Part shown: one piece after another, positions 1 through 64,000 of the stretch | Layout: each line of letters starts with the position of its first letter | Position numbering within the stretch: the stretch's first letter is position 1 | Origin: a virus | Taxonomy: Duplodnaviria; Caudoviricetes | Virus record (IMG/VR): IMGVR_UViG_3300017913_001833 | Span: 82,381-146,380 of that record | DNA: 64,000 nucleotides | Strand: one strand, 5' to 3' | Made by a program: the position numbers and the translations under genes | The notes under the pieces: model-generated | What the model was told of the DNA's origin: nothing | What the model saw: only the letters and a program-made list of their open reading frames with translations | Database searches by the model: none

Positions 1-594
1 GATCAAACGCACAAAGGTTTATTTAACAATTTTGTAAATGCAGAAATAGCACAGAGAAATTTGCATTCAGATCCCTTGTGGCAAAATATTTTGTTTATTG
101 AACCAGATAGAGATATATTTGCCATAATAGAAAATGAGAATATAAAAGCATGTATGGCAGTTGAATACATCCAAACAATGCCTTGGTGTATACACAACAC
201 ATTTATTATGCATTATGAACTAAATGCTTTCACTGGAATCAAATATACAAAAAAATTATATGAGCATGTTTTAAATTACGCTGAAACTAAAGGTATATGG
301 AGCCATTGGTATGCAAGAACTGACAAAATAGATCAAGCATTAAAAAGTGAAAAATATGAATATGAAGGAATAAAACAAATGTCAAGATATGGAAATATGT
401 TGGCGAAAGTTATAGGTGATAGATATACTATTGCAGATAGAGCATATGTCAAAGCAGGACATTTAACAGGAATACCTCTATACGATAGGCTAATGATAGG
501 CAAACCACTTCCATATGATGTAACACTACGGCAGATAACTATTAAACAATCAGCAGTAGCAGAAGGTTTTGGCGAGCGTATTACCTATGGCTAA
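1..594 (+). CDS. GNAT-fold-like protein, 5'-truncated (frame is open from base 1)
   Basis: Frame +1 has no stop from 1 to 594 (DQTHKGLFNNFVNAEIAQRNLHSDP...). The pattern DIFAIIENENIKACMAVEY...KKLYEHVLNYAETKG resembles the GNAT beta-strand/motif A helix; the acetyl-CoA motif is weak. Confidence 0.4.
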   Translation, partial: DQTHKGLFNNFVNAEIAQRNLHSDPLWQNILFIEPDRDIFAIIENENIKACMAVEYIQTMPWCIHNTFIMHYELNAFTGIKYTKKLYEHVLNYAETKGIWSHWYARTDKIDQALKSEKYEYEGIKQMSRYGNMLAKVIGDRYTIADRAYVKAGHLTGIPLYDRLMIGKPLPYDVTLRQITIKQSAVAEGFGERITYG

Positions 595-1726
595 CATATT
601 AATAAATTATCAAAGTTCAAGTCTAAGACATACAACTCAAGAATTAAACGAGCATAATCTATATTCATGGAGAGTGCTTAATAAAGATTTCACAAAACGC
701 ACTGCTAGAGAAATACATCCTAGCTTTATTGATAATATTGACATATATGATGACCCTAGACCTATTGTTGCAAAAAAGATCAAAGCCTATATGGCAGAAA
801 AAAATATTGATCTAATTTTTCCTTTGTACAATGATATGATGTTGCCTTACTTGTATGACAAAGTAGGCATAACTAAGAAACAGGCTAGTATTTTATCAAA
901 CAAAGAATACTACAGTAAATTAGCCCGCCAATTGCATATTCCTGTGCCTAAAACTTATACCAACGTCCATGATGCTACATTTCCTATAATTGCTAAGCCA
1001 GTTAATGGTACAGGCAGTATAGGCATAAAGGTCTTAACTGACTTTGATGATTTTGCACAATTTGTATCTGGCAAAGACTATCAGCATAATGATTTAGATC
1101 AATACTACATCTTCCAAGAATTTTTACAAGGTAAGACTGTAAGTTGTGCAGGTAGGATTGTAGACGGAGAATTGCTTTATGATATATCATATGAAATAGA
1201 ATCAAGTGCTTTACCTTATAGAGCAGAGACTGGATTTATCTTTTCTGCTGATATGGATCATGATAGTACATTACAATATTATATAGAAAAACTAGTTAAA
1301 GGATTAGGCTTAGATAACTGTTGCTGGATGGCTGACTTTTTATACAGTGATGGCGAATACTATTTGGTTGACTTTAGTGCCAGGCTTAGCACCAGTGCTC
1401 AAACACTTATTAAATATAGTGCTAATGTTGACTATAATAAAATTGTTGTTGATAGTTTACTATACAAAGACAAAACAAAAGTAGACTGCAAAAAAAGTGT
1501 AGTGTATAGGCATTTTAATTTACCAATGAGCGAATACAACACTGATATAGATGAGTGGCTTGTTGATGAAATACAATTACCTGCATACACTACATACCAA
1601 AATAGGATAGACATGTTGGTACAATATAATGGTTACGCAATAACTAGTGCAGAATCATTAGCAAAAGCAGAACATAAGCATAAAAAAGTAGTTCAAACTT
1701 TAGTAAAATCTCTTAATGTAATATAG
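587..1726 (+). CDS. ATP-grasp family ligase
   Basis: SNKEYYSKLARQLHIPVPK, FPIIAKPVNGTGSIGI, YIFQEFLQG and YLVDFSARLS are ATP-grasp motifs. ATG at 587 overlaps the end of the upstream gene and is preferred over TTG at 569. Confidence 0.85.
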   Translation: MANILINYQSSSLRHTTQELNEHNLYSWRVLNKDFTKRTAREIHPSFIDNIDIYDDPRPIVAKKIKAYMAEKNIDLIFPLYNDMMLPYLYDKVGITKKQASILSNKEYYSKLARQLHIPVPKTYTNVHDATFPIIAKPVNGTGSIGIKVLTDFDDFAQFVSGKDYQHNDLDQYYIFQEFLQGKTVSCAGRIVDGELLYDISYEIESSALPYRAETGFIFSADMDHDSTLQYYIEKLVKGLGLDNCCWMADFLYSDGEYYLVDFSARLSTSAQTLIKYSANVDYNKIVVDSLLYKDKTKVDCKKSVVYRHFNLPMSEYNTDIDEWLVDEIQLPAYTTYQNRIDMLVQYNGYAITSAESLAKAEHKHKKVVQTLVKSLNVI

Positions 1727-2397
1727 TCGGGGCGCAGATTTTTTGTGACTTTATTATCCAATCTATTGTAACAAACAAACAATACAGTCCTGTCATCATT
1801 GCTTAAATTAGCGTCACTAGCATGTAGAGTATTGGCATGCATTACTATGCAGTCTCCGGCATTAGCCACCAGCTGTAGGGCTTTATACGCTGTTTTAGAC
1901 GCCATTATTCCAAGGTTTTCGTCCGCACTATGTTTAATAGTCCATGAATCTGTTTCGAATTTTTCAACAGGTAAAGTATGTGATTCTGGCAATATTTGCA
2001 ATGGTCCATTATTGTCATGCATATCATCTAATATATACAGTACACTTATAGCATGAGGATTCGGCATGCCATCCATATTATGCCAATAAGTGTAATCGCT
2101 ATGCCAAGCAAACTCTCCGCCTGTTTGTGATTTTTTATAATTGAAATGACACTGGTGTATGTAAATATCATCACCTAATTGTTCTTTGATATATGGTATT
2201 GCAGGATTGTCGTATAGAAAATCATTTATTATTTCACTACGCCAATGCGGAGCAAATATGCTTCTAAGACTACCGTTGTTTTCTAGTATGTAAGTGTCAT
2301 CAGCAGTACTGTATTCTAAACGTTTTGCTTCTGCTTTAAGTGGTGTGGGATCAAAAATTCTTTGTAGAATTTCAAAGTCTTTATTCATGCAAGCCAT
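1693..2397 (-). CDS. PhyH/EctD-like Fe(II)/2-oxoglutarate dioxygenase
   Basis: FAWHSDYTYWHNMDGMP is close to the ectoine hydroxylase signature FxWHSDFETWHxEDG(M/L)P. Also NGPLQILPESH, AGDCIVMHANTLHAS and a distal R (DDRTVLF). Confidence 0.85.
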   Translation of the reverse strand: MACMNKDFEILQRIFDPTPLKAEAKRLEYSTADDTYILENNGSLRSIFAPHWRSEIINDFLYDNPAIPYIKEQLGDDIYIHQCHFNYKKSQTGGEFAWHSDYTYWHNMDGMPNPHAISVLYILDDMHDNNGPLQILPESHTLPVEKFETDSWTIKHSADENLGIMASKTAYKALQLVANAGDCIVMHANTLHASDANLSNDDRTVLFVCYNRLDNKVTKNLRPDYITLRDFTKV

Positions 2398-2416
2398 TCC
2401 AAGTCAGTAGTAAAAG

Positions 2417-2432
2417 TATTTATTGATAAATA
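2417..2432. promoter_or_regulatory. Back-to-back divergent T4-like late promoter cores (TATTTAT-TG-ATAAATA)
   Basis: Inverted pair of ATAAATA between two divergent genes, followed on + by an AGGAG Shine-Dalgarno sequence. Confidence 0.6.
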
Positions 2433-2449
2433 TATTTAGGAGACATGAT

Positions 2450-2824
2450 ATGAAAAAAGTTACCGTTAAATTTACTTCAGCTACAGATGACATTGAAACA
2501 TTTGTCACTGGGAAATTTGATAGCCTAGATGATGCAACTTTAGCAAGTCTGCATTCAACAATAGGTACAAACACAACTAATGGAAATATTTGGTTAAGAC
2601 ATTATTGCATTGAAGGTAGTCAAGCTCATATGATTTATATCCTAGATGATGCTGATGCAGTGACAGCAGTACAGCCTGCTCTAACACTAATGGCAGGTAT
2701 TGAAGGATATGTTGAAACTGTAACTGAAGATATGACTTTTGATGAATTCAGTGCTTATGCAGCAGATCACAGAGAAACTGAAATCGTACATGCACGTAAA
2801 ACTGCATTAGATGAGGCTAGTTAA
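2450..2824 (+). CDS. Acidic hypothetical protein (124 aa)
   Basis: AGGAG at 2438-2442 precedes ATG at 2450; no recognisable motif. Confidence 0.7.
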   Translation: MKKVTVKFTSATDDIETFVTGKFDSLDDATLASLHSTIGTNTTNGNIWLRHYCIEGSQAHMIYILDDADAVTAVQPALTLMAGIEGYVETVTEDMTFDEFSAYAADHRETEIVHARKTALDEAS

Positions 2825-3661
2825 TAGCTCTTTAACTTCTATTTCGTAAACACCATTATACAGTAATCTTACATCTTCAATACTAGAAAATACCTGTTCC
2901 ATTATAGGAGATTCTTCTAGCATTTCCCATCCTGTATATTTTTGTCTAGGAACAAAATTATAATTAGTAGAATAAAGTTTATGCTTGCTAGTCCGTGTGC
3001 TTAGTTTACCCGGACGTTGGTTGTTAACAAGTTCTTGTATTATAGGATCTCTCGCGAATGCAACTACCATTTCGGGAGTGTAACGTAAAAAGTCTGGTGT
3101 GCCGTCTATGTTGTTTATTTCATACCAACGGTTATAAGAATTTACTCTTTCAGTTTCTTGCCATTTCCATATACCGTCATAATTTTTGAAGTACGGTTCA
3201 CCATTGGCCATAATCACAGTCCCAGACACTTTAGTAATACCTTTCATAACAGGAATCATTTGATAAGCGCAACATTGAGCTTTGTGTGCAATGTCTTTAA
3301 ATTCTCCGCTGTATACTAAATCTTCAACATCAACATTTATTACTTGTGGAGTAATGCCATTAATTTTACAAAAATCATATGCATAATTTGTATCATGCTC
3401 GTTCCAGTGTCCGTAATCTATTATTGCTACATCAAATTGTATGCCTGCAGACTGGAAAACTCTGATCATAAACTCGCTGTCAATACCTCCGCTAAATAGA
3501 ATAGTAAGAGAGTGTAGTGCAGTTTGCTCAACAAGTTTTGCGGATCTGATACATTCATTAGTAAATGAATCTATTATATTGTTTTTACACTTGTCCAAAT
3601 GAACTGTCCAGCTACTGCCATTACCTGATTGTTTGAAATAATTATTATAAGAAAGATCCAT
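2807..3661 (-). CDS. PP-loop (adenine nucleotide alpha-hydrolase) superfamily ATP pyrophosphatase
   Basis: TILFSGGIDSE PP-loop motif, followed by FDVAIIDY and VIMANGEP. Confidence 0.7.
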   Translation of the reverse strand: MDLSYNNYFKQSGNGSSWTVHLDKCKNNIIDSFTNECIRSAKLVEQTALHSLTILFSGGIDSEFMIRVFQSAGIQFDVAIIDYGHWNEHDTNYAYDFCKINGITPQVINVDVEDLVYSGEFKDIAHKAQCCAYQMIPVMKGITKVSGTVIMANGEPYFKNYDGIWKWQETERVNSYNRWYEINNIDGTPDFLRYTPEMVVAFARDPIIQELVNNQRPGKLSTRTSKHKLYSTNYNFVPRQKYTGWEMLEESPIMEQVFSSIEDVRLLYNGVYEIEVKELLTSLI

Positions 3662-4333
3662 ATGAAAGCATTTAGTCCAATAGATTATAAGTTCGACAAA
3701 GAAGCAATTTACAAAGACTTAATGGAAATGAAAATCTTCGACAAAAGTTTCCTTGCTACAGTTATTTACAAAGACGGCAGGAGTAAGTATGATAAAGCTG
3801 GTGTGTTTGACAAGTATGAAGATGTAACACATTATGATGAGGAGGGCGAACTTGTAAAAGGCGATTACAATACCTTTGTAACATATAACTTTACACAGTG
3901 TCCTGATATTCCTGAAACAGCAGACAACAGTTTTACAGAGACTGAAGATGGTAGAAAACCTGTTTGGCATGTGTATGATCTACCGTGGTTCTGGAAAAGC
4001 AACACTCCAAAAAGTATAAAAGAGGCTGTCAACAATTTAGGATTATCTTATATAACTTGTGTAAGGCTAGTAGGACAAACACCTCCTAGTAAAGGCATTG
4101 TTCATGTAGACGCAGATTACAAAGACAATTTACGTTACTACAAAAAAGGCGGAGTAAGTATTACTCTTAACATAAGCGATGGTGGTGGACATCTACAATA
4201 CCTTACTCCTCAAGGTATGCAAGAAGTAGATGAATCTTTATACGACTGTTGGCATTTCAATGATGCACTACAACATAGGACTACAGAAATTACAAGCCCT
4301 AGAATACAAATTAGAGTATTTGGAAGAAAATGA
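3662..4333 (+). CDS. Putative Fe(II)/2OG dioxygenase (cupin/DSBH fold)
   Basis: VHVD...WHFNDALQH...PRIQIRVFG gives an HxD...H triad plus distal Arg. ATG at 3662 is preferred over TTG at 3629. Confidence 0.65.
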   Translation: MKAFSPIDYKFDKEAIYKDLMEMKIFDKSFLATVIYKDGRSKYDKAGVFDKYEDVTHYDEEGELVKGDYNTFVTYNFTQCPDIPETADNSFTETEDGRKPVWHVYDLPWFWKSNTPKSIKEAVNNLGLSYITCVRLVGQTPPSKGIVHVDADYKDNLRYYKKGGVSITLNISDGGGHLQYLTPQGMQEVDESLYDCWHFNDALQHRTTEITSPRIQIRVFGRK

Positions 4334-5040
4334 CAGACTGGCGCAATTTAGTTTTTTCACCATTAGACTTGCCAAGTCCACCCGAAGTAGATATGGATGC
4401 TTTTATCGAGTGGCATGCTAAACAGAAAAAGTTTATGCTACAACATAATCAAAACAAAGTCAACAGTACAAATATATACGGAGGCTATTGTTGGCACATA
4501 AGTTGGGCAATCTGGTGGAATACATATAAATTAGACAACCCTTGGATTTGCGGCTTTGAGAAATATTTTCCTGAGCTAGTCGACTATATAAACATGTTTC
4601 CTTTTACGCAAATAAAAAGTATCAGTTTCCTTAATCAGATAGGAGGCGCAAAAGTTGAACCTCATAGTGATCCTGATAAAATGTGGGGTATGCGTTTTTA
4701 CTTAAAAAATAAAACCAAAGATGCTCTATACTTTAGTAGAATGAAAGAACCTCGTAATGAACGCATAGCAACAATGGAAGATGCAGATGGCAATCCTTTA
4801 AGCAAACGTAGAGATCATTTAGATTTTTGTAGAGATGAAAAAATTTATGCACGTTTTCCTAAAGACGAATGTGCTTGGATGCTTAACAGTTACAGAGCAT
4901 GGCATGGTTTAGATGAAAACGCTTCACCAACAGGAAGCAGAATTACATGTGCTATAATCGGCGACTACGACAAAGACAAACTTTTTAACTTGCTAGACTC
5001 AAGCACAAAAGAATATAAAGATTATCAAATTTGGTTTTAA
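4330..5040 (+). CDS. Putative Fe(II)/2OG dioxygenase
   Basis: PHSD...AWMLNSYRAWHG...SRITCAIIG; ATGA overlap with the upstream gene. Confidence 0.65.
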   Translation: MTDWRNLVFSPLDLPSPPEVDMDAFIEWHAKQKKFMLQHNQNKVNSTNIYGGYCWHISWAIWWNTYKLDNPWICGFEKYFPELVDYINMFPFTQIKSISFLNQIGGAKVEPHSDPDKMWGMRFYLKNKTKDALYFSRMKEPRNERIATMEDADGNPLSKRRDHLDFCRDEKIYARFPKDECAWMLNSYRAWHGLDENASPTGSRITCAIIGDYDKDKLFNLLDSSTKEYKDYQIWF

Positions 5041-5041
5041 C

Positions 5042-5662
5042 ATGACAATACTATACACACCTTTAGATTTACCAGCACTAGACTTTGACAGAGAAGAATT
5101 TATAAAATGGCACGAAGCAAAAAGATGGCGTAACAGAGATAACATTAATTACGACACAAAAGATTTTATTGCTCCGTGGTTAGTAAGTTTTGCGTATCAT
5201 AAAGACTATGGTTGGTGTAACAGATTTATGAAAGTCATTCCAAACTTTCAAGACATATTGTACAATCATCTTCCATACTATGATATTACATATGTAAACT
5301 TTTTAGAACAAAAGATTCCTTGTCAACTACATCAAGATGTTGGCAGTCGTCCTGAAAGAGAAGACGAACCAGGTGCATACAAAGCATTTATGGTTTATGA
5401 TGCACCATTAATGTATTTCCAAGTAGGAGAAGATAAGAAAAATCTTAGTGAAGAAAAGTTATATATTCAACATCCTAATGAACTTACGAAATGGTTTGCA
5501 ATTAATAACTATGATGCATACCATGCAGCTGACTTGCCAAGCAAGGGTCAACGCAAAATTATAATGACAATATTAGGAAAATTAGATAAAGAAAAACACA
5601 AACAGATACTAGATAGAAGTTTAGAAAAGTATAAAGATTATCTAATTACCTGTAAAACTTAA
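5042..5662 (+). CDS. Putative Fe(II)/2OG dioxygenase, paralogue of 4330-5040
   Basis: LHQD...WFAINNYDAYHA...RKIIMTILG. Shares the N-terminal PLDLP..D...FI.WH and C-terminal G..DK.K...LD.S...YKDY with the preceding gene. Confidence 0.65.
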   Translation: MTILYTPLDLPALDFDREEFIKWHEAKRWRNRDNINYDTKDFIAPWLVSFAYHKDYGWCNRFMKVIPNFQDILYNHLPYYDITYVNFLEQKIPCQLHQDVGSRPEREDEPGAYKAFMVYDAPLMYFQVGEDKKNLSEEKLYIQHPNELTKWFAINNYDAYHAADLPSKGQRKIIMTILGKLDKEKHKQILDRSLEKYKDYLITCKT

Positions 5663-6254
5663 TTAGATCAAATTGGTCGGGCTTTTTATTTCTACTGCTT
5701 ATTGCAATATCAGGTTTTACATTAGCATGATCCCAACCTAGTTCTACTCCATCCTTATATACTTTTCTAATTGGATCTGTGTCTAATTGATCTATATATC
5801 CTATACCAAGAATAATGGCGGCTGTTTTTCCAGACCTATCTAATTTTTTTGCAACTTTACCAGGTTCAATACATCCACAAAAGCCTGTTTGTAAACCTAT
5901 TTCTTCGGCGGCAACCATTGCTATTGTTGCACTTACTATACAGTCTGCATATGTTTCTTTATCTTTATCAGATGCTATCCATGTTAAAATCACAGGAGCA
6001 AGAACTTGTCCGTTGTACCTTCTTACACCATCGCCTTCTGCGCCTCTTACTCCATTTAGGCAACAGGTATTTTTATAGTATAACCAATTTTTAAATTCTT
6101 CTGATTTAGAAACAAAAACTTCATATTCAAAATTTCCATTTTTAGATGGAGCATTGTAAAGACAATCTAGAACGTATTTTAATTTTTTATCCTCAACTTG
6201 AGAATCACTCCACCATTTTGCAGTTATACGTTTTTGTAAAAGGTCTTTTATCAT
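5646..6254 (-). CDS. Nitroreductase-family flavoprotein
   Basis: LQKRITAKWW, APSKNG, AMVAAEEIGLQTGFCGC and ILGIGY are nitroreductase FMN-binding motifs. Confidence 0.8.
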   Translation of the reverse strand: MIKDLLQKRITAKWWSDSQVEDKKLKYVLDCLYNAPSKNGNFEYEVFVSKSEEFKNWLYYKNTCCLNGVRGAEGDGVRRYNGQVLAPVILTWIASDKDKETYADCIVSATIAMVAAEEIGLQTGFCGCIEPGKVAKKLDRSGKTAAIILGIGYIDQLDTDPIRKVYKDGVELGWDHANVKPDIAISSRNKKPDQFDLIKFYR

Positions 6255-7720
6255 GCTAGTGTCTTTTGTAAATAATCTTGTATAGCTTTACGCTTTGTAT
6301 TCTTCAAGTATTTATGAGGTAATTTTTTGCGTAAGCCCGAGTAGTCTTGGTAGTGCTTTTCTAAATCTAATCCTAAACTAGTCACACTACCACATACCCA
6401 GCCTGCTACTTTTTGATAACTGTCATCCATCTGTCTTAATTCTTCTGCAAGTTTTCCTGCTTTTATAGCATTCATGTGTTCATTTTTCCATACTGTCATC
6501 CATGCATTTGTTTTACTTGCAAGTGTATTTTTTAGTAGACGTTTTTGCTTATGTACTTTATACCCATACTTTTCAGGATTACGATCAATTGGGCTATGAT
6601 ATTCGTGATGTTCTTTTGAATGTATTAGTAATGGATACCATTGCCAAAAGTCTATATTAGGATCTGAAACTACACGTTCTCTACTTTCTCTAATACTTGA
6701 TTCGCTTTCATGAGGTAATCCAACAATTAAGTTTATCTGTGTTTTTACTTGCCCTTTACTTTTTTGCTTCATATCAGCTATAGCATCTAGCACTTTGTCT
6801 ACTGTATAGCCTTTTTGCACTGCTTGTCTTGTTTGTTTGTTATAACTTTCAATACCGAAACTTGCTCCTCGTAATCCTGATTCAACTAGTAAATCTATTT
6901 GGTCGGGCCACCTTACTAACAATTCTGGTTTGATATATGTATCAAAATTTATGTTGAAAGGTAAACTACTTATAACTTCGTGCATAAGTTCTAATTTAAC
7001 CATACTATCGTTATATGTATCGTCCATAAACCAATAATTTGTTGTACCAAATTTTTCATAGTTACGCATAAATTCTGTATACATATCTTCTTTAGCACGG
7101 ATATAATCAAACTTATTTTTGTTGTTAAGCGGAAAATTACAGAAACTACAATTAAAAATGCATCCTCTGGCTATTTCCATAGGTAAACTTTGATGCGGTG
7201 TGATGTAATCTTCTGCTTTCCATAGAACAGGTATATTACTAATATCTTTTCTATCATAATTGTGATTACTATCAACTATTTTCTTACCTTTGTAGTCTCT
7301 AAATTTTAGATTTGTATCTTTGCCGTCAAGGTATTTTGTTAATGCTACTGTTGCATCGTCTGCATATCCTGTAACGAATATATCTGCAAAGTCTAAAAAT
7401 TCTACCATTGCTTTTGCACCGCCAATTACAAATGGTACTTTATATTGTTGGCGAAGATTTGTAAAGAATAATTTTCTTTCTTGTAATAGTTGAGATGTGT
7501 TAAAAAATGTTGTGCTGAATCCTACCCATAGTGTATCTTGACTAACATATTTGTCAAACGCTTGTTGTATATTTTCATTAGACATGCTATGGAAATGGTC
7601 AATTACTTTGACTCTGTATCCATTCATCTCTAATTCTGTGCGTATCCTGTACGCTCCTAAAGCTCGAAAATATGTAGACTCTGATAAATCAATACCAGTA
7701 AAGATTACAGCATGATACAT
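6251..7720 (-). CDS. Cobalamin-binding (class B-like) radical SAM enzyme
   Basis: N-terminal B12-binding-like domain (LGAYRIRTEL, VGFSTTF, FVIGG); EIARGCIFNCSFC, FMDDTYN, SFGIES, LIVGLPHES. Start set at ATG 7720 (TAATG overlap with the desaturase stop). Confidence 0.9.
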   Translation of the reverse strand: MYHAVIFTGIDLSESTYFRALGAYRIRTELEMNGYRVKVIDHFHSMSNENIQQAFDKYVSQDTLWVGFSTTFFNTSQLLQERKLFFTNLRQQYKVPFVIGGAKAMVEFLDFADIFVTGYADDATVALTKYLDGKDTNLKFRDYKGKKIVDSNHNYDRKDISNIPVLWKAEDYITPHQSLPMEIARGCIFNCSFCNFPLNNKNKFDYIRAKEDMYTEFMRNYEKFGTTNYWFMDDTYNDSMVKLELMHEVISSLPFNINFDTYIKPELLVRWPDQIDLLVESGLRGASFGIESYNKQTRQAVQKGYTVDKVLDAIADMKQKSKGQVKTQINLIVGLPHESESSIRESRERVVSDPNIDFWQWYPLLIHSKEHHEYHSPIDRNPEKYGYKVHKQKRLLKNTLASKTNAWMTVWKNEHMNAIKAGKLAEELRQMDDSYQKVAGWVCGSVTSLGLDLEKHYQDYSGLRKKLPHKYLKNTKRKAIQDYLQKTLA

Positions 7721-8472
7721 TATGTTTTGATTAGTTTGATTACCCAAGCACTTGGGTCTAATTCCCACCATTTGTGTTGAAAGTTCCATCTACCAGGTTT
7801 AGCATGATGATTGTTATGCCAACCTTCACCCCATGTAATAAGTGCAAGCCACCAAGTGTTACGGCTGTCTTCTTTTGTTTCGTAGTTTCTATATCCCCAC
7901 ATGTGATTTATGTAGTTGCTTAGAACACTGATCCAAATTTGTATTCCCATTGGAATAATACCTGCAAATATTAAAACATTTATGCCGCCTGCAATGTATA
8001 AAACTGCAAGCCATACAAGTAGTATAGCATAATAATAATTATGAAGCAAGAGATGAAATTTATCAGTGATAAGTTTTCTTACTGACCATTTATTCATTTC
8101 AAATTCATACTTAGGTATTAACACATTCCACACACCGAGATGCGGACTATGTGGATCTCCATCTTTATCAGCATTTTTATGATGATCATTGTGTATAGCA
8201 ACCCATCCAATACTACTCCCTGTTCCGCCTATAGCACCAAAAAAGGAAAACAAATATTCCATCCACTTATATCTAAATTTAAATGATCTATGTGTCAGAT
8301 AGCGATGAAATGTAACTGTAATACCTAAACATCCTGTTAAAAAATAGACAGCAATACTTAATGCCCACCATGATAGACTAGGTGCAAAGAACAGCATATA
8401 AACAATAGCCAATGTTGCTACTGCCTGTATGTATGGGAAGTAGGTTGTATTTGCTCTAAAAATGTCTCTCAT
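7720..8472 (-). CDS. Membrane delta-9-type fatty acid desaturase
   Basis: Three His boxes HRYLTH, HNDHH and GEGWHNNHH; DGDPHSP; hydrophobic transmembrane segments. Confidence 0.93.
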   Translation of the reverse strand: MRDIFRANTTYFPYIQAVATLAIVYMLFFAPSLSWWALSIAVYFLTGCLGITVTFHRYLTHRSFKFRYKWMEYLFSFFGAIGGTGSSIGWVAIHNDHHKNADKDGDPHSPHLGVWNVLIPKYEFEMNKWSVRKLITDKFHLLLHNYYYAILLVWLAVLYIAGGINVLIFAGIIPMGIQIWISVLSNYINHMWGYRNYETKEDSRNTWWLALITWGEGWHNNHHAKPGRWNFQHKWWELDPSAWVIKLIKT

Positions 8473-8477
8473 GATAA

Positions 8478-8484
8478 TATTTAT
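8478..8484 (-). promoter_or_regulatory. T4-like late promoter core ATAAATA, 5 nt before the desaturase ATG
   Basis: Minus strand reads GATAAATA-TTATC-ATG; there is no room for a Shine-Dalgarno sequence. Confidence 0.6.
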
Positions 8485-8491
8485 CCTGGTT

Positions 8492-9328
8492 TTATAGGGT
8501 TATCATATGATCAGGCAATATATCGCCTTCTAGCAACATGTCAAAAGGATGTTTTACTCCAAAGAACTTGTTTGTTGCCCATGTTTTTTCAATAGGATCA
8601 TAGTCAAACCAAGGACTACATCCTATTACAAGATGTGTTCTAGTGTTGTCAGTTTTTTCTGTGCTAAAAACTTTGTGTGCTACATTTGTATCCCATGTAT
8701 ACAAGTTACCTACTTTTAAATTGTAAGGATCTTTGTTTTCCATTTGAAAATAAAATTCTTTACTAGTTGTAAGCGGAATGTTCAATCTAAGATTTATAAA
8801 AATACTTTCATCCCTATGCCAACCTACCTTAGGATCATCTGGAAAGTCTTTTGCAACAAGTGTGCTTATTCTACTTCTAACTATAGTAGGTTTAATTTGT
8901 GCAAGTAGATTTCCTAACTCTCCTTCTATACTACAAGGTGTAGGTTTTACAAATCCAAATGTGTCGTAATAACTGTCTTTTACATATTCATGATTGTGCG
9001 TTTGTGCATAAAAGAATTCACCTGTCTTATTCTTAGGTGTACCTATACTGTTAACATTTTCATCTATATTATCTTGATGATTTGGATTACTACGCAAACT
9101 TAAACTTTTATAAAAATTTACGTTTTGATTTTTAGTTTGCCAACCAACTGGATTGTATTTTTGTAAAATCTCTTGTACACTATTTTTTAACGCTTCAATA
9201 TCATAGTTAAACTGTAAAGATAAGTCACTATGTTTTGATTCAACTAAATGTTTGTTAAGTTTAGTTGCTTTTGTTAACCATTCGTGGACAGTAAATGCCT
9301 TAGGACATAATTCAACTGGGTACTTCAT
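8492..9328 (-). CDS. Aspartyl/asparaginyl beta-hydroxylase-like Fe(II)/2OG dioxygenase
   Basis: VRSRIS...GWHRD...LRLNIPL...LYTWDTNVAHKV...RTHLVIG. Confidence 0.75.
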   Translation of the reverse strand: MKYPVELCPKAFTVHEWLTKATKLNKHLVESKHSDLSLQFNYDIEALKNSVQEILQKYNPVGWQTKNQNVNFYKSLSLRSNPNHQDNIDENVNSIGTPKNKTGEFFYAQTHNHEYVKDSYYDTFGFVKPTPCSIEGELGNLLAQIKPTIVRSRISTLVAKDFPDDPKVGWHRDESIFINLRLNIPLTTSKEFYFQMENKDPYNLKVGNLYTWDTNVAHKVFSTEKTDNTRTHLVIGCSPWFDYDPIEKTWATNKFFGVKHPFDMLLEGDILPDHMITL

Positions 9329-9891
9329 AGACTTTCCTTGTATTGCTTGATATTTAATTCAGCAACTGTTTGAAGTGTATATTGTACTTCTACTTTTTGA
9401 TCTAGCCATGTTAGATTATTATATATTTTTCTTGGGCCACCAAACGTACTTGCTTTGCCTTCACTCATACGTCTTAGAAAATTAACAAGTCGATGATTAT
9501 AATCATTAAAAGTCATCCAAACTTTTTCATAACCTTGTGCATGCCAATAGTCTATCTGCAAAGGGAATATATTTCTTGCTTGACACCAGTGGCCTCCTCC
9601 TCTATAATCTGGATGAGTAAATGCCCTAACTCCAATAATAGGTATATCTTTCCACAAATACGTGCCACTCATAGCAATAGGTTTAACATCACGTACGATG
9701 TTAAACATATCAAATCTTTGCTTTTTATGTATTAGATGCAACAAAGTATAAGATTTGTTTTCCCAGCCATTAATATCATAATTTTTATAGGCATTTTCTT
9801 TTAGACTATATGCATACTCACTTAGATATTGTAAATCTAAATTTTGAATATCTGTAATTTTTCCGCGGTATAACGAATCAGTTTTGATCAT
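9325..9891 (-). CDS. GNAT-like acetyltransferase
   Basis: PIAMSG...VRAFTHPDYRGGG (motif A) and GYEKVWMTFN. Confidence 0.65.
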   Translation of the reverse strand: MIKTDSLYRGKITDIQNLDLQYLSEYAYSLKENAYKNYDINGWENKSYTLLHLIHKKQRFDMFNIVRDVKPIAMSGTYLWKDIPIIGVRAFTHPDYRGGGHWCQARNIFPLQIDYWHAQGYEKVWMTFNDYNHRLVNFLRRMSEGKASTFGGPRKIYNNLTWLDQKVEVQYTLQTVAELNIKQYKESL

Positions 9892-9894
9892 AAA

Positions 9895-10392
9895 CTAGAT
9901 TGCTCCTACACTAACCAACTTCTTAAATGTGTAAGGAAATTTGCATTGTAGCACAAATGCACTACGCCAGCCATCTGTGTTATTTTCATAACCATGCCAA
10001 GAGCTACAATCAAATGCAGTAGGACAATCTATCAGCACACTATCAATTTTTTTGCCGTCAATACTCTCATAAAAATCTAAAGGTGTGCTATAGTTGTCTA
10101 AAGGAAAAAGTATATTGACTGTGCGTTTAATTTCACCCGCTGCACTATCTTCGTGTGCTTCTACAATACTATTAGCTTGTGTTCTTATAAAACTACAACT
10201 ATAGAATATTTTACTCATTGCAAATTGATCTAATATCTCTTTAACATAATAATTTTTCATATCATATGCACTATGAACTTGCTGAGGAACTTTTCGTCCT
10301 ATTTCTTTATATCCATCACTATAGGTTAAACTTTGTGCAATCTCTAACAATGCATCTTTAGAATATTTTATATGAGGTAATTGTTTATACAT
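9895..10392 (-). CDS. Putative Fe(II)/2OG dioxygenase
   Basis: AHED...VNILFPL...FDCSSWHGYEN...WRSAFVL. Confidence 0.65.
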   Translation of the reverse strand: MYKQLPHIKYSKDALLEIAQSLTYSDGYKEIGRKVPQQVHSAYDMKNYYVKEILDQFAMSKIFYSCSFIRTQANSIVEAHEDSAAGEIKRTVNILFPLDNYSTPLDFYESIDGKKIDSVLIDCPTAFDCSSWHGYENNTDGWRSAFVLQCKFPYTFKKLVSVGAI

Positions 10393-11111
10393 TAACTTTC
10401 AGCCGCTTCTAGAATGTTCAAAACTCTTAATACATTTTCATAAGTCTTAGGAATGTTGAGAACTAAATGTATACTGCCGTGCTGATAACTATGTGTCCTA
10501 TGTTGTTTACGGGTATCAATATAGTAACACCGGCCTTCTTCAATACTGCGTATACTGTAATCATGCTCCCATTGATAACTTTGATGTCCTGTATTTGTTA
10601 AAAATGCTACTATACGAAAACATTTGCGTTGTAGTAACACACCATCTCTATGGCTTGGAAACCATCCACCTTTGTTAACTTTTACAAGTGTGCAACGTCC
10701 TAACTTAGGAAAGTAATCTAATATAGGATGTAAGCTAGGAGTATCATGATATAATTGTGTAGGTGTATCGAAGTCAAGTTCATTTAATTTACGACCAGCT
10801 CGTTTTTGTGCTTCTGGCATACTAATACTATCTTGTGGTGTATCACCAGGTAACCCTACCATGTTAAGTCCGTCTCTATCATTAAGACTACCTTCACGGT
10901 GTAAGTAAGGAACCCACTGTCCGTCATATTTAGAAATTTCTTTTCTAAATTCACTTAGGTTAATTTTAATTGAAAGAGGAACAAAATCACCAATTGCATC
11001 AAGTTGCATTTCAGTAGCAATATCCAAAAGTTTTGGATGTGAAAACGTACCGTCTTTAAATGATTGTAAATAATCAATTTTAAGTTTTTTCTTTTCTTCT
11101 TCTGTTATCAT
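10392..11111 (-). CDS. Aspartyl/asparaginyl beta-hydroxylase-like Fe(II)/2OG dioxygenase
   Basis: GGWFPSHRD...EGRCYYIDTRKQH...SIHLVLN. Confidence 0.72.
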   Translation of the reverse strand: MITEEEKKKLKIDYLQSFKDGTFSHPKLLDIATEMQLDAIGDFVPLSIKINLSEFRKEISKYDGQWVPYLHREGSLNDRDGLNMVGLPGDTPQDSISMPEAQKRAGRKLNELDFDTPTQLYHDTPSLHPILDYFPKLGRCTLVKVNKGGWFPSHRDGVLLQRKCFRIVAFLTNTGHQSYQWEHDYSIRSIEEGRCYYIDTRKQHRTHSYQHGSIHLVLNIPKTYENVLRVLNILEAAES

Positions 11112-11800
11112 TGTATCTCCGTAAAAATACTTAGTCCTATTTTTCTGTCAACCCCTAGCTTTGTAAAGTCACTTGAACAATGTATTCGTAAACTATCAAA
11201 AGCAATTATACTTCCTATAGTCCAAGGAAAAAATCCTTTCACACTTAATCCTTCAAGCCAATTATCTTTCAAATGAGTTAAGACATTTCTAATAGGTTGC
11301 GGTATTCCATTTTTATTTGTGTTTTCTACTTCACTATAATCATATAATGGTTGATTGTAATAAAATGGTATATCTAAATCTTGTTCACCGTTGAACAATT
11401 TTACAGGACCGCCATAATAGTATTGGTCAAACATAACTAGTTTTATTTTGTTACAATCTCCTTTATCTACCCATAAAGGTATAGTAAATGCTTTGTACAC
11501 ATCTGGATATTCAAAACTATCATCTATGTGTAGCACATGAGGACTAGTAACATCAAAATAATGTGCAGACCTTACTTTGAAATTTCCAAACTGTTTACGT
11601 AACAAATCTAGTATGTCATCAATTACGTCTTCACCTTCTTCAACATACACAACTTTAGGACCTGTATTCTTTTCTATCTTTTCACTTGCATGATAATATT
11701 CAAGCAAACTTGTAATTTTGTCTTGATTAATTACATTTAATAATTGTGTAGATTCAGAATGTGTTTTCTTAATCCTGTTTATCTGCTCTGTTGTTCTCAT
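11108..11800 (-). CDS. Putative Fe(II)/2OG dioxygenase
   Basis: VLHID...FTIPL...WTIGSIIAFDSLRIHCS...KIGLSIFT. The likely start is ATG 11800 (MRTTEQ); the ORF-track extension overlaps the upstream gene. Confidence 0.62.
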   Translation of the reverse strand: MRTTEQINRIKKTHSESTQLLNVINQDKITSLLEYYHASEKIEKNTGPKVVYVEEGEDVIDDILDLLRKQFGNFKVRSAHYFDVTSPHVLHIDDSFEYPDVYKAFTIPLWVDKGDCNKIKLVMFDQYYYGGPVKLFNGEQDLDIPFYYNQPLYDYSEVENTNKNGIPQPIRNVLTHLKDNWLEGLSVKGFFPWTIGSIIAFDSLRIHCSSDFTKLGVDRKIGLSIFTEIQ

Positions 11801-12908
11801 CTTTAACTTTCGGTATCTTACTATCTGCAGAACTAACACAGCTCTTAGTAATACACGTTTTTGGCTCTTTAAACAGTTTAAAGCCTGTCTCGATGTTACC
11901 AAGGGGTGCATCATGGCAAGAATAACTTCTTTTTACCGAACCGTCAGGCTCCCGTATTATTATTCCGCTAAAACCGGCGTTACACCGCCATCCTTCGAAT
12001 TTATTAAAATTAAAGGCATTAAAGCGTTCTGCTTGGTCCATATACCACTTTTTACCTGTAGAGTCTTTTAGCTCTACTTGCATGTGCCATGGAACACTTG
12101 CATCATTCTTACCTGTTACTCCTGCAGGGATTTGGAATGTTGGTTTTGGTCTGCCTTCCCATTGCCTTTTGCTTTCTGTATAGGCTCGCTGGGGCATTCC
12201 GTTCCAGAGTCTGTCGAGTTGGTCTTTTGTGTATCCTTCAACAACTCGTGATGCTGTTGGATCAGACTGGGGTTTGAGAGTGACATTAATGCCTCTGGAA
12301 TGGAAAAATAAGGCATTGCTCCAGTCTCGTTCAAACCATTCTGGAACCATGACCATATTGATCGTAACTTGGATATCATGTTCTTGACATAGGATGAGTT
12401 TATTTGCAAACTCTTCCATCCTTTCAGTAGTATTTACATGTTCTGTGTGTAAACTAGCTGTAATAGAGGCCCTATGGAAAGGTTTTGCATACTCTACATA
12501 TGTTTCAAACCACTTCATAGGCCTGCTACAATTACTTGTCATATGTATGCTTGTATAATTTGTATTTCCTACATCATCTGCTAGATGTTTTAATATGTCC
12601 AAGTATCCAGGATGGAAAGTAGGTTCTCCTCCCGACAAGGAGAAATGGAAAGAATTGAAGCCGTTGAGTCTGGCTTGACGTTTGATTTCATCCACTGTAA
12701 GCAAGCAGAGCTCGGTAGGACGGTGGTCTTTACGATCACTTCTTGCGTAAGGCCAACAGTAGGAACATCTGTAGTTACAGAACCTTCCGAGTAACCAGGA
12801 TACAGTAAATAGATCGCGATAAAGCAGAGTACGTTGACCCACAGAGACAATGTCATCAAAAGGGATCTTAGTAAAGTCATAATTACTCCATTTCAAATCT
12901 TCATTCAT
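11769..12908 (-). CDS. Radical SAM enzyme with C-terminal SPASM/twitch-like Cys cluster (subfamily A)
   Basis: CNYRCSYC, LSGGEPT, MTSN; C-terminal CNAG...SC...C...C. Confidence 0.9.
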   Translation of the reverse strand: MNEDLKWSNYDFTKIPFDDIVSVGQRTLLYRDLFTVSWLLGRFCNYRCSYCWPYARSDRKDHRPTELCLLTVDEIKRQARLNGFNSFHFSLSGGEPTFHPGYLDILKHLADDVGNTNYTSIHMTSNCSRPMKWFETYVEYAKPFHRASITASLHTEHVNTTERMEEFANKLILCQEHDIQVTINMVMVPEWFERDWSNALFFHSRGINVTLKPQSDPTASRVVEGYTKDQLDRLWNGMPQRAYTESKRQWEGRPKPTFQIPAGVTGKNDASVPWHMQVELKDSTGKKWYMDQAERFNAFNFNKFEGWRCNAGFSGIIIREPDGSVKRSYSCHDAPLGNIETGFKLFKEPKTCITKSCVSSADSKIPKVKDENNRADKQD

Positions 12909-12913
12909 AATAT

Positions 12914-12942
12914 ACTATAACACCACTACAGCTATTTGTCAA
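12914..12942 (-). promoter_or_regulatory. Sigma70-type promoter TTGACA-N17-TATAGT with extended -10 (TGn), 5 nt before the ATG
   Basis: Minus strand reads TTGACA aatagctgtagtggtgt TATAGT atatt ATG(12908). Confidence 0.75.
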
Positions 12943-12945
12943 TAG

Positions 12946-12960
12946 TATTTACGATAAATA
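12946..12960. promoter_or_regulatory. Back-to-back late promoter cores (GTAAATA on -, ATAAATA on +)
   Basis: TATTTACGATAAATA followed by TTTAGGAGAC, nearly identical to the element at 2415-2444. Confidence 0.6.
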
Positions 12961-12978
12961 TTTAGGAGACAGTACAAA

Positions 12979-13560
12979 ATGACTTTGCTAGACTACGCAA
13001 AAACTATAGAACCTTGTCAAAGGAACTGGGACGAAGATTACGAAGTTCCAGATGAACATATAGATTACATATTAGACGTATGCACAACAGTTCCCACAAA
13101 ACAAAACCTAAACACCTATAGCTTAGTTACTATTACAGACAGAGAAACTATAGAAAATATATATAAAAAGTGTGCTTTTGATCCACAAGGCTATGCAGCA
13201 ACTTATCTAAAAAACAGCCAAGTAAATGCAAATGCTTTGTTCATATGGTGCAATGGCACAGACAAGGCTGAATTCAAAGATGATGTAGATATTGCAGTTG
13301 GTATAAGTTCTGGTGCTGCTGCACTTGCGGCAGCTGAACTAGGTTACAAAACAGGTTTTTGCAAATGTTTTGAACCAAGACCTCTAAGAAAAATTCTTAG
13401 AAAAGCAGGTGTAAAAGATTACAATCATGGTATACTAATGTTAGGGGTAGGTAAACCTAACGAGGATTTTCCTAGACATTACATTGTACGTGATGGAAGA
13501 TACGCAGGTTTGCAACCTCCTAAAGGTGACAAAAATATTTTGCGTCAAAGGATTAAGTAG
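12979..13560 (+). CDS. Nitroreductase-family flavoprotein
   Basis: CQRNWD, VPTKQN, ALAAAELGYKTGFCKC, LMLGVGKP; AGGAG Shine-Dalgarno sequence upstream. Confidence 0.8.
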   Translation: MTLLDYAKTIEPCQRNWDEDYEVPDEHIDYILDVCTTVPTKQNLNTYSLVTITDRETIENIYKKCAFDPQGYAATYLKNSQVNANALFIWCNGTDKAEFKDDVDIAVGISSGAAALAAAELGYKTGFCKCFEPRPLRKILRKAGVKDYNHGILMLGVGKPNEDFPRHYIVRDGRYAGLQPPKGDKNILRQRIK

Positions 13561-14719
13561 ATAATACACCTACGTCAAAATGATTAGCAACAACAGATTT
13601 ATAATTTTCTTTATACCTACTTTTAGGTGCACATAATCCGCAACCGCACACATGCTTAGGACAAGTTATAGTAGGCATAGTTTGTGATTCTAACATTTGT
13701 TTCAAGTTAGCAATAATATCTTTACCCTCACTTATTTTACCAATTGGGCCACGTGTACCATCAAAACGTGCTTGACATGTTTGATGATGGAAAACGCTGT
13801 CAGTTTGTTGTTCTAAATGTAAGAAGAACCAGTTTACACTGCACTGCCAGCCTTTGAATTCACGTAAGTCTACAAATGTTGCATTACGACTTTTTCCATT
13901 ACTGCTTAAACACATTTCTCTGCTACCGCAGCAAGGTCTGCCTTCTACTAGTCCTAGTTTTTTCTTTTCGCTAGTCTTTTCGCCTGCGGCACTTAGTACT
14001 TTTGTAACTTCTTTTTCTTTGTTAAGTTTTGCGTTTTTATTTTTCCAGAAGTCACGCATGTATGTAAGTTGTTCTTCGTTATACTTGTGTGCAAAACTGG
14101 GCTTGCTATCAGGTTCTTCACCAATAACCCGTGGTACATACTTTACACCATGTGTATCTAAGTAATCACACAAGTCCTTGCATTCGTCAAAATGCTCTGC
14201 ATGGAACATTACATTGACACTCATAGTAAGTCCGTGTTCTGGTCCATGTGTGTGAAATTGTAAAATCCTATCTCTTACTTGCTGTTTAAGTTTTTCATCA
14301 CTCTCAGCATGGTAACTTACAGTTATATGACGCATGTTTTCCATAACACGCTGAGCCATTTTTTCGCCCATTGCTCCATTACTTGTTAGTGCAAAGTTAG
14401 CTTTCCATTTATGTGCATACTTTGTTTCATATTCACTTTTTAAATATTGTATAAAAGGTATAAAGTTTGGATTTACAGTAGGTTCGCCTCCAGTAAAGCC
14501 TATACTTGTAAACTTAAAATCTCTGTATTGCATGTATGTGTCAATATACTCGAACAAAAAGTCTGTATTTGCTTTAAGTTCATCTAAACTAGCATGGGGA
14601 CTATAATTATCATGTCGTGTAACAGGACAATAACTACAATCGTAATTACAACGTCTGCCTAAATCCCAAGTAACTTGAAAAACATTACCTGTTTTAAGAT
14701 CTAAAGTATCAAAGCTCAA
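13553..14719 (-). CDS. Radical SAM enzyme with C-terminal Cys cluster (subfamily A)
   Basis: WDLGRRCNYDCSYC, FTGGEPT, LTSNG; C-terminal CSVN...C...CPKHVCGCGLC. GGAGG precedes a TTG start at 14719. Confidence 0.9.
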   Translation of the reverse strand: MSFDTLDLKTGNVFQVTWDLGRRCNYDCSYCPVTRHDNYSPHASLDELKANTDFLFEYIDTYMQYRDFKFTSIGFTGGEPTVNPNFIPFIQYLKSEYETKYAHKWKANFALTSNGAMGEKMAQRVMENMRHITVSYHAESDEKLKQQVRDRILQFHTHGPEHGLTMSVNVMFHAEHFDECKDLCDYLDTHGVKYVPRVIGEEPDSKPSFAHKYNEEQLTYMRDFWKNKNAKLNKEKEVTKVLSAAGEKTSEKKKLGLVEGRPCCGSREMCLSSNGKSRNATFVDLREFKGWQCSVNWFFLHLEQQTDSVFHHQTCQARFDGTRGPIGKISEGKDIIANLKQMLESQTMPTITCPKHVCGCGLCAPKSRYKENYKSVVANHFDVGVLST

Positions 14720-15677
14720 TGCCGTTTTCCTCCAATGCCCATGCTTTTTCTTTACACCAATAACAATGACCACATTCTTCAACATTTTTATCTTTGTTAT
14801 ACCAAAATGCATCTTTGCCTGCTAGAGGTCCTTGCATACTGCTTCCGTCACCTTCGCAACTACGTGTAAGTTTAAGCAAGTCAAGTAGATCCATATTTTT
14901 GTATTGTTTAATCACCCAATCTTTTTCGATATACTTGAACGGGTGTAGTTCCCAGAAGTGTGTTTTACAAATAGCAAGGTCATGTATGTCAGCTTTTTGA
15001 ATATCTACATCTCTATTTTGCATCCTATCTTCAGGTGCTATATCTAAATCTGCATTTTTTGTAATAGCAGTAAATATTGCTTGGTAATTATTTTCATATG
15101 CTATGTATTCATTATACTTTTCGACAATAACTTGATCGCCGCTTCGCTGTTTTGGTTCATGTATAATATATCCTATAGCACCGTGTTCAAGTTCTGGTGG
15201 AATAAAGTTTGTATTTTGTACACCGATAGTGTCGCCCCAGATATCTTTTAACTTATTATAAACTATTTTACTGATAGGCATCTGCCAAGGTCTGTTTCTC
15301 CAACCTCTATTGTGTGTGATAAGGTCAATAGTGATGTTGTAGTTGTTTTCCTGTATAATATTTGCTAGTATGCTTGTTAACACTGCACTATCAGCGCCGC
15401 CAGATAAATTAACTGCTATCCTTTCCCAACTTGGATTCAAAGGTATATACAATCCGTCAACAAAATGCAAATGGAAACCGTGTTTTTTCAACAAACTACG
15501 ATTTTCGTCTTTACGTCTTACTGTGAGTTTGCGTATTTCTTCTTCTTTTTCAATGCCACTTGCATCACTTTCACGTATAGCATCAATTTTTTCATTAACT
15601 CTACTGTGCAATACTTTTTGATATTCTACTATGTCAAAGTCAAAGTACTGATAGGTATCATATTGCTGTTTGGTCAT
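14709..15677 (-). CDS. QueC-like PP-loop ATPase with Zn-binding Cys motif
   Basis: VNLSGGADSA; HPF..IEK; TRSC...CGHCYWCKEK. Confidence 0.75.
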   Translation of the reverse strand: MTKQQYDTYQYFDFDIVEYQKVLHSRVNEKIDAIRESDASGIEKEEEIRKLTVRRKDENRSLLKKHGFHLHFVDGLYIPLNPSWERIAVNLSGGADSAVLTSILANIIQENNYNITIDLITHNRGWRNRPWQMPISKIVYNKLKDIWGDTIGVQNTNFIPPELEHGAIGYIIHEPKQRSGDQVIVEKYNEYIAYENNYQAIFTAITKNADLDIAPEDRMQNRDVDIQKADIHDLAICKTHFWELHPFKYIEKDWVIKQYKNMDLLDLLKLTRSCEGDGSSMQGPLAGKDAFWYNKDKNVEECGHCYWCKEKAWALEENGIEL

Positions 15678-16996
15678 ACTACTTCCTTTACATCCATGCT
15701 TTCTAGTTTATATTTTTTGAAATACTGATTGAAATCTTGCTTCCACAGCTTGTCCATCCTATTGGCATATATTATAAATGCTGTTTTGTCTTTTTCATGT
15801 GTTTTATGATTCACTATATAATTTCTTACTTCTTCTAAGTCTCTAAGCAAAACATATATGTCCATAAATTTATTTTTTTCCTTGTTGTACCCTCTATGAT
15901 TTTCATAACCTTCAAGTGATAAACGCTTTTTCTCAACTTTTCTTATTGCTTTGATAGTTCTTTTTATATCTACAAGTATACGCTTGCCAAATATTCTGTA
16001 TGCAACCGCAGGATTAATGTACGCAGGTGTATACACAATGCTCATCGAAACCATATTTAAATTTAATGACAACAAACTTACTAGAATATTTTGAATATCA
16101 AGCATTTGGTATATGCTTGTTGTACATACAGCATCTAATATTGTATGATTGTTGATACTTTTAAATTTTTCTAAATTATCTTTAAGAACATTCCAATCTC
16201 CGTCCCTAAAATAACTGTAAATGTTAGTACCACTGTCTACGCTTATCTTTATTGTGCTTTCTCCAAAAGGTTTGAGTAATTCATTTAACCGTTCAACATC
16301 AAATTTTGCATTAAAGTTTGTGTGGAAGAATATTTCAATATTAGAAGCGTTTGGATGCTCGGCTAATTTTTCTAAAACTGCAAAGAATTGTTTTTGATAT
16401 AACACTTCGCCGCCAGCAAAATCAATTTTTTGTATGTTAGGAAAATTTACAACTAGATCATTTGCAATTTCTAATGCATCTGCTTTACTTAAACGTATTT
16501 GTGTAGTATCATCAGGACCTTCTCTATGCTGTGTTTTTAACAGTTGTATGAGATTGTGCTTCTCATCAAGTTGGTCAGGCACATAATTTTTTAATCTAGC
16601 CGCCCAATTACTACTATATACTTCGCTACAATGTAAACAAGCCATGTTACAACTATTACTGAATCTTAATTCAACATGTTTTAATCCTGTCAAAGGCATA
16701 ATTCCTGTTTTAGGATCATATTCACGCAAGTCTATTCTATTCTGATAGTCTTGCCGCATACTACGAGTGCCTTCTCTCTCTGCTTCTTCGCACAAATGAC
16801 ATGCGTCTGGCCATTTGCCTTTATCCAGTTGCTGTCTAAATTTTCTAAATTTATCGTTATTCCAAAATTCACTAGGAAGTTTGCTGTCGATAGTCTGTAG
16901 CCTAGCAGGATTGATAGGACATGTTGTTACAAATCCATTCTTATAATTTAAACCACTGTATGCATAATAGCAAGGTAATTTAGATTTGCGCTTCAT
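15674..16996 (-). CDS. Radical SAM enzyme with N-terminal twitch-like domain (subfamily B)
   Basis: N-terminal C...TC...FWN...R...P.AC.LC...E..G..S.R; CNMACLHC; DFAGGEVL; HTN; SVD. Confidence 0.88.
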   Translation of the reverse strand: MKRKSKLPCYYAYSGLNYKNGFVTTCPINPARLQTIDSKLPSEFWNNDKFRKFRQQLDKGKWPDACHLCEEAEREGTRSMRQDYQNRIDLREYDPKTGIMPLTGLKHVELRFSNSCNMACLHCSEVYSSNWAARLKNYVPDQLDEKHNLIQLLKTQHREGPDDTTQIRLSKADALEIANDLVVNFPNIQKIDFAGGEVLYQKQFFAVLEKLAEHPNASNIEIFFHTNFNAKFDVERLNELLKPFGESTIKISVDSGTNIYSYFRDGDWNVLKDNLEKFKSINNHTILDAVCTTSIYQMLDIQNILVSLLSLNLNMVSMSIVYTPAYINPAVAYRIFGKRILVDIKRTIKAIRKVEKKRLSLEGYENHRGYNKEKNKFMDIYVLLRDLEEVRNYIVNHKTHEKDKTAFIIYANRMDKLWKQDFNQYFKKYKLESMDVKEVV

Positions 16997-17636
16997 TAGT
17001 AAAAATATCCTTTTGCATCAACCAGTCGGCTTGCCATCTACAACCAGCAGGACCAAAATGATGATTGTCATCTTCTTTAGTGAATGTTTTATACTGTTTT
17101 TCACCCAACAACTCTTTTACTATTTCAATATTTTCAAAATCACTGTGAGAATTTTTAAAATGAAAAAACATAAAGTTAGACTTTGCCTGTGCATAATGAC
17201 AATGCACTAGATGCTGATGTTTCATTGTTTTGTTACTAGTAAACTTGTAGTACAATTTTCTATATTTGATTATATCTTTTTCTGGAGGCATAAAAGCATG
17301 GAAAGAATTAGGAGTAAACCCAACTACTTTTTTATCAGGCACAGGATTTTCTAGCCTAAAATAATTATCTGTTTCAGTAATAAACTTAGGTTCGTAATTT
17401 TCTTCCCAAGCTGTTACTCTTCCGTGATTCGTAACTTGAAAAACAAAACAATTATTATCTTCAGGAAATTTTTTTATTGCATAATCTAACAGATATGTTG
17501 CAACATTTATACTTGTACCTGCTATTGCCCAATTATAAAAGTTTTTGCTAGGAAGTAATCTTGCAAGCTCTTTTACATAGTTGTTTTTCGGCCATCCTGT
17601 CCAGCTACAACCAAAGAAATGATAATTGTCAAACAT
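16980..17636 (-). CDS. SGNH/GDSL-like hydrolase or acyltransferase
   Basis: FFGCSWT (block I), YNWAIAGTS (block II), DNHHFGPAG (block V). Confidence 0.6.
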   Translation of the reverse strand: MFDNYHFFGCSWTGWPKNNYVKELARLLPSKNFYNWAIAGTSINVATYLLDYAIKKFPEDNNCFVFQVTNHGRVTAWEENYEPKFITETDNYFRLENPVPDKKVVGFTPNSFHAFMPPEKDIIKYRKLYYKFTSNKTMKHQHLVHCHYAQAKSNFMFFHFKNSHSDFENIEIVKELLGEKQYKTFTKEDDNHHFGPAGCRWQADWLMQKDIFTNEAQI

Positions 17637-19041
17637 CTTTAAAAATATCCTTCATTTCAGGGAATGTTTCAGCAAACGAGACACCGCGTTGTTGATCGCA
17701 CAGTTCTAAAAATTCTTTTGTTTCTGGTAAACGTACACTCCAGTCTTCACTTTCCATAAATCTAAGCATTCCGTCTAATCTTTTAATACCATATTCACCT
17801 TGGCGCCATGTTTCATAATCTACTTTGTCTTTATGCCAGGCTGGAATACTTCTTTCCCAATTGGCTTCCCACCAAGGATACCATGCTTCATACTTTTCTC
17901 TGCATTTTTCTTTAAACCATTTAGGCAAAACTTTCACGTTTAAATGCGCAGGCCAATACACAAAATGATAGTTAACTCCGCCGCCACTAAACGGCCACAT
18001 GTTTATCTTTTTAAATCCTTGCTCTACCTTCCATTGGATAAGATCAGGAATGTAATACACGTTAAGAGCTTGCACTGCACAAGCAACAGTAACTTCTACA
18101 TTAGAAGATGTTTGCTTGTCTAGCTTGTGAAAAGTTTTAACTTGATTATTCCAGTTGCTAGGATAGCGGATATAATCATTCATTTCTTTTATACTGTCAA
18201 TGCTATAATGGAAACGCACTATTTTAAAATGCTTCCAAAGATCAAACAAATCTTCTCGCCATTCAACACCATTTGAATTATAACGTAATTCTAAATTTTT
18301 AGCATATCCCATCTTAATAGCATATTCAAGTATTTCGTAATGTTCTTCAATAATAAGACTTTCGCCACCTGCAAAATAAATTTGTTGCATACTTGGCATT
18401 TGTTCGTAAAATTGTTTCCAGAATGTAGGATTTTGTTTATGCCAATTGTAACTACTTCCGTTTGTACTACCTTTGTCTTTCCATTGCATTATCTCTTTTA
18501 GTGATTCATTCTGCACTGCTGGAAATACTGCTTTCCAATCTTTGATCCATCCTGAACTATCATGAGGCGAACACATAACACAAGCAAGCTGACATTTGGT
18601 TCCGAAACGTAAATCGATATATGCTAGATTAGGAGGCACACTTCCATCAGGATTTGTTTCTTGCAATATTTTATCAAGGTCAACACGTTGTTCCCAATAT
18701 TTTGTTTCCCATTGCCTCTTACTTCTATGTCCTGCAGCTTCTTCTTTGTAGCACTTTAAACAGCTAGGAGGCATTTCTCCATTTAGCATCTGCAGGCGTA
18801 CATTCTTCATATAGTCACTGTTCCATGCTGTTTCAAAATCACTAACATTTAAATTGTTAGGCCGACCTTCTTCGTCTTTTAAGATACCTACTTGACCGCC
18901 ATGCTGTTTGTCATTAGTAGGACCTACGGAACTTGCATTTGCTGTACAGCATACACGCATACTGCCGTCTGGTCTTGTACTTAGGTGTACCCAAGGTAGT
19001 AAGCAAAAAGTATTTGATGGATATTTTGTTTTCTCTGTCAT
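17629..19041 (-). CDS. Radical SAM enzyme with N-terminal twitch-like domain (subfamily B)
   Basis: FCLLPW...RVCC...WN...R..ML.G..P.SCLKC; CQLACVMC; YFAGGESL; YNSNG. Confidence 0.9.
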   Translation of the reverse strand: MTEKTKYPSNTFCLLPWVHLSTRPDGSMRVCCTANASSVGPTNDKQHGGQVGILKDEEGRPNNLNVSDFETAWNSDYMKNVRLQMLNGEMPPSCLKCYKEEAAGHRSKRQWETKYWEQRVDLDKILQETNPDGSVPPNLAYIDLRFGTKCQLACVMCSPHDSSGWIKDWKAVFPAVQNESLKEIMQWKDKGSTNGSSYNWHKQNPTFWKQFYEQMPSMQQIYFAGGESLIIEEHYEILEYAIKMGYAKNLELRYNSNGVEWREDLFDLWKHFKIVRFHYSIDSIKEMNDYIRYPSNWNNQVKTFHKLDKQTSSNVEVTVACAVQALNVYYIPDLIQWKVEQGFKKINMWPFSGGGVNYHFVYWPAHLNVKVLPKWFKEKCREKYEAWYPWWEANWERSIPAWHKDKVDYETWRQGEYGIKRLDGMLRFMESEDWSVRLPETKEFLELCDQQRGVSFAETFPEMKDIFKDV

Positions 19042-19059
19042 TATATACGTACTTATTAG

Positions 19060-20091
19060 TTAGTGAGCTGTGTGTATTTGATTATTGATTGTTGAGATAA
19101 TATTCTCTTTACAATGGTGTATACACTTGTCAAAAGACTCTTTTATTATCTGCTCGTGTAAGTTGCTGTACCAAGGACTATCTAATATTTCTTGGAAGCT
19201 CTTTCCACTGTTTACATTATTATCATCTTTATCATACTTGTAACTATAAGTATCCTCCAGTGTTGCTAATTGTATTTCTGTTCCCCACCAACAACAAGGC
19301 AATACTGTACCTTGCACAGTGGTATATAATCCTGTATCTAATCCGTGATAATCCGGTCTGTGACATGCTTTGCATACAACTTTTTGTGTAGTTTCTTGTG
19401 TTGCAAGTTCATGTTTACCTTGGCCAGGAGTAACTATTTTATGTTCTCGAGATTTAGTACCTCTAAACTTTATACGTTCAAAACCTTCTTCTATGCTACG
19501 TTGTTTTGCAAGTTCATCTTGATGCTCATTGTGTTTGAAATAAATGAATTGCCAACTTGCGCGACCGCCTGCAGAAATATATGTTCTAAAGTTATCTTGT
19601 AGTTTGTCCCAATCTACATTTCTACGATAGATATGATTAGTATCTTCCAATCCATCTATACCCCATATAACATTTAATCTGCTTAGTGTAGGACGATTGA
19701 TATACATATTTTTTGCACCAATCTTTCCTAGGCTTTTCCAAAATTCAGTATTGCGTGTTCCGCCATTAGTAGCAATATTAACTTGTAGTGACCTGCTAAA
19801 TTTACCACACCCAAATATCCATTCTACTATTTCTAACAATTCTGGATTTGTTGTTGGTTCATCATAGTTTCCGCAAAAGTCAATTAGTCTAAGACTTTCC
19901 CATTCATCATTACTCATCCAATTCTTAAATTTTTCAAAAGATACATATGTATCATTTAGTCCAATGTAATTTTTTGTTTCAGGTTTATCGTAACTTTTTT
20001 CTCTAGCACAAGCAGGACATCTAGCATTACAATAGTTGCTGATCTCCATTTGTAGTTTTTTAATTTCTTTTGCAGCTACTGGCCAGCTCAT
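19060..20091 (-). CDS. Radical SAM/SPASM enzyme (subfamily C)
   Basis: CNARCPAC, FCGNYDEP, ATNGG, IDG..DTNHIYR, FKHNEHQ, PCC...C...C. Confidence 0.9.
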   Translation of the reverse strand: MSWPVAAKEIKKLQMEISNYCNARCPACAREKSYDKPETKNYIGLNDTYVSFEKFKNWMSNDEWESLRLIDFCGNYDEPTTNPELLEIVEWIFGCGKFSRSLQVNIATNGGTRNTEFWKSLGKIGAKNMYINRPTLSRLNVIWGIDGLEDTNHIYRRNVDWDKLQDNFRTYISAGGRASWQFIYFKHNEHQDELAKQRSIEEGFERIKFRGTKSREHKIVTPGQGKHELATQETTQKVVCKACHRPDYHGLDTGLYTTVQGTVLPCCWWGTEIQLATLEDTYSYKYDKDDNNVNSGKSFQEILDSPWYSNLHEQIIKESFDKCIHHCKENIISTINNQIHTAH

Positions 20092-21029
20092 AGTTGTTCC
20101 TTGATAAACTTATCACGCTTGTTTTCTTTACATGTACTTTGGCATTTGCCTATACGGTTATTTCCAGTCCAACTGTTCTTGATATCTGTCCATACCTTGC
20201 CTGTCATTGCTTGTTCAAGTGTAACGTTTGCAAGATTTATATCATTCATGTAATCGTTGTCTACAAGTATTTCTTCAAATCTATCTTTTTGTTTTCCATT
20301 GACTGCAAACTCTAACATCTTACTGTTGAGGTGACAACAAGGAATAACATTGCCCATGTGGTTAACAAATATACGTTTTTGATTTCCATATTTGCAACTA
20401 ATGCAAGGTGATTCTTCTACTTCAACTTTTTTGTGTTTTACTCCACCAGTATCTTTCCTATGACTGATAATTGTTTTGAATTCTTTAAAGCCCTCGTCTT
20501 TGGCCATTTGTCTAGCAATTTCTAATTGATGTTCATTGTGTTCAAATACAATAAACTGCCAGTTAGCTCTACCGCCTGCACCTATAAAAGCTCTCCAGTT
20601 GTTTCTTACTTTTTTAAAATTACTACCTTCTCTATACTGCTCACTTGTTTCGTCACTGCCGTCTATACCCCAAGTAACTTTATGACTGCGTGGTAGAATT
20701 GTTGCAAGTTTTGACCACCATGCTTCTGTACGCAAGCTACCATTGGTTGCAATGTTGATATGACAATTCCACTGTGCAAAATGTTCGACTATTTCAAAAA
20801 AGTCTGGATGAGTAGTAGGTTCATCAACACTACCACAAAAATTAATGATCTTTATATTAGGAAACATATCTTTTTGAAACTTTTCTTTTATAACATTGAC
20901 ATCAAGATAAGTTTTGTTTAATATTTTATCTGCTTCATTAGACAGTACACGGAAACAACCTTTACAACGTATGTTGCAAAAACTTGTAAGTTCAATATCT
21001 ATCCATTCTAAATTATTACTATTCCACAT
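20088..21029 (-). CDS. Radical SAM/SPASM enzyme (subfamily C)
   Basis: CNIRCKGC, FCGSVDEP, ATNG, FEHNEHQ, IPCC, CQSTC. Confidence 0.9.
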   Translation of the reverse strand: MWNSNNLEWIDIELTSFCNIRCKGCFRVLSNEADKILNKTYLDVNVIKEKFQKDMFPNIKIINFCGSVDEPTTHPDFFEIVEHFAQWNCHINIATNGSLRTEAWWSKLATILPRSHKVTWGIDGSDETSEQYREGSNFKKVRNNWRAFIGAGGRANWQFIVFEHNEHQLEIARQMAKDEGFKEFKTIISHRKDTGGVKHKKVEVEESPCISCKYGNQKRIFVNHMGNVIPCCHLNSKMLEFAVNGKQKDRFEEILVDNDYMNDINLANVTLEQAMTGKVWTDIKNSWTGNNRIGKCQSTCKENKRDKFIKEQL

Positions 21030-22081
21030 TATTCAAAACACCAAGGTATAACTTGCGGACTGTTAGTTCCGCGTTTTTTATCTAAATCAATTAAAAACCT
21101 CTGCATGGTTTTATTTGCCTTTTCGTTGTACTCATACTTTTTCAAAAAGCTATGAATAGATTTATTTGTTGTATCTTCTGCTACTTTTTGCACTACATGC
21201 GGTTTGAGAGCATTGATTTGTAAATGCTCCGGATACGTTACTGTATGTAGATCATAACTTGCATTCCATCTACTTGTAAGTTCATTTACTGTTTTATCAA
21301 GCACAGGTAAATTCATTGCTTGCGATGTAATGTTAAAGTATATATGGATAGGATTTAGTGCAAACAGTTCATCAGCATTCTTTACAAAAGTTTCATGCTT
21401 TGTTGGAAATCTGATTAGTTCGTTAACTTCTTCCCAGCCGTCAATACTAAGACTAAATTCTAGTTTCTTAAATTTAGCAAGAATATCTAAAAACTTTTTT
21501 GTATTGCTAACACAATTGGTTTGTATTTGTATAATTGTGTTCTTAGCATTCCAACTATTGCTACCAAGTTTGTCAAGGAAGTTATGTACTTCTTTCATAT
21601 AAAAAGGTTCCCCTCCTGCAATATAAACAAACTTTGCTGTGTTTACCATTTTATCGTATAACCAGTTCCAGTCTATATCACTACGTTCTCCAAAATGTTC
21701 TGTGCTATACTTAGAATAAACATCTAAATCTTCAAGCCATTTACTACTTTGTTTTGGACTGCACATTGCACATTTCAAATTACAAGTATGACCAGGACGT
21801 ATGTCCCAATGATCTAATCCTTGTCCTCTTTGTATGCTTCTTAATCTTTTACTGCTTAATCCTATTTCTTCTCTACGTAAACAATTATTACATGCAGGAT
21901 TAGCTTTCCAGTCCGTTTTAAAGCCTTGCCTTATTTTATTAATCACAGGATTATCTAGTAATTGATCCAATGTATCAACATGCGATTTGTTTTTATCATC
22001 ATAAAGACAACAAGGCCTTACAATATAACCTTGTGGTTCCTTTTCAACATATAGACTGTTGATAGATTCTAAGCATGTCAT
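21029..22081 (-). CDS. Radical SAM enzyme with N-terminal twitch-like domain (subfamily B)
   Basis: RPCC...CNNC...E..G.SS.R; CNLKCAMC; YIAGGEPF; QTN; SIDG. Confidence 0.9.
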   Translation of the reverse strand: MTCLESINSLYVEKEPQGYIVRPCCLYDDKNKSHVDTLDQLLDNPVINKIRQGFKTDWKANPACNNCLRREEIGLSSKRLRSIQRGQGLDHWDIRPGHTCNLKCAMCSPKQSSKWLEDLDVYSKYSTEHFGERSDIDWNWLYDKMVNTAKFVYIAGGEPFYMKEVHNFLDKLGSNSWNAKNTIIQIQTNCVSNTKKFLDILAKFKKLEFSLSIDGWEEVNELIRFPTKHETFVKNADELFALNPIHIYFNITSQAMNLPVLDKTVNELTSRWNASYDLHTVTYPEHLQINALKPHVVQKVAEDTTNKSIHSFLKKYEYNEKANKTMQRFLIDLDKKRGTNSPQVIPWCFE

Positions 22082-23139
22082 GTTTGGTCCTTCAATTCAT
22101 TATGATATGCTTTGTTGTAGCCACATGTTACAATACATCTACGGAAATGCTTTTCATGTGCAGGATCCCAACTTTCTGCTAGTATTTTATCAAACCAAGG
22201 ATGAGAAAGTATTTCATCAATGCTATGAGTCTTTAAACTATTCCAACCTGTTTCGTATTCTGCTAATTTGTCGTTGATGTTTTCTTTATTTTTTTGTGCC
22301 CAATCAGAAAGGAAACAACAAGGCCACATTGTTTGTTTGGCACTTATAAATATTTCGCCTTCGTGAATTAATTTACATTTGATACTACGCACTACTGTTT
22401 GTGTTTCTTCTTTTGTCTTGTTTTCTTTTTCTATAAACTTGTATAACTCTTGTACTTGTGCTTTTTTGCTGTGTTCTTTACTTCCGGTAGTTGTAATTGC
22501 TTTTTTAACTTTTGAATTTTTCTTTCCTATTTCTGCAACCCATGTATGATAACTGTTACGCATACCTGTTCTTGTTGCGAAATTAAATCCTAAACGTTTA
22601 GCATGTTCTTTGGCTGCTTCTAGTTCGTGTTCGTTGTGATCAAAAACAATAAACACCCATTTTGCTCTGTAGGCAAATTCACCTACTGCTTCACTGAATG
22701 CATTCATGTTACGTTCTAATACTGACCATTTTGTGTTTACTCTGTATATGTGGTTAGTTTCTTTGTGTCCGTCTACACAGAAGTGTATGTGGAATTTGCG
22801 CTGATACTTTGCACACATATGACCTAGTCTAGTCCACATGTCAACAGGGCCAACTGCACCGTTAGTGCTAATGCTAACCATGCCTTGATTTTCTAACAAA
22901 TATTCTAGCATTTCTGCAAACTGTGGATGAATAGCAGGATCGCCTAGCACGCCGCAAAACTTAAATTCAACACCGTCATAGTCTCCAGGAGGAAACATTC
23001 TCTTAAGATCATCCAGACTAAAATCTGTAACTTGTAGATTGCCTTTTGCAAGCTCTTGTGTTCTTGCACAGCCTGGACAGGCGGCATTGCAATCACTTGT
23101 AATTTCTAGTTCAACTTTTTTAATATCACTTAGTTTCAT
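22078..23139 (-). CDS. Radical SAM/SPASM enzyme (subfamily C)
   Basis: CNAACPGC, FCGVLGDP, STNG, VDG..ETNHIYR, FDHNEH, WPCC, CIVTC. Confidence 0.9.
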   Translation of the reverse strand: MKLSDIKKVELEITSDCNAACPGCARTQELAKGNLQVTDFSLDDLKRMFPPGDYDGVEFKFCGVLGDPAIHPQFAEMLEYLLENQGMVSISTNGAVGPVDMWTRLGHMCAKYQRKFHIHFCVDGHKETNHIYRVNTKWSVLERNMNAFSEAVGEFAYRAKWVFIVFDHNEHELEAAKEHAKRLGFNFATRTGMRNSYHTWVAEIGKKNSKVKKAITTTGSKEHSKKAQVQELYKFIEKENKTKEETQTVVRSIKCKLIHEGEIFISAKQTMWPCCFLSDWAQKNKENINDKLAEYETGWNSLKTHSIDEILSHPWFDKILAESWDPAHEKHFRRCIVTCGYNKAYHNELKDQT

Positions 23140-24218
23140 TCATCGCTCCATTGTGCTTTATATGGATCAAATTCTATACCGCACTTTTCAGAACATACTG
23201 ATAATTTGCCTTCTTTACAACTAGACAAACTCCAACCTGATTGAATGTTGTCAAATATACCTGTTGCAAAAACTTTATCTAGTCCTTGCTTTGCATTTAG
23301 ATTTTGTTTGCCGCCGATGTTTTCTATATAACGCCATATAGGTTCTATTGTAGGATCTTTATGGTACCATTTGTACATACGTGTAGCAGTCCAACAGCAA
23401 GGCAGTGCTAAGCCTTCTGCTGTTATAAACAAACTACCTTCTTCTTTTACTTTGCACTTGATAGGTACAGCATCGTAATAGTTTTGCATACTACCATACT
23501 TGTCTAACAGTGCATCTTGCTTGTTACGTGTTTTGTTTTGATATTTCTTAGCAGGCTTTTTAATAATTTTTGCAGTTTCACCTTTTTTACTTTTTGCTTG
23601 GTGTTCTTCTTTTTTATCTTTTTTTGCTGTAACAAATCTGTCAGTCTTTTTTGCAATAAATCTTTCAAACCCTAATTCGTTGGCAAATGCTTCTGCTTGT
23701 TCAACTTGATGTTGATTATGTTCAAACACAAGAAAATCCCAACGAGCTCTTCCACCTGCATTTATAAAAGAACGCATACTGCGTTCTACATTGTCCCAAA
23801 CCACGTTCTGCCTGTATATGTGGTTAGTATCCCTAAGCCCGTCCACACTAAAAATAACAGCACCCATCCTACCATAGACTTGGGCCAGTTCTGTCCACCA
23901 CGCTTCATCTCTTGCTCCTGCATTTGTATTCATGCTTAACCACATATTTGGATTATGCTCACGGAAATATTTGAATATCTCTAATGTATCTCTTGCAATT
24001 ATAGGATCTCCTAAGTTGCCGCACATAAACATAGTTTTAAGTTGTGCTACAAACTCAGGTTTGAATATACGTTTACAATCTTCAAGTGATAGTTCATCAA
24101 GATTGATGTGTGGATTAACACCTTCGCCATTCATGTTACGATCACACATAGGACATGCCGCCTGGCAGTTTTGTGTAACTTCTAAATGTATTGCTCTTAT
24201 ATCTTCATAATTATACAT
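23136..24218 (-). CDS. Radical SAM/SPASM enzyme (subfamily C)
   Basis: CQAACPMC, MCGNLGDP, NTNAG, VDG..DTNHIYR, FEHNQHQ, LPCC, CSEKC. Confidence 0.9.
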   Translation of the reverse strand: MYNYEDIRAIHLEVTQNCQAACPMCDRNMNGEGVNPHINLDELSLEDCKRIFKPEFVAQLKTMFMCGNLGDPIIARDTLEIFKYFREHNPNMWLSMNTNAGARDEAWWTELAQVYGRMGAVIFSVDGLRDTNHIYRQNVVWDNVERSMRSFINAGGRARWDFLVFEHNQHQVEQAEAFANELGFERFIAKKTDRFVTAKKDKKEEHQAKSKKGETAKIIKKPAKKYQNKTRNKQDALLDKYGSMQNYYDAVPIKCKVKEEGSLFITAEGLALPCCWTATRMYKWYHKDPTIEPIWRYIENIGGKQNLNAKQGLDKVFATGIFDNIQSGWSLSSCKEGKLSVCSEKCGIEFDPYKAQWSDE

Positions 24219-24720
24219 TGTGTATCCTATTATTTACAAGCCATGCTAGTTGATTCCAACTAGCAATATACTTACCTGACATTATTTCATCAATAACTAT
24301 AAAAGAGTCTATGTCTAACAGTTTTAATTTTAGATCATGTGTGAACACTAAATTTTTTAAGTACATGTCTTGGTGCATAAAATATTGTCCTTGAGGCAAA
24401 TTTTCATGCGAGAATTGTATGCAGTCTGTGTAAATTTGACAAAAAACTTGCAGTGCTTCTGCAATATTTTTATTAGGTATTTCATACTTGTCTGGGTAAT
24501 CTAACAAACATTCTACAAGAGTGCAATATGGTCTAATCTTTTTCATACTATACTGTGTAGGACTTTCCCAAGTAATTACTGGTACACAATATTCTTTATC
24601 CTTGCTAAACTTTTTGTAAAGTTCGAAGTTTTCTTTTGTAAACGTACCGTACTTTAATTCTTTGCTTACAAAGTTCTTACCATGATACAGATTTGATCTA
24701 ATAAATTCTTGTTTAATCAT
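24211..24720 (-). CDS. Minimal protein-kinase-like (ePK/APH-fold) protein
   Basis: FMHQDMYLKNLVF (HxD-x4-N catalytic loop) and LKLLDID (metal-binding Asp). Confidence 0.6.
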   Translation of the reverse strand: MIKQEFIRSNLYHGKNFVSKELKYGTFTKENFELYKKFSKDKEYCVPVITWESPTQYSMKKIRPYCTLVECLLDYPDKYEIPNKNIAEALQVFCQIYTDCIQFSHENLPQGQYFMHQDMYLKNLVFTHDLKLKLLDIDSFIVIDEIMSGKYIASWNQLAWLVNNRIHNV

Positions 24721-24937
24721 TGTATAATAATTTTATATCTTTCCCAGGTCCTGTTTTGCTAGGAAGATCTCCGTATTGTTCTATGTACCAATCAATAACA
24801 GCCTTGTACCAATTTTGGCTGTTGTGATGTGCCTGCTTATTGAACTGAAAAATATTATTGTTGGTTGCTTGCATTGTGCTCAGGGCTCTTGCACTTTCTT
24901 GTTGCAACTGCCTAAGTGTTAAATTATTTAAGTCCAA
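24713..24937 (-). CDS. Small hypothetical protein (74 aa)
   Basis: Overlaps both neighbours in the same orientation; no recognisable motif. Confidence 0.65.
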   Translation of the reverse strand: MDLNNLTLRQLQQESARALSTMQATNNNIFQFNKQAHHNSQNWYKAVIDWYIEQYGDLPSKTGPGKDIKLLYND

Positions 24938-27488
24938 TTCTCATATACCTTGTGTATTGTTCTAATTCTAATTCTCCTGTAAAGTATACTTCACTTAAAG
25001 GAGACATTTCAGCAAAATGCAAACTATCCTTTACACAGTTTACATGTTCGTCTATAGCAACGTAATCGTTGCTCTGTAAACATATAAGTTTCCCTTTTGG
25101 TATTTTATCATACCATTCTGCAAAGTTTTCGATGTGTTCACAACTTGTATTGATAATGGTGTTAGGTGAGTCTTTGCAGTTTTCTATATCGCCATTGCCT
25201 TTAACTGTTGTATAGTTATCAACAATATAATTAATATCCATTATGTCTTTTGTTTGTGCCTTGAATTTCCAGCCATCTTTTAAATGTTGGTTAAATGTTT
25301 CTGCAATCTTCCATACGTTATCGTCTATGTCAAAACTACGTATCTTATCAAACTTTATATTTGCTTCACTAAACATAGGCACTATTGTAGCATACCAACC
25401 AGCACAAATAAAAACGGTACCAAGATCTAAGTCTAACTGTTTAAGTGTATCCACTAACCATTTTTTACTTTTTATTTGACCACGACTAAAACAATCCATA
25501 TCAATATTGCTATCTTGTAATTTTTTAAGAGCAGGTACAAACAAACTATTTGTATGTTTTTCTAACACACGCCATAGTGCATTTTTGTCATTTTGCAATA
25601 CAACCTTAAATTCATCTTTTACTTCAGGCAATAATCTCGACAAACTGTAAAAATTTTCTTCAATTACTGCTTTACGCAAATCAACGTTTGAATTTGCAAG
25701 TCTGAATATACTGTGCATATTCTTTTCTACTACTGCTTTACGTAATTCTTCATTGTTTGCTATTTTAAAAACACTGCTTAAATCTCTATCATTATACAAA
25801 CGTCTTACATTGCTAACACCTTCGTACATGTATTCAAATCTGTCAAGTAAGTCTACAATTTCCTGCGCCTTTATTTCAGGTTGTGCTACTTTTTCTTGCG
25901 GATAAGCAATATCAAATTGTTGTCTAAGCCATTCGAAATCATTTATTAGCCTAAGATCAGACCCCCCAGAAAGGCCAAACTCCATACCAGCGGTAGCGCC
26001 TGCCAAAGCGTATTCCCCAAAAGGTCTATCGTGTCCCACGGTTGTCCAAGTTTTAAGTCTTTCATCTGTTTCTCCTGTTTTTTGTCTATCAATTACTTTA
26101 CTACTTAATTTTGCACATTCTCTAAATGCACTTTTCCAAGTTTCAAAAGGTCCTGTGTTAAATGCTGTAATATTACTAACAACTTTGATAGGCTTAAAAT
26201 GTCTGCTTATGCTTGTTGTCATATCTGGACGAGATGTGTCCATATCAATTGTTGCTTGTCTTGGAAATAGTTTTATGCCACCATATCCATATTCTAGGTC
26301 ATTGATAGGATTGACACTACGCCATACTTTTACGTAGTTCTTTTCGTGTTCTGGTGATACATAATCAAAATGAAAGTCTTCTGATATTACTGCATCGCCG
26401 TCAACGATCCATATAAGATCAGTTTTACATAGTTTTGCCGCTTCAATATGTGCTTGGTGAATACCTGTTACTCCGTCTACACGTTTTGCACGAGGGAACC
26501 TATCTAACAATGCTTGATAATTTTCATCAGCATTAGGTTCATTGTATGTAATCATTACAATGTCATATTCTTCATTTTTATTAGGCTTTTTATAGTAGTC
26601 ATTTAGCACACGCTTAGGTGGTGTGTATAAACTTTTAAAAAACTTGCTTTGTTCTTCATCATACCATTCAACAGGAATATCTATTTGGTACCTTAGCGTT
26701 TCACCTAGTTCTGTTATTTTGCTATAAAGTTCTTCTGGTGGTATTTTACTGTATGTTTCTTCCCACATACGATTGAGTGTTTCAAAATCACGCACATTTA
26801 CATAATCCCAATTAGTACACATTGTTTTATATGCACCTTCTCTTGCACCATATATAGCCCACAGGCCGTTATCAACATCACTACCAACTGTTTGCCATAT
26901 ACGGAGTCTGTCAAGATTCTTTTTAGGTATTCTGCTTGCATCGTCTGTACGCAAGCCTTCAAGCAAACACATTTTTACACCTTCACGAAAACCTGCACGC
27001 CATGCTTGTTGCGGTGTAGCATTGTTGTGTACAGTGCTGTATGTTTTGTTTATCTGCAAGTATTCGAGCCCCCAGCAAAAATCAATACCAGCAGCAACGT
27101 TTTCAGGATCTGCATTTTCATGTGTCTTCATATTTTTTACAAGTTCGGTTGGCCAACACTTTATACCACCGTTTCCGTATACAAGTCCGTTGATGACATT
27201 GTAACCACTCCAACTAACTACGCATTTACTAAGATCAATATCATCCCTGAAATATAACTCTTCGTCTATAAATCCGTCTATTACTTTGTTGTCACCATCG
27301 ATAGTTATAAATCTATCTGTTTCTGCTATATTTGCACAGGCCTTATGTGCAGCATCACTGCCTTCTACTCCATGCACACGCTTTGCCCAAGGAATACGCT
27401 GTAATAGGTCATAATAATTTTCCTCAGCATTAGGTTCATCATAACTGAGATAAATTATATCGTAATCTTTTACTTTGAATGTTGCCAT
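24924..27488 (-). CDS. Fusion: two tandem GT-A (GT2-like) glycosyltransferase domains, short helical repeats, and a C-terminal class I SAM methyltransferase-like domain
   Basis: YDI..(L/I)(S/T)Y.EPNA.ENY..L..R.P.AKRV.GV.G...AH...A...TD....DGD occurs twice. C-terminal VFICAGWY, RSFDID and INTSCEH resemble a Rossmann methyltransferase. Confidence 0.7.
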   Translation of the reverse strand: MATFKVKDYDIIYLSYDEPNAEENYYDLLQRIPWAKRVHGVEGSDAAHKACANIAETDRFITIDGDNKVIDGFIDEELYFRDDIDLSKCVVSWSGYNVINGLVYGNGGIKCWPTELVKNMKTHENADPENVAAGIDFCWGLEYLQINKTYSTVHNNATPQQAWRAGFREGVKMCLLEGLRTDDASRIPKKNLDRLRIWQTVGSDVDNGLWAIYGAREGAYKTMCTNWDYVNVRDFETLNRMWEETYSKIPPEELYSKITELGETLRYQIDIPVEWYDEEQSKFFKSLYTPPKRVLNDYYKKPNKNEEYDIVMITYNEPNADENYQALLDRFPRAKRVDGVTGIHQAHIEAAKLCKTDLIWIVDGDAVISEDFHFDYVSPEHEKNYVKVWRSVNPINDLEYGYGGIKLFPRQATIDMDTSRPDMTTSISRHFKPIKVVSNITAFNTGPFETWKSAFRECAKLSSKVIDRQKTGETDERLKTWTTVGHDRPFGEYALAGATAGMEFGLSGGSDLRLINDFEWLRQQFDIAYPQEKVAQPEIKAQEIVDLLDRFEYMYEGVSNVRRLYNDRDLSSVFKIANNEELRKAVVEKNMHSIFRLANSNVDLRKAVIEENFYSLSRLLPEVKDEFKVVLQNDKNALWRVLEKHTNSLFVPALKKLQDSNIDMDCFSRGQIKSKKWLVDTLKQLDLDLGTVFICAGWYATIVPMFSEANIKFDKIRSFDIDDNVWKIAETFNQHLKDGWKFKAQTKDIMDINYIVDNYTTVKGNGDIENCKDSPNTIINTSCEHIENFAEWYDKIPKGKLICLQSNDYVAIDEHVNCVKDSLHFAEMSPLSEVYFTGELELEQYTRYMRIGLK

Positions 27489-27994
27489 TATTGCCTTGTG
27501 TGTTTAAATGTGTATGCAGGATTGTGCATGTACAAACTAATGTTTGATGTATCTACGTCATATTCTATATTTTGTGATGCTTCTTGTAACATAAAATGCA
27601 TTGTATTTAAGAGTGCATATGGGTTATTCTTTTCAGTTACGAATATATTCACAAGTGTGTTGTTATTTGCAATGTACTGTTTATATTCTTCATCACCTTG
27701 CACTTGCAAAGTAATTTTATTTTTGTTTTGTACAAATTCTACATAATTTTCTGTTTTTACATCTGTAGGTACAGAATATATATTTTTATTGCTAGGTACT
27801 TCTAATTGATTTTGTTTGAATACATATTCGCCTTCATACAATTCTACATGCCAATTGATAAAATTTTCTAAGCCGTCCTCAAACTTACGTCCAAGCTCAT
27901 CAGTAATTGCTACACTAACTGCATTTTCTTTTTGTGGACTTATACTTGTAACAAGATTTGTTGCAGGATCAAAGTTAACGTAATACATCTTCAA
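27488..27994 (-). CDS. Hypothetical protein
   Basis: 168-aa ORF coupled to both neighbours. Confidence 0.65.
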   Translation of the reverse strand: MKMYYVNFDPATNLVTSISPQKENAVSVAITDELGRKFEDGLENFINWHVELYEGEYVFKQNQLEVPSNKNIYSVPTDVKTENYVEFVQNKNKITLQVQGDEEYKQYIANNNTLVNIFVTEKNNPYALLNTMHFMLQEASQNIEYDVDTSNISLYMHNPAYTFKHTRQ

Positions 27995-28715
27995 ATCCTT
28001 CTATGTAATGCACTATCCTATTTTGTAAAAAATTGCCAATAAACAATTTGTTGTCAACAAAATGTATATCTTCTGGTAAATCACAATCATGCACCCTTGG
28101 TTTCAAATGAACAAAACCGATATCATACTCTGTAATACTATAATTTAAAATATGTAATGCAATACTAGTGCTTATATCAATACTTGCCCAAGTTTGTGTT
28201 TTATAAGGAGCAAAAGTTGCATAATATCCTTGCCAATTGTTGTGTACATCTTTAAGCGTATCAAAAAACTTACTTGCTTTTAGACTTTTCTTAAAATAGT
28301 ACATGCCTACATAAGTGTTAGGTAATCCATTACCAATGACACTTTGCCTATAGTAAGAATTATGCACAGGTGTATTACGATATGTATAAACTTTTGTAGT
28401 GAACCATAAGTCTTCGTTACTAAGCAAATCAAAATATTCATTCATATCTACAGGACAAAACATATCTACATCCATAACAATAGTTTCATCATAAGGAGAT
28501 ACATCATATGCATTTATTCTGTTGTAGATCTTCCAATTACCTTCACTGTTAGGCACATGGATTATGGTGTCAAAATTTTCACTGTCTACTATATCGCTAG
28601 TTACAAGTGTAATCTTAACATCACCATTAGTTTTGATACTACGTGCAAGTATTTCTGCTTGACGCACATAATTGATAGTACTGTTTTCAGCAAATAAAAC
28701 TACACCTCTAGTCAC
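27975..28715 (-). CDS. GT8-like glycosyltransferase
   Basis: GVVLFA...YVRQA..LA.SIK; SPYDETIVMDVD (DxD); GMYYFKK; FVHLK. Confidence 0.72.
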   Translation of the reverse strand: MTRGVVLFAENSTINYVRQAEILARSIKTNGDVKITLVTSDIVDSENFDTIIHVPNSEGNWKIYNRINAYDVSPYDETIVMDVDMFCPVDMNEYFDLLSNEDLWFTTKVYTYRNTPVHNSYYRQSVIGNGLPNTYVGMYYFKKSLKASKFFDTLKDVHNNWQGYYATFAPYKTQTWASIDISTSIALHILNYSITEYDIGFVHLKPRVHDCDLPEDIHFVDNKLFIGNFLQNRIVHYIEGFEDVLR

Positions 28716-29487
28716 TTATCATCTCCGTTAGTGCAACTTTATTCATAATATGAGTATTAAGGCCACGTGTGTTTACAACAAAGTTGCCTTGAGATATATC
28801 TAAATTATAAACAGAGTCTGAATCAAAACTTGACACAAGTGGATCTGGTAATGGGCATGGCCAATCTGTAGTTGTATAACCATTCAGCATGTGTATCGCA
28901 ATACTAAATGCAAAGTCATTCCTAAACTTTCGATTGCCAATGCTATACAGCATACGATAGTAAGTCCAGTTGTTTTGTATATGTTCAACTAAATTAAAGA
29001 ATATCTTTGTTTTAGGATTCTTGTTAAAATAAAATACTGTAGCCCAATACATGTCTATGCCATGTTCTGCTAAACGTTCTACAGTTTTATCTGAGCGTTC
29101 ATTTATATCAGTATATGTTTTGTTAATTAGTAAATCTTTTCCGCTTTCAAACACGCTAGACAAACTTTTGTTCTTAATAATAAAGTCTGTGTCCATGACT
29201 AGTGTGTTTTCATAGGGTGTAAGATCCCAACATTTACACCTGTCAAAGTTTAACCAAACTATTTGTTCACCTGCAATTTTTTTGACCTGTCTACTGTGTA
29301 GATTTACATTGATAATCTTATCAAACGGTCCGGACTTAAAACTTGTATTTGTAACTAAGCTCACAGGCAAAGACATGTGCTTTTTAATTTGTAAAGCACA
29401 ATGTTCAGCAAGTTTCAAATAGTTAACTTTAGGTTTAGAAAAGTTTACAACATCTTCTTGTATCGCAAAAAGTAAAACACCATTCAA
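28708..29487 (-). CDS. GT8-like glycosyltransferase, paralogue of 27975-28715
   Basis: GVLLFA...YLKLA; TPYENTLVMDTD; WATVFYF; RNDFAFSIA; HIMNK. Confidence 0.72.
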   Translation of the reverse strand: MNGVLLFAIQEDVVNFSKPKVNYLKLAEHCALQIKKHMSLPVSLVTNTSFKSGPFDKIINVNLHSRQVKKIAGEQIVWLNFDRCKCWDLTPYENTLVMDTDFIIKNKSLSSVFESGKDLLINKTYTDINERSDKTVERLAEHGIDMYWATVFYFNKNPKTKIFFNLVEHIQNNWTYYRMLYSIGNRKFRNDFAFSIAIHMLNGYTTTDWPCPLPDPLVSSFDSDSVYNLDISQGNFVVNTRGLNTHIMNKVALTEMISD

Positions 29488-29813
29488 GTTAACAACCCCT
29501 TAGCATCTCTATATTTGCATAACTCAGCATAAGCATCATAATAAGTTTCAGTAGCAAACCTAAACTTATCTAAGATAGTTTCATAAAAATCTTGCATGTT
29601 GCTAATTTTTACAGGAATATCATTTGCATCTATGACTACATCTGTAACAGGATTTTTCATACTGTTTACAAATTGTGTGTCAAGAATAAACATTCCTCCA
29701 TTATAATATATAATGCAGTCTTTCTTGAATTTTTCTTTGAGTAAGCGTTTTTGATTTTGAAAAGTCCGCATGTATTCAGACTGTTCAAGTGCTGTTTTTA
29801 GTTTAGTATCCAT
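29484..29813 (-). CDS. Hypothetical protein
   Basis: 109-aa ORF preceded by a sigma70-type promoter. Confidence 0.65.
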   Translation of the reverse strand: MDTKLKTALEQSEYMRTFQNQKRLLKEKFKKDCIIYYNGGMFILDTQFVNSMKNPVTDVVIDANDIPVKISNMQDFYETILDKFRFATETYYDAYAELCKYRDAKGLLT

Positions 29814-29819
29814 AGTACT

Positions 29820-29848
29820 ATACTAACACCTTTTGCAGTGTTTGTCAA
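29820..29848 (-). promoter_or_regulatory. Sigma70-type promoter TTGACA-N17-TAGTAT with TGn extension, 6 nt before the ATG
   Basis: Minus strand reads TTGACA aacactgcaaaaggtgt TAGTAT agtact ATG(29813). Confidence 0.65.
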
Positions 29849-29851
29849 GTG

Positions 29852-30727
29852 TTAAAGATTAGCGTTGTTTGTATATGTAGGAGCAGGATTTTCTACGTTT
29901 GATCCTGTAGCTCTTCTGTGTTGAATCACACTTTGTAGTGTACCAGTAACTTCTTCGTCAATAGCTCCACCAGCTTTAAATCCACCTTGTTGGTCACCAG
30001 TATCATCGTCTCTAAATTGAATTCTAAATTGTATGTTACTACCTACATACCGTGCATTGATGTTGTAGTCGTTTTCTGCATAGTTACCACTACCATCTTT
30101 CTTGAAAATTTGTTGATAACTAGTAGTTAGGTCAAGTCCACCTACTGTAGAACCTGTACCTGAACTTGCACTTGTGCTAGTGTAATTGAATATCACTGTG
30201 CCCATTGCACTTAGCATGTTAGTCCAGTCAGTGTTTTTTGATCCACTGCCGCCTGATCTGCTTGCTGAAAATCTTATTTGTCCACCTGCGTTAAAGAACT
30301 GTGTTCTTGCAGTTGCACTAGTGAAGTTTACTGTGCAAGTGTGTGTTACGACACCGCCACCACCACCGCCCCAAGGTGCAGTTCTTGATGATTGTGTGCC
30401 TGCTTCAATTGTAGTTTGTCCTGCACCTACGTTGAATTTATTAGTTTCAACAGTAGTCATTAATGTAGAATAGCCATTAATGTCAGCAGCTAAAATTGTA
30501 TCGCCTTCATCTACATCTGTAATAGTTGGATTTGAACCTGCTTGGTGTACATATGCTTTTGTGATATCTGTGCGTAGGCTGTCCATTACTTCATCAGTAA
30601 CAATATCACCTACACTAACTTGACTACTAAGAAGTGTTTGACCGTAGTCGGTATTCATTATTGTGTTGATTCTACTTTGTACTGTATTGTAATCTGTAGC
30701 CGATATAATTCCGCCAACAACTGCCAT
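29852..30727 (-). CDS. Virion structural/tail-associated protein
   Basis: Gly/Ser/Thr-rich (FFNAGGQIRF, WGGGGGG); lies in the tail module with an AGGAG Shine-Dalgarno sequence and a TATAAATA promoter. Confidence 0.6.
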   Translation of the reverse strand: MAVVGGIISATDYNTVQSRINTIMNTDYGQTLLSSQVSVGDIVTDEVMDSLRTDITKAYVHQAGSNPTITDVDEGDTILAADINGYSTLMTTVETNKFNVGAGQTTIEAGTQSSRTAPWGGGGGGVVTHTCTVNFTSATARTQFFNAGGQIRFSASRSGGSGSKNTDWTNMLSAMGTVIFNYTSTSASSGTGSTVGGLDLTTSYQQIFKKDGSGNYAENDYNINARYVGSNIQFRIQFRDDDTGDQQGGFKAGGAIDEEVTGTLQSVIQHRRATGSNVENPAPTYTNNANL

Positions 30728-30750
30728 AATAAACTCCTATTAACTACGTA

Positions 30751-30758
30751 TATTTATA
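30751..30758 (-). promoter_or_regulatory. Exact T4 late promoter TATAAATA containing the stop codon of the upstream gene
   Basis: Plus strand tatttata at 30751-30758. Confidence 0.75.
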
Positions 30759-32256
30759 CCTTTAGCACACATTCGATTAATTTTTCATCTTCGTCATCAC
30801 TACTTGCAAGGGCTATACCTACCATAGCTGTTGTTTGTACAGTTGAACATACGCCGTTTTCCCAAGCATAAATTGCTTGTCCTTTTTTCACAACACCTTT
30901 TACTCTTACAGGAACACGCCCTTTGAGTGCTATATATTGTCCTTCTGCTTCTGAATTCATCATAAATGCTGGATCTGTTGATACAACACCAATGCAATGA
31001 TCACTTGATTTTGCAGGACCTACTTCATGATCTTCATGGGCGCAAACTGCTACTGCTGTGCCTGCTTCTAATTCTATACCTTCTTCAGTTGTGTACTTTT
31101 CTGCTAAGTCAGCAAATTCAGCACTTGTTGCAATACCATTAAATTTAGTTGCTGCTAAGTTACCACTAGAATCACGTGCCGCAATACTATTTGCTGTTGC
31201 ACTAGTATCTGCTGATCTGTAGTTTGCTCCTACTGCAAGTGTTGATGCCTTTGAAGCAATACCTGTAAAGTTTGTTGCAAATACATTTGAAAACTGTGCG
31301 TCTGTTGCACCTAGTGTAACTGTTTGTATGCTTGTGCCATCTGACTGTAATCCTGGAAGAACAGCTAGTGTCGCATCTGCCTGTACACGTAAAATATTTT
31401 GTGTTGTTCCACTTAATGGCTTTGCACTAAGTTTAATTGTTTTACCAACATCGTTTGCAATACTACCTTCGTTATCATTAATAATTTTAATCTTAAGATC
31501 ACTTGAGTCACCAATTGCAATACCAACATCAGAAAAAGTTGTTAGCGTATTGAAAGATGCAGCACCTGTTTGAATAAAGTTTGAAGCATCTACGCCTCCT
31601 AGTTTTTCAGCATTAGTTGCTGTACCGTGGAATCTATGCGCTGTAGTTGTAACACCATCTGCACTATTTTGTGTGTTTTTGAGTGTCATACCGCGTCTTA
31701 CTACATCAAAGCCAGTAATTGCGTTTTCTGCATCTGTGCTATCTATAGTAAATTCTACTGCACTAATTGTAAAGATAACTTCATCATTTACTGTTGCAGC
31801 AATAATAGATCTATTTGTTCCGCCATCGTCACGCACTGATCTTGACTGCATTTGTGTAATACCACTACCTGCGTCTTGAGGTCCAACTAGTATAAAATCT
31901 GTTCCGTTATAGGCATATAATTGTTCATTTGCTGTGTCCCACCAAAAGTCACCTGCTTTTAAGCCAGTTGGGGTTGTTGCACTGACTTCAGCACCGCCTG
32001 TTGTACGCCACTTAGTTCCATCGTAAAATTTTAATTTTGAATTTCCGCTATCAAACCACATCTGCCCTGAAATAGCTTTTGGTGGACTGTTTGCACCGCT
32101 AAAGTTTTCTAACAAAAACACAAAGTTTTCGTTTTGTATTTCTCCGTATCCAGCATAGTTTTTTCCAACTAGCTTTAGATCGGTAGTTTGATCAAGTGTG
32201 CCATCCTCAATAGTTGTTAAGGTAGCGTTATTGTAATTGTTAATAGTATATGCCAT
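30754..32256 (-). CDS. Tail fibre protein with C-terminal chaperone/peptidase-G2-like domain
   Basis: Shares its N-terminal module (ENFVFLLENF...GQMWFD...GDFWWD) with the next two genes. C-terminal ADLAEKY...GVVSTDP...ALKGRVPVRV. Confidence 0.7.
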   Translation of the reverse strand: MAYTINNYNNATLTTIEDGTLDQTTDLKLVGKNYAGYGEIQNENFVFLLENFSGANSPPKAISGQMWFDSGNSKLKFYDGTKWRTTGGAEVSATTPTGLKAGDFWWDTANEQLYAYNGTDFILVGPQDAGSGITQMQSRSVRDDGGTNRSIIAATVNDEVIFTISAVEFTIDSTDAENAITGFDVVRRGMTLKNTQNSADGVTTTAHRFHGTATNAEKLGGVDASNFIQTGAASFNTLTTFSDVGIAIGDSSDLKIKIINDNEGSIANDVGKTIKLSAKPLSGTTQNILRVQADATLAVLPGLQSDGTSIQTVTLGATDAQFSNVFATNFTGIASKASTLAVGANYRSADTSATANSIAARDSSGNLAATKFNGIATSAEFADLAEKYTTEEGIELEAGTAVAVCAHEDHEVGPAKSSDHCIGVVSTDPAFMMNSEAEGQYIALKGRVPVRVKGVVKKGQAIYAWENGVCSTVQTTAMVGIALASSDDEDEKLIECVLKV

Positions 32257-32279
32257 TTGTTATAACCCCTAATACAATG

Positions 32280-32286
32280 TATTTAT
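32280..32286 (-). promoter_or_regulatory. Late promoter core ATAAATA
   Basis: tatttat in the intergenic spacer, with an AGGGG Shine-Dalgarno sequence downstream on -. Confidence 0.6.
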
Positions 32287-32290
32287 TCGT

Positions 32291-34207
32291 TTATGGTGTA
32301 TATGTTGTTGTGCTATCATGTGTCCAAACACCTCCTGATACACTAAACACCATAGTATATCTATTTGGAGTAAGTGTAGCATTACCGCTTGCTGTGCTAA
32401 ACGTAACGTCTTGTACAACAGACTGTGCGTTTACTACATTGTTTTTATCTACAGATACAGTGCTTTTACTCATAGCAGCATTAATGTCAATACCGCTAAC
32501 ACTAGCAGAACTATAGTCAACAGCATGAATAATAGCTTTCGCGCCGTTGGTTAAAGTTTTGCTTCCTGCTGTATACATAGCAGCAAGAATATCGATAATA
32601 TCATTTACAGGTCCGTCACCAGTACCAGGCGTGTTTGGATCTGTCAAACCAGTGATATCCAAACTCATTATGATAGGTTCAATTTGACGTTGTTCGTCAG
32701 TATACCCTTTTGTGGCAACATGACTATCAGCTGTAGGAGTAGCAACACCTGTGATTTTTTGTGTGTTTACAACTATGTCACCGCTTGTACTGATGTTAAG
32801 TCCTGCACTTGAAGTAATTGTTGTTCCATCTAAATTTATATTGTCTACATCAAGTGCCGTCAATGTACCAACTTGTGTAAGGCCCGATGCTTTAGTAACT
32901 GTGTTGTGCAATTCAGTTTCTGATAACTTGATGTTACCTTTGATGTAATATGCAGGAGTAGCGTTACTATCTGTATCGATAATATCTATATTCTGATTGA
33001 ATGTCCAGTTACTTGTACTGTTTCTCCAAAGAATATCTTTTGATCCTGTATTACTGTTAAGTATGATACCTCCGCCATCTGCTGTAGCGTCATCTACTAG
33101 AGTTGAATCACTGCTTAATGCAAGATTAAGATTTTTTGATTCAATGTTAAGCACTGACGTATCAATTGATAGTGTTGTACCTTCAACTTGTAAATTACCA
33201 CCTACAGTAAAATCTCCGCTAACTTTACCATCACCAGTAATGTCTAGAGATGCTGTAGGACTGCTGTTGAAAAATCCAACAAACTCATTTGCACTATCTA
33301 TGTACATAGCACTATTTGTTGAGTTACCAACACGCACTCTAAAATCAATATCTGAACCGCCTTGTTGGTTTTCAAAAACTGTTGTAACGCCGTCAACTTT
33401 AATTGTGTGGTATTTACTATCACCTACACCAATTGCAAGTCCGCCACTGTTTTTAACAAACAAGCTACCAGTCATATTCTGGTTTCCTGTTGTTGCTACG
33501 AATTTTGTAAAGTCATATTTTGTACCGCTACCATCAACTAGTGCATCTGCTGTTGCTGCTGTACCATGGTATTTGTAACTACTACCTGTAGGATCAACAG
33601 GATTGAATCCTACCTTTATAAGTTGTCTAGCAGGTGTTTGTACGTCATCAGGATCGCTAGGGAAGCCTTGTATATCAAATCCGTTACCTGGGCGGAATTC
33701 TACTCTTGAATGTACTCCTGCAAGCACTCCGCCTACAAATAGTTTCAAAATAGTTCGTTCAACGTTACCATCATCGATCACGCTGTCCGCTTCTAAACCT
33801 GTTTTACCTTGTCCAGCTGTGTAACTAGGACCAACAAGAACTAAGTCTGTGCCATCCCAAAAATAAAGTCTGTTTTTTGCATCATCAATCCAAAGGTCGC
33901 CTGCAACTAAGTTATTAGGTTGCTGATTGCTGACTATAGGTCCGCCAGCAACTTTCCAATCACTGCCGTTAAATATTTTTAATCTTGCATCTGCTGTATC
34001 GTACCAAAGCTGTCCTCTAAGCGGATTGTTTGGAGAACCACTACTTGAAAAGTTCTCAAGCAATTTGATATTATTTTCATTAATAAACTCACCAAACCCT
34101 TTGTAGTTTCTTCCAATAAGTGTAAGATCTGTACTTGTTGTGTCAATACTACCATCAACTAGTGTTACTAAAAGTGTACCGTCAGTTTTATTTAGAATAT
34201 AACTCAT
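32291..34207 (-). CDS. Tail fibre/baseplate-attached protein
   Basis: Same N-terminal module (LLENF...GQLWYD...GDLWID...LVGP); beta-rich body. Confidence 0.7.
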   Translation of the reverse strand: MSYILNKTDGTLLVTLVDGSIDTTSTDLTLIGRNYKGFGEFINENNIKLLENFSSSGSPNNPLRGQLWYDTADARLKIFNGSDWKVAGGPIVSNQQPNNLVAGDLWIDDAKNRLYFWDGTDLVLVGPSYTAGQGKTGLEADSVIDDGNVERTILKLFVGGVLAGVHSRVEFRPGNGFDIQGFPSDPDDVQTPARQLIKVGFNPVDPTGSSYKYHGTAATADALVDGSGTKYDFTKFVATTGNQNMTGSLFVKNSGGLAIGVGDSKYHTIKVDGVTTVFENQQGGSDIDFRVRVGNSTNSAMYIDSANEFVGFFNSSPTASLDITGDGKVSGDFTVGGNLQVEGTTLSIDTSVLNIESKNLNLALSSDSTLVDDATADGGGIILNSNTGSKDILWRNSTSNWTFNQNIDIIDTDSNATPAYYIKGNIKLSETELHNTVTKASGLTQVGTLTALDVDNINLDGTTITSSAGLNISTSGDIVVNTQKITGVATPTADSHVATKGYTDEQRQIEPIIMSLDITGLTDPNTPGTGDGPVNDIIDILAAMYTAGSKTLTNGAKAIIHAVDYSSASVSGIDINAAMSKSTVSVDKNNVVNAQSVVQDVTFSTASGNATLTPNRYTMVFSVSGGVWTHDSTTTYTP

Positions 34208-36234
34208 TAACTTGCCCTACCTGTGTATATAATATATTTCATTGCTAAGAACGGATTCATTACATCTAGTGCAGTGCCATCGCCGCCATCTAGTACGCCT
34301 CCGCTAGTTGGCAAACGCTGACTGTTTTGTGATGAAGCAATTTCAAATGTTGACCTACTTGCACCAGTAGGTGTTGTGTCACCTGTGTTAACTTCACGTA
34401 CAGCAAAAAACTGTTCTCCTGATGAAGCACGTAAATCGTGTTCGTGTTCTGGTAGATTTTCAACTGTAATAGTTTTTGTTTCAGTTCCGCTTGTTCCACC
34501 TAATGAGTCAGCAGCAGAACTTGTAACTCTATCTGCACTGTTACCGCCCATGTTATCTAAACCTAGTGGGAATCTACCTCTCAAATCAGGCACTGCAAAT
34601 TTACCTGATGATACTTGGCTTTCTGCTTTAAATGCATATCCTATAGCATCAAACAATGTTTGGTATTCTGCAATAGTGTATTCTGTACCATCACAAATTA
34701 ACCATCCTGTAGGCAGAGCTGCACCAGCATATGGAACAACCACTCCTGGAGGATTAACAGCAACAGCCTTAAGTAAATTACGTCTTGAAATCTTCTTAAG
34801 ACCTGTGTCACCTGATGTTCTGTTTATAAGGATTTCATCGTCTACTTGAGACTCTGTAACACTTACTTTGTTTGATACAATAGTATTACTAATGCTTGTA
34901 GTAAATGTTTTTGTACTGCCTCCAGCTTGGCCGTCAAATACAAAGTCATCTGCACTGACATCACCTGTAAGTCTAAAAGTTGTTGCACTTGTTAATTTGT
35001 CTGCGCTACCAGCTCTACCTGAAACTGTACCACTTACGTTACCTGTTAGGTTACCAATAAATGTTGTAGAATAAATTGTTTTATATTTGTTAAGAGCTGC
35101 ACCTAAATTTCTTACGTTGCTTTGATCTGGTTCAATGTTACGTGTTGTAAGTGTGTTTTCTAATTCTGTTTCTCCGCCAACAAAAAGATTTTTTGCAATG
35201 CCAACACCACCTTTGATTATAGCACTACCAGTTCCTATAGTTGTACTTTGTGTAGTATCATTTAATTTAAGCACTCCACTTGTTTGTATGTTACCTGTAA
35301 CATCAAGAGCTTCTTCAGGTGCTTCGTTGTTTATTCCTACACGCAAATCACTATCAACACGTATTACTGTTTTAGATATACCTGCATTTCTGACACGTAA
35401 GTCAATGTTAGAACCTGCTACTTGGTGTTGTATAATGCCAGCATTACCCTCAATACCAATATTCATTTCTGAATTGATGCCGTAGTTAATACCTGCGTTG
35501 TTTTGAACGTTTAATCCATTAAGTGTTGTACTTACAACATCACTGCGTAAAAAGTTTCCTGCACTAACATTTACATTGTTAACAATTAATGATTCTGCTT
35601 TTTCAGCAGTACCGTAGAACTTTGCTACACCGTCTCCAGTAATATCTCTGTTTGATAATGTTAAACCTGGTTTGATTGTTGTAAACCCTGGAATAACTGT
35701 TTTAGGAGTAAATTCGTCTGATGCAATAATTGCAACGGGCTGAGCGTTAACTTCTATTTGCACAACAGTATAGCTTACATTATCTGTACCAGTAACAGTT
35801 ACAGGGACAGGTCCAGTATTCAATCCATCGCTGAATGTAGGACCTACAAGCACCCAACCTGAACCACTGTATAGATATAACTGTTGGTTATCAGTATCTA
35901 CCCAAAGATCACCTAATAAACTATCTGATGCACCAGGTTCTGAAGTTGCTTTTTTAAGACCACCACTTGGAACCCAGTTTGTTCCATCATATACTTTAAG
36001 TTGTTCAATACCAGGAGTACTGTCATACCATAACTGTCCTTCAACTGGTCTTGCTGGTTGTGTAGCACTTGCAAAATTTTCTAATAAGTGCAAAAAGTTT
36101 TCTGAAATAGCTGTGCCATATGCAGTTGTGTTTCTGCCAGGTAAGCTCAAATCTGTTGTGTTATTGAGAGTTGCATCTTCAATGGTAATAGTGCCTTTGT
36201 TGGCTTGGTCTGTATATGCAATAGTATAAGCCAT
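34207..36234 (-). CDS. Short tail fibre-like protein with phage tail collar domain
   Basis: Same N-terminal module; PPGVVVPYAG..PTGWLICDG...LFDAIG...VPDLRGRFPLG (collar); NLPEHEH; MNPFLAMKYII. Confidence 0.85.
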   Translation of the reverse strand: MAYTIAYTDQANKGTITIEDATLNNTTDLSLPGRNTTAYGTAISENFLHLLENFASATQPARPVEGQLWYDSTPGIEQLKVYDGTNWVPSGGLKKATSEPGASDSLLGDLWVDTDNQQLYLYSGSGWVLVGPTFSDGLNTGPVPVTVTGTDNVSYTVVQIEVNAQPVAIIASDEFTPKTVIPGFTTIKPGLTLSNRDITGDGVAKFYGTAEKAESLIVNNVNVSAGNFLRSDVVSTTLNGLNVQNNAGINYGINSEMNIGIEGNAGIIQHQVAGSNIDLRVRNAGISKTVIRVDSDLRVGINNEAPEEALDVTGNIQTSGVLKLNDTTQSTTIGTGSAIIKGGVGIAKNLFVGGETELENTLTTRNIEPDQSNVRNLGAALNKYKTIYSTTFIGNLTGNVSGTVSGRAGSADKLTSATTFRLTGDVSADDFVFDGQAGGSTKTFTTSISNTIVSNKVSVTESQVDDEILINRTSGDTGLKKISRRNLLKAVAVNPPGVVVPYAGAALPTGWLICDGTEYTIAEYQTLFDAIGYAFKAESQVSSGKFAVPDLRGRFPLGLDNMGGNSADRVTSSAADSLGGTSGTETKTITVENLPEHEHDLRASSGEQFFAVREVNTGDTTPTGASRSTFEIASSQNSQRLPTSGGVLDGGDGTALDVMNPFLAMKYIIYTGRAS

Positions 36235-36237
36235 TTA

Positions 36238-36852
36238 TTACCCCTCGTTAAAACCAGTTAGACTTTGCACTCTTACTGTATAATCAATCTGTATCAACCT
36301 ATTCAAACTTTTTTGAACAGGGTGGAAAACAACATGTGTAAGTAAACGTCCATTACCATCTTCTGCATATGCTTTAAGTCCTAATTCATCAAATACATAT
36401 AATGAATTTTGATCTGTAGCTGTGTCAAATGCATCCTGTCCTGCAGGCTCACCATAATCTAGTAAGCATGTTACAATAACGTCTGTATAGTTTGTACCAC
36501 TTACATGTCTTGTTTCAATCTTATTACGAACTGGATCAGTGTTAGATACGCTACGATCATCAACAACCTTTTTAAATGTTTGATTGTATAAACTTGCATT
36601 TGTACCTGTGCTATTTGGTGTAAGATATGTAATAATACCTGTAGGATCTACACTAGTACCACCGTTTCCAAACGCCATTTCATGTATCCAACCTGATCCG
36701 CCATTGCCTAAACTTTCAGCAAGTGACAAACTCATATTTTCATAATGAATTGCATTGCGCTTGTCTACAATGACTTCACCACTTTCTGGGTCGTGGATTT
36801 TGATATGTCCTTGTATATGTACACCTTGTTGTTCGTTAATTTTATCTGTCAT
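36238..36852 (-). CDS. Baseplate/tail structural protein
   Basis: GHIKIHD...KRNAIH...MAFGNGG...FDELGL...LTHVVFHPVQKSLNR; position within the tail module. Confidence 0.65.
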   Translation of the reverse strand: MTDKINEQQGVHIQGHIKIHDPESGEVIVDKRNAIHYENMSLSLAESLGNGGSGWIHEMAFGNGGTSVDPTGIITYLTPNSTGTNASLYNQTFKKVVDDRSVSNTDPVRNKIETRHVSGTNYTDVIVTCLLDYGEPAGQDAFDTATDQNSLYVFDELGLKAYAEDGNGRLLTHVVFHPVQKSLNRLIQIDYTVRVQSLTGFNEG

Positions 36853-36868
36853 TTTGTTTTCCTACATG

Positions 36869-36875
36869 TATTTAT
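36869..36875 (-). promoter_or_regulatory. Late promoter core ATAAATA overlapping the stop codon of the giant gene
   Basis: Minus strand reads CGA-TAA-ATA, then an AGGA Shine-Dalgarno sequence and ATG at 36852. Confidence 0.6.
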
Positions 36876-39800
36876 CGCGGTAAGTCAGTTGTTGAATTCC
36901 TCAAGAATCTAGCAATATTTCCTTCAGCTTTACTTAGCTGTGTGCCAGGGTCACTCCAAATTCTTCCTTGCTTCCTGATAATGATTACTTTAGCATTTTC
37001 TGGTGCAGGCTCAGCTAGTGTAAGTGTTGTGCCTGAAACAGTAAATTCTGGGACTAGTGTTACATCACCTTCCGGTGAATCCATTTGCGGTGCGCTTACA
37101 GTATTACCATTGCCATCAATAGTTTCAAACTGATAACTGCTAATGCTGTTCTTACGCATACGTTTACCTGCAACAAATACTTCAAACTCATTTACACTGC
37201 TAGGTGTCCAATCTAGCTGGAATTCAGTACTTGTACCATCACCGTCTAGTGTTAATGTTATAGTTTCGTCTTTGTAAGGCATATTTTGATCAATACCTTG
37301 CTGATAAACTTCTGTTCCTTCTTTGTATACATCTTTAGCACCTGTACCAAGTGTTGCTCTGCGTAATTGTTTTAATGTATTACCATCTCTCACAAAGTAT
37401 TCAATACGCTCACCTTCAATAAAGATTATACTTGGTTGTGTAGGATTAGCAGGAGGTTGTGGTAATTTATCACCGTTCTCAACTTCAATAGTCTTATCCC
37501 ATGGATACAAATCTCTTACAAGTAACACATCTTCTGCACCAGTTAGGCGCTTGTAGTGTGTTCTGTTTAGCATATCTTTAAATTGTCTCCAACCAAATTT
37601 TTGTACAAGCTGTGTAGCTGCAAAATGTATAATATCAATTGTATCATTTTCTGCTATGTCATGCACAATCTTTAGATATTTTTTATTGTCTGTAACATAG
37701 TAATCTACGCTTGGTGACAATAGTGTGCCGTTCTTGGCTACCCATACATATTGCGCATCGGTGGCAGGTTTGCGTAGTTCAATTAATCCGTTACGTAAAT
37801 GACGTAGTTGATACCAGTTTTCACTTCCGTATGTTAATTTTGTACGTTCAACAACATCAAACTCTTGGCGTTCGATATCTTGTATGCTGTCGTTGTTAAA
37901 TGTGTATACAGTAATAATATCACTCGATTCATAAACATTATCCATGTAAATTGTGCCAGGTGTGCGTTGGAATTCACCTTCACTGTCCCAATAACCATAA
38001 GCATACTGTCCATCTTTGATTGCATAAACTCTAAGTGTATCTCCTGTAGTACCTACACCAGGAAGTAATGTAACTGTTGATCCTTCTTGTTGATCTAAAA
38101 TTACCCTAGGTTCTCCTGTGACTGGATCAATATCATTTTCATCTCTAATTGTGCTGTCAAATTCTCCTGCACTTACAAAATTCCATTGTTCTCCGTATGT
38201 AAGTTCTTCATCATTTAAGTAAACTAACAAGTCTTGATGATTAAATGTGCCAAGCGGTACTTGCCATAAATCTAATCTATATTCTCTAGTATCACTTACT
38301 GCAAACTGTTGACTGTATCCTGCTGTCAATATTGTATCATTAACTTTTACAATAGTATTGTGTTCGCTTGGTTTTGCACTAAATGGTGTAGTTGCAAGTG
38401 TATAAGTTAATGAACTACCGTCTCCGATAAATTCATCAATTTGTACTGAGCTGTAATTTTGTGTTAATCCTTCGAATACTCCAAAATTAATAATTTTATC
38501 ATTAGCAATAGGTTCAGGAAAACGTATAACAACATTACCAGGAACATCAAAACTACTATCATCACTTTCAACTAGAATAGTATTTTGTTTTACACCGTCT
38601 ATAGTTGCATAGTGCGACATGTTTTCTGTAAAACGTATGTTAGTTAAGAAGTCAACTGTGCTACCGTCTCCTACAAATGTACCATAATCTAAAACATTTT
38701 TTCCTGCAACATCTAAACTGACTATAGTTAATCTTACACCAGTCGCAGGAGCAACATCTAATGTTATACTTTTCCTGTCTGTGCTAAATGTGTAATCATC
38801 ATCTGTTTGAATACTATCGCCTACTTTTACAAACAAGTTGTTGTTAAACGCTATATTTTGATCTATGCTAAATGTCTTAGTGCTACCATCACCTATATAG
38901 TTAAAACTTCTAATATTACTTCCGCCGCCTGTTGGACGTTCATAAACTTGTATGTCAACTGTGTCTATAACTTGTCCTGGAACTATCTCTTCTGGACCTT
39001 TTGAAGTAGTAGGTGTTACAAATCCGTCACCGTCAACTGATATATCTTCTGCAGCTAATCCTGTTGCTGTAGTGTAACCTAAATTGCCGCCTTCAATTAC
39101 AGTGTCATATCCTGCAGGATCTGCTAGGAAGCTACCGTCACTTGTCTTTTTACGTATTACAAGTGTATCCCCATCTGCAACTCTTATGTTGTAATTGTCT
39201 AGATACAATATTGTTGTTTCGCCGTCACCTACAAGTGTTTCCATTGTAGCATTTTTGTTAGTAATTACAGTGCTACCGTCATAATCTGGGTCATCAATAC
39301 GCACATTATTTTTGTATACATTGTATTCAACACCGTTTTCTAATGCTTTAGCTAATTCAATTTGTGTAGTGCTTCCGTCAAACTTGAAAACTTCATCTTC
39401 ATATGTTTCATCATATGAATCCCACTTACCTGTAAACCAACCTTCTGCATCGAAGCCGCCTAAGTTTTCAAATCCAAAACTCTTAACTTCTACTCCACCA
39501 TAATCTATACCGTCCATTACTTGTGCAAGATCTTTACCAAACATACCTGTTGTTGGATCGTACAATAGATTTACTCTATCTTGTGCTGTTAAGAGATCTG
39601 GAGACTTTTTATATTTTATAACTATTGCTTTTGCAATAGCAGGAGGTGTAGTAAATGTTATTTCACCTTTATAACGCTGATAAGTTTTTGTGTTGTCAAC
39701 TTTGTTGCGATAAGTGTATTCACTTGACAACAACTCAGTACCACCTACAGTAATAGTGATGTTACTTGGCATTAAATCTATAGGCCATTTTAAATCAAAA

Positions 39801-42800
39801 ATGTATTTTGCACCAGTGCCTGTGAAGTTTTCAGTCTCGTCTAGTTTTGTAATAATGTAGCTAGAACTTATTCTGTCAAACTTAACATGCGTTGTAAAAC
39901 TTCTTACTGTTTCGTGTCCAATCACTGCACTAATACGTGCATCTTTTCCGTCTGGATTTGAACCATTTATTTCTAGAGTCGGTGCGCTTATGTATCCACT
40001 GCCTGGATTTATAACTTCGATAGAAGTAATCTTTCCATTTGCTCCAAGATAAGTTTGGAATTTTGCGCCAGTGCCTCCACCGCCAACTGCTGTTACAACA
40101 GGTGGCTCAACATATTTTAAACCGCCATCATAAATGTTTACACTTTTAATTTGATAACTTGCATTATCTAACCAATGTCTATATGGATAAGTTGTAATGT
40201 CTTTGTCAGTGCCTACAATCATATCTTCTAACACTTGTGCATTATGCGGTAGTATTGTTTTACTTCCTTCTAAATATCTAGGAGATAAATCAAAGTCTGT
40301 AATAACACTTCTTGTAGGTTCTAATCTTTCATAACTAGACAGGTATTCTCTTAGTTTTGTTTTGAAAGGCTTTACTTCTTCCAAGTAATCTTCATAACTT
40401 GGTAGATTGTCATTGTTGAAAGTAATATCTTCTCTTAGTTGCCCAACGTTATGTTGTGCTTTTACAAAGCTAGTCTTAAATGCCCAGTCTACATTTGGCT
40501 GTTCACTGAATGCATATCTAATACTTGCTAAGAATAACTTGTTATATTCAACTTCTAAATCATTTACGAAGATATCATCTCTAATTGTTTCTAATATTCT
40601 ACGTTGTTCAATAGTAGGCTGACTATCATAAAACTGCACATCAAAACTTATTGTATCAAATCCATTAAGTGATGCAGTTACATCATACAATCCTCTTTTG
40701 AATTGTATAGTACCATCTTGTCTACCAATAGTTTTATAGTTTACTGTATAGTCAGTTGTAGTCTTTTCGTCAATTTTTTGTAGAAGTAACCAACCGCCTG
40801 TGCCAATTGAACTAATTTTTACTACATCACCAATACTATCATTTAGTCCTGATAATTGATATGAATAATCTATTAAGTAATCTATTTCTGTGGTTGCATT
40901 ATATCCTGTATCATACCAGTCAGTATACTCCCAGTATAAAGTTGTATTGTATGCTTGGCTTCTGATTCTATTCCAAGTTGCACTATCTTCTAGTCTTTCG
41001 TATATTGCCCACTTACCTTGTATAGTTTCATCTGCATTAACAAGTGCAGTAAACTTTCTAACCGATATTGTAGTATCAGCACCATAGTTTTCACCTTGGT
41101 TGTTAACTGTTACACTTGTAACCTTACCTAGCGTATCAATAGTAAGCGTAAACTCTGCACCTTCTCCGTCACCAGTAATTTTGTATGTAGGTACAACTAG
41201 ATAACCTCTGCCGGGATCTGTAATTGTAACACGAACAATTTTACCATTTTCTATAACAGGAGTAAGAACTGCTTGTTTACTTTTAGCAACACCAATAAAT
41301 TCTAATTCTGCATAACTATCAACACTTGTATCATACAGTCTACTAATAGAGCTCGGTGCTTGTTCTAAATAATTTAAATTATTTAAATTTTTAGTTTCAA
41401 CAACTAAGTTAGTTTTAAGTACACCATTTACTCTTTCAATAACTTGCTTCAATGCTTCAACATTGTTTATAAACATACTTTGTCTAGGTGTGTTTAATAT
41501 ACCATATTTCTTTTTTGCACCAAGTGTATTGTCAGGCACAGGTCTATTTCTTGTATCATAACCTATTAAACTATCATACCACTTACGTTCAATATCTCTA
41601 TTAGGCTTACTCGTAGATAATCCATCACTTACAAGTTGATATTGATTGTGTATATTAGTATCTTGATCTTCTAGTGTATAGTATTGTATACTAATTGCAG
41701 TATCTTTGCCTTTGATTAATGTATCACAGTTATTAATTACAAACTGATTGTTAGAAATAAAGCTAATAAACTTATATCCATAGGAATAAGGATCTTTAAT
41801 TAACATTGCTGTGTTAAATGCGCTTTCAGTTCTAAATTCATTATTTGGAATAGTCTTTTTATCTTTGACCCAGTAGAAATATTTTGTAGTAAACGCTTGG
41901 CTTATTGGATCATAAACTTGCTTTTCAACATAGTTTGCTGTATTTTTTGCTTGTCCACTTATACCCTGTGCTAGTCCGTCATTTGTATCTGCTTGATCGT
42001 TCCAAGCAGTTGGAAGCAGACTACTTTCTACCCATTCATACACATCTATACTTGATCCTGTGTATAGTTTATTCCAATTATTTGTAGAATATGTAATATC
42101 TCCTTGATAAGGATTTAAAAACTTAGCATTATTTAGATCCCACCACAGTTGCCCGACTTGCTCTGGCCCCCATGTGTTCAGTTTGTCAACAACAACTCCT
42201 GTGCCTACTGAGTATGTTGCAGGATCATAGTAAGTTTTATAACGTAATTCTTGTTCTGCTACTCCAGGAATTTTTCCTTGCAATACATCAACATAATCAA
42301 GATAAGAAAGAAGTTCTTTTGTTTTAACATCATATAGTGTTACTTTCTTAATTTTGTTTAAGTCAACTGTATCCTTAGGAGTGCGCTTATTTGTCCAAAC
42401 TTTGTTAGGTACTCTATAATCTACAATTCTACCTGTTGTTGCCGCATTAGGTATTCTTGGCAACCCTACAATTACATGATTATTTCGTGCAACTATGTTT
42501 CTACCAAAGTAACCTACATCAGGATCGTTGTATTGAGCTATATCAGCATATAGTAATTTGCCGCCGATGTTTTCGTAAACATAAACAACACCGTCGTCTA
42601 TATTAACTTTTCTAAACTTTGTAAAGTTATTATCAAAAGTGGTTACAGTTCCGGTAATAGTCGAGGTAGGATCATTTACATATGTAGAACCTTTTTTCTT
42701 TTCTGAATAAATGTCAAAGGATGATTCAAATACGCTATCAGCATTTTTGCTTCCTATAGCAAGAACATCGCCTGTGTAAGATACAGTAAATCCAAATTGT

Positions 42801-45800
42801 TCAGCTCTTTCATTTTTTGGACTGTTTAATGTTTGATCTAGTACAAACACCCCATCTTTTTGTCTGTATATAAACACAGTACCTTGATCAGCATCAATAT
42901 CATCATCGGTAGGCGCACTAATTGCTAGGCTCATACCATCGTCAGCAATAGAAACACTTTCTCCAAATCCTATTGTTTTACTACTTGCTTCAATCAGTTG
43001 GCTGTATTCATAAAAACCGTTGTTGATTCTATATACAACAATTCCATTTGGCTTATCGGCATTGTATGTGACACTTGCTACAAGAACTTCACCGTTTAAA
43101 CTAACATCGAATGTTTTTCCAAACAGTCCCATAGCACTTTGATCTAGGACTGTACTTCCATCTGTGCTATCGTTTGTAACTGAGAATGTTGTGTCATTAG
43201 GCAAGTAACCTACATAATCTAACAAATCATCTGTGCTAGTCCAATCGTTAGTGTTAAAACTTCCTGCAGCTAAGTTTGTCTTTGCTTTAAGTAAGCCATT
43301 TCCTAAGATAATAATATCATCTTCTTGATAAGATCTAGCAGTGCTAAATTCTCCTTGAAATCTTTTGTTTTTTGCACTGTCCCAATCAAAGGAAGCATTA
43401 TTTTCTGTGCCTTTTTTGTATTGATAGATTGTACCTAAACCTTCTGGTGGTGTAGAATCTTCTCCACCTTTATCAGCATATACAAACAATCTATACAAAT
43501 CATTCATCTTTGCACCTTTTACTGTAGTGCCTAGTCTTTGATTGTCTGCTCTGTATTCATTAATGTAGTAACCTTCTGCCTCATATTCACCACCTGGAGT
43601 GCTTTGCCAAATACTAAACATTCCTTCATTTATTCTTGTGCTTAGGTTGCGTTCTGCAAAAGCATCTACAGGAATTTTGTAAACTTCTGTCCAATCATTA
43701 CTGTCTGGATTTGGAATAGTAGCTTGACGAGGTATACCATCAACTTTTGCATTATCATAAAACCAATATTCAGCTTCTAATAAAATATTTTCACTTGGTA
43801 ATACTGCTGGTACTCCATCGAATACTAAAAATTTACCAATACCAAATGGTGCATAACTGAATCCTACTTTGTCAATTTGTCCAAAAACACGATCTGCTTG
43901 GTACAATGGATTAGCTCGGCCAGCATCACCTATAAATTCTATCTCAGTGTTGTCTCCGAAATCGTTACCTAAACTAAACGTTCCTGTAGTATTTTTTACA
44001 TAGATAGTAGCGTTTAGACCATCTCTCTCATAAAATACAACATCGGCTTCTGCACCTGTTGACAAATCTCTAACTCTTAGTGCATCGCCGCCTCCTAGTA
44101 CAATAGGCTCAAACACGTTACCTAAACTATCAAACTTTGTAAAGTTAAATTTAATATAGCCGTCCCAGATATCTGTAATTGTTTGTTCTTTGTTTGTAAT
44201 TGCAGTTGTAAGGCCGATTTCAGTTACATCTTGGTAGCTGTTATCATTCCAACGCGGTAGCTGATCAACATATAAATTAATTTTATCCCCTATTGTAACA
44301 GAATCTGTAAGAGCTTTTGCAGCTTTTACAATATAACGACTGTCATATATAGGTGCTGTTACTCCTCCAGCTCCTGGTGCACCTTGAGTATTAAGTGTGC
44401 GGATGTAACTTCCTATACTGTTTTCACTGTTTACACTACTGTCATCGTCATAATCTAGACTATTAAAATATCTTCTGTTTTGATTTGTTTGACCACTAGG
44501 TGTAAAATCTTCGTAAACAAGTCCTCTGCCAGGATCTATGTTTGCACTTGTTGTTGCTCCTGTTGTATATGCCACAACACTGTCAATTACCCAATAGCCG
44601 CCCCATTGTGCAGAATAATCAGCATCATCTGAATGTAAACTCTTAACAAATTCACCTACAAAATCTCCGTTATCAAAAAACAAACTGCCTGCTGTTGGGA
44701 AAGAACCATTTACATCTTTCATGTATATTGAAACTTGTGCGCCTACACTGAAAACATATGCAACTGTACCTGATGCTCCACTTGTTTCAATAACATCTCC
44801 TACAATAGGAGTATTGGTAGCACCATCAACATATAACACAGAATCTATCTTGTATAATATCTGATGCTCACCTGTTAAGAATTGTGGGGAAATACTAGGA
44901 AATCTGCTGTTAAATGGTGCAATATCTTCTATTACATTCCTGTTTTGATATGCATTTGATCTTTGATTCCATTTTAATGAAATCGTATCGCCAACTTTCG
45001 AACCTTGATATTGGTTGTATGGAGCACGTACAATTATTTGATCAGTGCTTACATTAGGTAAAGGAAAATTACCAGTGGCAAGTACAGTAGGAGCATCATC
45101 GTTTTCGTCAGTTAGTCCTAATGCTATACGTATTCCTGTAACACTGTTAAAACTATCAAATTGTATTGATGCTTCTTCGCCTTCTATTCCGCGCTCTGCT
45201 CGCCATATTGCACTATCATATTTTACAATATCATTCTTTAGGTAATCTTGTGAAGACACATAGTCATCTTGATATCTTGTTTTAACATGAGAAGCATTAG
45301 GCGAACCAACATAAATGTATTTTCCATCTTCTGATACATCAACACTTGCTCCAAAGCGTTCTCCGTCTAATGATGCGTTTGTCAATGGTGTAAGTTCTTG
45401 GCGTAATACCCAGTTAGTTGTTTCGCTAGGACGAGTATAAACTAAAACTTTACCATTACCTTGATCAGGCATACCAACAGCCATTATTGTATTTCTTTTG
45501 TTGACAGCAAGAGCACTAGCAAATTGTCCTAGTGTAGAATCGTCCCCGTATGTATTAGTGATTACTTGTGCTTCTACATAGTTGTTAGTATTTTCTACAA
45601 CACTCCACTTACCATCGGATGCACTGTCAATCCAAAGTATGTCTCTATCTTCTAATGTTTTTTGTGCAATCTTATTTGCGTGGTCTACATCACTTGCTCT
45701 TACTTTAGTAAATCTTGTGATATAACCTTTTGTGCTTGCAACATCATCAACCGCCTCATCATAAGATACTGTAACATTATCGCCTACTATACTTTTTACT

Positions 45801-48800
45801 GTATAAAATCCTTCAACTGACTCTACATCAAAAATACCAATTATATCACCAACGCTGATATCAACAGCAGAAGTTGACAAGTTCAATGTAAATTCTTCAT
45901 CACCACTTGTTACACTAGTAATAATATTTGGTGTGTTTGTATATTTGTAAACATTCCAAGTTTGTCCGTCAGTTCCTACCCATACATAGTCACCTTGTCT
46001 TATATCTTCAAACTGTATGTCTAGTAAACTGTTGTATGTGTCAGTTACAATTTTAACATCTTCTAGATTTGTATATCCTGCATCTTTTACATAAGGTTTT
46101 GAAACATATGTTGTTGGGAAAGGTTTGTGATCATAGTTTTCAGTTTTCTGATAAACTTGATACGGTTGTATTTTAAAAATTAGATCTGTGTCGTTACTAT
46201 CAACTCTTTGCACCAGCTCAACAGGCTGTGGAGCTAATTTAAATGCTGTTTCGTCTAATAGATAATCTACTTCTTCAAAACTATCTACTGCTCCATATTG
46301 TCCGTCTTTGATTGCCCATTCTTCGTAAAACTCTAAACTATCTTTATCGGCACTAGCAAGTGCATCAAACATTTTTGTAAGAGCATTTTTTGTACCTTTA
46401 TCTTGGATCATACCCTGATAGAATTTATACTGACTTACATCATCATTAATAATATTTTCTAAATACTGACGTTTCTGATAACCTATCAAATGTTGTGCAA
46501 GCCTTTGTTGTTCAACATCAAAATTATCACTATCTAAATCGTAAAAATCAGTAAACTGAATTGCTTTATAATCCCAATTACTATATAATCCGCCTGCAGG
46601 CTTATCTGTTAATCTAGCCCATTGACTGTCAACAAATGTTTCTGTACCAGGAATTTTTATATCTGCACTATAGTAAAATTCTTTATGCTTTACAATGCTT
46701 CCTATATCATAGTCAGTCCAAGGTGTCCATTCTACTATTTTTGCACTGTCATAAAAGAATCCTGGAATACTTATACTACCATTCCATTCATCTGTTTTAT
46801 ATCCTGCAACCTTAATACGTTCTTGTCTATAACCAGGTTCCTGATCATATATAATATCACCGAACACTGTTTTATTATCAAGCATCACAACATGTTCTTT
46901 TTGCACTAGCGGTAGTGTAATTGCATATATGCCATCAGCAGTGTTACGTGTATGCATGTAGAATTCGTTTGGTGTTTCTCTACCTACTGCAATAAATTCT
47001 GTGTTAAGTTTTTTACCGTCTGCTTTAACTAGACTGTAACCCAATAGTGTTTCATATACGTTTGAAACAACACTATAATCACTTACGAATTTAAGTTTTT
47101 GTGCCGCAGGTGATACAGTTAGTAATGTACCGTTGTCCCAACGCTGTGTTGTCCAGAACATAAACTGTTTTGAACTATATGCCCAATCTTGAACAATAGC
47201 TTCATTGCCATCATAGTTGTCAAAAACAAATCCTTGTTCTTCTAACCATTTACCATACCCTAACATAAAGTCAACAACTTCTTGTATGGAGCCAAATGTT
47301 GTGCCGTAGTTAACTTCTGTAACTATTTCAGTATTAAATAATTTTGCAAAACTCGCTCTTACTCCTCCGTTAATCGGAAGTTCAGCTAGTTTCTTACTCT
47401 TAGTTGAATCTAATGCAGCACCACTTGTGTGTGATTCAGTTATTCTGTAGTATGCATTTTGATATTCAACTATATAACCTTGCTCATAATATTTGCCATC
47501 TGTCCATTTTAAAAAGTCTTCGCTGATGCCACCTATTGTTATTACAGGATCACTTTGCTGTTTAATAACTTTATGTGTTTTGAAAACTGCACTTGTATTG
47601 CTATACCCACGAACTGTGTATCCACCCGAGACTTTCTCAACAATCACGCCACTATATGCTACAGTTTTTATTGGAGTGCTTGTGTTTAAAAATATTTCAT
47701 AATTTTCTTCAGGTACAAAAACATTACCTTGGTTAGAAGGACTTCTACTGTCAAGTATTAATTTAAACTTTGCTTTTTCTGTGAATGCACCAAGTTTAAA
47801 TCCAACGTTGTTTGTAATTGCAGAAACTGCTTCTTTATATGTTTTATAACTTGCAGTTATATCTACAAACATATAGTCTGCTATGTAGTTAACAATTCCA
47901 CTTGTATACGTTTGAATATCATCTTCAACACTTGCTGGATAAACAATTTTATCAAGTTCAATATGCTTGCCTGTATCTTTATAAATTATTTGTCCTGAAA
48001 CATCTCTTGTTTGTCTAGATCTATCAAATGCTGTAGCAAACATTCTTGCTGGTGCATTTAAAACCAAACTTGTTATAAGACTAAAAGGATACTCGCTTGA
48101 TTTGCGCCAGGCAGATTCTACAGGAGCGCCGTCGCCAAATTTAAAATTATCTTCTATACCTAGGCTTGTAAAATTCTGTGCGTAACCGCTTGCAAGAGGA
48201 CTTAATAGTTCTCCGCTAGGTCCTGCAGGTATATGTTGTGTAAGATTTGGACGCTTATACTTTTCAATATATCTTGCAGCCTTGTTAGGTTCTGCAATTT
48301 TACCTGCTTCTAAATCCTGCCATAACACTAAGTTATCACCAGTATATGGTGCTGGGCCATATTTTGTTTCCCACCAAGTAGGTTTAATCTGGAAGCCTAG
48401 CATTTCCCAAGGATGTGTATGCGGGCGATCTGTATCATACGCTAACATATATACTTGACGCCAATATCCTGGAAGCACCTTTCCAGTTGGACTTTGCATA
48501 GACTCATAATTAAAAGTAAAACTATCTGATCTTACTAGATTGTTTTTTGTATATTGTGTGTCAGCAATTTTTGTCCAATCAATAAAATCACTTAGCATGC
48601 CTTTGTCAACATTTGCCTTAGGCGTGTTTACATCTCGTACATCACCTTCAACATAATCTGTCAAGTCAAAATTAGTTTCGTCATATGCAATTTTAATGTT
48701 ATTATAGATACGTTTTTCTAATTCTAAAATTAAGTTGTCTCTAAAATCATCATATGCTTTTACAATACTACCGTCATGCCCTTGAATTACGTCAACTGTT

Positions 48801-51787
48801 GTTCTGTAAGTATTGTCTGTATATTTTGTTGGTTCATAAGCAGGATACAACCCTAACTTTGTAGGTGTAGCAGGTACATAACAACCATTTGTATTTTCAT
48901 ATTCGTATATTGTAACTACATCATCTTCTGCTTTAGTTGCTGTGATAACAGCAAAGCCTTCTGAATTAAATGTGTAATCTTTTCCATGAATTAACTGTAC
49001 ACCATTGAGATAAACGGTGACTGCTTTTTTGCTTAGGACAGTTTTATCAAACGCTCCACTTAGTGCAAAGAAGTTATTATTTGGATCATCTATAACATAA
49101 CGTAGTTCTTTAGCAGCACCCAACGGAACCATATCACTAAAGAAAAACGGTTGTGTTTCTGTCTTACTACTGTTAAGTTCTGCAAAAATTAAATCAACAT
49201 GTGTTTTAATATCGCCTTCAAAACCAAGTGTTTCAGCAACCTGCATAAATCTACGTTTAAACTTTGCATATTCTTTTCTTGAATATCTAATACTGTTTAC
49301 AATATTGCTTTCTACACTTGTCAAATGATATAAAACGTGATTTATTAAGCCACTGTGTTTTACAAATCTAGTGCCGTTGTTTGATACTTTTCCAAGATCT
49401 CTTAGATTGCTTATGCCCGGATAAACTCCACTGAAGTCATCTAATTCTTCTACTATAGAATTTACATGATCATTTACTTCGCCTAAGGTAAATTCTGTCA
49501 TGTTTCTGTTGAGAGGATTTCTTTCAAAGTTTATAGGAAATTCATACGTGCCATTAGCAGTTTTTTCTTTACTACTTTTTGTTTTAATTAAAATTTTATC
49601 GCCAGCAGTTAAATCTTTTATAAATTCAACCTGCTTTACATTGTTGACATCTGTTTTGAATTTATAATCTACATTTTCTTTCTGTATTTTGTTATTTTTG
49701 TAAACTCTAATCCATAAGTCAGTAAGTGTTGCACTTTCAGAATATACATCAATATCAAATTCAGTTTGGTTACTGTAAACGTATTGACGTAATACTTTTT
49801 GACAACTTAAATTTTTGCCTTTTGTGAAACCAGTTTCAAATTCAAATGAATCAATGTCACTATATTTTTTAATAAATGTAACATCACTCTTGACATCTAT
49901 TAATGTGTTGTCAGACTGATATGAAAAACTTTGATTGAGTAAATCAAATTCAAATAGTATATCACCACTGTTGTTTATATTTCTATAAGATAATGCAAAT
50001 CCTAATTCAGTATCATTTGCGCCTGAACCAACCTTATATGAAAATAGTTTATTACCAGCAAAATTACTCGCATCGTATACTGTTTGATCACTATAGCTAT
50101 TACCTTTATCATCAAAAAGATCAAATAACGGACTTGTGTTTACATCTGTTTTGTCTTGTCCTTGCTTCCACACTTTACCATTATAGTAAAACATTTTACC
50201 TTTGTAAACATCACCTTGCCTTACAAGGACAGTTTCATTTTCAATAGCGTCAGTATCTGTTTCGTCTAGTAGCGCAATTTGTTTTCTACTGTTGTGTGTT
50301 ATAAACGTAACCTTAAATATCTTACCGTATACTCTTATATCACTGTCTCCTAAGAATAGTATACGCATACCTTCAGACAAATCTACATTGTCTATATTGT
50401 AACCTGTTGATCCTTCAATAGTACTGCGTACATCTCCAGTAAATGTATCAACTAAGTCAACATCAGTTTTGTTTTTTGTACCAAAATTGAAAAGTCTTAT
50501 TCCTGATTCAAATTCTATAATAGGACGACTTGCTCTGTTAGTTTGATCTACTTCAACAGGTTGGTTGTTTATTTTTGCACTTTGCTCAATTACATCTCTA
50601 TGAAACCAGCGATTATATCTGCTCCATAAGTTACCATCTATTGCGGCTCTGTCAATTACAATATAATCTCTTTTTACAGGATAACCTATACTTTGGCCGA
50701 ATGGCAAACGGTCAAAAGATCCTCCATCAAAAGGATTTGTTATATTAGTAGTAAAGGTAGTAGGCACATCTAAACTATCTTCTTTTATAAGTTTAATTGC
50801 TTTACCTACACCCTCAACATAATATTCACCTTTTGAATATTTGCTAGGAGATACATCGCCAATAAAATAAACTTTCATTCCGTTTGAAAGTTCAAAACCA
50901 TTACTTGCTTTATATGTCTTTTTACCTAAAACTTCTTCTTCAACATTTATCTTTGTTGCTTCTTCAATATTATAGACTTCAATTATACCAGCCGCGCCTT
51001 CATCATTATCACTCATGTAATAAATTACGTTTGGTGTTTGTTCGTCTAATTTAAATTCTACTACACCTTCTTCTATAGCATCAGTAGAATCTTGGAACAC
51101 ATTGTAGCTAGAATCGTTAGTACGCTTAGTCCTAAACACCATTGGTAGGCCAGGAGCATTTATTTCAAATCTATATGTAATGCCTCTATATAATTTTAGC
51201 ACTGGATTGGCAGTTTTGCCGTCTGGACTAAACACATAACTTCTATTATCAAGATTGTCTTGTGCTGTAACAGTATATGTGCTTACAACATCAACTGTAG
51301 TGCCTGCCACTGGTACACTCTGTGGTCCAGTTGGTAGCCAATAGTATTCACGAAAGTTTACAAACTTATCCCAATCAATATGCGGATTCCATGCATAGTA
51401 TTCTTGTGCAGAAAGTTTATCGTGATTTGCATTGGCACCATTAAAGTTTCCTATTTGATTTACGTAATCATTGTAGTCTTTATAGTACGTAACGTTGCCT
51501 AATGTATCCTTTATAACACTTGCAGGCTCAAACTGATAGTCTTCTCTAGATTTGCTAACATCACCTACATAGTTGTCATCTGCTGTATACGCATCTGTAA
51601 TCTTACGTCCATAATATCCGTTTACTTTCTCAGCAACCCCCGGTTGTATCATTTGGTCAAACGTTGCACTTAAAAACTTTTTATTTTGCCTAGTACGGAA
51701 GTACTTAGGTAAGTGATTTACGCTTGAACGTTTTGTAGGGCCTCCCGCTGGTAGTGCAGGATCATTCTGATTGTCGTCATAAGCCAT
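36872..51787 (-). CDS. Giant (4971 aa) virion structural protein, probable baseplate wedge-associated scaffold
   Basis: Uninterrupted 14.9-kb ORF directly downstream of the gp6-like gene, with FG-GAP-like blades, CBM5/12-like modules and GDGST-type repeats. Confidence 0.75.
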   Translation of the reverse strand: MAYDDNQNDPALPAGGPTKRSSVNHLPKYFRTRQNKKFLSATFDQMIQPGVAEKVNGYYGRKITDAYTADDNYVGDVSKSREDYQFEPASVIKDTLGNVTYYKDYNDYVNQIGNFNGANANHDKLSAQEYYAWNPHIDWDKFVNFREYYWLPTGPQSVPVAGTTVDVVSTYTVTAQDNLDNRSYVFSPDGKTANPVLKLYRGITYRFEINAPGLPMVFRTKRTNDSSYNVFQDSTDAIEEGVVEFKLDEQTPNVIYYMSDNDEGAAGIIEVYNIEEATKINVEEEVLGKKTYKASNGFELSNGMKVYFIGDVSPSKYSKGEYYVEGVGKAIKLIKEDSLDVPTTFTTNITNPFDGGSFDRLPFGQSIGYPVKRDYIVIDRAAIDGNLWSRYNRWFHRDVIEQSAKINNQPVEVDQTNRASRPIIEFESGIRLFNFGTKNKTDVDLVDTFTGDVRSTIEGSTGYNIDNVDLSEGMRILFLGDSDIRVYGKIFKVTFITHNSRKQIALLDETDTDAIENETVLVRQGDVYKGKMFYYNGKVWKQGQDKTDVNTSPLFDLFDDKGNSYSDQTVYDASNFAGNKLFSYKVGSGANDTELGFALSYRNINNSGDILFEFDLLNQSFSYQSDNTLIDVKSDVTFIKKYSDIDSFEFETGFTKGKNLSCQKVLRQYVYSNQTEFDIDVYSESATLTDLWIRVYKNNKIQKENVDYKFKTDVNNVKQVEFIKDLTAGDKILIKTKSSKEKTANGTYEFPINFERNPLNRNMTEFTLGEVNDHVNSIVEELDDFSGVYPGISNLRDLGKVSNNGTRFVKHSGLINHVLYHLTSVESNIVNSIRYSRKEYAKFKRRFMQVAETLGFEGDIKTHVDLIFAELNSSKTETQPFFFSDMVPLGAAKELRYVIDDPNNNFFALSGAFDKTVLSKKAVTVYLNGVQLIHGKDYTFNSEGFAVITATKAEDDVVTIYEYENTNGCYVPATPTKLGLYPAYEPTKYTDNTYRTTVDVIQGHDGSIVKAYDDFRDNLILELEKRIYNNIKIAYDETNFDLTDYVEGDVRDVNTPKANVDKGMLSDFIDWTKIADTQYTKNNLVRSDSFTFNYESMQSPTGKVLPGYWRQVYMLAYDTDRPHTHPWEMLGFQIKPTWWETKYGPAPYTGDNLVLWQDLEAGKIAEPNKAARYIEKYKRPNLTQHIPAGPSGELLSPLASGYAQNFTSLGIEDNFKFGDGAPVESAWRKSSEYPFSLITSLVLNAPARMFATAFDRSRQTRDVSGQIIYKDTGKHIELDKIVYPASVEDDIQTYTSGIVNYIADYMFVDITASYKTYKEAVSAITNNVGFKLGAFTEKAKFKLILDSRSPSNQGNVFVPEENYEIFLNTSTPIKTVAYSGVIVEKVSGGYTVRGYSNTSAVFKTHKVIKQQSDPVITIGGISEDFLKWTDGKYYEQGYIVEYQNAYYRITESHTSGAALDSTKSKKLAELPINGGVRASFAKLFNTEIVTEVNYGTTFGSIQEVVDFMLGYGKWLEEQGFVFDNYDGNEAIVQDWAYSSKQFMFWTTQRWDNGTLLTVSPAAQKLKFVSDYSVVSNVYETLLGYSLVKADGKKLNTEFIAVGRETPNEFYMHTRNTADGIYAITLPLVQKEHVVMLDNKTVFGDIIYDQEPGYRQERIKVAGYKTDEWNGSISIPGFFYDSAKIVEWTPWTDYDIGSIVKHKEFYYSADIKIPGTETFVDSQWARLTDKPAGGLYSNWDYKAIQFTDFYDLDSDNFDVEQQRLAQHLIGYQKRQYLENIINDDVSQYKFYQGMIQDKGTKNALTKMFDALASADKDSLEFYEEWAIKDGQYGAVDSFEEVDYLLDETAFKLAPQPVELVQRVDSNDTDLIFKIQPYQVYQKTENYDHKPFPTTYVSKPYVKDAGYTNLEDVKIVTDTYNSLLDIQFEDIRQGDYVWVGTDGQTWNVYKYTNTPNIITSVTSGDEEFTLNLSTSAVDISVGDIIGIFDVESVEGFYTVKSIVGDNVTVSYDEAVDDVASTKGYITRFTKVRASDVDHANKIAQKTLEDRDILWIDSASDGKWSVVENTNNYVEAQVITNTYGDDSTLGQFASALAVNKRNTIMAVGMPDQGNGKVLVYTRPSETTNWVLRQELTPLTNASLDGERFGASVDVSEDGKYIYVGSPNASHVKTRYQDDYVSSQDYLKNDIVKYDSAIWRAERGIEGEEASIQFDSFNSVTGIRIALGLTDENDDAPTVLATGNFPLPNVSTDQIIVRAPYNQYQGSKVGDTISLKWNQRSNAYQNRNVIEDIAPFNSRFPSISPQFLTGEHQILYKIDSVLYVDGATNTPIVGDVIETSGASGTVAYVFSVGAQVSIYMKDVNGSFPTAGSLFFDNGDFVGEFVKSLHSDDADYSAQWGGYWVIDSVVAYTTGATTSANIDPGRGLVYEDFTPSGQTNQNRRYFNSLDYDDDSSVNSENSIGSYIRTLNTQGAPGAGGVTAPIYDSRYIVKAAKALTDSVTIGDKINLYVDQLPRWNDNSYQDVTEIGLTTAITNKEQTITDIWDGYIKFNFTKFDSLGNVFEPIVLGGGDALRVRDLSTGAEADVVFYERDGLNATIYVKNTTGTFSLGNDFGDNTEIEFIGDAGRANPLYQADRVFGQIDKVGFSYAPFGIGKFLVFDGVPAVLPSENILLEAEYWFYDNAKVDGIPRQATIPNPDSNDWTEVYKIPVDAFAERNLSTRINEGMFSIWQSTPGGEYEAEGYYINEYRADNQRLGTTVKGAKMNDLYRLFVYADKGGEDSTPPEGLGTIYQYKKGTENNASFDWDSAKNKRFQGEFSTARSYQEDDIIILGNGLLKAKTNLAAGSFNTNDWTSTDDLLDYVGYLPNDTTFSVTNDSTDGSTVLDQSAMGLFGKTFDVSLNGEVLVASVTYNADKPNGIVVYRINNGFYEYSQLIEASSKTIGFGESVSIADDGMSLAISAPTDDDIDADQGTVFIYRQKDGVFVLDQTLNSPKNERAEQFGFTVSYTGDVLAIGSKNADSVFESSFDIYSEKKKGSTYVNDPTSTITGTVTTFDNNFTKFRKVNIDDGVVYVYENIGGKLLYADIAQYNDPDVGYFGRNIVARNNHVIVGLPRIPNAATTGRIVDYRVPNKVWTNKRTPKDTVDLNKIKKVTLYDVKTKELLSYLDYVDVLQGKIPGVAEQELRYKTYYDPATYSVGTGVVVDKLNTWGPEQVGQLWWDLNNAKFLNPYQGDITYSTNNWNKLYTGSSIDVYEWVESSLLPTAWNDQADTNDGLAQGISGQAKNTANYVEKQVYDPISQAFTTKYFYWVKDKKTIPNNEFRTESAFNTAMLIKDPYSYGYKFISFISNNQFVINNCDTLIKGKDTAISIQYYTLEDQDTNIHNQYQLVSDGLSTSKPNRDIERKWYDSLIGYDTRNRPVPDNTLGAKKKYGILNTPRQSMFINNVEALKQVIERVNGVLKTNLVVETKNLNNLNYLEQAPSSISRLYDTSVDSYAELEFIGVAKSKQAVLTPVIENGKIVRVTITDPGRGYLVVPTYKITGDGEGAEFTLTIDTLGKVTSVTVNNQGENYGADTTISVRKFTALVNADETIQGKWAIYERLEDSATWNRIRSQAYNTTLYWEYTDWYDTGYNATTEIDYLIDYSYQLSGLNDSIGDVVKISSIGTGGWLLLQKIDEKTTTDYTVNYKTIGRQDGTIQFKRGLYDVTASLNGFDTISFDVQFYDSQPTIEQRRILETIRDDIFVNDLEVEYNKLFLASIRYAFSEQPNVDWAFKTSFVKAQHNVGQLREDITFNNDNLPSYEDYLEEVKPFKTKLREYLSSYERLEPTRSVITDFDLSPRYLEGSKTILPHNAQVLEDMIVGTDKDITTYPYRHWLDNASYQIKSVNIYDGGLKYVEPPVVTAVGGGGTGAKFQTYLGANGKITSIEVINPGSGYISAPTLEINGSNPDGKDARISAVIGHETVRSFTTHVKFDRISSSYIITKLDETENFTGTGAKYIFDLKWPIDLMPSNITITVGGTELLSSEYTYRNKVDNTKTYQRYKGEITFTTPPAIAKAIVIKYKKSPDLLTAQDRVNLLYDPTTGMFGKDLAQVMDGIDYGGVEVKSFGFENLGGFDAEGWFTGKWDSYDETYEDEVFKFDGSTTQIELAKALENGVEYNVYKNNVRIDDPDYDGSTVITNKNATMETLVGDGETTILYLDNYNIRVADGDTLVIRKKTSDGSFLADPAGYDTVIEGGNLGYTTATGLAAEDISVDGDGFVTPTTSKGPEEIVPGQVIDTVDIQVYERPTGGGSNIRSFNYIGDGSTKTFSIDQNIAFNNNLFVKVGDSIQTDDDYTFSTDRKSITLDVAPATGVRLTIVSLDVAGKNVLDYGTFVGDGSTVDFLTNIRFTENMSHYATIDGVKQNTILVESDDSSFDVPGNVVIRFPEPIANDKIINFGVFEGLTQNYSSVQIDEFIGDGSSLTYTLATTPFSAKPSEHNTIVKVNDTILTAGYSQQFAVSDTREYRLDLWQVPLGTFNHQDLLVYLNDEELTYGEQWNFVSAGEFDSTIRDENDIDPVTGEPRVILDQQEGSTVTLLPGVGTTGDTLRVYAIKDGQYAYGYWDSEGEFQRTPGTIYMDNVYESSDIITVYTFNNDSIQDIERQEFDVVERTKLTYGSENWYQLRHLRNGLIELRKPATDAQYVWVAKNGTLLSPSVDYYVTDNKKYLKIVHDIAENDTIDIIHFAATQLVQKFGWRQFKDMLNRTHYKRLTGAEDVLLVRDLYPWDKTIEVENGDKLPQPPANPTQPSIIFIEGERIEYFVRDGNTLKQLRRATLGTGAKDVYKEGTEVYQQGIDQNMPYKDETITLTLDGDGTSTEFQLDWTPSSVNEFEVFVAGKRMRKNSISSYQFETIDGNGNTVSAPQMDSPEGDVTLVPEFTVSGTTLTLAEPAPENAKVIIIRKQGRIWSDPGTQLSKAEGNIARFLRNSTTDLPR

Positions 51788-51935
51788 TAGTAGTAACTTC
51801 CTCCGCCACCGCTACTTCCGCTTCCTGAGCTGCCTGATGAGCTTCCTGAGCTTCCTGAGCTAGAACTTGTTGTATATGTTATAGTTGTTGTGCCTGTGCT
51901 TGTAGTTGATCCTGTGCTTGTTATACCTGCATTAG
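51787..51935 (-). repeat. Low-complexity Ser/Gly/Thr tail (imperfect GCTTCCTGA repeats) ending GGGGSYY
   Basis: Protein end ...STGSTTSTGTTTITYTTSSSSGSSGSSSGSSGSGSSGGGGSYY. Confidence 0.8.
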
Positions 51936-54900
51936 CAGTTGGACTTTCTGTAATAACGTTTCCTGCTGCTTTCAATCTACTTGCTGTAATAGCATCAATA
52001 ATATCAATGTCAGAAACTTGTGCGCCACTTATAAAAATTTCATCGCTTTCTGATTTGATTTCATATAGACTACCAAATGTTTGTGTTTCGTCTTGTGGGA
52101 CAATAACAAACGTTGTAAGGTCTGGTGCTAATTGATTCATTACATAAGCACTTAGCTCACTGAAATAAAATGTCTCACCAAAGTCCCAATTTTCTAAACT
52201 AAAGAATTCATTAATTGCACTAATAACTCTTGATTTTACATCATTGTCATTTATTACTTTGTCAGGATTTTTTACTATTTTAAATTGTGCTTGCAAATCA
52301 CCACTCGCTTTGTTGCCAAATAATATTTTATATTTTACCGGATGATAAATTATTTCATCACTTATAGATTTTACTTCATTTAATTTTGATCCAAAATTTT
52401 GGAATAATGCATCACTGCTAGGAGGTAACGGTTTACTTGCAGTAGAACTATCAAGATACTGTCTAAATGCTGTATCGTATGCTCTTGTCAACAAGTAAGT
52501 GTCAACAATGTTACTTGCACTAGGATCTATACGTGTGCTTGCGTCTGCAGCATGTACATAATGGAACTTAAGATTGTCCCTGCCCACTTTTGCTTTGTAG
52601 TCATCAGTTATTGTAAGTGTGCTTGCAGTTTTATCTAACACTTTAAAAACCTTTTCGTCTATGAGATAAAATACCGTGCCGTCATCGTATGCACTATATG
52701 CACCAACGGCTGTTTGGTTTTGCTTAACGTTTATTTTTAATGTGTTGTTACTGACATAATTAAAATCCTCTACACCGTCTGATGATTTCATTTTGCGTAA
52801 GAAAATATATTTTTCAATAGGATTAGTTGTTTCATCTACTATTTCTTCAAATATTTGCGGATCATCAACTACACCATCATCGTCGGAATCAAAGAAAGAC
52901 ACTTGTATTTTTTTACTATTAACATAGCCTTCAGCATCTCTAAATTCTTCTTTTATTTCCCAATCAAAGTCTACTGTAAAACTATCTGTACTATCTGGTT
53001 TTTTATTAATGCTTAGAACACTAATTTTATCTTTGATCGTTTTGCCTGTGAGATTATTATAAATCTTATCACTTGAATCATAATAGAATTTTACTTCTTG
53101 ATCACTTTCAAAGACATAACGGCTACCACGATATGTTATAGTATATTTTTCACCATCAGTTTGGAAAAGTAATAACCAACTTGCATCAAGTTTTTGTCCG
53201 CTTACATCGCCTGTCTTACCTATACTAAAAGCTGTGTTGAGTCGTAAGTTCTCTTCAGATATAAGTTTCCATTCTCCGCTAGTTCTATCAAATCTTAAAC
53301 CAAATGTGTTGTATGCATTTACTTGGTCAATAATTTGTGTTTGAACTTCGGAAGTAATTTCAGTTGCAATGTTTGGACGTATTTCAACAAGTTGTGCATC
53401 AGTTGGAATAGTGTCATTTAACAGAACTGCTCCTACACCGTCATCATTTGTTGTTGTACCATCACCTTCAACACTTACAACTTTACTCCATTTATATGTA
53501 ACAGCATTAGGATGGTCGGCTGCACCTGGCATCAATGAATGTGAATTGTCAGCCATAAAATGTTTACCTGCCGGTGCTACAAATTTTACTAGCGAGCCAG
53601 GCTTAACAAACTGTAATGTTGAACTTGTAAATGTTCCTAGTTGAATTTTTACACCTGCTGTACTTTCAAATATACCTGTTGTATTATTTGTTTCATCTGT
53701 TTTTTGTTTCCATTGAATATTCAAATCTGTAACATCAATTTTAGGAAACGTATTTGAATAAAAGTTTTTAATTAGTGTGCTTCTAAGTATAGGTTGTATA
53801 GTATTGTTAATAGCACCACTTATGTCTGTAGTTGTACTGAAAGTAAATGTTGCTTTTGAATCTAAAAAGTCTTTGTACACAACACCATCAGTGGCAAACA
53901 TATTTGTTTTTGAATACTTGCCAGTTGCATCTAACAAATCAAAATATCTGCTTATACCGCTGGCTGTTCTGTTAACACTTTTTGTCTTAACAATTTCTTG
54001 TGACACAGTTAATGGAACAATCTGATAATCTTCAGCAGTGATCATTCTATTCTGTGTATAGTATGTTGCAGGTGCATTATTTTTAATGCTTGCACTTGTT
54101 TCACTTACTGTTGCATTGTCAACAGTGTATTGTAATGAATATATTATTGTTAATGTTTCAACTGATCCTGACCTTGCAATATAAGGTATCTTAATTGATA
54201 TGCCCTTCATTTCATCAGGGGTAATAATCATACGCTGATTTTTACTACTTCTATAGTATGCTCTAAATGTTCCTTTAGGTAGGTTACCAAAAACACCATC
54301 CGAAAATACAATTGATATTCTATCTTCAACTCTAGTAAGTACACTGTAAAAGTTTCTTACACTTTTGTTTAAACTATTATAGATAACATTATTGCCTTCA
54401 GTTGCTGCAACTTTTGTCCATTGCTCTACTTCTTGTCCATTTGAATCAAGTTTGTAAAGCCATACATCTGTATCGTTTACATTTACAGCATCAATAGCAA
54501 CAACTTGATTAGTTGTTGGATTTGTAATTGTAAAAGGTCCTTGGTCTAATGCACCTTGACGGAAGTGACTGAAGAACCCTGTATTTGTACTTCCATTACC
54601 TCTACCGTCATTTCTATATAACATAGCAAAGTTGTTACCTGGGAATGGTGCTTCTTCTTCAATAGCACCATCTCCAATGTCTGTGCTAACAATTTCAAAT
54701 CTGTTATTGCTTCCATTGACTGCTTTGTTAAAACTGTAAACAGGCACATCTTGGTTTGTGCTGTTAAATCTATACTGCTCTGTAGGTACGCCTGCGATAG
54801 TGTCTTTTTTGAACGGACGACCAAATGTTCCATTGACAGGTAGTGCAGCATTCATAATAAGGATAAACTGTTCGTACCAGTCTGGATTAGCAGGATCATT

Positions 54901-55332
54901 CCAAAGTATAGCTTGGTTTTCTAAATTTGTGTTATTGCTGTCAATAATTTCTTCAGTGGTTGTTACACTTTCAACTTTAAGCAAACCGTTCGCCGCTTGG
55001 TTACGCTTAGGATTGTATGAAAGCAAACGTGCAAGACGCAACACACTTTCTCTACGCTCTGCAAGTTCAAGGAAGTTTTCTCTAGCGTTTAAGTCTGTGC
55101 GGAATGCAAGGTTTTGACCTAGATATGCAATCATATCTATTAGTGCAATATATTCACTTGATTCTGTGTAATCGTTGAAATCCTCAGGATAGTTTTCTCT
55201 GAGGTAATTAATCATTGTACGTCTTAGATTGTCAAAGTCATAGCTTTGAAAATCTGCGTTTCTGTAGCTTTGATAGATACGTTTCCAATCTTCTGCTACA
55301 AGTAGTCTATTTTGTCTATCTGTAGATGACAT
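51787..55332 (-). CDS. gp6: Baseplate wedge subunit, T4 gp6-like
   Basis: DFDNLRRTMINYL...FND...LIDMIAY...NARENFLELAERRESVLRLARLLSYNP; FSDGVFGNLP; IKNNAP..Y.TQNRMITAEDY. Confidence 0.85.
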   Translation of the reverse strand: MSSTDRQNRLLVAEDWKRIYQSYRNADFQSYDFDNLRRTMINYLRENYPEDFNDYTESSEYIALIDMIAYLGQNLAFRTDLNARENFLELAERRESVLRLARLLSYNPKRNQAANGLLKVESVTTTEEIIDSNNTNLENQAILWNDPANPDWYEQFILIMNAALPVNGTFGRPFKKDTIAGVPTEQYRFNSTNQDVPVYSFNKAVNGSNNRFEIVSTDIGDGAIEEEAPFPGNNFAMLYRNDGRGNGSTNTGFFSHFRQGALDQGPFTITNPTTNQVVAIDAVNVNDTDVWLYKLDSNGQEVEQWTKVAATEGNNVIYNSLNKSVRNFYSVLTRVEDRISIVFSDGVFGNLPKGTFRAYYRSSKNQRMIITPDEMKGISIKIPYIARSGSVETLTIIYSLQYTVDNATVSETSASIKNNAPATYYTQNRMITAEDYQIVPLTVSQEIVKTKSVNRTASGISRYFDLLDATGKYSKTNMFATDGVVYKDFLDSKATFTFSTTTDISGAINNTIQPILRSTLIKNFYSNTFPKIDVTDLNIQWKQKTDETNNTTGIFESTAGVKIQLGTFTSSTLQFVKPGSLVKFVAPAGKHFMADNSHSLMPGAADHPNAVTYKWSKVVSVEGDGTTTNDDGVGAVLLNDTIPTDAQLVEIRPNIATEITSEVQTQIIDQVNAYNTFGLRFDRTSGEWKLISEENLRLNTAFSIGKTGDVSGQKLDASWLLLFQTDGEKYTITYRGSRYVFESDQEVKFYYDSSDKIYNNLTGKTIKDKISVLSINKKPDSTDSFTVDFDWEIKEEFRDAEGYVNSKKIQVSFFDSDDDGVVDDPQIFEEIVDETTNPIEKYIFLRKMKSSDGVEDFNYVSNNTLKINVKQNQTAVGAYSAYDDGTVFYLIDEKVFKVLDKTASTLTITDDYKAKVGRDNLKFHYVHAADASTRIDPSASNIVDTYLLTRAYDTAFRQYLDSSTASKPLPPSSDALFQNFGSKLNEVKSISDEIIYHPVKYKILFGNKASGDLQAQFKIVKNPDKVINDNDVKSRVISAINEFFSLENWDFGETFYFSELSAYVMNQLAPDLTTFVIVPQDETQTFGSLYEIKSESDEIFISGAQVSDIDIIDAITASRLKAAGNVITESPTANAGITSTGSTTSTGTTTITYTTSSSSGSSGSSSGSSGSGSSGGGGSYY

Positions 55333-55355
55333 TGCGGCTTCCTTGTTCTATACAG

Positions 55356-55362
55356 TATTTAT
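55356..55362 (-). promoter_or_regulatory. Late promoter core ATAAATA upstream of the gp6-like gene
   Basis: tatttat at 55356-55362, with an AAGGA Shine-Dalgarno sequence downstream on -. Confidence 0.6.
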
Positions 55363-55389
55363 TATGATTAGAAAAGTGCGTACTTAATT

Positions 55390-55839
55390 TTAAGCCAAAA
55401 ATCCAGCATTTTGATCAAACTTCAAACGTAGATTTTCTGATATATTGTAAGGCAAATATGATAGGTCTATCTCAATTTGTAATCCACTTTCGTATTGATC
55501 AAGGCTTACATTTGTTACTTGCACTCTCGGGTCATAATTTACAATAGTTGTTACATTCTCAACTATCGCTTCTTTTAGTTGTTCAGTAAGCGGATCAAAC
55601 AAAACGTCCCAAATTATAGTGCCAAATTCTGGATCACTTAATTTTTCACCTTGACGTATATGAAAATGGTTTAGAATATCTTGCTTTATAAGTGCAAGAT
55701 CATAAAGTACAGTTTCATTGTTTTCCGGATTGACAGTTGATATACCTCTATAGGCACGACTTTTTACACCGTACTGGGTGCTTGTACCTGTGCCTTGTAC
55801 TTCAATCTGTTTGTATAACTTCTTTTCTCTTGTACTCAT
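55390..55839 (-). CDS. gp25: Baseplate wedge subunit, T4 gp25-like
   Basis: LIKQDILNHFHIRQGEKLSDPEFGT...LFDP...YDPRV is the GPW/gp25 signature. Confidence 0.88.
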   Translation of the reverse strand: MSTREKKLYKQIEVQGTGTSTQYGVKSRAYRGISTVNPENNETVLYDLALIKQDILNHFHIRQGEKLSDPEFGTIIWDVLFDPLTEQLKEAIVENVTTIVNYDPRVQVTNVSLDQYESGLQIEIDLSYLPYNISENLRLKFDQNAGFLA

Positions 55840-55844
55840 AATAC

Positions 55845-55851
55845 TATTTAC
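55845..55851 (-). promoter_or_regulatory. Late promoter core GTAAATA containing the gp5 stop codon, 5 nt before the gp25 ATG
   Basis: Minus strand reads AGG-TAA-ATA-GTATT-ATG. Confidence 0.55.
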
Positions 55852-58373
55852 CTTGGTCCTTTAACCTCTTGGTTGAAGGTATCAACTGGTGGAATAGGTT
55901 CTGCTTTTACATTTGTACCATCTTTTTCAAGTTCTAGACTTGCAAGTCTTGGTATTTGTCCGTTAACTAATTTGTACAAATATCCACTACCTGTTTTTTG
56001 TCGTCTCGGAGTTTCTGTACCTTTTTTAGCATAGCCAACTGCTTTTTCAAATTCCTTAGCAAGACTACGTAAATCGTTGCTGCTCCAAGTAATACTTTTT
56101 GACTGAAGGTAAGCAACTGCAAGATCTGTTGCGATTACCGGATCATTAGCTAGATCAGGATTTTCTACAATTTGTGGATGTCCTGCTTTTTTACCATAAG
56201 TGCTGTAATTGTCTTTAAACGTAAGTTGAATCATTCCGCGACCGCGATACTTGTAGCCTTCGTCTCTAGCATTACCTAGTCTACCTCCATATATAGTGTT
56301 TCCAATCGTTGCAGGCTTACGTGCTATCCTTGCTGCAATCGCTCTGCGCTGTGCATTTGTTACTTGACGTTTGTATTTCAAATTGTATTCTTTTTTAGCT
56401 GCAAGTGTAAGTCTATACTTGAATGTTCTAAGTAATGCACTTCTACTATAATTTAAGTTTTCGCTTCTTGGTTCAAAATTACATTCATGTCTAATCTGTG
56501 CCATTGCCATAGCAACAGCTTCAGCATTGCCGCCATCATTTGCACTTTTAGTTTCGTCAAGTCCTAATTTTGTACACAATTGATTAACAAAATATTGTTC
56601 CATTTTTGAAGGAGCTGCAGGCTTGTTAGGTTGTTCGCCGATTTCGCCTTCTTGTCCTGGAACAATACCATTGCTTTCTATTTCTACTGTTTTACCGTCC
56701 TTAGTTTCTGTTTGTGCATTTACAACTGCGGCAGTATCATCATTAACATCTGAATCTTCTTCTTCAACAGGTGGTGTTGTGTTTCTGTTTACATAACTAG
56801 GTTCTGCTGTAGCTCTTGTATTTGTAGCTGTAAACACTGTAGGATCTAAATGTTCATGTCCTAACCAAGGCTCATGTTCAGGTAAACGTACAGGGAATAG
56901 TGCATCTTCTGCTTTCTTAGCTTTATCTGCTGTATCAGCTTCTAGTGCTTGTGCAGCAGGAGAAGTAGGATTTAGATCTATAGTAGCACCTGTTATTTTT
57001 GTAGCACCTGTTGTGTTTATATCTAAAGTACCTTCTTGAGAAAAACGTGTGTTTGTTCCTACTTTAATATCTAATGTACTTTCAGTTTGTAATTTAGTTG
57101 TTGTGCCTGCTTTAAAGTCTAATGCTTGTCCTACTGTGAGTTTGCCATTGTCAGTAACATTGATGTTAAGATCCTTACCAGCACTAATATTTGCATTCTC
57201 ACCAACAAGCATATTAAGTTCTGCACCTATTTCAAAATTCATGTCGATGCCAGTTTTTATATCTGTGGCTTGTCCTGTAGTAAGTTTTGTATTCTGCCCT
57301 GCATTTATGTTTAAATTCTTACCAGCATACATATTAATATCTCTATCTGCTGAAAAGTTCAAATCTAGTTCTGTATGTACACTTATACTATCTCTACTGT
57401 AGATATCTATTTTACCTAAACTTGTAAGTTCGATCCAGGCAGTACCTTTTGCGTTACCTATGTAAATTAAATCTTCTGAATTGTGTAGAAGTATTTGATG
57501 TCCTGTCCTAGTACGTAATCTTACAAGTTCGTTGTGAGGAACATCTGCGTAACCTACTTTGTCTTTATCTTCTTCAACACTTACATATTCTGCTTTTGCT
57601 TCACTAGCATAACCTGTACGTAAAATAGCAGGATCACCATCATCCATGACTAGTGTTGATCCGCCTAGTCTGTTATAAAATCTCTGTGTGCCTCCGCCAC
57701 CTGGTGGTCCATACTGTGTTCTTGGTGCTCCATCTCTCCTGTCTTCTGGTCCAGGTGTACTCCAACCAAACACCATACTAGGAACTTCACGCCTTGCACT
57801 TGATGTTGTTGTACCACGTATGCTGTCCTCAAACAATCCTTGTGTTTTTAAATTAAATTCTGCATCATCACTGTGCGGCTTGATAAACTTAGTAGGATTT
57901 CTACCTGCACCTGTCTCTAATTTTTTGTTGTATTCGCCTACAGGATAAGGCTTTGTAGTGTCATCATCATTATAAAATGAACTTGCCATTCCAGGCAACA
58001 TAAAGTTCATGTATTCGTCTTGTACACAACCTATCCAATAACCTCTACTACGATTGCCTTCTGCAAATATCACTAGAACCTGTGTGCCTATGTCAGGTGG
58101 AATAGCCCACATACCATAACTTTTTTGACTATATTTGTAACCTTTATTTTTTGTCAATCCGCTAAAAGGTGTAACACCATAAAATGGACTCATGTATTTT
58201 ACAGTTATGATTTCACCTGTGCCCTGGGTACTGTTTCCACTCTCGACTACTTTGAGTAGTTCTACTTCAAGCGAACCCATAAACTTTGAATCAAGGTGAT
58301 TTACAACTTTTGCAAGATAAGGACCAGGATCACGTACAATACGACCGGAAGGGGTTCTACTTTGTTCTGCCAT
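55848..58373 (-). CDS. gp5: Baseplate central spike, gp5/VgrG-like, with C-terminal GH19 lysozyme/chitinase-like domain
   Basis: N-terminal OB-fold (PPDIGTQVLVIF..G....GYWIG); RTRTGHQILL; 8-residue beta-helix repeats; AQIRHE...ENLNYS...YGGRLGN...GYKYRGRGMIQLT...NY (GH19). Confidence 0.82.
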   Translation of the reverse strand: MAEQSRTPSGRIVRDPGPYLAKVVNHLDSKFMGSLEVELLKVVESGNSTQGTGEIITVKYMSPFYGVTPFSGLTKNKGYKYSQKSYGMWAIPPDIGTQVLVIFAEGNRSRGYWIGCVQDEYMNFMLPGMASSFYNDDDTTKPYPVGEYNKKLETGAGRNPTKFIKPHSDDAEFNLKTQGLFEDSIRGTTTSSARREVPSMVFGWSTPGPEDRRDGAPRTQYGPPGGGGTQRFYNRLGGSTLVMDDGDPAILRTGYASEAKAEYVSVEEDKDKVGYADVPHNELVRLRTRTGHQILLHNSEDLIYIGNAKGTAWIELTSLGKIDIYSRDSISVHTELDLNFSADRDINMYAGKNLNINAGQNTKLTTGQATDIKTGIDMNFEIGAELNMLVGENANISAGKDLNINVTDNGKLTVGQALDFKAGTTTKLQTESTLDIKVGTNTRFSQEGTLDINTTGATKITGATIDLNPTSPAAQALEADTADKAKKAEDALFPVRLPEHEPWLGHEHLDPTVFTATNTRATAEPSYVNRNTTPPVEEEDSDVNDDTAAVVNAQTETKDGKTVEIESNGIVPGQEGEIGEQPNKPAAPSKMEQYFVNQLCTKLGLDETKSANDGGNAEAVAMAMAQIRHECNFEPRSENLNYSRSALLRTFKYRLTLAAKKEYNLKYKRQVTNAQRRAIAARIARKPATIGNTIYGGRLGNARDEGYKYRGRGMIQLTFKDNYSTYGKKAGHPQIVENPDLANDPVIATDLAVAYLQSKSITWSSNDLRSLAKEFEKAVGYAKKGTETPRRQKTGSGYLYKLVNGQIPRLASLELEKDGTNVKAEPIPPVDTFNQEVKGPR

Positions 58374-61030
58374 TATAGTGTTCCTCTAATCCTGTTAATT
58401 ACAGTATTTTCTTCTGGTTTAGGCTTACTGCCTTTGTTAGTATTTTCACTTGTAGTAGTTTGGCTAGCACCACCTCCGGTTGAATTAGCTTTTGCTTTCT
58501 TCTCGTCATTCTTTTTGTTTGGTGTGCTAGTAGGATTTCCTGTAGGATCTGTGCTTTCATTTAGGTTGTTATCTTTATCACCGTCTTTGACTGCACCATT
58601 TCCGCTTTGTGCTGGTGTAGCTTTAGTATCTGTATCTTGATTTGGTCTACGCATTAGCCTTAGTTCTTGTGTAAATTGTCCACCACTAAATTTATTCCTT
58701 GCAAATAGCACTTGATATACTCCACTAAATGCGCCTACAGGTGCTGTACCTAATCCTGGAAACTCCATCCATGTATCACCTGTATCAATAGGAGTTCTAA
58801 AATTAAGTGTAACATCTACTTCGCTACGCTGATATTCTATAGTCCCGTCTTTTGTAAGATTTATTGTTGCAGGATCTTGTTCAGCGTTATAATTACCCAT
58901 ACCACTGTCTGCGATATAATAAGGATCTCCCATAATTGTAAGATCAACCATAACTAAATCTACATCACTATTTACGATAGCATCGTTATATTGTCTAGCA
59001 ACTTGGTTTTGCACATGCGTTTCGCCACCGCCGCCACCACTTGCATTAGGAGCACCTGTTGTGTCGATGGTAGGTGAAGTACCAGTTTCACTGTTTGCTT
59101 CGTTACCTTCGCTTGCTACTGTCGGCTGACTTTCATCACCTGAAGCTGAACTATTCTGTCCTGATAATTTACTATCTGCACCTAGCTGTCCTTTGTCAGC
59201 AGATAATCCCATAAAGAACGCATAGTTGATATCAATATTAAAGTCAATAATATCTTTGTTTACGCCAGTATAGATATAATTGTATTCTTTGCAAGTTTCT
59301 GTTCTTAGTTTATCTATACCAGGAGTAGCAGTATTTCTATTTGCCATTTTACTAACATGAACTTTGAATGGCACAATCTGATATACATATACTTTGGGAT
59401 ATGATCCTTTTACATTTACTACATCAGGCTCATCAACTAGATAAACGTTCACTTCAATCCTGAACCAGTCTACCATTCCTAGTGCATCAGGATTTTCTAC
59501 ATTTTCTGCAAGTTGACGACCATAGTCACTAAGAATAAGGATCTCTTCAATTATGTCTTGTATTTTAGACCCTTGCTTAAATGTAAATTTCCTTCCTTCG
59601 TCACTTATAGTTAAACTGCCTCGACTGAACACACCAGGCTTGTCTTTTACTTCTGTAAACTTAGGACGCCCAAACGGAACTTCTCCTCCGTCTAGATAAC
59701 TTTTAACAATTTTACTCTTACCAATCTTGTTTAAGTTGATTTCATTTTCAGCATTTTCTTTTATCTTTTCACCAAACTCACTACGCTTTAAAACAAAGCC
59801 TTTAATTTTTTGTAGTTCTTGTTCAGCAATTTCTATCATGTCCTCATCTTGCACATCACCAAATGCTAACTTGACTGCTTTTTCTTTATCTAAATCTGTA
59901 AATTCTCTTATCTGTTCTCCTGCTTGCGACAACTTAGATTTTGTAGTTGCACCTTGCTGGTTGTCTATTGCTCCTAGCAATACATCTGTAACACTAGACA
60001 ATTCTTCAGGAAACGCTATAACAAATTGATCACCTCTTGGTGTTTGTTTTGCTTCTTCAGCACGAACTTCTCTATCGTTTAAAACTGTAGCAAGGCTACC
60101 TGGACCGCTTTGTAATAATTCACCTATAGTAGTTCCTGTGAGACTTATATCTGTTTTCACAGTTTGTACTTGATCTGTCAATGCACTTTCATGCCAAGGA
60201 ATTGCTTTAACTGAATATACACTTCCTCCTTCTGTAACATTAAATGTAACATTAATAAAGTTCAATGGAAAAATACGTCTCGCTTTTGGCGGGCGTATGT
60301 AATTGCCATCATCGTCAAATCCTACAAACTCTACACTAAGAACATATGGAGCACCAACATAGTTTTTGTGTCCTGCTTGTTTTGCTGCTAAGTTTAATGT
60401 TTGTAAAAACATTCCCATGCTGTATGGTTCAAGAACTTGAAAGTCAATGCTTGTTGCATTTGTTTGTTTAGTATCTGCGCCTGGTGCAACTAGACAATTT
60501 ATTTCTACTTCATCTATAAAATATTCAACTGCACCTTTAGTTTCAAATGCTGTTCTTGTTTTAGCTGCTCCAGCACCACCTCCGGATTTTAATATTAAAA
60601 CTTCTGGATCATTATATCTGTATGTTAGATCTGGAAAATTTACTTCGTATGCATTCAAACATCCTAAAGTAAAAATATAATTATAACTTGCAAATTTTTC
60701 TAATTGATTAGGAAAAGGCAAACCTCCACCTAAGTCAGTAACTGCACTCTGGCCGCCACTGCCTCCTAACAAACTACTGATGTTTCCCATTCCGCCTAGA
60801 CCAATTAGATCTAAGCCACTTGGTAGTTTTACTTTTCCTGCTAGTTGTTGTACCGCACTATTCACTGCTGACTGTGCTTGACTTTGCACTCCCGATAGTG
60901 TACCGTTAATGTCAATGTTTCCAGGAGTTTTTAAATTTGGTATGTTAGATTGGATTTGGCTTACAGCATTGTCTATGCTGAATCCTCCTGCTTGTACTCT
61001 GTTTAATAAGTTCTGCGGTTTAAACGGCAT
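58373..61030 (-). CDS. Baseplate hub/tail protein (gp27/VgrG N-terminal-like)
   Basis: Lies directly before gp5; YNYIYTG...IIDF.I; L.IMGDPYY; FSGVYQV....NKFSGGQFTQEL.L.R. Confidence 0.6.
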   Translation of the reverse strand: MPFKPQNLLNRVQAGGFSIDNAVSQIQSNIPNLKTPGNIDINGTLSGVQSQAQSAVNSAVQQLAGKVKLPSGLDLIGLGGMGNISSLLGGSGGQSAVTDLGGGLPFPNQLEKFASYNYIFTLGCLNAYEVNFPDLTYRYNDPEVLILKSGGGAGAAKTRTAFETKGAVEYFIDEVEINCLVAPGADTKQTNATSIDFQVLEPYSMGMFLQTLNLAAKQAGHKNYVGAPYVLSVEFVGFDDDGNYIRPPKARRIFPLNFINVTFNVTEGGSVYSVKAIPWHESALTDQVQTVKTDISLTGTTIGELLQSGPGSLATVLNDREVRAEEAKQTPRGDQFVIAFPEELSSVTDVLLGAIDNQQGATTKSKLSQAGEQIREFTDLDKEKAVKLAFGDVQDEDMIEIAEQELQKIKGFVLKRSEFGEKIKENAENEINLNKIGKSKIVKSYLDGGEVPFGRPKFTEVKDKPGVFSRGSLTISDEGRKFTFKQGSKIQDIIEEILILSDYGRQLAENVENPDALGMVDWFRIEVNVYLVDEPDVVNVKGSYPKVYVYQIVPFKVHVSKMANRNTATPGIDKLRTETCKEYNYIYTGVNKDIIDFNIDINYAFFMGLSADKGQLGADSKLSGQNSSASGDESQPTVASEGNEANSETGTSPTIDTTGAPNASGGGGGETHVQNQVARQYNDAIVNSDVDLVMVDLTIMGDPYYIADSGMGNYNAEQDPATINLTKDGTIEYQRSEVDVTLNFRTPIDTGDTWMEFPGLGTAPVGAFSGVYQVLFARNKFSGGQFTQELRLMRRPNQDTDTKATPAQSGNGAVKDGDKDNNLNESTDPTGNPTSTPNKKNDEKKAKANSTGGGASQTTTSENTNKGSKPKPEENTVINRIRGTL

Positions 61031-61333
61031 TTATAATCCTAAGGTTCTAAATAATGATTCACCTTGAGGGATGAAAATCTCTAAGCCAGGCTCCATGTCA
61101 TAAACTGGATCTTTGATAATATCCATATTGCGTTGTGCAAATACCCACCATAAATTTCTATCGCCATACAAATCATATGCAAGCAGATCAGGACGATAAG
61201 CATATTGTGGTTCAATAGCATATCTAACGTCATCACTGTTTTCAGGAACAGGTCTAATATTTAAAATATCTAGATATTGATTATTGAAGAATTTTGTTTT
61301 TGCATAAGGACTGCTACTGCCATACTGTGCCAT
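61031..61333 (-). CDS. gp53: Baseplate wedge protein, gp53-like (LysM-like)
   Basis: YRPDLLAYDLYGD.NLWWVFA..N...DP...G.EIFIP. Confidence 0.8.
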   Translation of the reverse strand: MAQYGSSSPYAKTKFFNNQYLDILNIRPVPENSDDVRYAIEPQYAYRPDLLAYDLYGDRNLWWVFAQRNMDIIKDPVYDMEPGLEIFIPQGESLFRTLGL

Positions 61334-62184
61334 TAAATAAATCCTCCGCCGTTGCCTTTACCGTTGTATGCTCCGCCTACAAAACTTGCAAGGCTGAATT
61401 GTTCAACAGCTTTTCTTGAGTATATTGGCATCAGCGTAACTTGAATGTTACTTTGTACTGGAACCCATGCATTGATAGGACTAGGTACTTGTATGTAATC
61501 TACTTCCGATCCAAGCTCAACACTAAATTGTGTGATTACACAAGGCACATTATTAAACATAAAGTCACCATAACCTTTAACTTTTACAATAGGAGGTGGG
61601 GATCCTTGTTGGTCGGTAGCGCCATATGCCATTTTTGTTGCACTGCGTAAAAAATGTACCGCGGCAACCCAATATGCACCTTCTCTAGCATTTTCTACGA
61701 AGAAATCTCCAACAATACTAAACTGTTCAACTCTACTGTTTTGGTATGCCATGAAAGGATAATTAGTATGTATAGGCTGTATTTGATTATAACTAGCACT
61801 GTGGCTAATTAATATCTGGGGAGTATAAGGAAAAATCAAACCGTTAGTTTCGTAGAGTGGTTGTAGATAAGGCGAAGATTCAAAATTGTTACCTGAAGGT
61901 AAACTTATTCTTACACGCCAATCATACTCATCACCTACAAAGCCTACATCTGTAAAAGGAGCAAATCGTTGTATTGGCATACCAAATCCTGGTAGTCCCC
62001 TACTACGTAATGCTTTACCAAACAGACCGCCTGCGGCTTTTAGCGGATTTGCTTTGAAATCACTAAAAGTTTTTGTTAAATTTTGTTTGATGTTGCTTGC
62101 ACCAACAAGACTTTCAACACTACCTTGAATGTTTCTTGCTTGCGATTTTAAGTTTGCAGCAACACTTGGAAAATTAATTGGCAT
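61333..62184 (-). CDS. Tail tube initiator/baseplate cap protein (gp48/gp54-like)
   Basis: IFPYTPQI...A.Y......HTNY; FLRSATK; PPPIV...GYG..MFNNVPCVIT.FSV. Confidence 0.6.
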   Translation of the reverse strand: MPINFPSVAANLKSQARNIQGSVESLVGASNIKQNLTKTFSDFKANPLKAAGGLFGKALRSRGLPGFGMPIQRFAPFTDVGFVGDEYDWRVRISLPSGNNFESSPYLQPLYETNGLIFPYTPQILISHSASYNQIQPIHTNYPFMAYQNSRVEQFSIVGDFFVENAREGAYWVAAVHFLRSATKMAYGATDQQGSPPPIVKVKGYGDFMFNNVPCVITQFSVELGSEVDYIQVPSPINAWVPVQSNIQVTLMPIYSRKAVEQFSLASFVGGAYNGKGNGGGFI

Positions 62185-62204
62185 TTTTCATACTCCTACA
62201 CAAC

Positions 62205-62210
62205 TATTTA
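62205..62210 (-). promoter_or_regulatory. Late promoter core TAAATA heading the structural operon
   Basis: tattta on +, with an AGGAG Shine-Dalgarno sequence before ATG 62184 on -. Confidence 0.55.
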
Positions 62211-62211
62211 G

Positions 62212-62240
62212 TTGACTTTTTAATGTGCGTATATTATAAT
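62212..62240 (+). promoter_or_regulatory. Sigma70-type promoter TTGACT-N17-TATAAT
   Basis: TTGACT at 62212-62217, TATAAT at 62235-62240, GGAG Shine-Dalgarno sequence before ATG 62264. Confidence 0.8.
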
Positions 62241-62263
62241 ACAACTATAAATTTGGAGAAAAA

Positions 62264-63094
62264 ATGGCCAGAAGAGTAAATTACCTAAACAATAGAGACA
62301 TACTAGCAGAGATACATAAGTCAAAAAATACATTCTGTAGCTTCATTGGTGATGAAGATCATAGATTTGATATTATCCTGCCTAGCATAGATAAAATAAA
62401 CGTTCGAACAATAGCAGAAGCAAAACGTAACAAAGCAAAAAGACTAGCACTACATGCTTATGAATCAGCAAAAGAAGCTGGACAAAAAGTTAAACAAGCT
62501 GAATTTGAAATAGACTATAGAAAAATAGAAAAAACAGATGTTGTGTTCCGCATTATGACGTTCGATCATATACCAGAGGAACCAGGACGCAAGAAGAATC
62601 CTAAGACAGTAGCTGATACCAAAGTTAAACTTAACTTTCCTCCCTTCCAACACTACAAATTCAATGAAAAAGATGACCTAATATGCGTAGGAAAATCGCA
62701 TTGGGAAGGTGGTATGGAGAACGGTGCATTCAGTCTTACACACGGAAAAGCAACAAATAAACTTGCTATGATGTGGATGAAGTTATGTGACAGATATGCA
62801 ACACGAGGCAATGTCCGTGGCTATACATATAATGACGAAATGCGCGGTCAAGCGATATTACAACTTGCTCAGATTGGCTTACAGTTCGACGAAAGCAAGT
62901 CTAACAACCCTTTTGCATACTATACAGCCGCAGTAACCAACAGTTTTGTGAGAGTTATCAACTTAGAGAAGCGAAATCAGAATATTAGAGACGATATTCT
63001 TGAAATGAACGATATGAATCCAAGTTATACCAGGCAAAATCAAGGTGAATGGGAAGCTATGCAAAAAAGAGAACAAGAGATGTCAAAAAAGTAG
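62264..63094 (+). CDS. gp55: Late-transcription sigma factor, T4 gp55-like
   Basis: NYLNNRD; YTYNDEMRGQAI...FDESKSNNPFAYYT...NSFVRVINLEK; adjacent to gp47 as in T4-like phages. Confidence 0.88.
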   Translation: MARRVNYLNNRDILAEIHKSKNTFCSFIGDEDHRFDIILPSIDKINVRTIAEAKRNKAKRLALHAYESAKEAGQKVKQAEFEIDYRKIEKTDVVFRIMTFDHIPEEPGRKKNPKTVADTKVKLNFPPFQHYKFNEKDDLICVGKSHWEGGMENGAFSLTHGKATNKLAMMWMKLCDRYATRGNVRGYTYNDEMRGQAILQLAQIGLQFDESKSNNPFAYYTAAVTNSFVRVINLEKRNQNIRDDILEMNDMNPSYTRQNQGEWEAMQKREQEMSKK

Positions 63095-63123
63095 TTGACT
63101 TTATACACAAAGTATTGTAAACT
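63095..63123 (+). promoter_or_regulatory. Sigma70-type promoter TTGACT-N17-TAAACT
   Basis: TTGACT at 63095-63100, TAAACT at 63118-63123. Confidence 0.65.
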
Positions 63124-63149
63124 AAAGAAAAATACGAGAGGACTATACA

Positions 63150-64000
63150 TTGTTTAAAAAAGCGGCTGTCTTTACTGATATTCACTTTGGATTAAAAGGC
63201 AACTCTAAAGTTCACAATGACGACTGTGAACATTTTGTAGACTGGTATATTGAGCAAGCACAAGCAAATGGATGCGAAACAGGCATCTTCTGTGGTGACT
63301 GGCATCATAATCGTAACAGTCTTAATCTTACAACTATGGATGCAACAATCCGTTGCATGGAAAAGCTCGGACAGGCTTTCGAAAAATTTTATTTCTTTGA
63401 CGGCAACCACGATCTATACTACAAAGACAGGCGTGACGTCAACAGTACAGCATTTGGTAGATTTATTCCAGGCATAACATTTGTGGACGAAATAACAACA
63501 GTTGAAGACGTTACACTTGTTCCGTGGCTGATAGGTGACGAATGGAAGAAAATAAGCAAGATCGAATCAAAGTACATGTTTGGACACTTTGAACTTCCTA
63601 GTTTCTATATGAATGCTATGGTTCAGATGCCTGATCACGGTGAGCTGAAAGCAGAACACTTCCAACATCAAGAATATGTATTTTCAGGACACTTCCACAA
63701 ACGTCAAGTGCAAGGCAAAATTCACTATCTTGGAAATGCTTTCCCACACAACTATGCAGATGCATGGGATGATGACCGTGGTATGATGATACTTGACAGA
63801 GAAAACAACGCAGAACCACAATATTTGAATTGGGCTGACTGTCCTAAGTATCGAACAACTACATTAAGTAAACTGCTTGATCCAGATTCAGATATAATTA
63901 AGCCTAACATGTATTTGCGTGTTACACTTGACTTGCCTATCTCTTATGAAGAAGCACAGTTTATCAAAGAAACATACATTAACAATCACAAGTGTAGAGA
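63150..64000 (+). CDS. gp47: Recombination endonuclease subunit, T4 gp47/Mre11/SbcD-like (3'-truncated; absent from the ORF track)
   Basis: GAGG Shine-Dalgarno sequence, then TTG at 63150. Reads MFKKAAVFTDIHFG...FCGDWHHNR...GNHD...VPW...FGHFE...FSGHFH...YLGN, all metallophosphoesterase motifs; runs off the window end. Confidence 0.92.
   Translation, partial: MFKKAAVFTDIHFGLKGNSKVHNDDCEHFVDWYIEQAQANGCETGIFCGDWHHNRNSLNLTTMDATIRCMEKLGQAFEKFYFFDGNHDLYYKDRRDVNSTAFGRFIPGITFVDEITTVEDVTLVPWLIGDEWKKISKIESKYMFGHFELPSFYMNAMVQMPDHGELKAEHFQHQEYVFSGHFHKRQVQGKIHYLGNAFPHNYADAWDDDRGMMILDRENNAEPQYLNWADCPKYRTTTLSKLLDPDSDIIKPNMYLRVTLDLPISYEEAQFIKETYINNHKCR

Follow-up and report, generated by a model that had tools for sequence, protein, structure and literature searches.

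The left end of the stretch of phage DNA analysed here (64,000 nucleotides, the window) carries a block of enzyme genes that is best explained as the enzyme-rich tail end of a baseplate/fibre host-recognition module in an uncultured marine jumbo myovirus. The block itself proved real: a conserved cassette occupies 11.8-29.8 kb, and a variable island runs from -3.6 to 11.7 kb. Besides nine SPASM/twitch radical SAMs, of which three are conserved (anchors A, B and C), the cassette encodes a pair of GT-A-like paralogs, a GT-GT-methyltransferase protein, a 74-aa protein seen only in phages and a kinase-like protein. PanD, TauD, desaturases, ATP-grasp, PP-loop proteins, nitroreductases, a B12 radical SAM and ∼7-8 Fe/2OG-like genes make up the island, and they differ between relatives. 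A sequence-only reading had proposed a single 30-kb pathway beginning at window position 1. Profile searches of the upstream genes showed that this boundary is wrong, as PanD, two TauD, desaturase and radical SAM genes continue to ∼-3.6 kb, and a single pathway is not upheld, the left 15 kb being an island whose content shifts between relatives. We give about an even chance to the reading that the block is a late-expressed pathway building and tailoring a glycan, with the virion favoured as acceptor.

The association between the block and the tail module is conserved rather than accidental. Adjoining the cassette on the minus strand are a conserved gene of 291 aa and three tail-fibre paralogs (29852..36234; Phage Tail Collar 1e-16, Gp10_C and a Peptidase_G2 intramolecular chaperone domain), followed on the same strand by a baseplate module (36238..62184; Pfam GPW_gp25, Phage_base_V/DUF2345/Glyco_hydro_19 and Phage_gp53). 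The latter contains a 204-aa gene and genes for a 4,971-aa giant protein, a 1,181-aa gp6-like wedge protein, gp25, a gp5 hub with lysozyme (36% identity to gp5 of Pseudomonas phage PA5oct) and a gp53-like protein. All five long relatives, one of which is a complete genome of ∼380 kb (381,886 bp, rated 100% complete), keep the same order of gp25, gp6-like gene, giant protein, fibres, GT genes and radical SAM array on one strand, and scattering away from the tail module was seen in none of the five. The predicted head-to-tail packing on the minus strand was also borne out, with gaps of -104 to +57 nt between positions 62184 and 13553, beyond which further minus-strand genes reach 5646. The RTAAATA motif, suggested to be of late type, is strongly enriched: 10 of 14 minus-strand copies sit 12-61 nt upstream of minus-strand starts, compared to ∼0.6 expected (0.57, with simple random placement as the null). 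Genes bearing it include gp25, the gp6-like gene, fibre genes, anchors A and C, a desaturase, a nitroreductase and PhyH. The full T4 late consensus TATAAATA is depleted here (2 copies against 10 expected).

Next to the fibre genes, four minus-strand genes (27488..29813) are syntenic in all long relatives (5/5). They encode a 168-aa and a 109-aa protein, both lacking an assigned family, and a paralog pair (27975-28715 and 28708-29487; hhalign 100%). The pair are probable GT-A / GT8-like nucleotide-sugar transferases; Atlas features place them near Nucleotid_trans / Glyco_transf_8 clusters (0.95-0.97, a lead only), and a check against Pfam PF03407 was negative. The following gene (24924..27488, minus strand) encodes an 854-aa protein in which three catalytic parts are predicted (AF2 pLDDT 86): GT-A domains at residues 4-295 and 305-530 with DxD-like DGD motifs and, beyond a helical-repeat linker (541-657), a class I SAM methyltransferase (660-854). 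Each of these two GT-A domains also matches homologs of the other at 30-35%, and in Foldseek the model matches chondroitin polymerase K4CP (2z87) over 576 columns (E 1e-5), the two domains of that polymerase aligning with the two GT-A domains, while the C-terminus matches many SAM methyltransferases. The single methyltransferase domain expected from the sequence is thus present. Of the four expected GT domains, AF2 and Foldseek recover the two in this protein, and those of the paralog pair are a language-model lead only. Median identity of the GT-GT-MT protein among phage loci is 58%. The gene for the 74-aa protein (24713..24937, minus strand) overlaps the MT-domain gene by 14 nt; the protein is phage-lineage-specific, always lies behind the MT domain and is conserved over its full length (median identity 77% in 63 loci, 30 invariant columns), and it is absent from the Bdellovibrionota loci examined. 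An anticipated kinase has only a weak counterpart in a small minus-strand gene (24211..24720; Pfam ABC1 E 0.007, below cut-off), which has conserved HxD and DxD motifs and is found in some relatives only.

Ten radical SAM genes with an intact CxxxCxxC are present in the window, as had been counted, and an 11th lies just to its left; three of the ten exceed the NF033640 cut-off. The 46 complete 21-kb phage loci carry 5-13 radical SAMs each, with a median of 9. The cassette members are all on the minus strand. Anchor A (23136..24218) has RTAAATA 19 nt upstream and median identities of 69% (phage loci) and 44% (Bdellovibrionota). Anchor B (17629..19041), of the N-terminal twitch type, scores 429 bits against the NF033640 cut-off of 170; it belongs to a family of >2,100 protein clusters. 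Its identity is 80-86% in at least 80 of the 206 phage contigs with a match, and 51-62% in Bdellovibrionota. Anchor C (11769..12908; RTAAATA 44 nt upstream) shows median identities of 82% (70 phage loci) and 63% (60 genome loci), and a structure database comparison found no solved relative. Across the three anchors, identity is 69-83% in no fewer than 60 phage contigs. The four paralogs in 19060..23139, three with C-terminal Cys clusters (19060-20091, 20088-21029 and 22078-23139) and one of the N-terminal twitch type (21029-22081), all recognised by profile and motif, have best matches of only 26-31% identity in most relatives; the set therefore varies between phages. Two further members were identified by profile, 13553-14812 and the N-terminal-twitch gene 15674-16996 (NF033640, 212 bits). 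The latter adjoins a PP-loop-like gene (14709-15677, minus strand) with a weak, sub-threshold Pfam match to the PP-loop region of QueC only, and in relatives the two form one ∼830-aa ORF (L008:12568-15060 and others). Also inside the array is a 218-aa minus-strand gene (16980..17636) that has relatives in other arrays and 36 local profile matches, and for which no Pfam or PHROG family was found. For none of these radical SAM families is a substrate or a solved relative known, and the closest PDB sequence is that of SkfB (E 3e-4), a peptide maturase, which counts against a glycan reading.

The three anchors recur at 44-63% identity in Bdellovibrionota chromosomes, beside the same GT-like and MT-like proteins, which there stand alone and accompany the triad, and many GT2 genes. 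Loci were found for rSAM-B (66), A (48), C (48), MT-like (27) and GT-like (23) families, with GT2 families related to K4CP in 22 and to PglI/TarS in 21; in L117 and L098, GT2 genes are most of the non-radical SAM neighbours. No ABC-2 permease was found within the locus in five Bdellovibrionota genomes, the nearest being >200 kb off where the contig could be matched.

The variable island begins with the end of a plus-strand operon (1..1726) that starts left of the window, where its genes match PanD (1.6e-28), TauD (6e-20 and 1e-19), FA_desaturase and Radical_SAM. Within the operon are a 204-aa ORF with no assigned family (-20..594) and the expected ATP-grasp ligase (569-1726; Pfam ATP-grasp_3 3.4e-8). 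A PhyH-type Fe/2OG dioxygenase (1693..2397, minus strand; Pfam PhyH 2.3e-25) has RTAAATA 26 nt upstream. Two PP-loop ATPases had been proposed, and two PP-loop-like proteins are present, both with weak Pfam matches. The one in the island (2807..3661, minus strand; QueC/ATP_bind_3, E 5e-4 and 8e-4, below cut-offs) has a 26% homolog in the G001 island, and was rejected as a QueC member because the similarity, at model positions 4-66, is confined to the PP-loop region. Tandem plus-strand paralogs (4330-5040 and 5042-5662; hhalign probability 100%) are candidate Fe/2OG oxygenases with a conserved H112-x-D114...H192 and a weak Atlas lead (0.91) to Asp_Arg_Hydrox / 2OG-FeII_Oxy_3. Both predicted nitroreductases were recovered by Pfam, one a flavoenzyme-family gene on the minus strand (5646..6254, 3.2e-5) and the other its plus-strand paralog (12979..13560, 2.7e-7), which is divergent from anchor C and has RTAAATA at 12954, 25 nt upstream. 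On the minus strand follow a B12-binding, class B methyltransferase-like radical SAM (6251..7789; Pfam Radical_SAM 4e-16, with partial NCBIfam matches to B12-rSAM families all under their cut-offs) and the anticipated membrane fatty-acid desaturase-family di-iron enzyme (7720..8472; Pfam FA_desaturase 7.5e-21), which has a paralog left of the window.

Five small minus-strand genes with weak Pfam matches complete the island (8492-9328, 9325-9891, 9895-10392, 10392-11111 and 11108-11914), and at least four are Fe/2OG (double-stranded beta-helix)-like. The 10392-11111 model (AF2 pLDDT 92) matches proline hydroxylases and AspH in Foldseek (E 1e-8, TMq 0.5-0.6) and has an invariant H154-x-D156...H204; 8492-9328 is linked to it by hhalign (86%), and 11108-11914 keeps H129-x-D131...H245 across 30 sequences. 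Of about eight Fe/2OG enzymes proposed earlier, PhyH is supported by a strong Pfam match and 10392-11111 by predicted structure, and the remainder by the conserved HxD...H, one hhalign link and weak leads. The two GNATs and the SGNH protein proposed earlier had no match in Pfam/PHROG-type profile searches. The left island may be unrelated cargo, outside any shared pathway.

Of the glycan, peptide or lipid products envisaged before, the evidence favours a glycan, as the anchors always accompany GT-like and MT-like proteins and lie among GT2 genes in Bdellovibrionota. The GT-A domains would assemble an oligo- or polysaccharide out of nucleotide sugars supplied by the host; a sugar nucleotidyltransferase is not among the phage's genes, and a NAD-dependent sugar epimerase/dehydratase-family gene lies inside the G002 cassette. 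The fused SAM methyltransferase would methylate or cap the product, and the SPASM/twitch radical SAMs, whose substrate we infer to be the glycan, may edit sugar units by C-methylation, epimerisation, dehydration/oxidation or C-C links. Turnover of the non-anchor radical SAMs, together with the adjoining oxygenase-rich island, could diversify the product. NTP_transferase, ABC2_membrane and Bac_transf were found in none of five phage records, the complete one included. With neither a lipid-carrier initiation gene nor an ABC-2 export gene, and with strand, packing and promoter-like motif shared with structural genes, late synthesis and a cytoplasmic acceptor are most likely, and virion fibre or baseplate proteins would be the favoured acceptor. 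As a separate observation, the predicted Fe/2OG fold of 10392-11111 resembles proline and Asp/Asn hydroxylases, often protein-acting, and speaks against a glycan.

That resemblance to prolyl and aspartyl hydroxylases fits a RiPP-like maturation, in which radical SAMs, Fe/2OG hydroxylases, ATP-grasp, PP-loop and nitroreductase enzymes would modify a ribosomal product post-translationally, with glycocin-like addition of sugars by the GTs. Either the 74-aa protein or the fibre or giant baseplate proteins would serve as target. We regard such maturation as unlikely, ranking it first among the alternatives. Proteusin and other RiPP clusters have a similar enzyme mix, genes for large fibre substrates lie immediately upstream, and the cassette includes a small conserved ORF. 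Peptide maturases (SkfB, PapB, YhhB, StsB and CcpM) account for most of the weak NCBIfam/PDB matches of the radical SAMs, but these matches all fall far under family cut-offs. Moreover, the 74-aa protein is evenly conserved, with no Cys-rich or variable core, and is missing from triad-bearing Bdellovibrionota clusters, where the constant partners are GT and MT proteins rather than a small ORF, protease or exporter; no RRE-type domain was found with Pfam. Second in rank, and likewise improbable, is conversion of the host envelope, with GTs and tailoring enzymes altering the host surface polysaccharide, for example to block superinfection. Pelagimyophage GT-rich hypervariable islands with radical SAM cassettes adjoin tail fibres, where O-chain modification has been proposed, and a similar envelope role was suggested for GTs of the pelagimyophage host recognition cluster (PMC7029224). 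The GT2-rich chromosomal clusters holding the bacterial homologs are typical of surface polysaccharide loci, and two membrane desaturase-family genes are present. However, the initiating phosphoglycosyl transferase and ABC-2 exporter are absent from the five phage records, the five Bdellovibrionota loci also lack an ABC-2 permease, and the features shared with late structural genes suggest a time of expression that would be late for excluding superinfection.

A recombination hot spot that gathers unrelated auxiliary genes, with enzymes lacking a common product, would account for the variable left 15 kb, with its mixed strands and several paralog pairs, and for the turnover of non-anchor radical SAMs. 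We consider it very unlikely for the block as a whole: phages whose structural proteins share 40-60% identity keep the core (GT-like, MT-like and rSAM-A/B/C) as a unit, and so do Bdellovibrionota, which is hard to explain without functional coupling. Least probable is DNA hypermodification, whereby GTs, MT and radical SAMs would elaborate a modified phage base, possibly tied to putative nearby 7-deazaguanine genes. DNA glycosylation by phage GTs has precedent (Pyle et al. 2024, as cited in PMC12619734), a radical SAM left of the window has a weak QueE-like match, and two PP-loop proteins match QueC. Those QueC matches fall below threshold and cover nothing beyond the PP-loop region, nucleotide-pathway and base-exchange enzymes are missing from the block, and Pfam TGT (PF01702) had no match in this contig and four relatives; the triad sits among GT2 genes in bacterial chromosomes, and the cassette is linked with the fibre genes, a convergent boundary parting it from replication-side genes.

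The glycan reading remains our preferred one. The earlier description of an undescribed system needs qualification, as hypervariable GT and radical SAM cassettes beside tail fibres are already known from pelagimyophages. The GT/methyltransferase/radical-SAM cassette most likely serves to build and edit a sugar decoration by so far unstudied chemistry.

The source contig is a linear IMG/VR sequence of 146,380 bp with a CheckV completeness of 39%; the window covers its positions 82,381-146,380. T4-type baseplate genes occupy the right half of the window on the minus strand and encode a gp53-like protein, a gp5 hub with a lysozyme domain, gp25, a 1,181-aa gp6-like wedge protein and a giant protein of 4,971 aa; next come three fibre genes, paralogs of one another, whose products carry Collar, Gp10_C and Peptidase_G2 chaperone domains. 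The gp5 protein best resembles those of PA5oct and Rak2-like jumbo phages (28-36% identity). In this hub (55848-58373, minus strand) a class I chitinase/lysozyme-like segment (Glyco_hydro_19, residues 704-756) replaces the T4 lysozyme domain. The gene for the giant protein (36872-51787, minus strand) separates the gp6-like wedge gene from the fibre genes; the protein is 40-48% identical to its counterparts in relatives, is divided into 3-4 ORFs in some of them, and may be equivalent to the giant baseplate protein (VrlC type) that marine myophages encode. At DNA level no cultured phage matched: megablast of the enzyme block and baseplate region against 50,697 phage records gave no match. A relative in which the genes keep the same order has 381,886 bp and a completeness rating of 100%. 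A sequencing-run search located near-identical DNA in marine or seawater metagenomes of six studies, and listed no RNA run as holding the sequence.

The sequence-only reading had proposed a late-expressed block of tailoring enzymes continuous with the tail fibre operon. Head-to-tail packing on the minus strand was confirmed from 62184 down to 13553, with overlaps or gaps of at most 57 nt. The supposed late-type motif RTAAATA does cluster near gene starts: of the 14 copies on the minus strand, 10 sit 12-61 nt ahead of the start of a minus-strand gene, compared to 0.57 expected under random placement. Copies precede genes on the structural side (gp25, the gp6-like gene, a 204-aa gene and two fibre-region genes) and enzyme genes (the radical SAM genes rSAM-A and rSAM-C, a desaturase, a nitroreductase and PhyH), a distribution that supports putative shared regulation of structural and enzyme genes through this motif. 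Late promoters of the T4 type carry TATAAATA at -10 upstream of late genes; this octamer is depleted in the window, with 2 copies on both strands versus 10 +/- 3 expected.

Comparison among phages was based on rSAM-B (17629-19041, minus strand), which matched 206 phage contigs, was 80-86% identical in the 80 loci kept, and belongs to a set of sequences that fall into more than 2,100 protein clusters. The conserved core was defined by searching all contig proteins against these 80 loci. It comprises three anchor radical SAMs, namely rSAM-A (23136-24218; median identity 69%), rSAM-B (83%) and rSAM-C (11769-12908; 82%), together with an 854-aa protein with two glycosyltransferase domains and one methyltransferase domain (GT-GT-MT; 24924-27488; 58%) and a 74-aa ORF (24713-24937; 77% in 63 loci) that overlaps the end of the GT-GT-MT gene, all on the minus strand. 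Radical SAMs between the anchors had matches that were mostly only 26-31% identical, so the non-anchor set changes from phage to phage; the number of radical SAMs per locus ranges from 5 to 13, with a median of 9 in 46 complete 21-kb loci. In tblastn searches of cultured phages with rSAM-B, only Vibrio phages K566 and K567 and Ralstonia phage RsoM2USA were recovered, at 21-23% identity, and the neighbouring genes in these records are annotated as hypothetical. The cultured jumbo phage K566 (L163, 161548-167037) carries 3-4 tandem radical SAMs with 21-25% identity to the N-terminal-twitch family, and the GT-GT-MT protein was unmatched in 19 kb of this phage.

The proposed link between enzymes and tail module was also seen in relatives. 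Segments of 80 kb were compared for five long relatives, and all five keep the same one-strand order: gp25, the gp6-like gene, the giant protein, the 204-aa gene and three fibre genes, then a 291-aa gene (1-2 copies), a 109-aa gene, two GT-like paralogs and a GT domain, followed by GT-MT, the 74-aa gene, rSAM-A, variable radical SAMs, rSAM-B, further variable radical SAMs and rSAM-C. A variable island comes next, and then a convergent conserved module with MoxR AAA, VWA/metallopeptidase and 5'-3' exonuclease genes. The pair of a MoxR-type AAA ATPase and a DUF2201 metallopeptidase/VWA protein (L001:11141-13637; genome 73521-76020) is 66-84% conserved in all long relatives, on the opposite strand just past the variable island. 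Three of the five relatives carry an insert of ~9-16 kb between the GT domain and GT-MT. In two relatives (L176-L179, G002:C1:141300-157600, and the matching place in G004) an insert of ~16 kb divides the first GT domain from the GT-MT gene; it encodes a member of the NAD-dependent epimerase/dehydratase family (146.7 bits) along with more radical SAM-like genes.

The single 30-kb block of the sequence-only reading did not hold up in the five long relatives. Since the island differs in each relative, the region is better described as one conserved cassette (11.8-29.8 kb) plus one variable island, where TauD, desaturase and PP-loop genes recur and the content is otherwise distinct. Nor does the block start at base 1; it reaches 3.6 kb further left, where a further radical SAM, the 11th, is encoded together with PanD, two TauD proteins and a desaturase. 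The left bound of the island is a fibre-like 394-aa protein with an N-terminal Mtd_N (major tropism determinant) domain (L001:15184-16365; genome 77564-78748), and receptor-binding-type genes therefore lie on either side of the enzyme island.

Profile searches with Pfam and NCBIfam bore out all ten radical SAM genes predicted in the window, each with a CxxxCxxC motif. Eight exceed the Pfam PF04055 cut-off, and the other two score 24.9 and 19.6 bits. Three pass the 170-bit cut-off of NF033640 (N_Twi_rSAM): rSAM-B (429), 15674-16996 (212) and 21029-22081 (203). Proteins of this type have a Cys-rich twitch domain N-terminal to CxxxCxxC, with C13, C94 and C97 invariant; the family has a name only, without known substrate or structure. 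The remaining seven missed every NCBIfam family cut-off, and SkfB (3e-4) was the sole significant match in PDB sequence searches with the three anchors. A B12-type radical SAM is present among the window genes, and ATP-grasp, PhyH dioxygenase, fatty-acid desaturase and two nitroreductase assignments were likewise upheld by these profiles. The GNAT and SGNH assignments found no support in profile searches. As for the two PP-loop ATPases, two genes gave weak profile matches, in which only QueC positions 4-66 aligned, below cut-off. One PP-loop-like gene (14709-15677, minus strand) is overlapped by the N-terminal-twitch radical SAM gene 15674-16996 through ATGA, and in several relatives the two form a single ORF of about 830 aa (for example L008:12568-15060), which suggests a common substrate for both. 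Fourteen ORFs had no profile match, and searches of unannotated ORFs against Pfam (E up to 10) and PHROGs returned almost nothing.

About eight Fe/2OG dioxygenases had been counted. One is established by Pfam, the PhyH-type Fe(II)/2-oxoglutarate oxygenase at 1693-2397 (90 bits), and one by structure, at 10392-11111, whose model (pLDDT 92) has a proline-hydroxylase/AspH fold with an invariant H154-x-D156...H204. Five candidate ORFs (4330-5040, 5042-5662, 8492-9328, 9895-10392 and 11108-11914) are indicated by conserved HxD...H motifs, weak matches or, once, an hhalign link, so the full count is plausible rather than proven.

The 854-aa protein was folded with a pLDDT of 86. Its two tandem domains have the GT-A fold in the AF2 model, each with a DGD motif after a beta strand, and align over 576 columns with the two-domain chondroitin polymerase K4CP (PDB 2z87), at an identity of about 11% and with TM scores that are low because of domain orientation. 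The last 195 residues (660-854) align with many class I SAM methyltransferases (Foldseek: NodS, TMt 0.67; ChlM, Coq5 and CntL; E about 1e-5) and are thus, in the predicted model, a class I SAM-dependent methyltransferase fold. The GT and MT parts are joined by a repeat of short helices. Nothing significant was found in PDB sequence searches with the whole protein or with a profile of its MT domain. Two of the four GT domains of the sequence-only reading are accounted for by this protein; the paralogs 27975-28715 and 28708-29487 are a lead, in which likeness to GT8/Nucleotid_trans clusters comes from language-model features alone and the Pfam Nucleotid_trans check was negative. The 74-aa protein is the only conserved small ORF, and its complex prediction with the 854-aa protein scored 0.00, giving no verdict.

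A bacterial scan with one genome per prokaryotic species recovered rSAM-B at 51-62% identity almost only from Bdellovibrionota, on megabase contigs and in the cultured Bdellovibrio sp. HCB2-146. Near rSAM-B these loci encode rSAM-A (median 44%) and rSAM-C (median 63%), and they also hold homologs of the GT-like and MT-like domains as separate proteins, and two GT2 families for which K4CP and PglI/TarS are the nearest relatives of solved structure. GT2 makes up most of the non-radical-SAM neighbours with a Pfam match in two bacterial loci (L117, from HCB2-146, and L098), and L098 additionally encodes a PP-loop protein and a homolog of window 8492-9328 that resembles Asp/Arg hydroxylases. The 74-aa protein is absent from the Bdellovibrionota clusters. 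In a FastTree phylogeny of rSAM-B, not strictly rooted and with several long branches, the phage clade lies inside Bdellovibrionota diversity, which suggests passage from bacterium to phage. A few matches labelled as MAGs are 73-85% identical to rSAM-B and come with the phage-only 74-aa gene. Phage-type arrays, some with this gene, were seen in contigs L082, L083, L084, L126, L129, L135, L136 and L140, with MAG labels of Flavobacteriaceae, Crocinitomicaceae, Neisseriaceae, Rickettsiales, Gammaproteobacteria, Verrucomicrobiales, Chloroflexota and Acidimicrobiaceae. Such contigs are probably misbinned phage contigs and hence give no host signal.

GT and MT domains alone accompany the radical SAM triad constantly, in phage and bacterium alike, which points to a glycan rather than a peptide; we consider the chances about even that the cassette product is a radically tailored glycan. 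RiPP-like maturation of a protein or peptide would fit the weak radical SAM matches, which lean to peptide maturases, and the protein-hydroxylase type of the Fe/2OG fold. However, these peptide-maturase matches reach 20-45 bits against cut-offs of 300-650, Pfam gave no RRE-type domain, and a precursor is lacking: the 74-aa protein is evenly conserved, without a variable core, Cys-free and missing from bacteria. We regard this alternative as unlikely. Hypermodification of DNA is highly improbable, as the block holds no DNA-directed enzyme, the PP-loop proteins fall short of a QueC-type assignment, and TGT (PF01702) was unmatched in the contig and four relatives, although DpdA is divergent and could escape this model.

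Given a glycan, the acceptor is most simply the fibre or baseplate proteins of the virion, which we hold with less confidence than the glycan itself. Conversion of the host envelope was proposed for the glycosyltransferases of pelagimyophage islands (PMC7029224), and a similar role here seems rather improbable. NTP_transferase (sugar nucleotidyltransferase), Bac_transf and ABC2_membrane were all missing from five phage records, and the last two models gave no indication there of a lipid-linked surface polysaccharide (O-antigen/capsule) pathway; ABC2_membrane was also not within the locus in five Bdellovibrionota genomes. One relative has an NAD-dependent epimerase/dehydratase-family gene within the cassette. 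The link to the structural module, and the missing nucleotidyltransferase, initiating transferase and ABC-2 exporter, favour a glycan that would be made late, radical-tailored and joined to a cytoplasmic acceptor, most simply fibre or baseplate proteins.

Proteins of the WbdA/WbdD and WbbB type combine polymerase, coiled coil and terminator in surface polysaccharide synthesis. The phage protein, a candidate polymerase, is reminiscent of these in that a helical linker is followed by an MT domain, recalling chain-terminating methyltransferases, and a kinase-like gene follows; its linker, however, is a short-helix repeat and not a demonstrated coiled-coil ruler, and searches of the phage with Bac_transf and ABC2_membrane yielded neither a lipid-carrier gene nor an ABC exporter gene. 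Pathways for aminoglycoside and nucleoside antibiotics have twitch (BtrN) or B12 (GenK) radical SAMs beside GTs acting on carbohydrate scaffolds. The same enzyme types are found side by side here, but with no detectable sequence relationship and no aminotransferase or cyclitol genes. In mycobacteriophages, virion proteins are glycosylated by GTs whose genes lie in the structural region (Freeman et al. 2023, PMC10527164, via PMC12619734). Phage-encoded GTs are similarly placed here, but the mycobacteriophage system belongs to siphoviruses of Actinobacteria and is not known to include radical SAMs, oxygenases or an MT fusion, and virion glycosylation is only inferred for the present phage. The phage was also considered as a possible 'moraphage'; the paper on that group (PMC12619734) lists four core GT orthogroups and never mentions radical SAMs.

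The closest resemblance is to the host recognition cluster of pelagimyophages and cyanomyophages (Zaragoza-Solas et al. 2020, PMC7029224), likewise a large hypervariable island within the structural region, beside a giant baseplate protein and tail fibres. That work described in words GT-rich islands with radical SAM cassettes beside pelagimyophage tail fibres, and gave the radical SAMs no function. The present phage is of another lineage, by its gp5 and its complete relative of 382 kb; rSAM-B is unmatched in cultured phages outside the three distant jumbo phages; and a defined core is accompanied by a median of nine radical SAMs per locus. New here are the division of the block into two parts, a triad of anchors with variable genes between them, the fold of the GT-GT-MT protein, a 74-aa protein restricted to the phages, the synteny in five of five long relatives, the common RTAAATA motif and one structurally verified orphan Fe/2OG family.

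Radical SAM enzymes acting on glycans are rare, and every known case brought new chemistry. We know of no characterised member of the cassette system, and there is a real chance that its chemistry is categorically new. In its fullest form, which we put forward as a tentative and rather doubtful proposal, a modular, fast-evolving radical SAM battery (5-13 per phage) would edit the sugars of a polymer made by GT-GT-MT, a so far unknown kind of glycan chemistry. Abundant marine jumbo phages would display the product on their fibres or baseplate, with a core apparently from predatory Bdellovibrionota, where the chemistry would decorate the predator surface. If true, each phage would have a radical-edited glycan coat of its own, acting on host recognition or evasion. 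Experimental entry points exist in the core of the cultured Bdellovibrio HCB2-146 and in the distant arrays (21-25%) of Vibrio phages K566 and K567. The radical SAM family in question, for which no substrate is known and which forms more than 2,000 clusters of sequences from ocean metagenomes, is closely associated with sugar transferases, and its genes belong to the host-recognition module of a phage lineage that is widespread. If its product is a peptide or DNA base, the chemistry would be equally new; if it decorates virions, phage-host specificity would gain a further, new layer, and glycans diversified by enzymes would form a new class.

Follow-up and report, generated by a model that had tools for sequence, protein, structure and literature searches.

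The 64-kb stretch of DNA analysed here (referred to as the window) comes from an uncultured marine T4-like jumbo phage whose record is a 146-kb fragment with an estimated completeness of 39%. Directly behind three tail-fibre genes lie nine radical SAM open reading frames (11769-24218), all on the minus strand, at the same coordinates as in a first-pass annotation of this DNA. Each contains exactly one CX3CX2C motif, intact as that annotation had claimed, and all nine match PF04055 (Pfam), seven of them above the gathering score of 29.5 and two, C1 (24.9 bits) and C3 (19.6 bits), below it. The whole 146-kb record holds 11 radical SAM matches. Between 30727 and 13553 each gene abuts or overlaps the next, and a T4-type late-promoter consensus, TATAAATA, lies on the minus strand at 30751..30758, just upstream of the gene run leading into the array. 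This is its sole minus-strand copy in the 64 kb, where both strands together give 2 matches versus 10 expected. The best sigma70-like site (12942-12914) lies just upstream of A1. No membrane segments were predicted in any protein except a desaturase outside the array.

All-against-all BLASTP sorts the nine genes into three groups, A (two genes), B (three) and C (four), with identities of 23% over 370 aa for A1/A2, 24-27% for B1/B2/B3 and 25-34% for C1-C4, and between-group scores of at most 35 bits. Subfamily HMMs separate the same groups (200-590 bits for the own family versus at most 25 bits for the others; 299 bits for C3 with the family C model), thereby reproducing the three subfamilies and the membership first proposed. 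Paralogues are 21-34% identical, in line with the strong divergence claimed at the time, and the subfamilies are interleaved since B3 sits between C2 and C3. The motifs then quoted were all recovered, namely W.LGR.CNY.CSYC and GGEPT in A1 and A2, AGGE in B1, B2 and B3, CG...(D/E)P, F.HN.H and PCC in all four C genes, and DG...TNHIYR in C1, C3 and C4 but not C2. The N-terminal twitch-like cysteine domain ascribed to subfamily B is the four-cysteine auxiliary domain that precedes the CX3CX2C core in NCBIfam NF033640 (N_Twi_rSAM), to which B1, B2 and B3 belong (212, 429 and 203 bits, respectively; cut-off 170). Among NF033640 relatives, fusions occur with an FkbM methyltransferase and, in some cases, with TPR repeats. 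No curated family fits subfamily A or C. None of the nine genes reached the curated cut-offs of MoaA, QueE, NrdG, anSME or viperin, so they do not cluster with the housekeeping families (MoaA, QueE, NrdG, anSME) that the first-pass annotation had set against its own proposal.

The label 'SPASM/twitch' holds as a fold class, whereas the two-cluster SPASM cysteine count is found in A2 only. Because it has nine conserved C-terminal cysteines, A2 appears to be the sole SPASM-capable member, and the other eight look twitch-type, with a single-cluster cysteine count: four C-terminal residues in A1 (Cys 309, 331, 352 and 357), five in the C family and four N-terminal ones in the B family. The AF2 model of C1 (pLDDT 88) adopts a SPASM/twitch-type fold, with BlsE as top Foldseek match (E 2e-9). 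VIA-align Z scores were 18.7 for SuiB, 18.2 for BlsE, 18.0 for SkfB, 17.8 for anSME, 17.4 for DesII and 15.7 for BtrN, such that sugar-acting and peptide-acting enzymes are tied (SuiB, BlsE, SkfB, anSME and DesII). Searched against PDB sequences, the B profile matched SkfB best (E 1e-11).

Comparison of 85 related phage loci revealed five fixed anchors, A1, B2, C4 and two genes coding for proteins of 854 and 74 aa (p854 and p74), in the order p854, p74, C4, variable radical SAM genes, B2, variable radical SAM genes, A1. A1 (11769..12908; PF04055 57.8 bits; CNYRCSYC at residue 44) is 80-91% identical across phages. B2 (17629..19041), the most conserved gene of the cassette, is 80-86% identical among the phages compared and 77-86% in >200 viral contigs, while C4 (23136..24218; PF04055 32 bits), always the first radical SAM gene after p74, is 59-75% identical and found in nearly every locus. 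The remaining six genes come and go between related loci. A2 (13553..14812; PF04055 47.6 bits), whose start is probably at about 14719 (TTG) rather than 14812 (orthologues begin MSFDT...), is either 61-84% identical or replaced by paralogues of 30-44% identity. B1 (15674..16996), B3 (21029..22081), C2 (20088..21029; PF04055 36.9 bits; SPASM 19.3 bits, under the cut-off) and C3 (22078..23139; CNAACPGC at residue 17) have orthologues in subsets of the loci, with identities of 44-67%, 48-55%, 65-91% and 51-76%, respectively. C1 (19060..20091; CNARCPAC at residue 21), likewise accessory, has >1200 metagenomic homologues, none of them named.

With paralogues at 21-34% identity, yet orthologues 50-91% identical in other phages, the array fits the old expansions initially suggested. 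All nine genes are under purifying selection (dN 0.06-0.39 versus near-saturated dS of 1-2.9); relaxed selection, the other outcome held to speak against the original proposal, was not seen. The idea of a diversifying toolkit agrees with the 5-13 radical SAM genes per 21 kb (mean 9.4 in 50 full-length loci) that occur in changing combinations, but only six of the nine act as variable tools. Treating the nine as equivalent copies did not stand, as A1, B2 and C4 form a conserved core with orthologues in Bdellovibrionota.

The product of the core gene p854 (24924..27488, minus strand) combines a tandem pair of GT-A-like domains with helical repeats and, at the C-terminus, a class-I methyltransferase-like domain. 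A DGD (DXD-type) motif is kept in both GT-A-like domains and in the bacterial homologues. GT2 matches were weak (E about 1e-3), no Pfam glycosyltransferase threshold was reached, and a profile search against PDB chains found no sequence similarity to any. Confidence in the AF2 model is middling (pLDDT 73, pTM 0.37), and loose domain placement kept the Foldseek TM-scores low. The top Foldseek matches were K4CP chondroitin polymerase, Mimivirus R699 and LH3 (E 5e-6 to 1e-3), and the C-terminus matched SAM methyltransferases, CntL and NAS. The start of p74 (24713..24937, minus strand), a phage-specific core gene, overlaps the end of p854. Its product is 66-83% identical in nearly all phage loci, is uniformly conserved along its length, has no cysteine and matches no family; the gene is absent from the Bdellovibrionota loci.

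A core quartet made up of the GT-A/methyltransferase genes, A1, B2 and C4 clusters in about 30 Bdellovibrionota chromosomes, and falls within 10 kb in 30 of 51 Bdellovibrionota loci. Identities to the phage proteins are 54-60% for B2, 40-46% for C4, 56-67% for A1 and 31-46% for the p854-like GT-A and methyltransferase genes. The p854 domains are encoded there by separate genes adjoining B2, C4 or A1, C4 adjoins A1, and the flanks consist of housekeeping genes. Bdellovibrio sp. HCB2-146 carries two canonical GT2 genes (E 1e-16) inside the module, and across the bacterial flanks GT2 leads all families, with 7 of 81 clusters. The array is the radical SAM part of a conserved cassette carried by a clade of T4-like marine jumbo phages that have not been cultured; the gene content of the cassette, its conservation, its division into core and accessory genes and its association with glycosyltransferases are observed directly.

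Four other genes of the array also vary between lineages. The nitroreductase-family gene (12979..13560; PF00881, E 2.7e-7), its sole plus-strand gene, occurs in some related loci only. On the minus strand, 16980..17636 codes for a 218-aa protein with the N-terminus FFGCSWTGW, no match in Pfam or NCBIfam and weak relatives in few loci; by eye only, it resembles SGNH enzymes. A 169-aa kinase-like protein (24211..24720, minus strand; weak ABC1 kinase match, E 0.007; HQDMYLKN...DID motif) has relatives of 22-43% identity in 18 loci. The commonest non-radical SAM accessory gene across related loci codes for a QueC-like PP-loop ATPase (14709..15677, minus strand) with SGGADS, a C-terminal C...CGHCYWC and weak PP-loop/TilS matches; its cluster is present in 36 loci and its representative matches Pfam QueC (E 1.2e-5). 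This ATPase could point to enzymes that modify bases of phage DNA, or sugars linked to them, as could the weak N-terminal matches of subfamily A to viperin and MoaA, both nucleotide-acting, and DNA-acting phage glycosyltransferases are known from T4. However, the viperin and MoaA scores are about 40 bits versus cut-offs of 180 and 284 and cover the cluster-binding region only, the QueC-like gene counts among the accessories and the bacterial module lacks it, the core sits amid housekeeping genes in Bdellovibrionota chromosomes, where no gene of DpdA/TGT type was noted in its flanks, and the phage cassette is located in the fibre region. We consider such nucleic-acid hypermodification highly unlikely.

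Neighbours of the array in the window include TauD, Asp/Asn-hydroxylase-like proteins and a desaturase. The fatty-acid desaturase (7720-8472) and a B12-binding radical SAM gene (6251-7789), nearest to lipid and P-methyltransferase families but far below cut-off, both lie outside the array, and desaturases recur in phage and bacterial flanks. Some arrays also carry Trp halogenase, AMP-binding and fatty-acid hydroxylase genes. In infected cells the array, acting with the neighbouring desaturase, B12-radical SAM and oxygenase genes, could give rise to a modified lipid or a diffusible metabolite. We find this improbable, as such genes stand apart from the conserved frame and do not belong to the core common to phages and bacteria, PKS, NRPS, carrier protein and export genes were not seen, and the invariant partner is a GT-A-type protein.

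The first-pass annotation had left peptide and sugar substrates open. A cassette that lies behind three tail-fibre genes and is readable from a late-promoter consensus might cross-link or epimerise residues, or add comparable marks, in a tail fibre, a baseplate protein or a small peptide, with p854 glycosylating the same protein. The C1 model matches SuiB, SkfB, anSME, ChlB and CteB equally well, the structural neighbours of p854 include the protein glycosyltransferases R699 and LH3, TPR-repeat fusions occur among NF033640 relatives, and Asp/Arg-hydroxylase and TauD genes recur in arrays. Against this, a search of the nine genes, their neighbours and 140 accessory gene clusters with Pfam found no RiPP hallmark (PqqD/RRE, leader peptidase, YcaO or transporter), and eight of the nine enzymes have a single-cluster cysteine count. 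The sole small conserved ORF, p74, is uniform while the enzyme set varies, lacks cysteine and is missing from the bacterial module. That module has fibre genes with an S74 chaperone nearby in just 3 of about 50 loci, which is no enrichment, and collagen-like repeats are absent from the window. Protein maturation is therefore unlikely in our view.

The context favours sugar over peptide, given the tandem GT-A protein upstream, the bacterial GT2 genes, the sugar-nucleotide accessories and the lack of a precursor peptide, RRE or leader peptidase. Sugar-type accessory genes of the phage arrays code for UDP-glucose/GDP-mannose dehydrogenase, NAD epimerase/GDP-mannose dehydratase, the cytidylyltransferase family CTP_transf_3 (two clusters), sulfotransferase (two clusters), FkbM and other methyltransferases and GATase_7. 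No nucleotide-sugar synthesis gene was found in the 64-kb window, nor was any gene identified for an acceptor, for export or for attachment. Since three radical SAM genes and a sugar-transferase form a core common to Bdellovibrio-type bacteria while the other six are swappable, the array most likely edits a sugar decoration. Our best reading, to which we give an even chance, is a cytoplasmic cassette for building and editing a glycan; both its sugar substrate and the reactions of the single enzymes are what we infer from this context. The pathway would operate in the host cytoplasm, all proteins being soluble. p854 would transfer or polymerise sugars from nucleotide sugars, and the 5'-deoxyadenosyl radical of each radical SAM enzyme would abstract one specific sugar hydrogen, with redox chemistry by a single auxiliary cluster, or two in A2. 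Outcomes could be those of sugar-acting twitch enzymes, i.e. oxidation, epimerisation, dehydration/deoxygenation, decarboxylation and C-C or C-methyl bond formation, and exchange of accessory enzymes between phages would alter the final glycan structure. As GT-A folds also glycosylate proteins (R699, LH3), a protein targeted by some of the radical SAM enzymes may carry the sugar. Our guess from the position of the cassette is that the product ends up on a virion fibre protein, the alternative being the host envelope. Counter to glycan editing, the C1 fold ties sugar- and peptide-acting enzymes, p854 stays under the Pfam glycosyltransferase thresholds, and the TauD, Asp/Asn-hydroxylase-like and desaturase neighbours fit protein or lipid targets equally.

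For Mimivirus fibrils, chloroviruses and mycobacteriophages, the genes for building and transferring sugars in the cytoplasm come from the virus itself. To our knowledge, no radical SAM enzyme takes part in virion glycosylation in these viruses; for the phage cassette, attachment of the product to the virion is putative. Both GT-A domains of the p854 model are covered by its alignments with K4CP (E. coli K4), human LH3 and the collagen glucosyltransferase R699, a virus-encoded glycosylation enzyme of Mimivirus (PMC9546862). Unlike these, p854 has extra helical repeats and a methyltransferase-like domain, and the likeness comes from predicted fold, not sequence. Among marine T4-like phages, pelagimyophages have a 'host recognition cluster' (Zaragoza-Solas et al. 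2020, PMC7029224) and one genome carries 12 radical SAM genes (Nishimura et al. 2017, PMC5332604). Both have a hypervariable region among structural genes with tail fibres, glycosyltransferases and 'radical SAM cassettes', whereas the present phage appears much larger. The two papers record only that the genes are there and do not describe subfamilies, a division into core and accessory genes, a function or a counterpart in bacteria.

As to the enzymes themselves, the layout that defines NF033640 is common to B1, B2 and B3, but this family is a sequence definition only and does not cover subfamilies A and C; we found no paper naming it and no tested member. The RiPP and protein maturases SuiB, SkfB, CteB and anSME match the fold equally well, yet the array differs from their systems in having no RRE, variable-core precursor peptide, peptidase or exporter, and the full SPASM cysteine count in A2 only. 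The sugar-acting twitch enzymes BlsE, BtrN, DesII and SpeY share the fold class, the single-auxiliary-cluster cysteine count of most array members and, through the UDP-glucose dehydrogenase of related phage loci, a sugar context. They differ in sequence (12-17% identity, with no curated family cut-off reached) and act singly in antibiotic pathways, whereas the phage arrays bring together 5-13 paralogues.

Between positions 11769 and 24218 of the window, the minus strand carries nine ORFs, designated by subfamily and rising coordinate A1, A2, B1, B2, C1, C2, B3, C3 and C4, whose products each contain exactly one CX3CX2C motif, which binds the SAM-cleaving 4Fe-4S cluster. All nine products matched PF04055, seven of them reaching its gathering score of 29.5 bits. 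The other two, C1 (24.9 bits) and C3 (19.6 bits), nonetheless scored 460 and 299 bits, respectively, against the HMM of subfamily C, and the C1 model shows a partial TIM barrel that aligns with solved radical SAM members at Z about 18. All-against-all BLASTP combined with family HMMs recovered subfamilies A, B and C exactly, thereby confirming the count and the grouping proposed in the first-pass annotation, all of whose quoted motifs were located in the sequences. Orthologues place the start of A2 (13553-14812) near 14719 (TTG) and that of a 268-aa gene (11108-11914) near 11800, the longest-ORF start probably being too early in both cases.

The nine genes had also been labeled SPASM/twitch enzymes, a label that is right at the level of fold class. 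B1, B2 and B3 scored 212, 429 and 203 bits over the full model of NF033640, the NCBIfam family of N-terminal-twitch radical SAM proteins (N_Twi_rSAM; cut-off 170 bits), and are members of this family; the six A and C proteins (29-59 bits) are not. In B2, the conserved residues C13, C31, C94 and C97 precede C150, C154 and C157, so that a twitch-like domain rich in Cys lies on the N-terminal side of the CX3CX2C core, and the Pfam SPASM model matches residues 13-98 (25.1 bits). SPASM in the strict sense, with two auxiliary clusters, was defined by the seven-Cys pattern CX9-15GX4C ... CX2CX5CX3C ... C after the barrel. Eight of the nine proteins lack this pattern, having only four to five conserved auxiliary Cys; the full Cys count applies to A2 alone, in which nine are conserved. 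Judging from these counts, A1 and the B and C proteins could accommodate one auxiliary cluster, and only A2 two. Twitch was taken as a truncated SPASM-like domain with sufficient Cys for one cluster, and residues potentially compatible with it are C-X20-G-X4-CC plus CX3C in the C family and C309, C331, C352 and C357 in A1.

Membership in a housekeeping family and relaxed selection had both been named beforehand as outcomes that would refute the first-pass interpretation, and neither was found. The best scores among the nine proteins were far from the NCBIfam cut-offs for MoaA (40 versus 284 bits), QueE (21 versus 206), NrdG (24 versus 131), anSME (33 versus 349) and viperin (43.5 versus 180). 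The best named match of subfamily C, the tungsten-cofactor oxidoreductase maturase TIGR04317 (cut-off 380), yielded 69 bits for C2, 45 for C3, 40 for C4 and 36 for C1. No curated family fits A and C: their best named matches (MoaA, viperin, anSME and the tungsten-enzyme maturase) are far under cut-off and confined to the cluster-binding region. Searches of PDB sequences with single proteins and with profiles returned only weak matches, again to the cluster-binding region. Against the closest orthologues, dN was 0.06-0.39 and dS 1-2.9 for all nine genes, which indicates purifying selection, the ratios being rough as dS is near saturation. The reactions of radical SAM enzymes are very difficult to achieve by other means, and most of these enzymes are without known function. 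Here, three uncharacterized subfamilies are represented by nine intact copies and occur in abundant ocean phages.

Mapping of 85 related loci against the window proteins revealed a recurrent frame composed of the gene for p854, an 854-aa protein (24924-27488, minus strand) often split in two genes, the gene for its 74-aa neighbor p74 (24713-24937, minus strand), C4, variable genes, B2, variable genes and A1. A1, B2 and C4, which together with p854 and p74 form the core, are 80-91%, 80-86% and 59-75% identical across loci, respectively. The accessory genes A2, B1, B3, C1, C2 and C3 are present, missing or swapped for paralogues at 21-35% identity. The nine copies are thus not equivalent, and the initial view of old expansions in which each copy would act on a different residue or sugar of a shared substrate or serve as a diversifying toolkit is partly supported. 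In full 21-kb loci (n = 50), the number of radical SAM genes ranges from 5 to 13 and averages 9.4 (0-3 from subfamily A, 1-9 from B and 1-5 from C), so that nine is typical for the clade. More than 200 viral contigs carry B2 at 77-86% identity, and the B2 family comprises about 8,400 representative clusters. C1 has more than 1,200 metagenomic homologues, none of them named. Relatives of NF033640 include tandem double or triple whole-enzyme fusions as well as fusions to TPR repeats or to an FkbM methyltransferase (P0249, P0251, P0271, P0276, P0285, P0293, P0372 and P0393). More distant relatives include one located beside a phage primase/helicase and one FkbM fusion on a 5-kb contig, neither context being very informative.

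A protein search with B2 brought up only remote B-like genes, at 21-25% identity, from Vibrio phages K566/K567 and the cultured Ralstonia phage RsoM2USA; these phages were rejected as orthologous models, as tblastn finds no other cassette gene there. No true NF033640 member was found in 14 model genomes. Four MAG contigs binned as Crocinitomicaceae (L096), Neisseriaceae (L097), Rickettsiales (L129) and Gammaproteobacteria (L153) carry the phage form of the cassette with p74 and fibre-associated genes, and probably represent phage sequence that was sorted into bacterial genome bins. On a 322-kb pilon-polished ENA contig, several cassette genes are broken into two or three ORFs, which look like assembly frameshifts rather than real pseudogenes.

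In the partner protein p854, a pair of homologous domains, about 230-290 aa long and each containing a DGD sequence, precedes helical repeats, which vary in number, and then a Rossmann-type domain. Both domains, as well as all bacterial homologues, retain the DGD, a DXD motif for metal and nucleotide-sugar binding, and G65 and D66 are invariant columns. The AlphaFold model of p854 (pLDDT 73) most resembles the chondroitin polymerase K4CP, which has two GT-A domains, then Mimivirus R699 and human LH3, and its C-terminus appears similar to SAM-dependent methyltransferases and the related CntL/nicotianamine synthases; Foldseek assigned the matches to K4CP, R699 and LH3 a probability of 0.9-1.0 but low TM-scores. 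Pfam GT2 matches p854 weakly (E about 1e-3, below cut-off), and a profile of its GT-A-like domain found no match among PDB sequences. R699 is a collagen glucosyltransferase (PMC9546862). Collagen-like repeats, a potential target of an R699- or LH3-like transferase, were not detected in the window. We favor a pathway for glycan assembly and editing in the cytoplasm, a reading that we consider about evenly balanced between right and wrong.

Structural comparison of C1 by Foldseek and VIA-align gave a tie between peptide-acting and sugar-acting enzymes and is thus non-discriminating. Maturation of a fibre protein or peptide seems rather unlikely, given that none of the Pfam hallmarks of RiPP systems (RRE/PqqD-like domain, leader peptidase or exporter) was detected in the nine proteins, ten neighbors and 140 accessory clusters. 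Furthermore, CX3CX2C lies 17-55 residues from the N-terminus in A and C, leaving no room for an N-terminal RRE. No precursor peptide with a variable core was found beside a maturase; an unrecognized one may lie elsewhere. The only conserved small ORF, p74, whose start overlaps the end of p854, is an unlikely RiPP precursor: it is uniformly conserved (66-83% identity), contains no Cys, does not vary as the set of enzymes varies and is absent from the Bdellovibrionota loci described below.

A Pfam tally of the non-radical-SAM genes in the phage arrays, grouped into 140 clusters, revealed methyltransferases, TauD, Asp/Arg hydroxylases, FkbM, glutamine amidotransferase and a frequent QueC-like ATPase, together with sugar-type functions: two cytidylyltransferases, two sulfotransferases, an NAD epimerase/GDP-mannose dehydratase and a UDP-glucose dehydrogenase. 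We regard a metabolite or lipid pathway as improbable, and modification of nucleic acids as very improbable. All cassette proteins are predicted to be soluble. In the window, the QueC-like protein (14709-15677, minus strand, 322 aa) has an SGGADS motif, a C-terminal C...CGHCYWC and an N-terminal extension of about 80 aa. Two accessory proteins belong to no family: one (16980-17636, minus strand) starts with FFGCSWTGW, a sequence that, apart from its Cys, recalls the GDS(L) motif of SGNH enzymes, and the other (24211-24720, minus strand) has a kinase-like HxDxxxxN...DxD and a weak ABC1 match.

Scanning species-representative genomes with the B2 alignment recovered about 50 loci from Bdellovibrionota; complete chromosomes are represented among them, as is the isolate Bdellovibrio sp. 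HCB2-146. The three genes B2, C4 and A1 are grouped in these loci with a GT-A-like gene and an MT-like gene, which are separate and correspond by homology to parts of p854. In 30 of the 51 loci, a stretch of 10 kb contains all four. The flanks vary between loci and consist of ordinary chromosomal genes, canonical GT2 being the commonest flanking family; the HCB2-146 module has two GT2 genes inside. O-antigen export genes did not figure among the 25 most frequent families of the flanks. A quick B2 tree rooted on distant paralogues nested the phage clade among Bdellovibrionota with a backbone support of only 81-91; transfer may have run in either direction. Genomes of the Bdellovibrionota type carry many fibre genes. 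Large fibre proteins with an S74 chaperone (Peptidase_S74) occur in the module flanks of 3 of about 50 loci (L122:17242-21309, L156:1998-5306 and L112:17302-19857), and this density, about 3 per Mb, is no more than expected from so many fibre genes; a fibre link in Bdellovibrionota was therefore rejected.

The viral record to which the window belongs is 146,380 bp long, its final 64 kb being the window, and has a completeness of 39% by CheckV, which points to a jumbo phage; the largest related contigs reach 382 kb. No close DNA match to the window was found among 50,697 deposited phage genomes. Strong T4-type PHROG matches identify baseplate wedge and hub-lysozyme genes in the window, and three tail-fibre or collar genes occupy 30754-36234. 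From 30727 down to 13553, on the same strand as the fibre genes and downstream of them, genes are densely packed or overlapping, nine of them being radical SAM ORFs. The T4 late-promoter consensus TATAAATA is depleted in the whole window (2 copies versus about 10 expected), and its sole minus-strand copy (30751-30758) lies just upstream of the gene run leading into the radical SAM array. Since this copy and the two best sigma70-like sites are all within the few intergenic gaps, expression timing cannot be read from the sequence. A single ORF of 4971 aa (36872-51787, minus strand), located between the genes for the baseplate wedge and the fibres, may be a counterpart of the giant baseplate protein of VrlC type known from pelagimyophages (PMC7029224). 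Elsewhere in the window, a B12-binding radical SAM gene (6251-7789, minus strand), whose best matches are lipid and P-methyltransferase families far under cut-off, adjoins a fatty-acid desaturase gene (7720-8472, minus strand); this pair is 81-82% conserved in the related contigs L044 and L096.

A broader possibility, which we put forward tentatively and think more doubtful than otherwise, is that the cassette is a radical SAM glycan-diversifying system, inherited from or shared with predatory Bdellovibrionota, whose product decorates host-recognition fibres. The fixed three-enzyme core would make an unusual sugar, which the swappable paralogues would then rewrite, and decoration of the fibres with the product would vary surface chemistry besides fibre sequence. 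Such a system would represent a new kind of viral glycosylation, along with several new radical SAM sugar chemistries. If the favored reading of a glycan-building and -editing pathway is true, large phages would assemble sugars of unusual chemistry inside the cell, beside their host-recognition genes, which would bear on host range, evasion of recognition and the search for new sugar-editing enzymes. Should it be wrong, cross-linking of fibre proteins or a new metabolite would be equally unstudied. The division into core and accessory genes narrows the question to five co-expressible genes, and the Bdellovibrionota counterpart, with its isolate, offers a culturable route to a module knock-out.

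Marine T4-like genomes with 12 radical SAM genes (PMC5332604) and "radical SAM cassettes" in the host recognition cluster of pelagimyophages (PMC7029224) have been mentioned in passing, with no analysis, and our literature search found nothing naming NF033640. The array in the window is a typical member of this widespread system, noted but never characterized, to which the present analysis adds the division of the genes into core and accessory, the partner with its tandem GT-A-like domains and methyltransferase-like domain, and a module shared with Bdellovibrionota.
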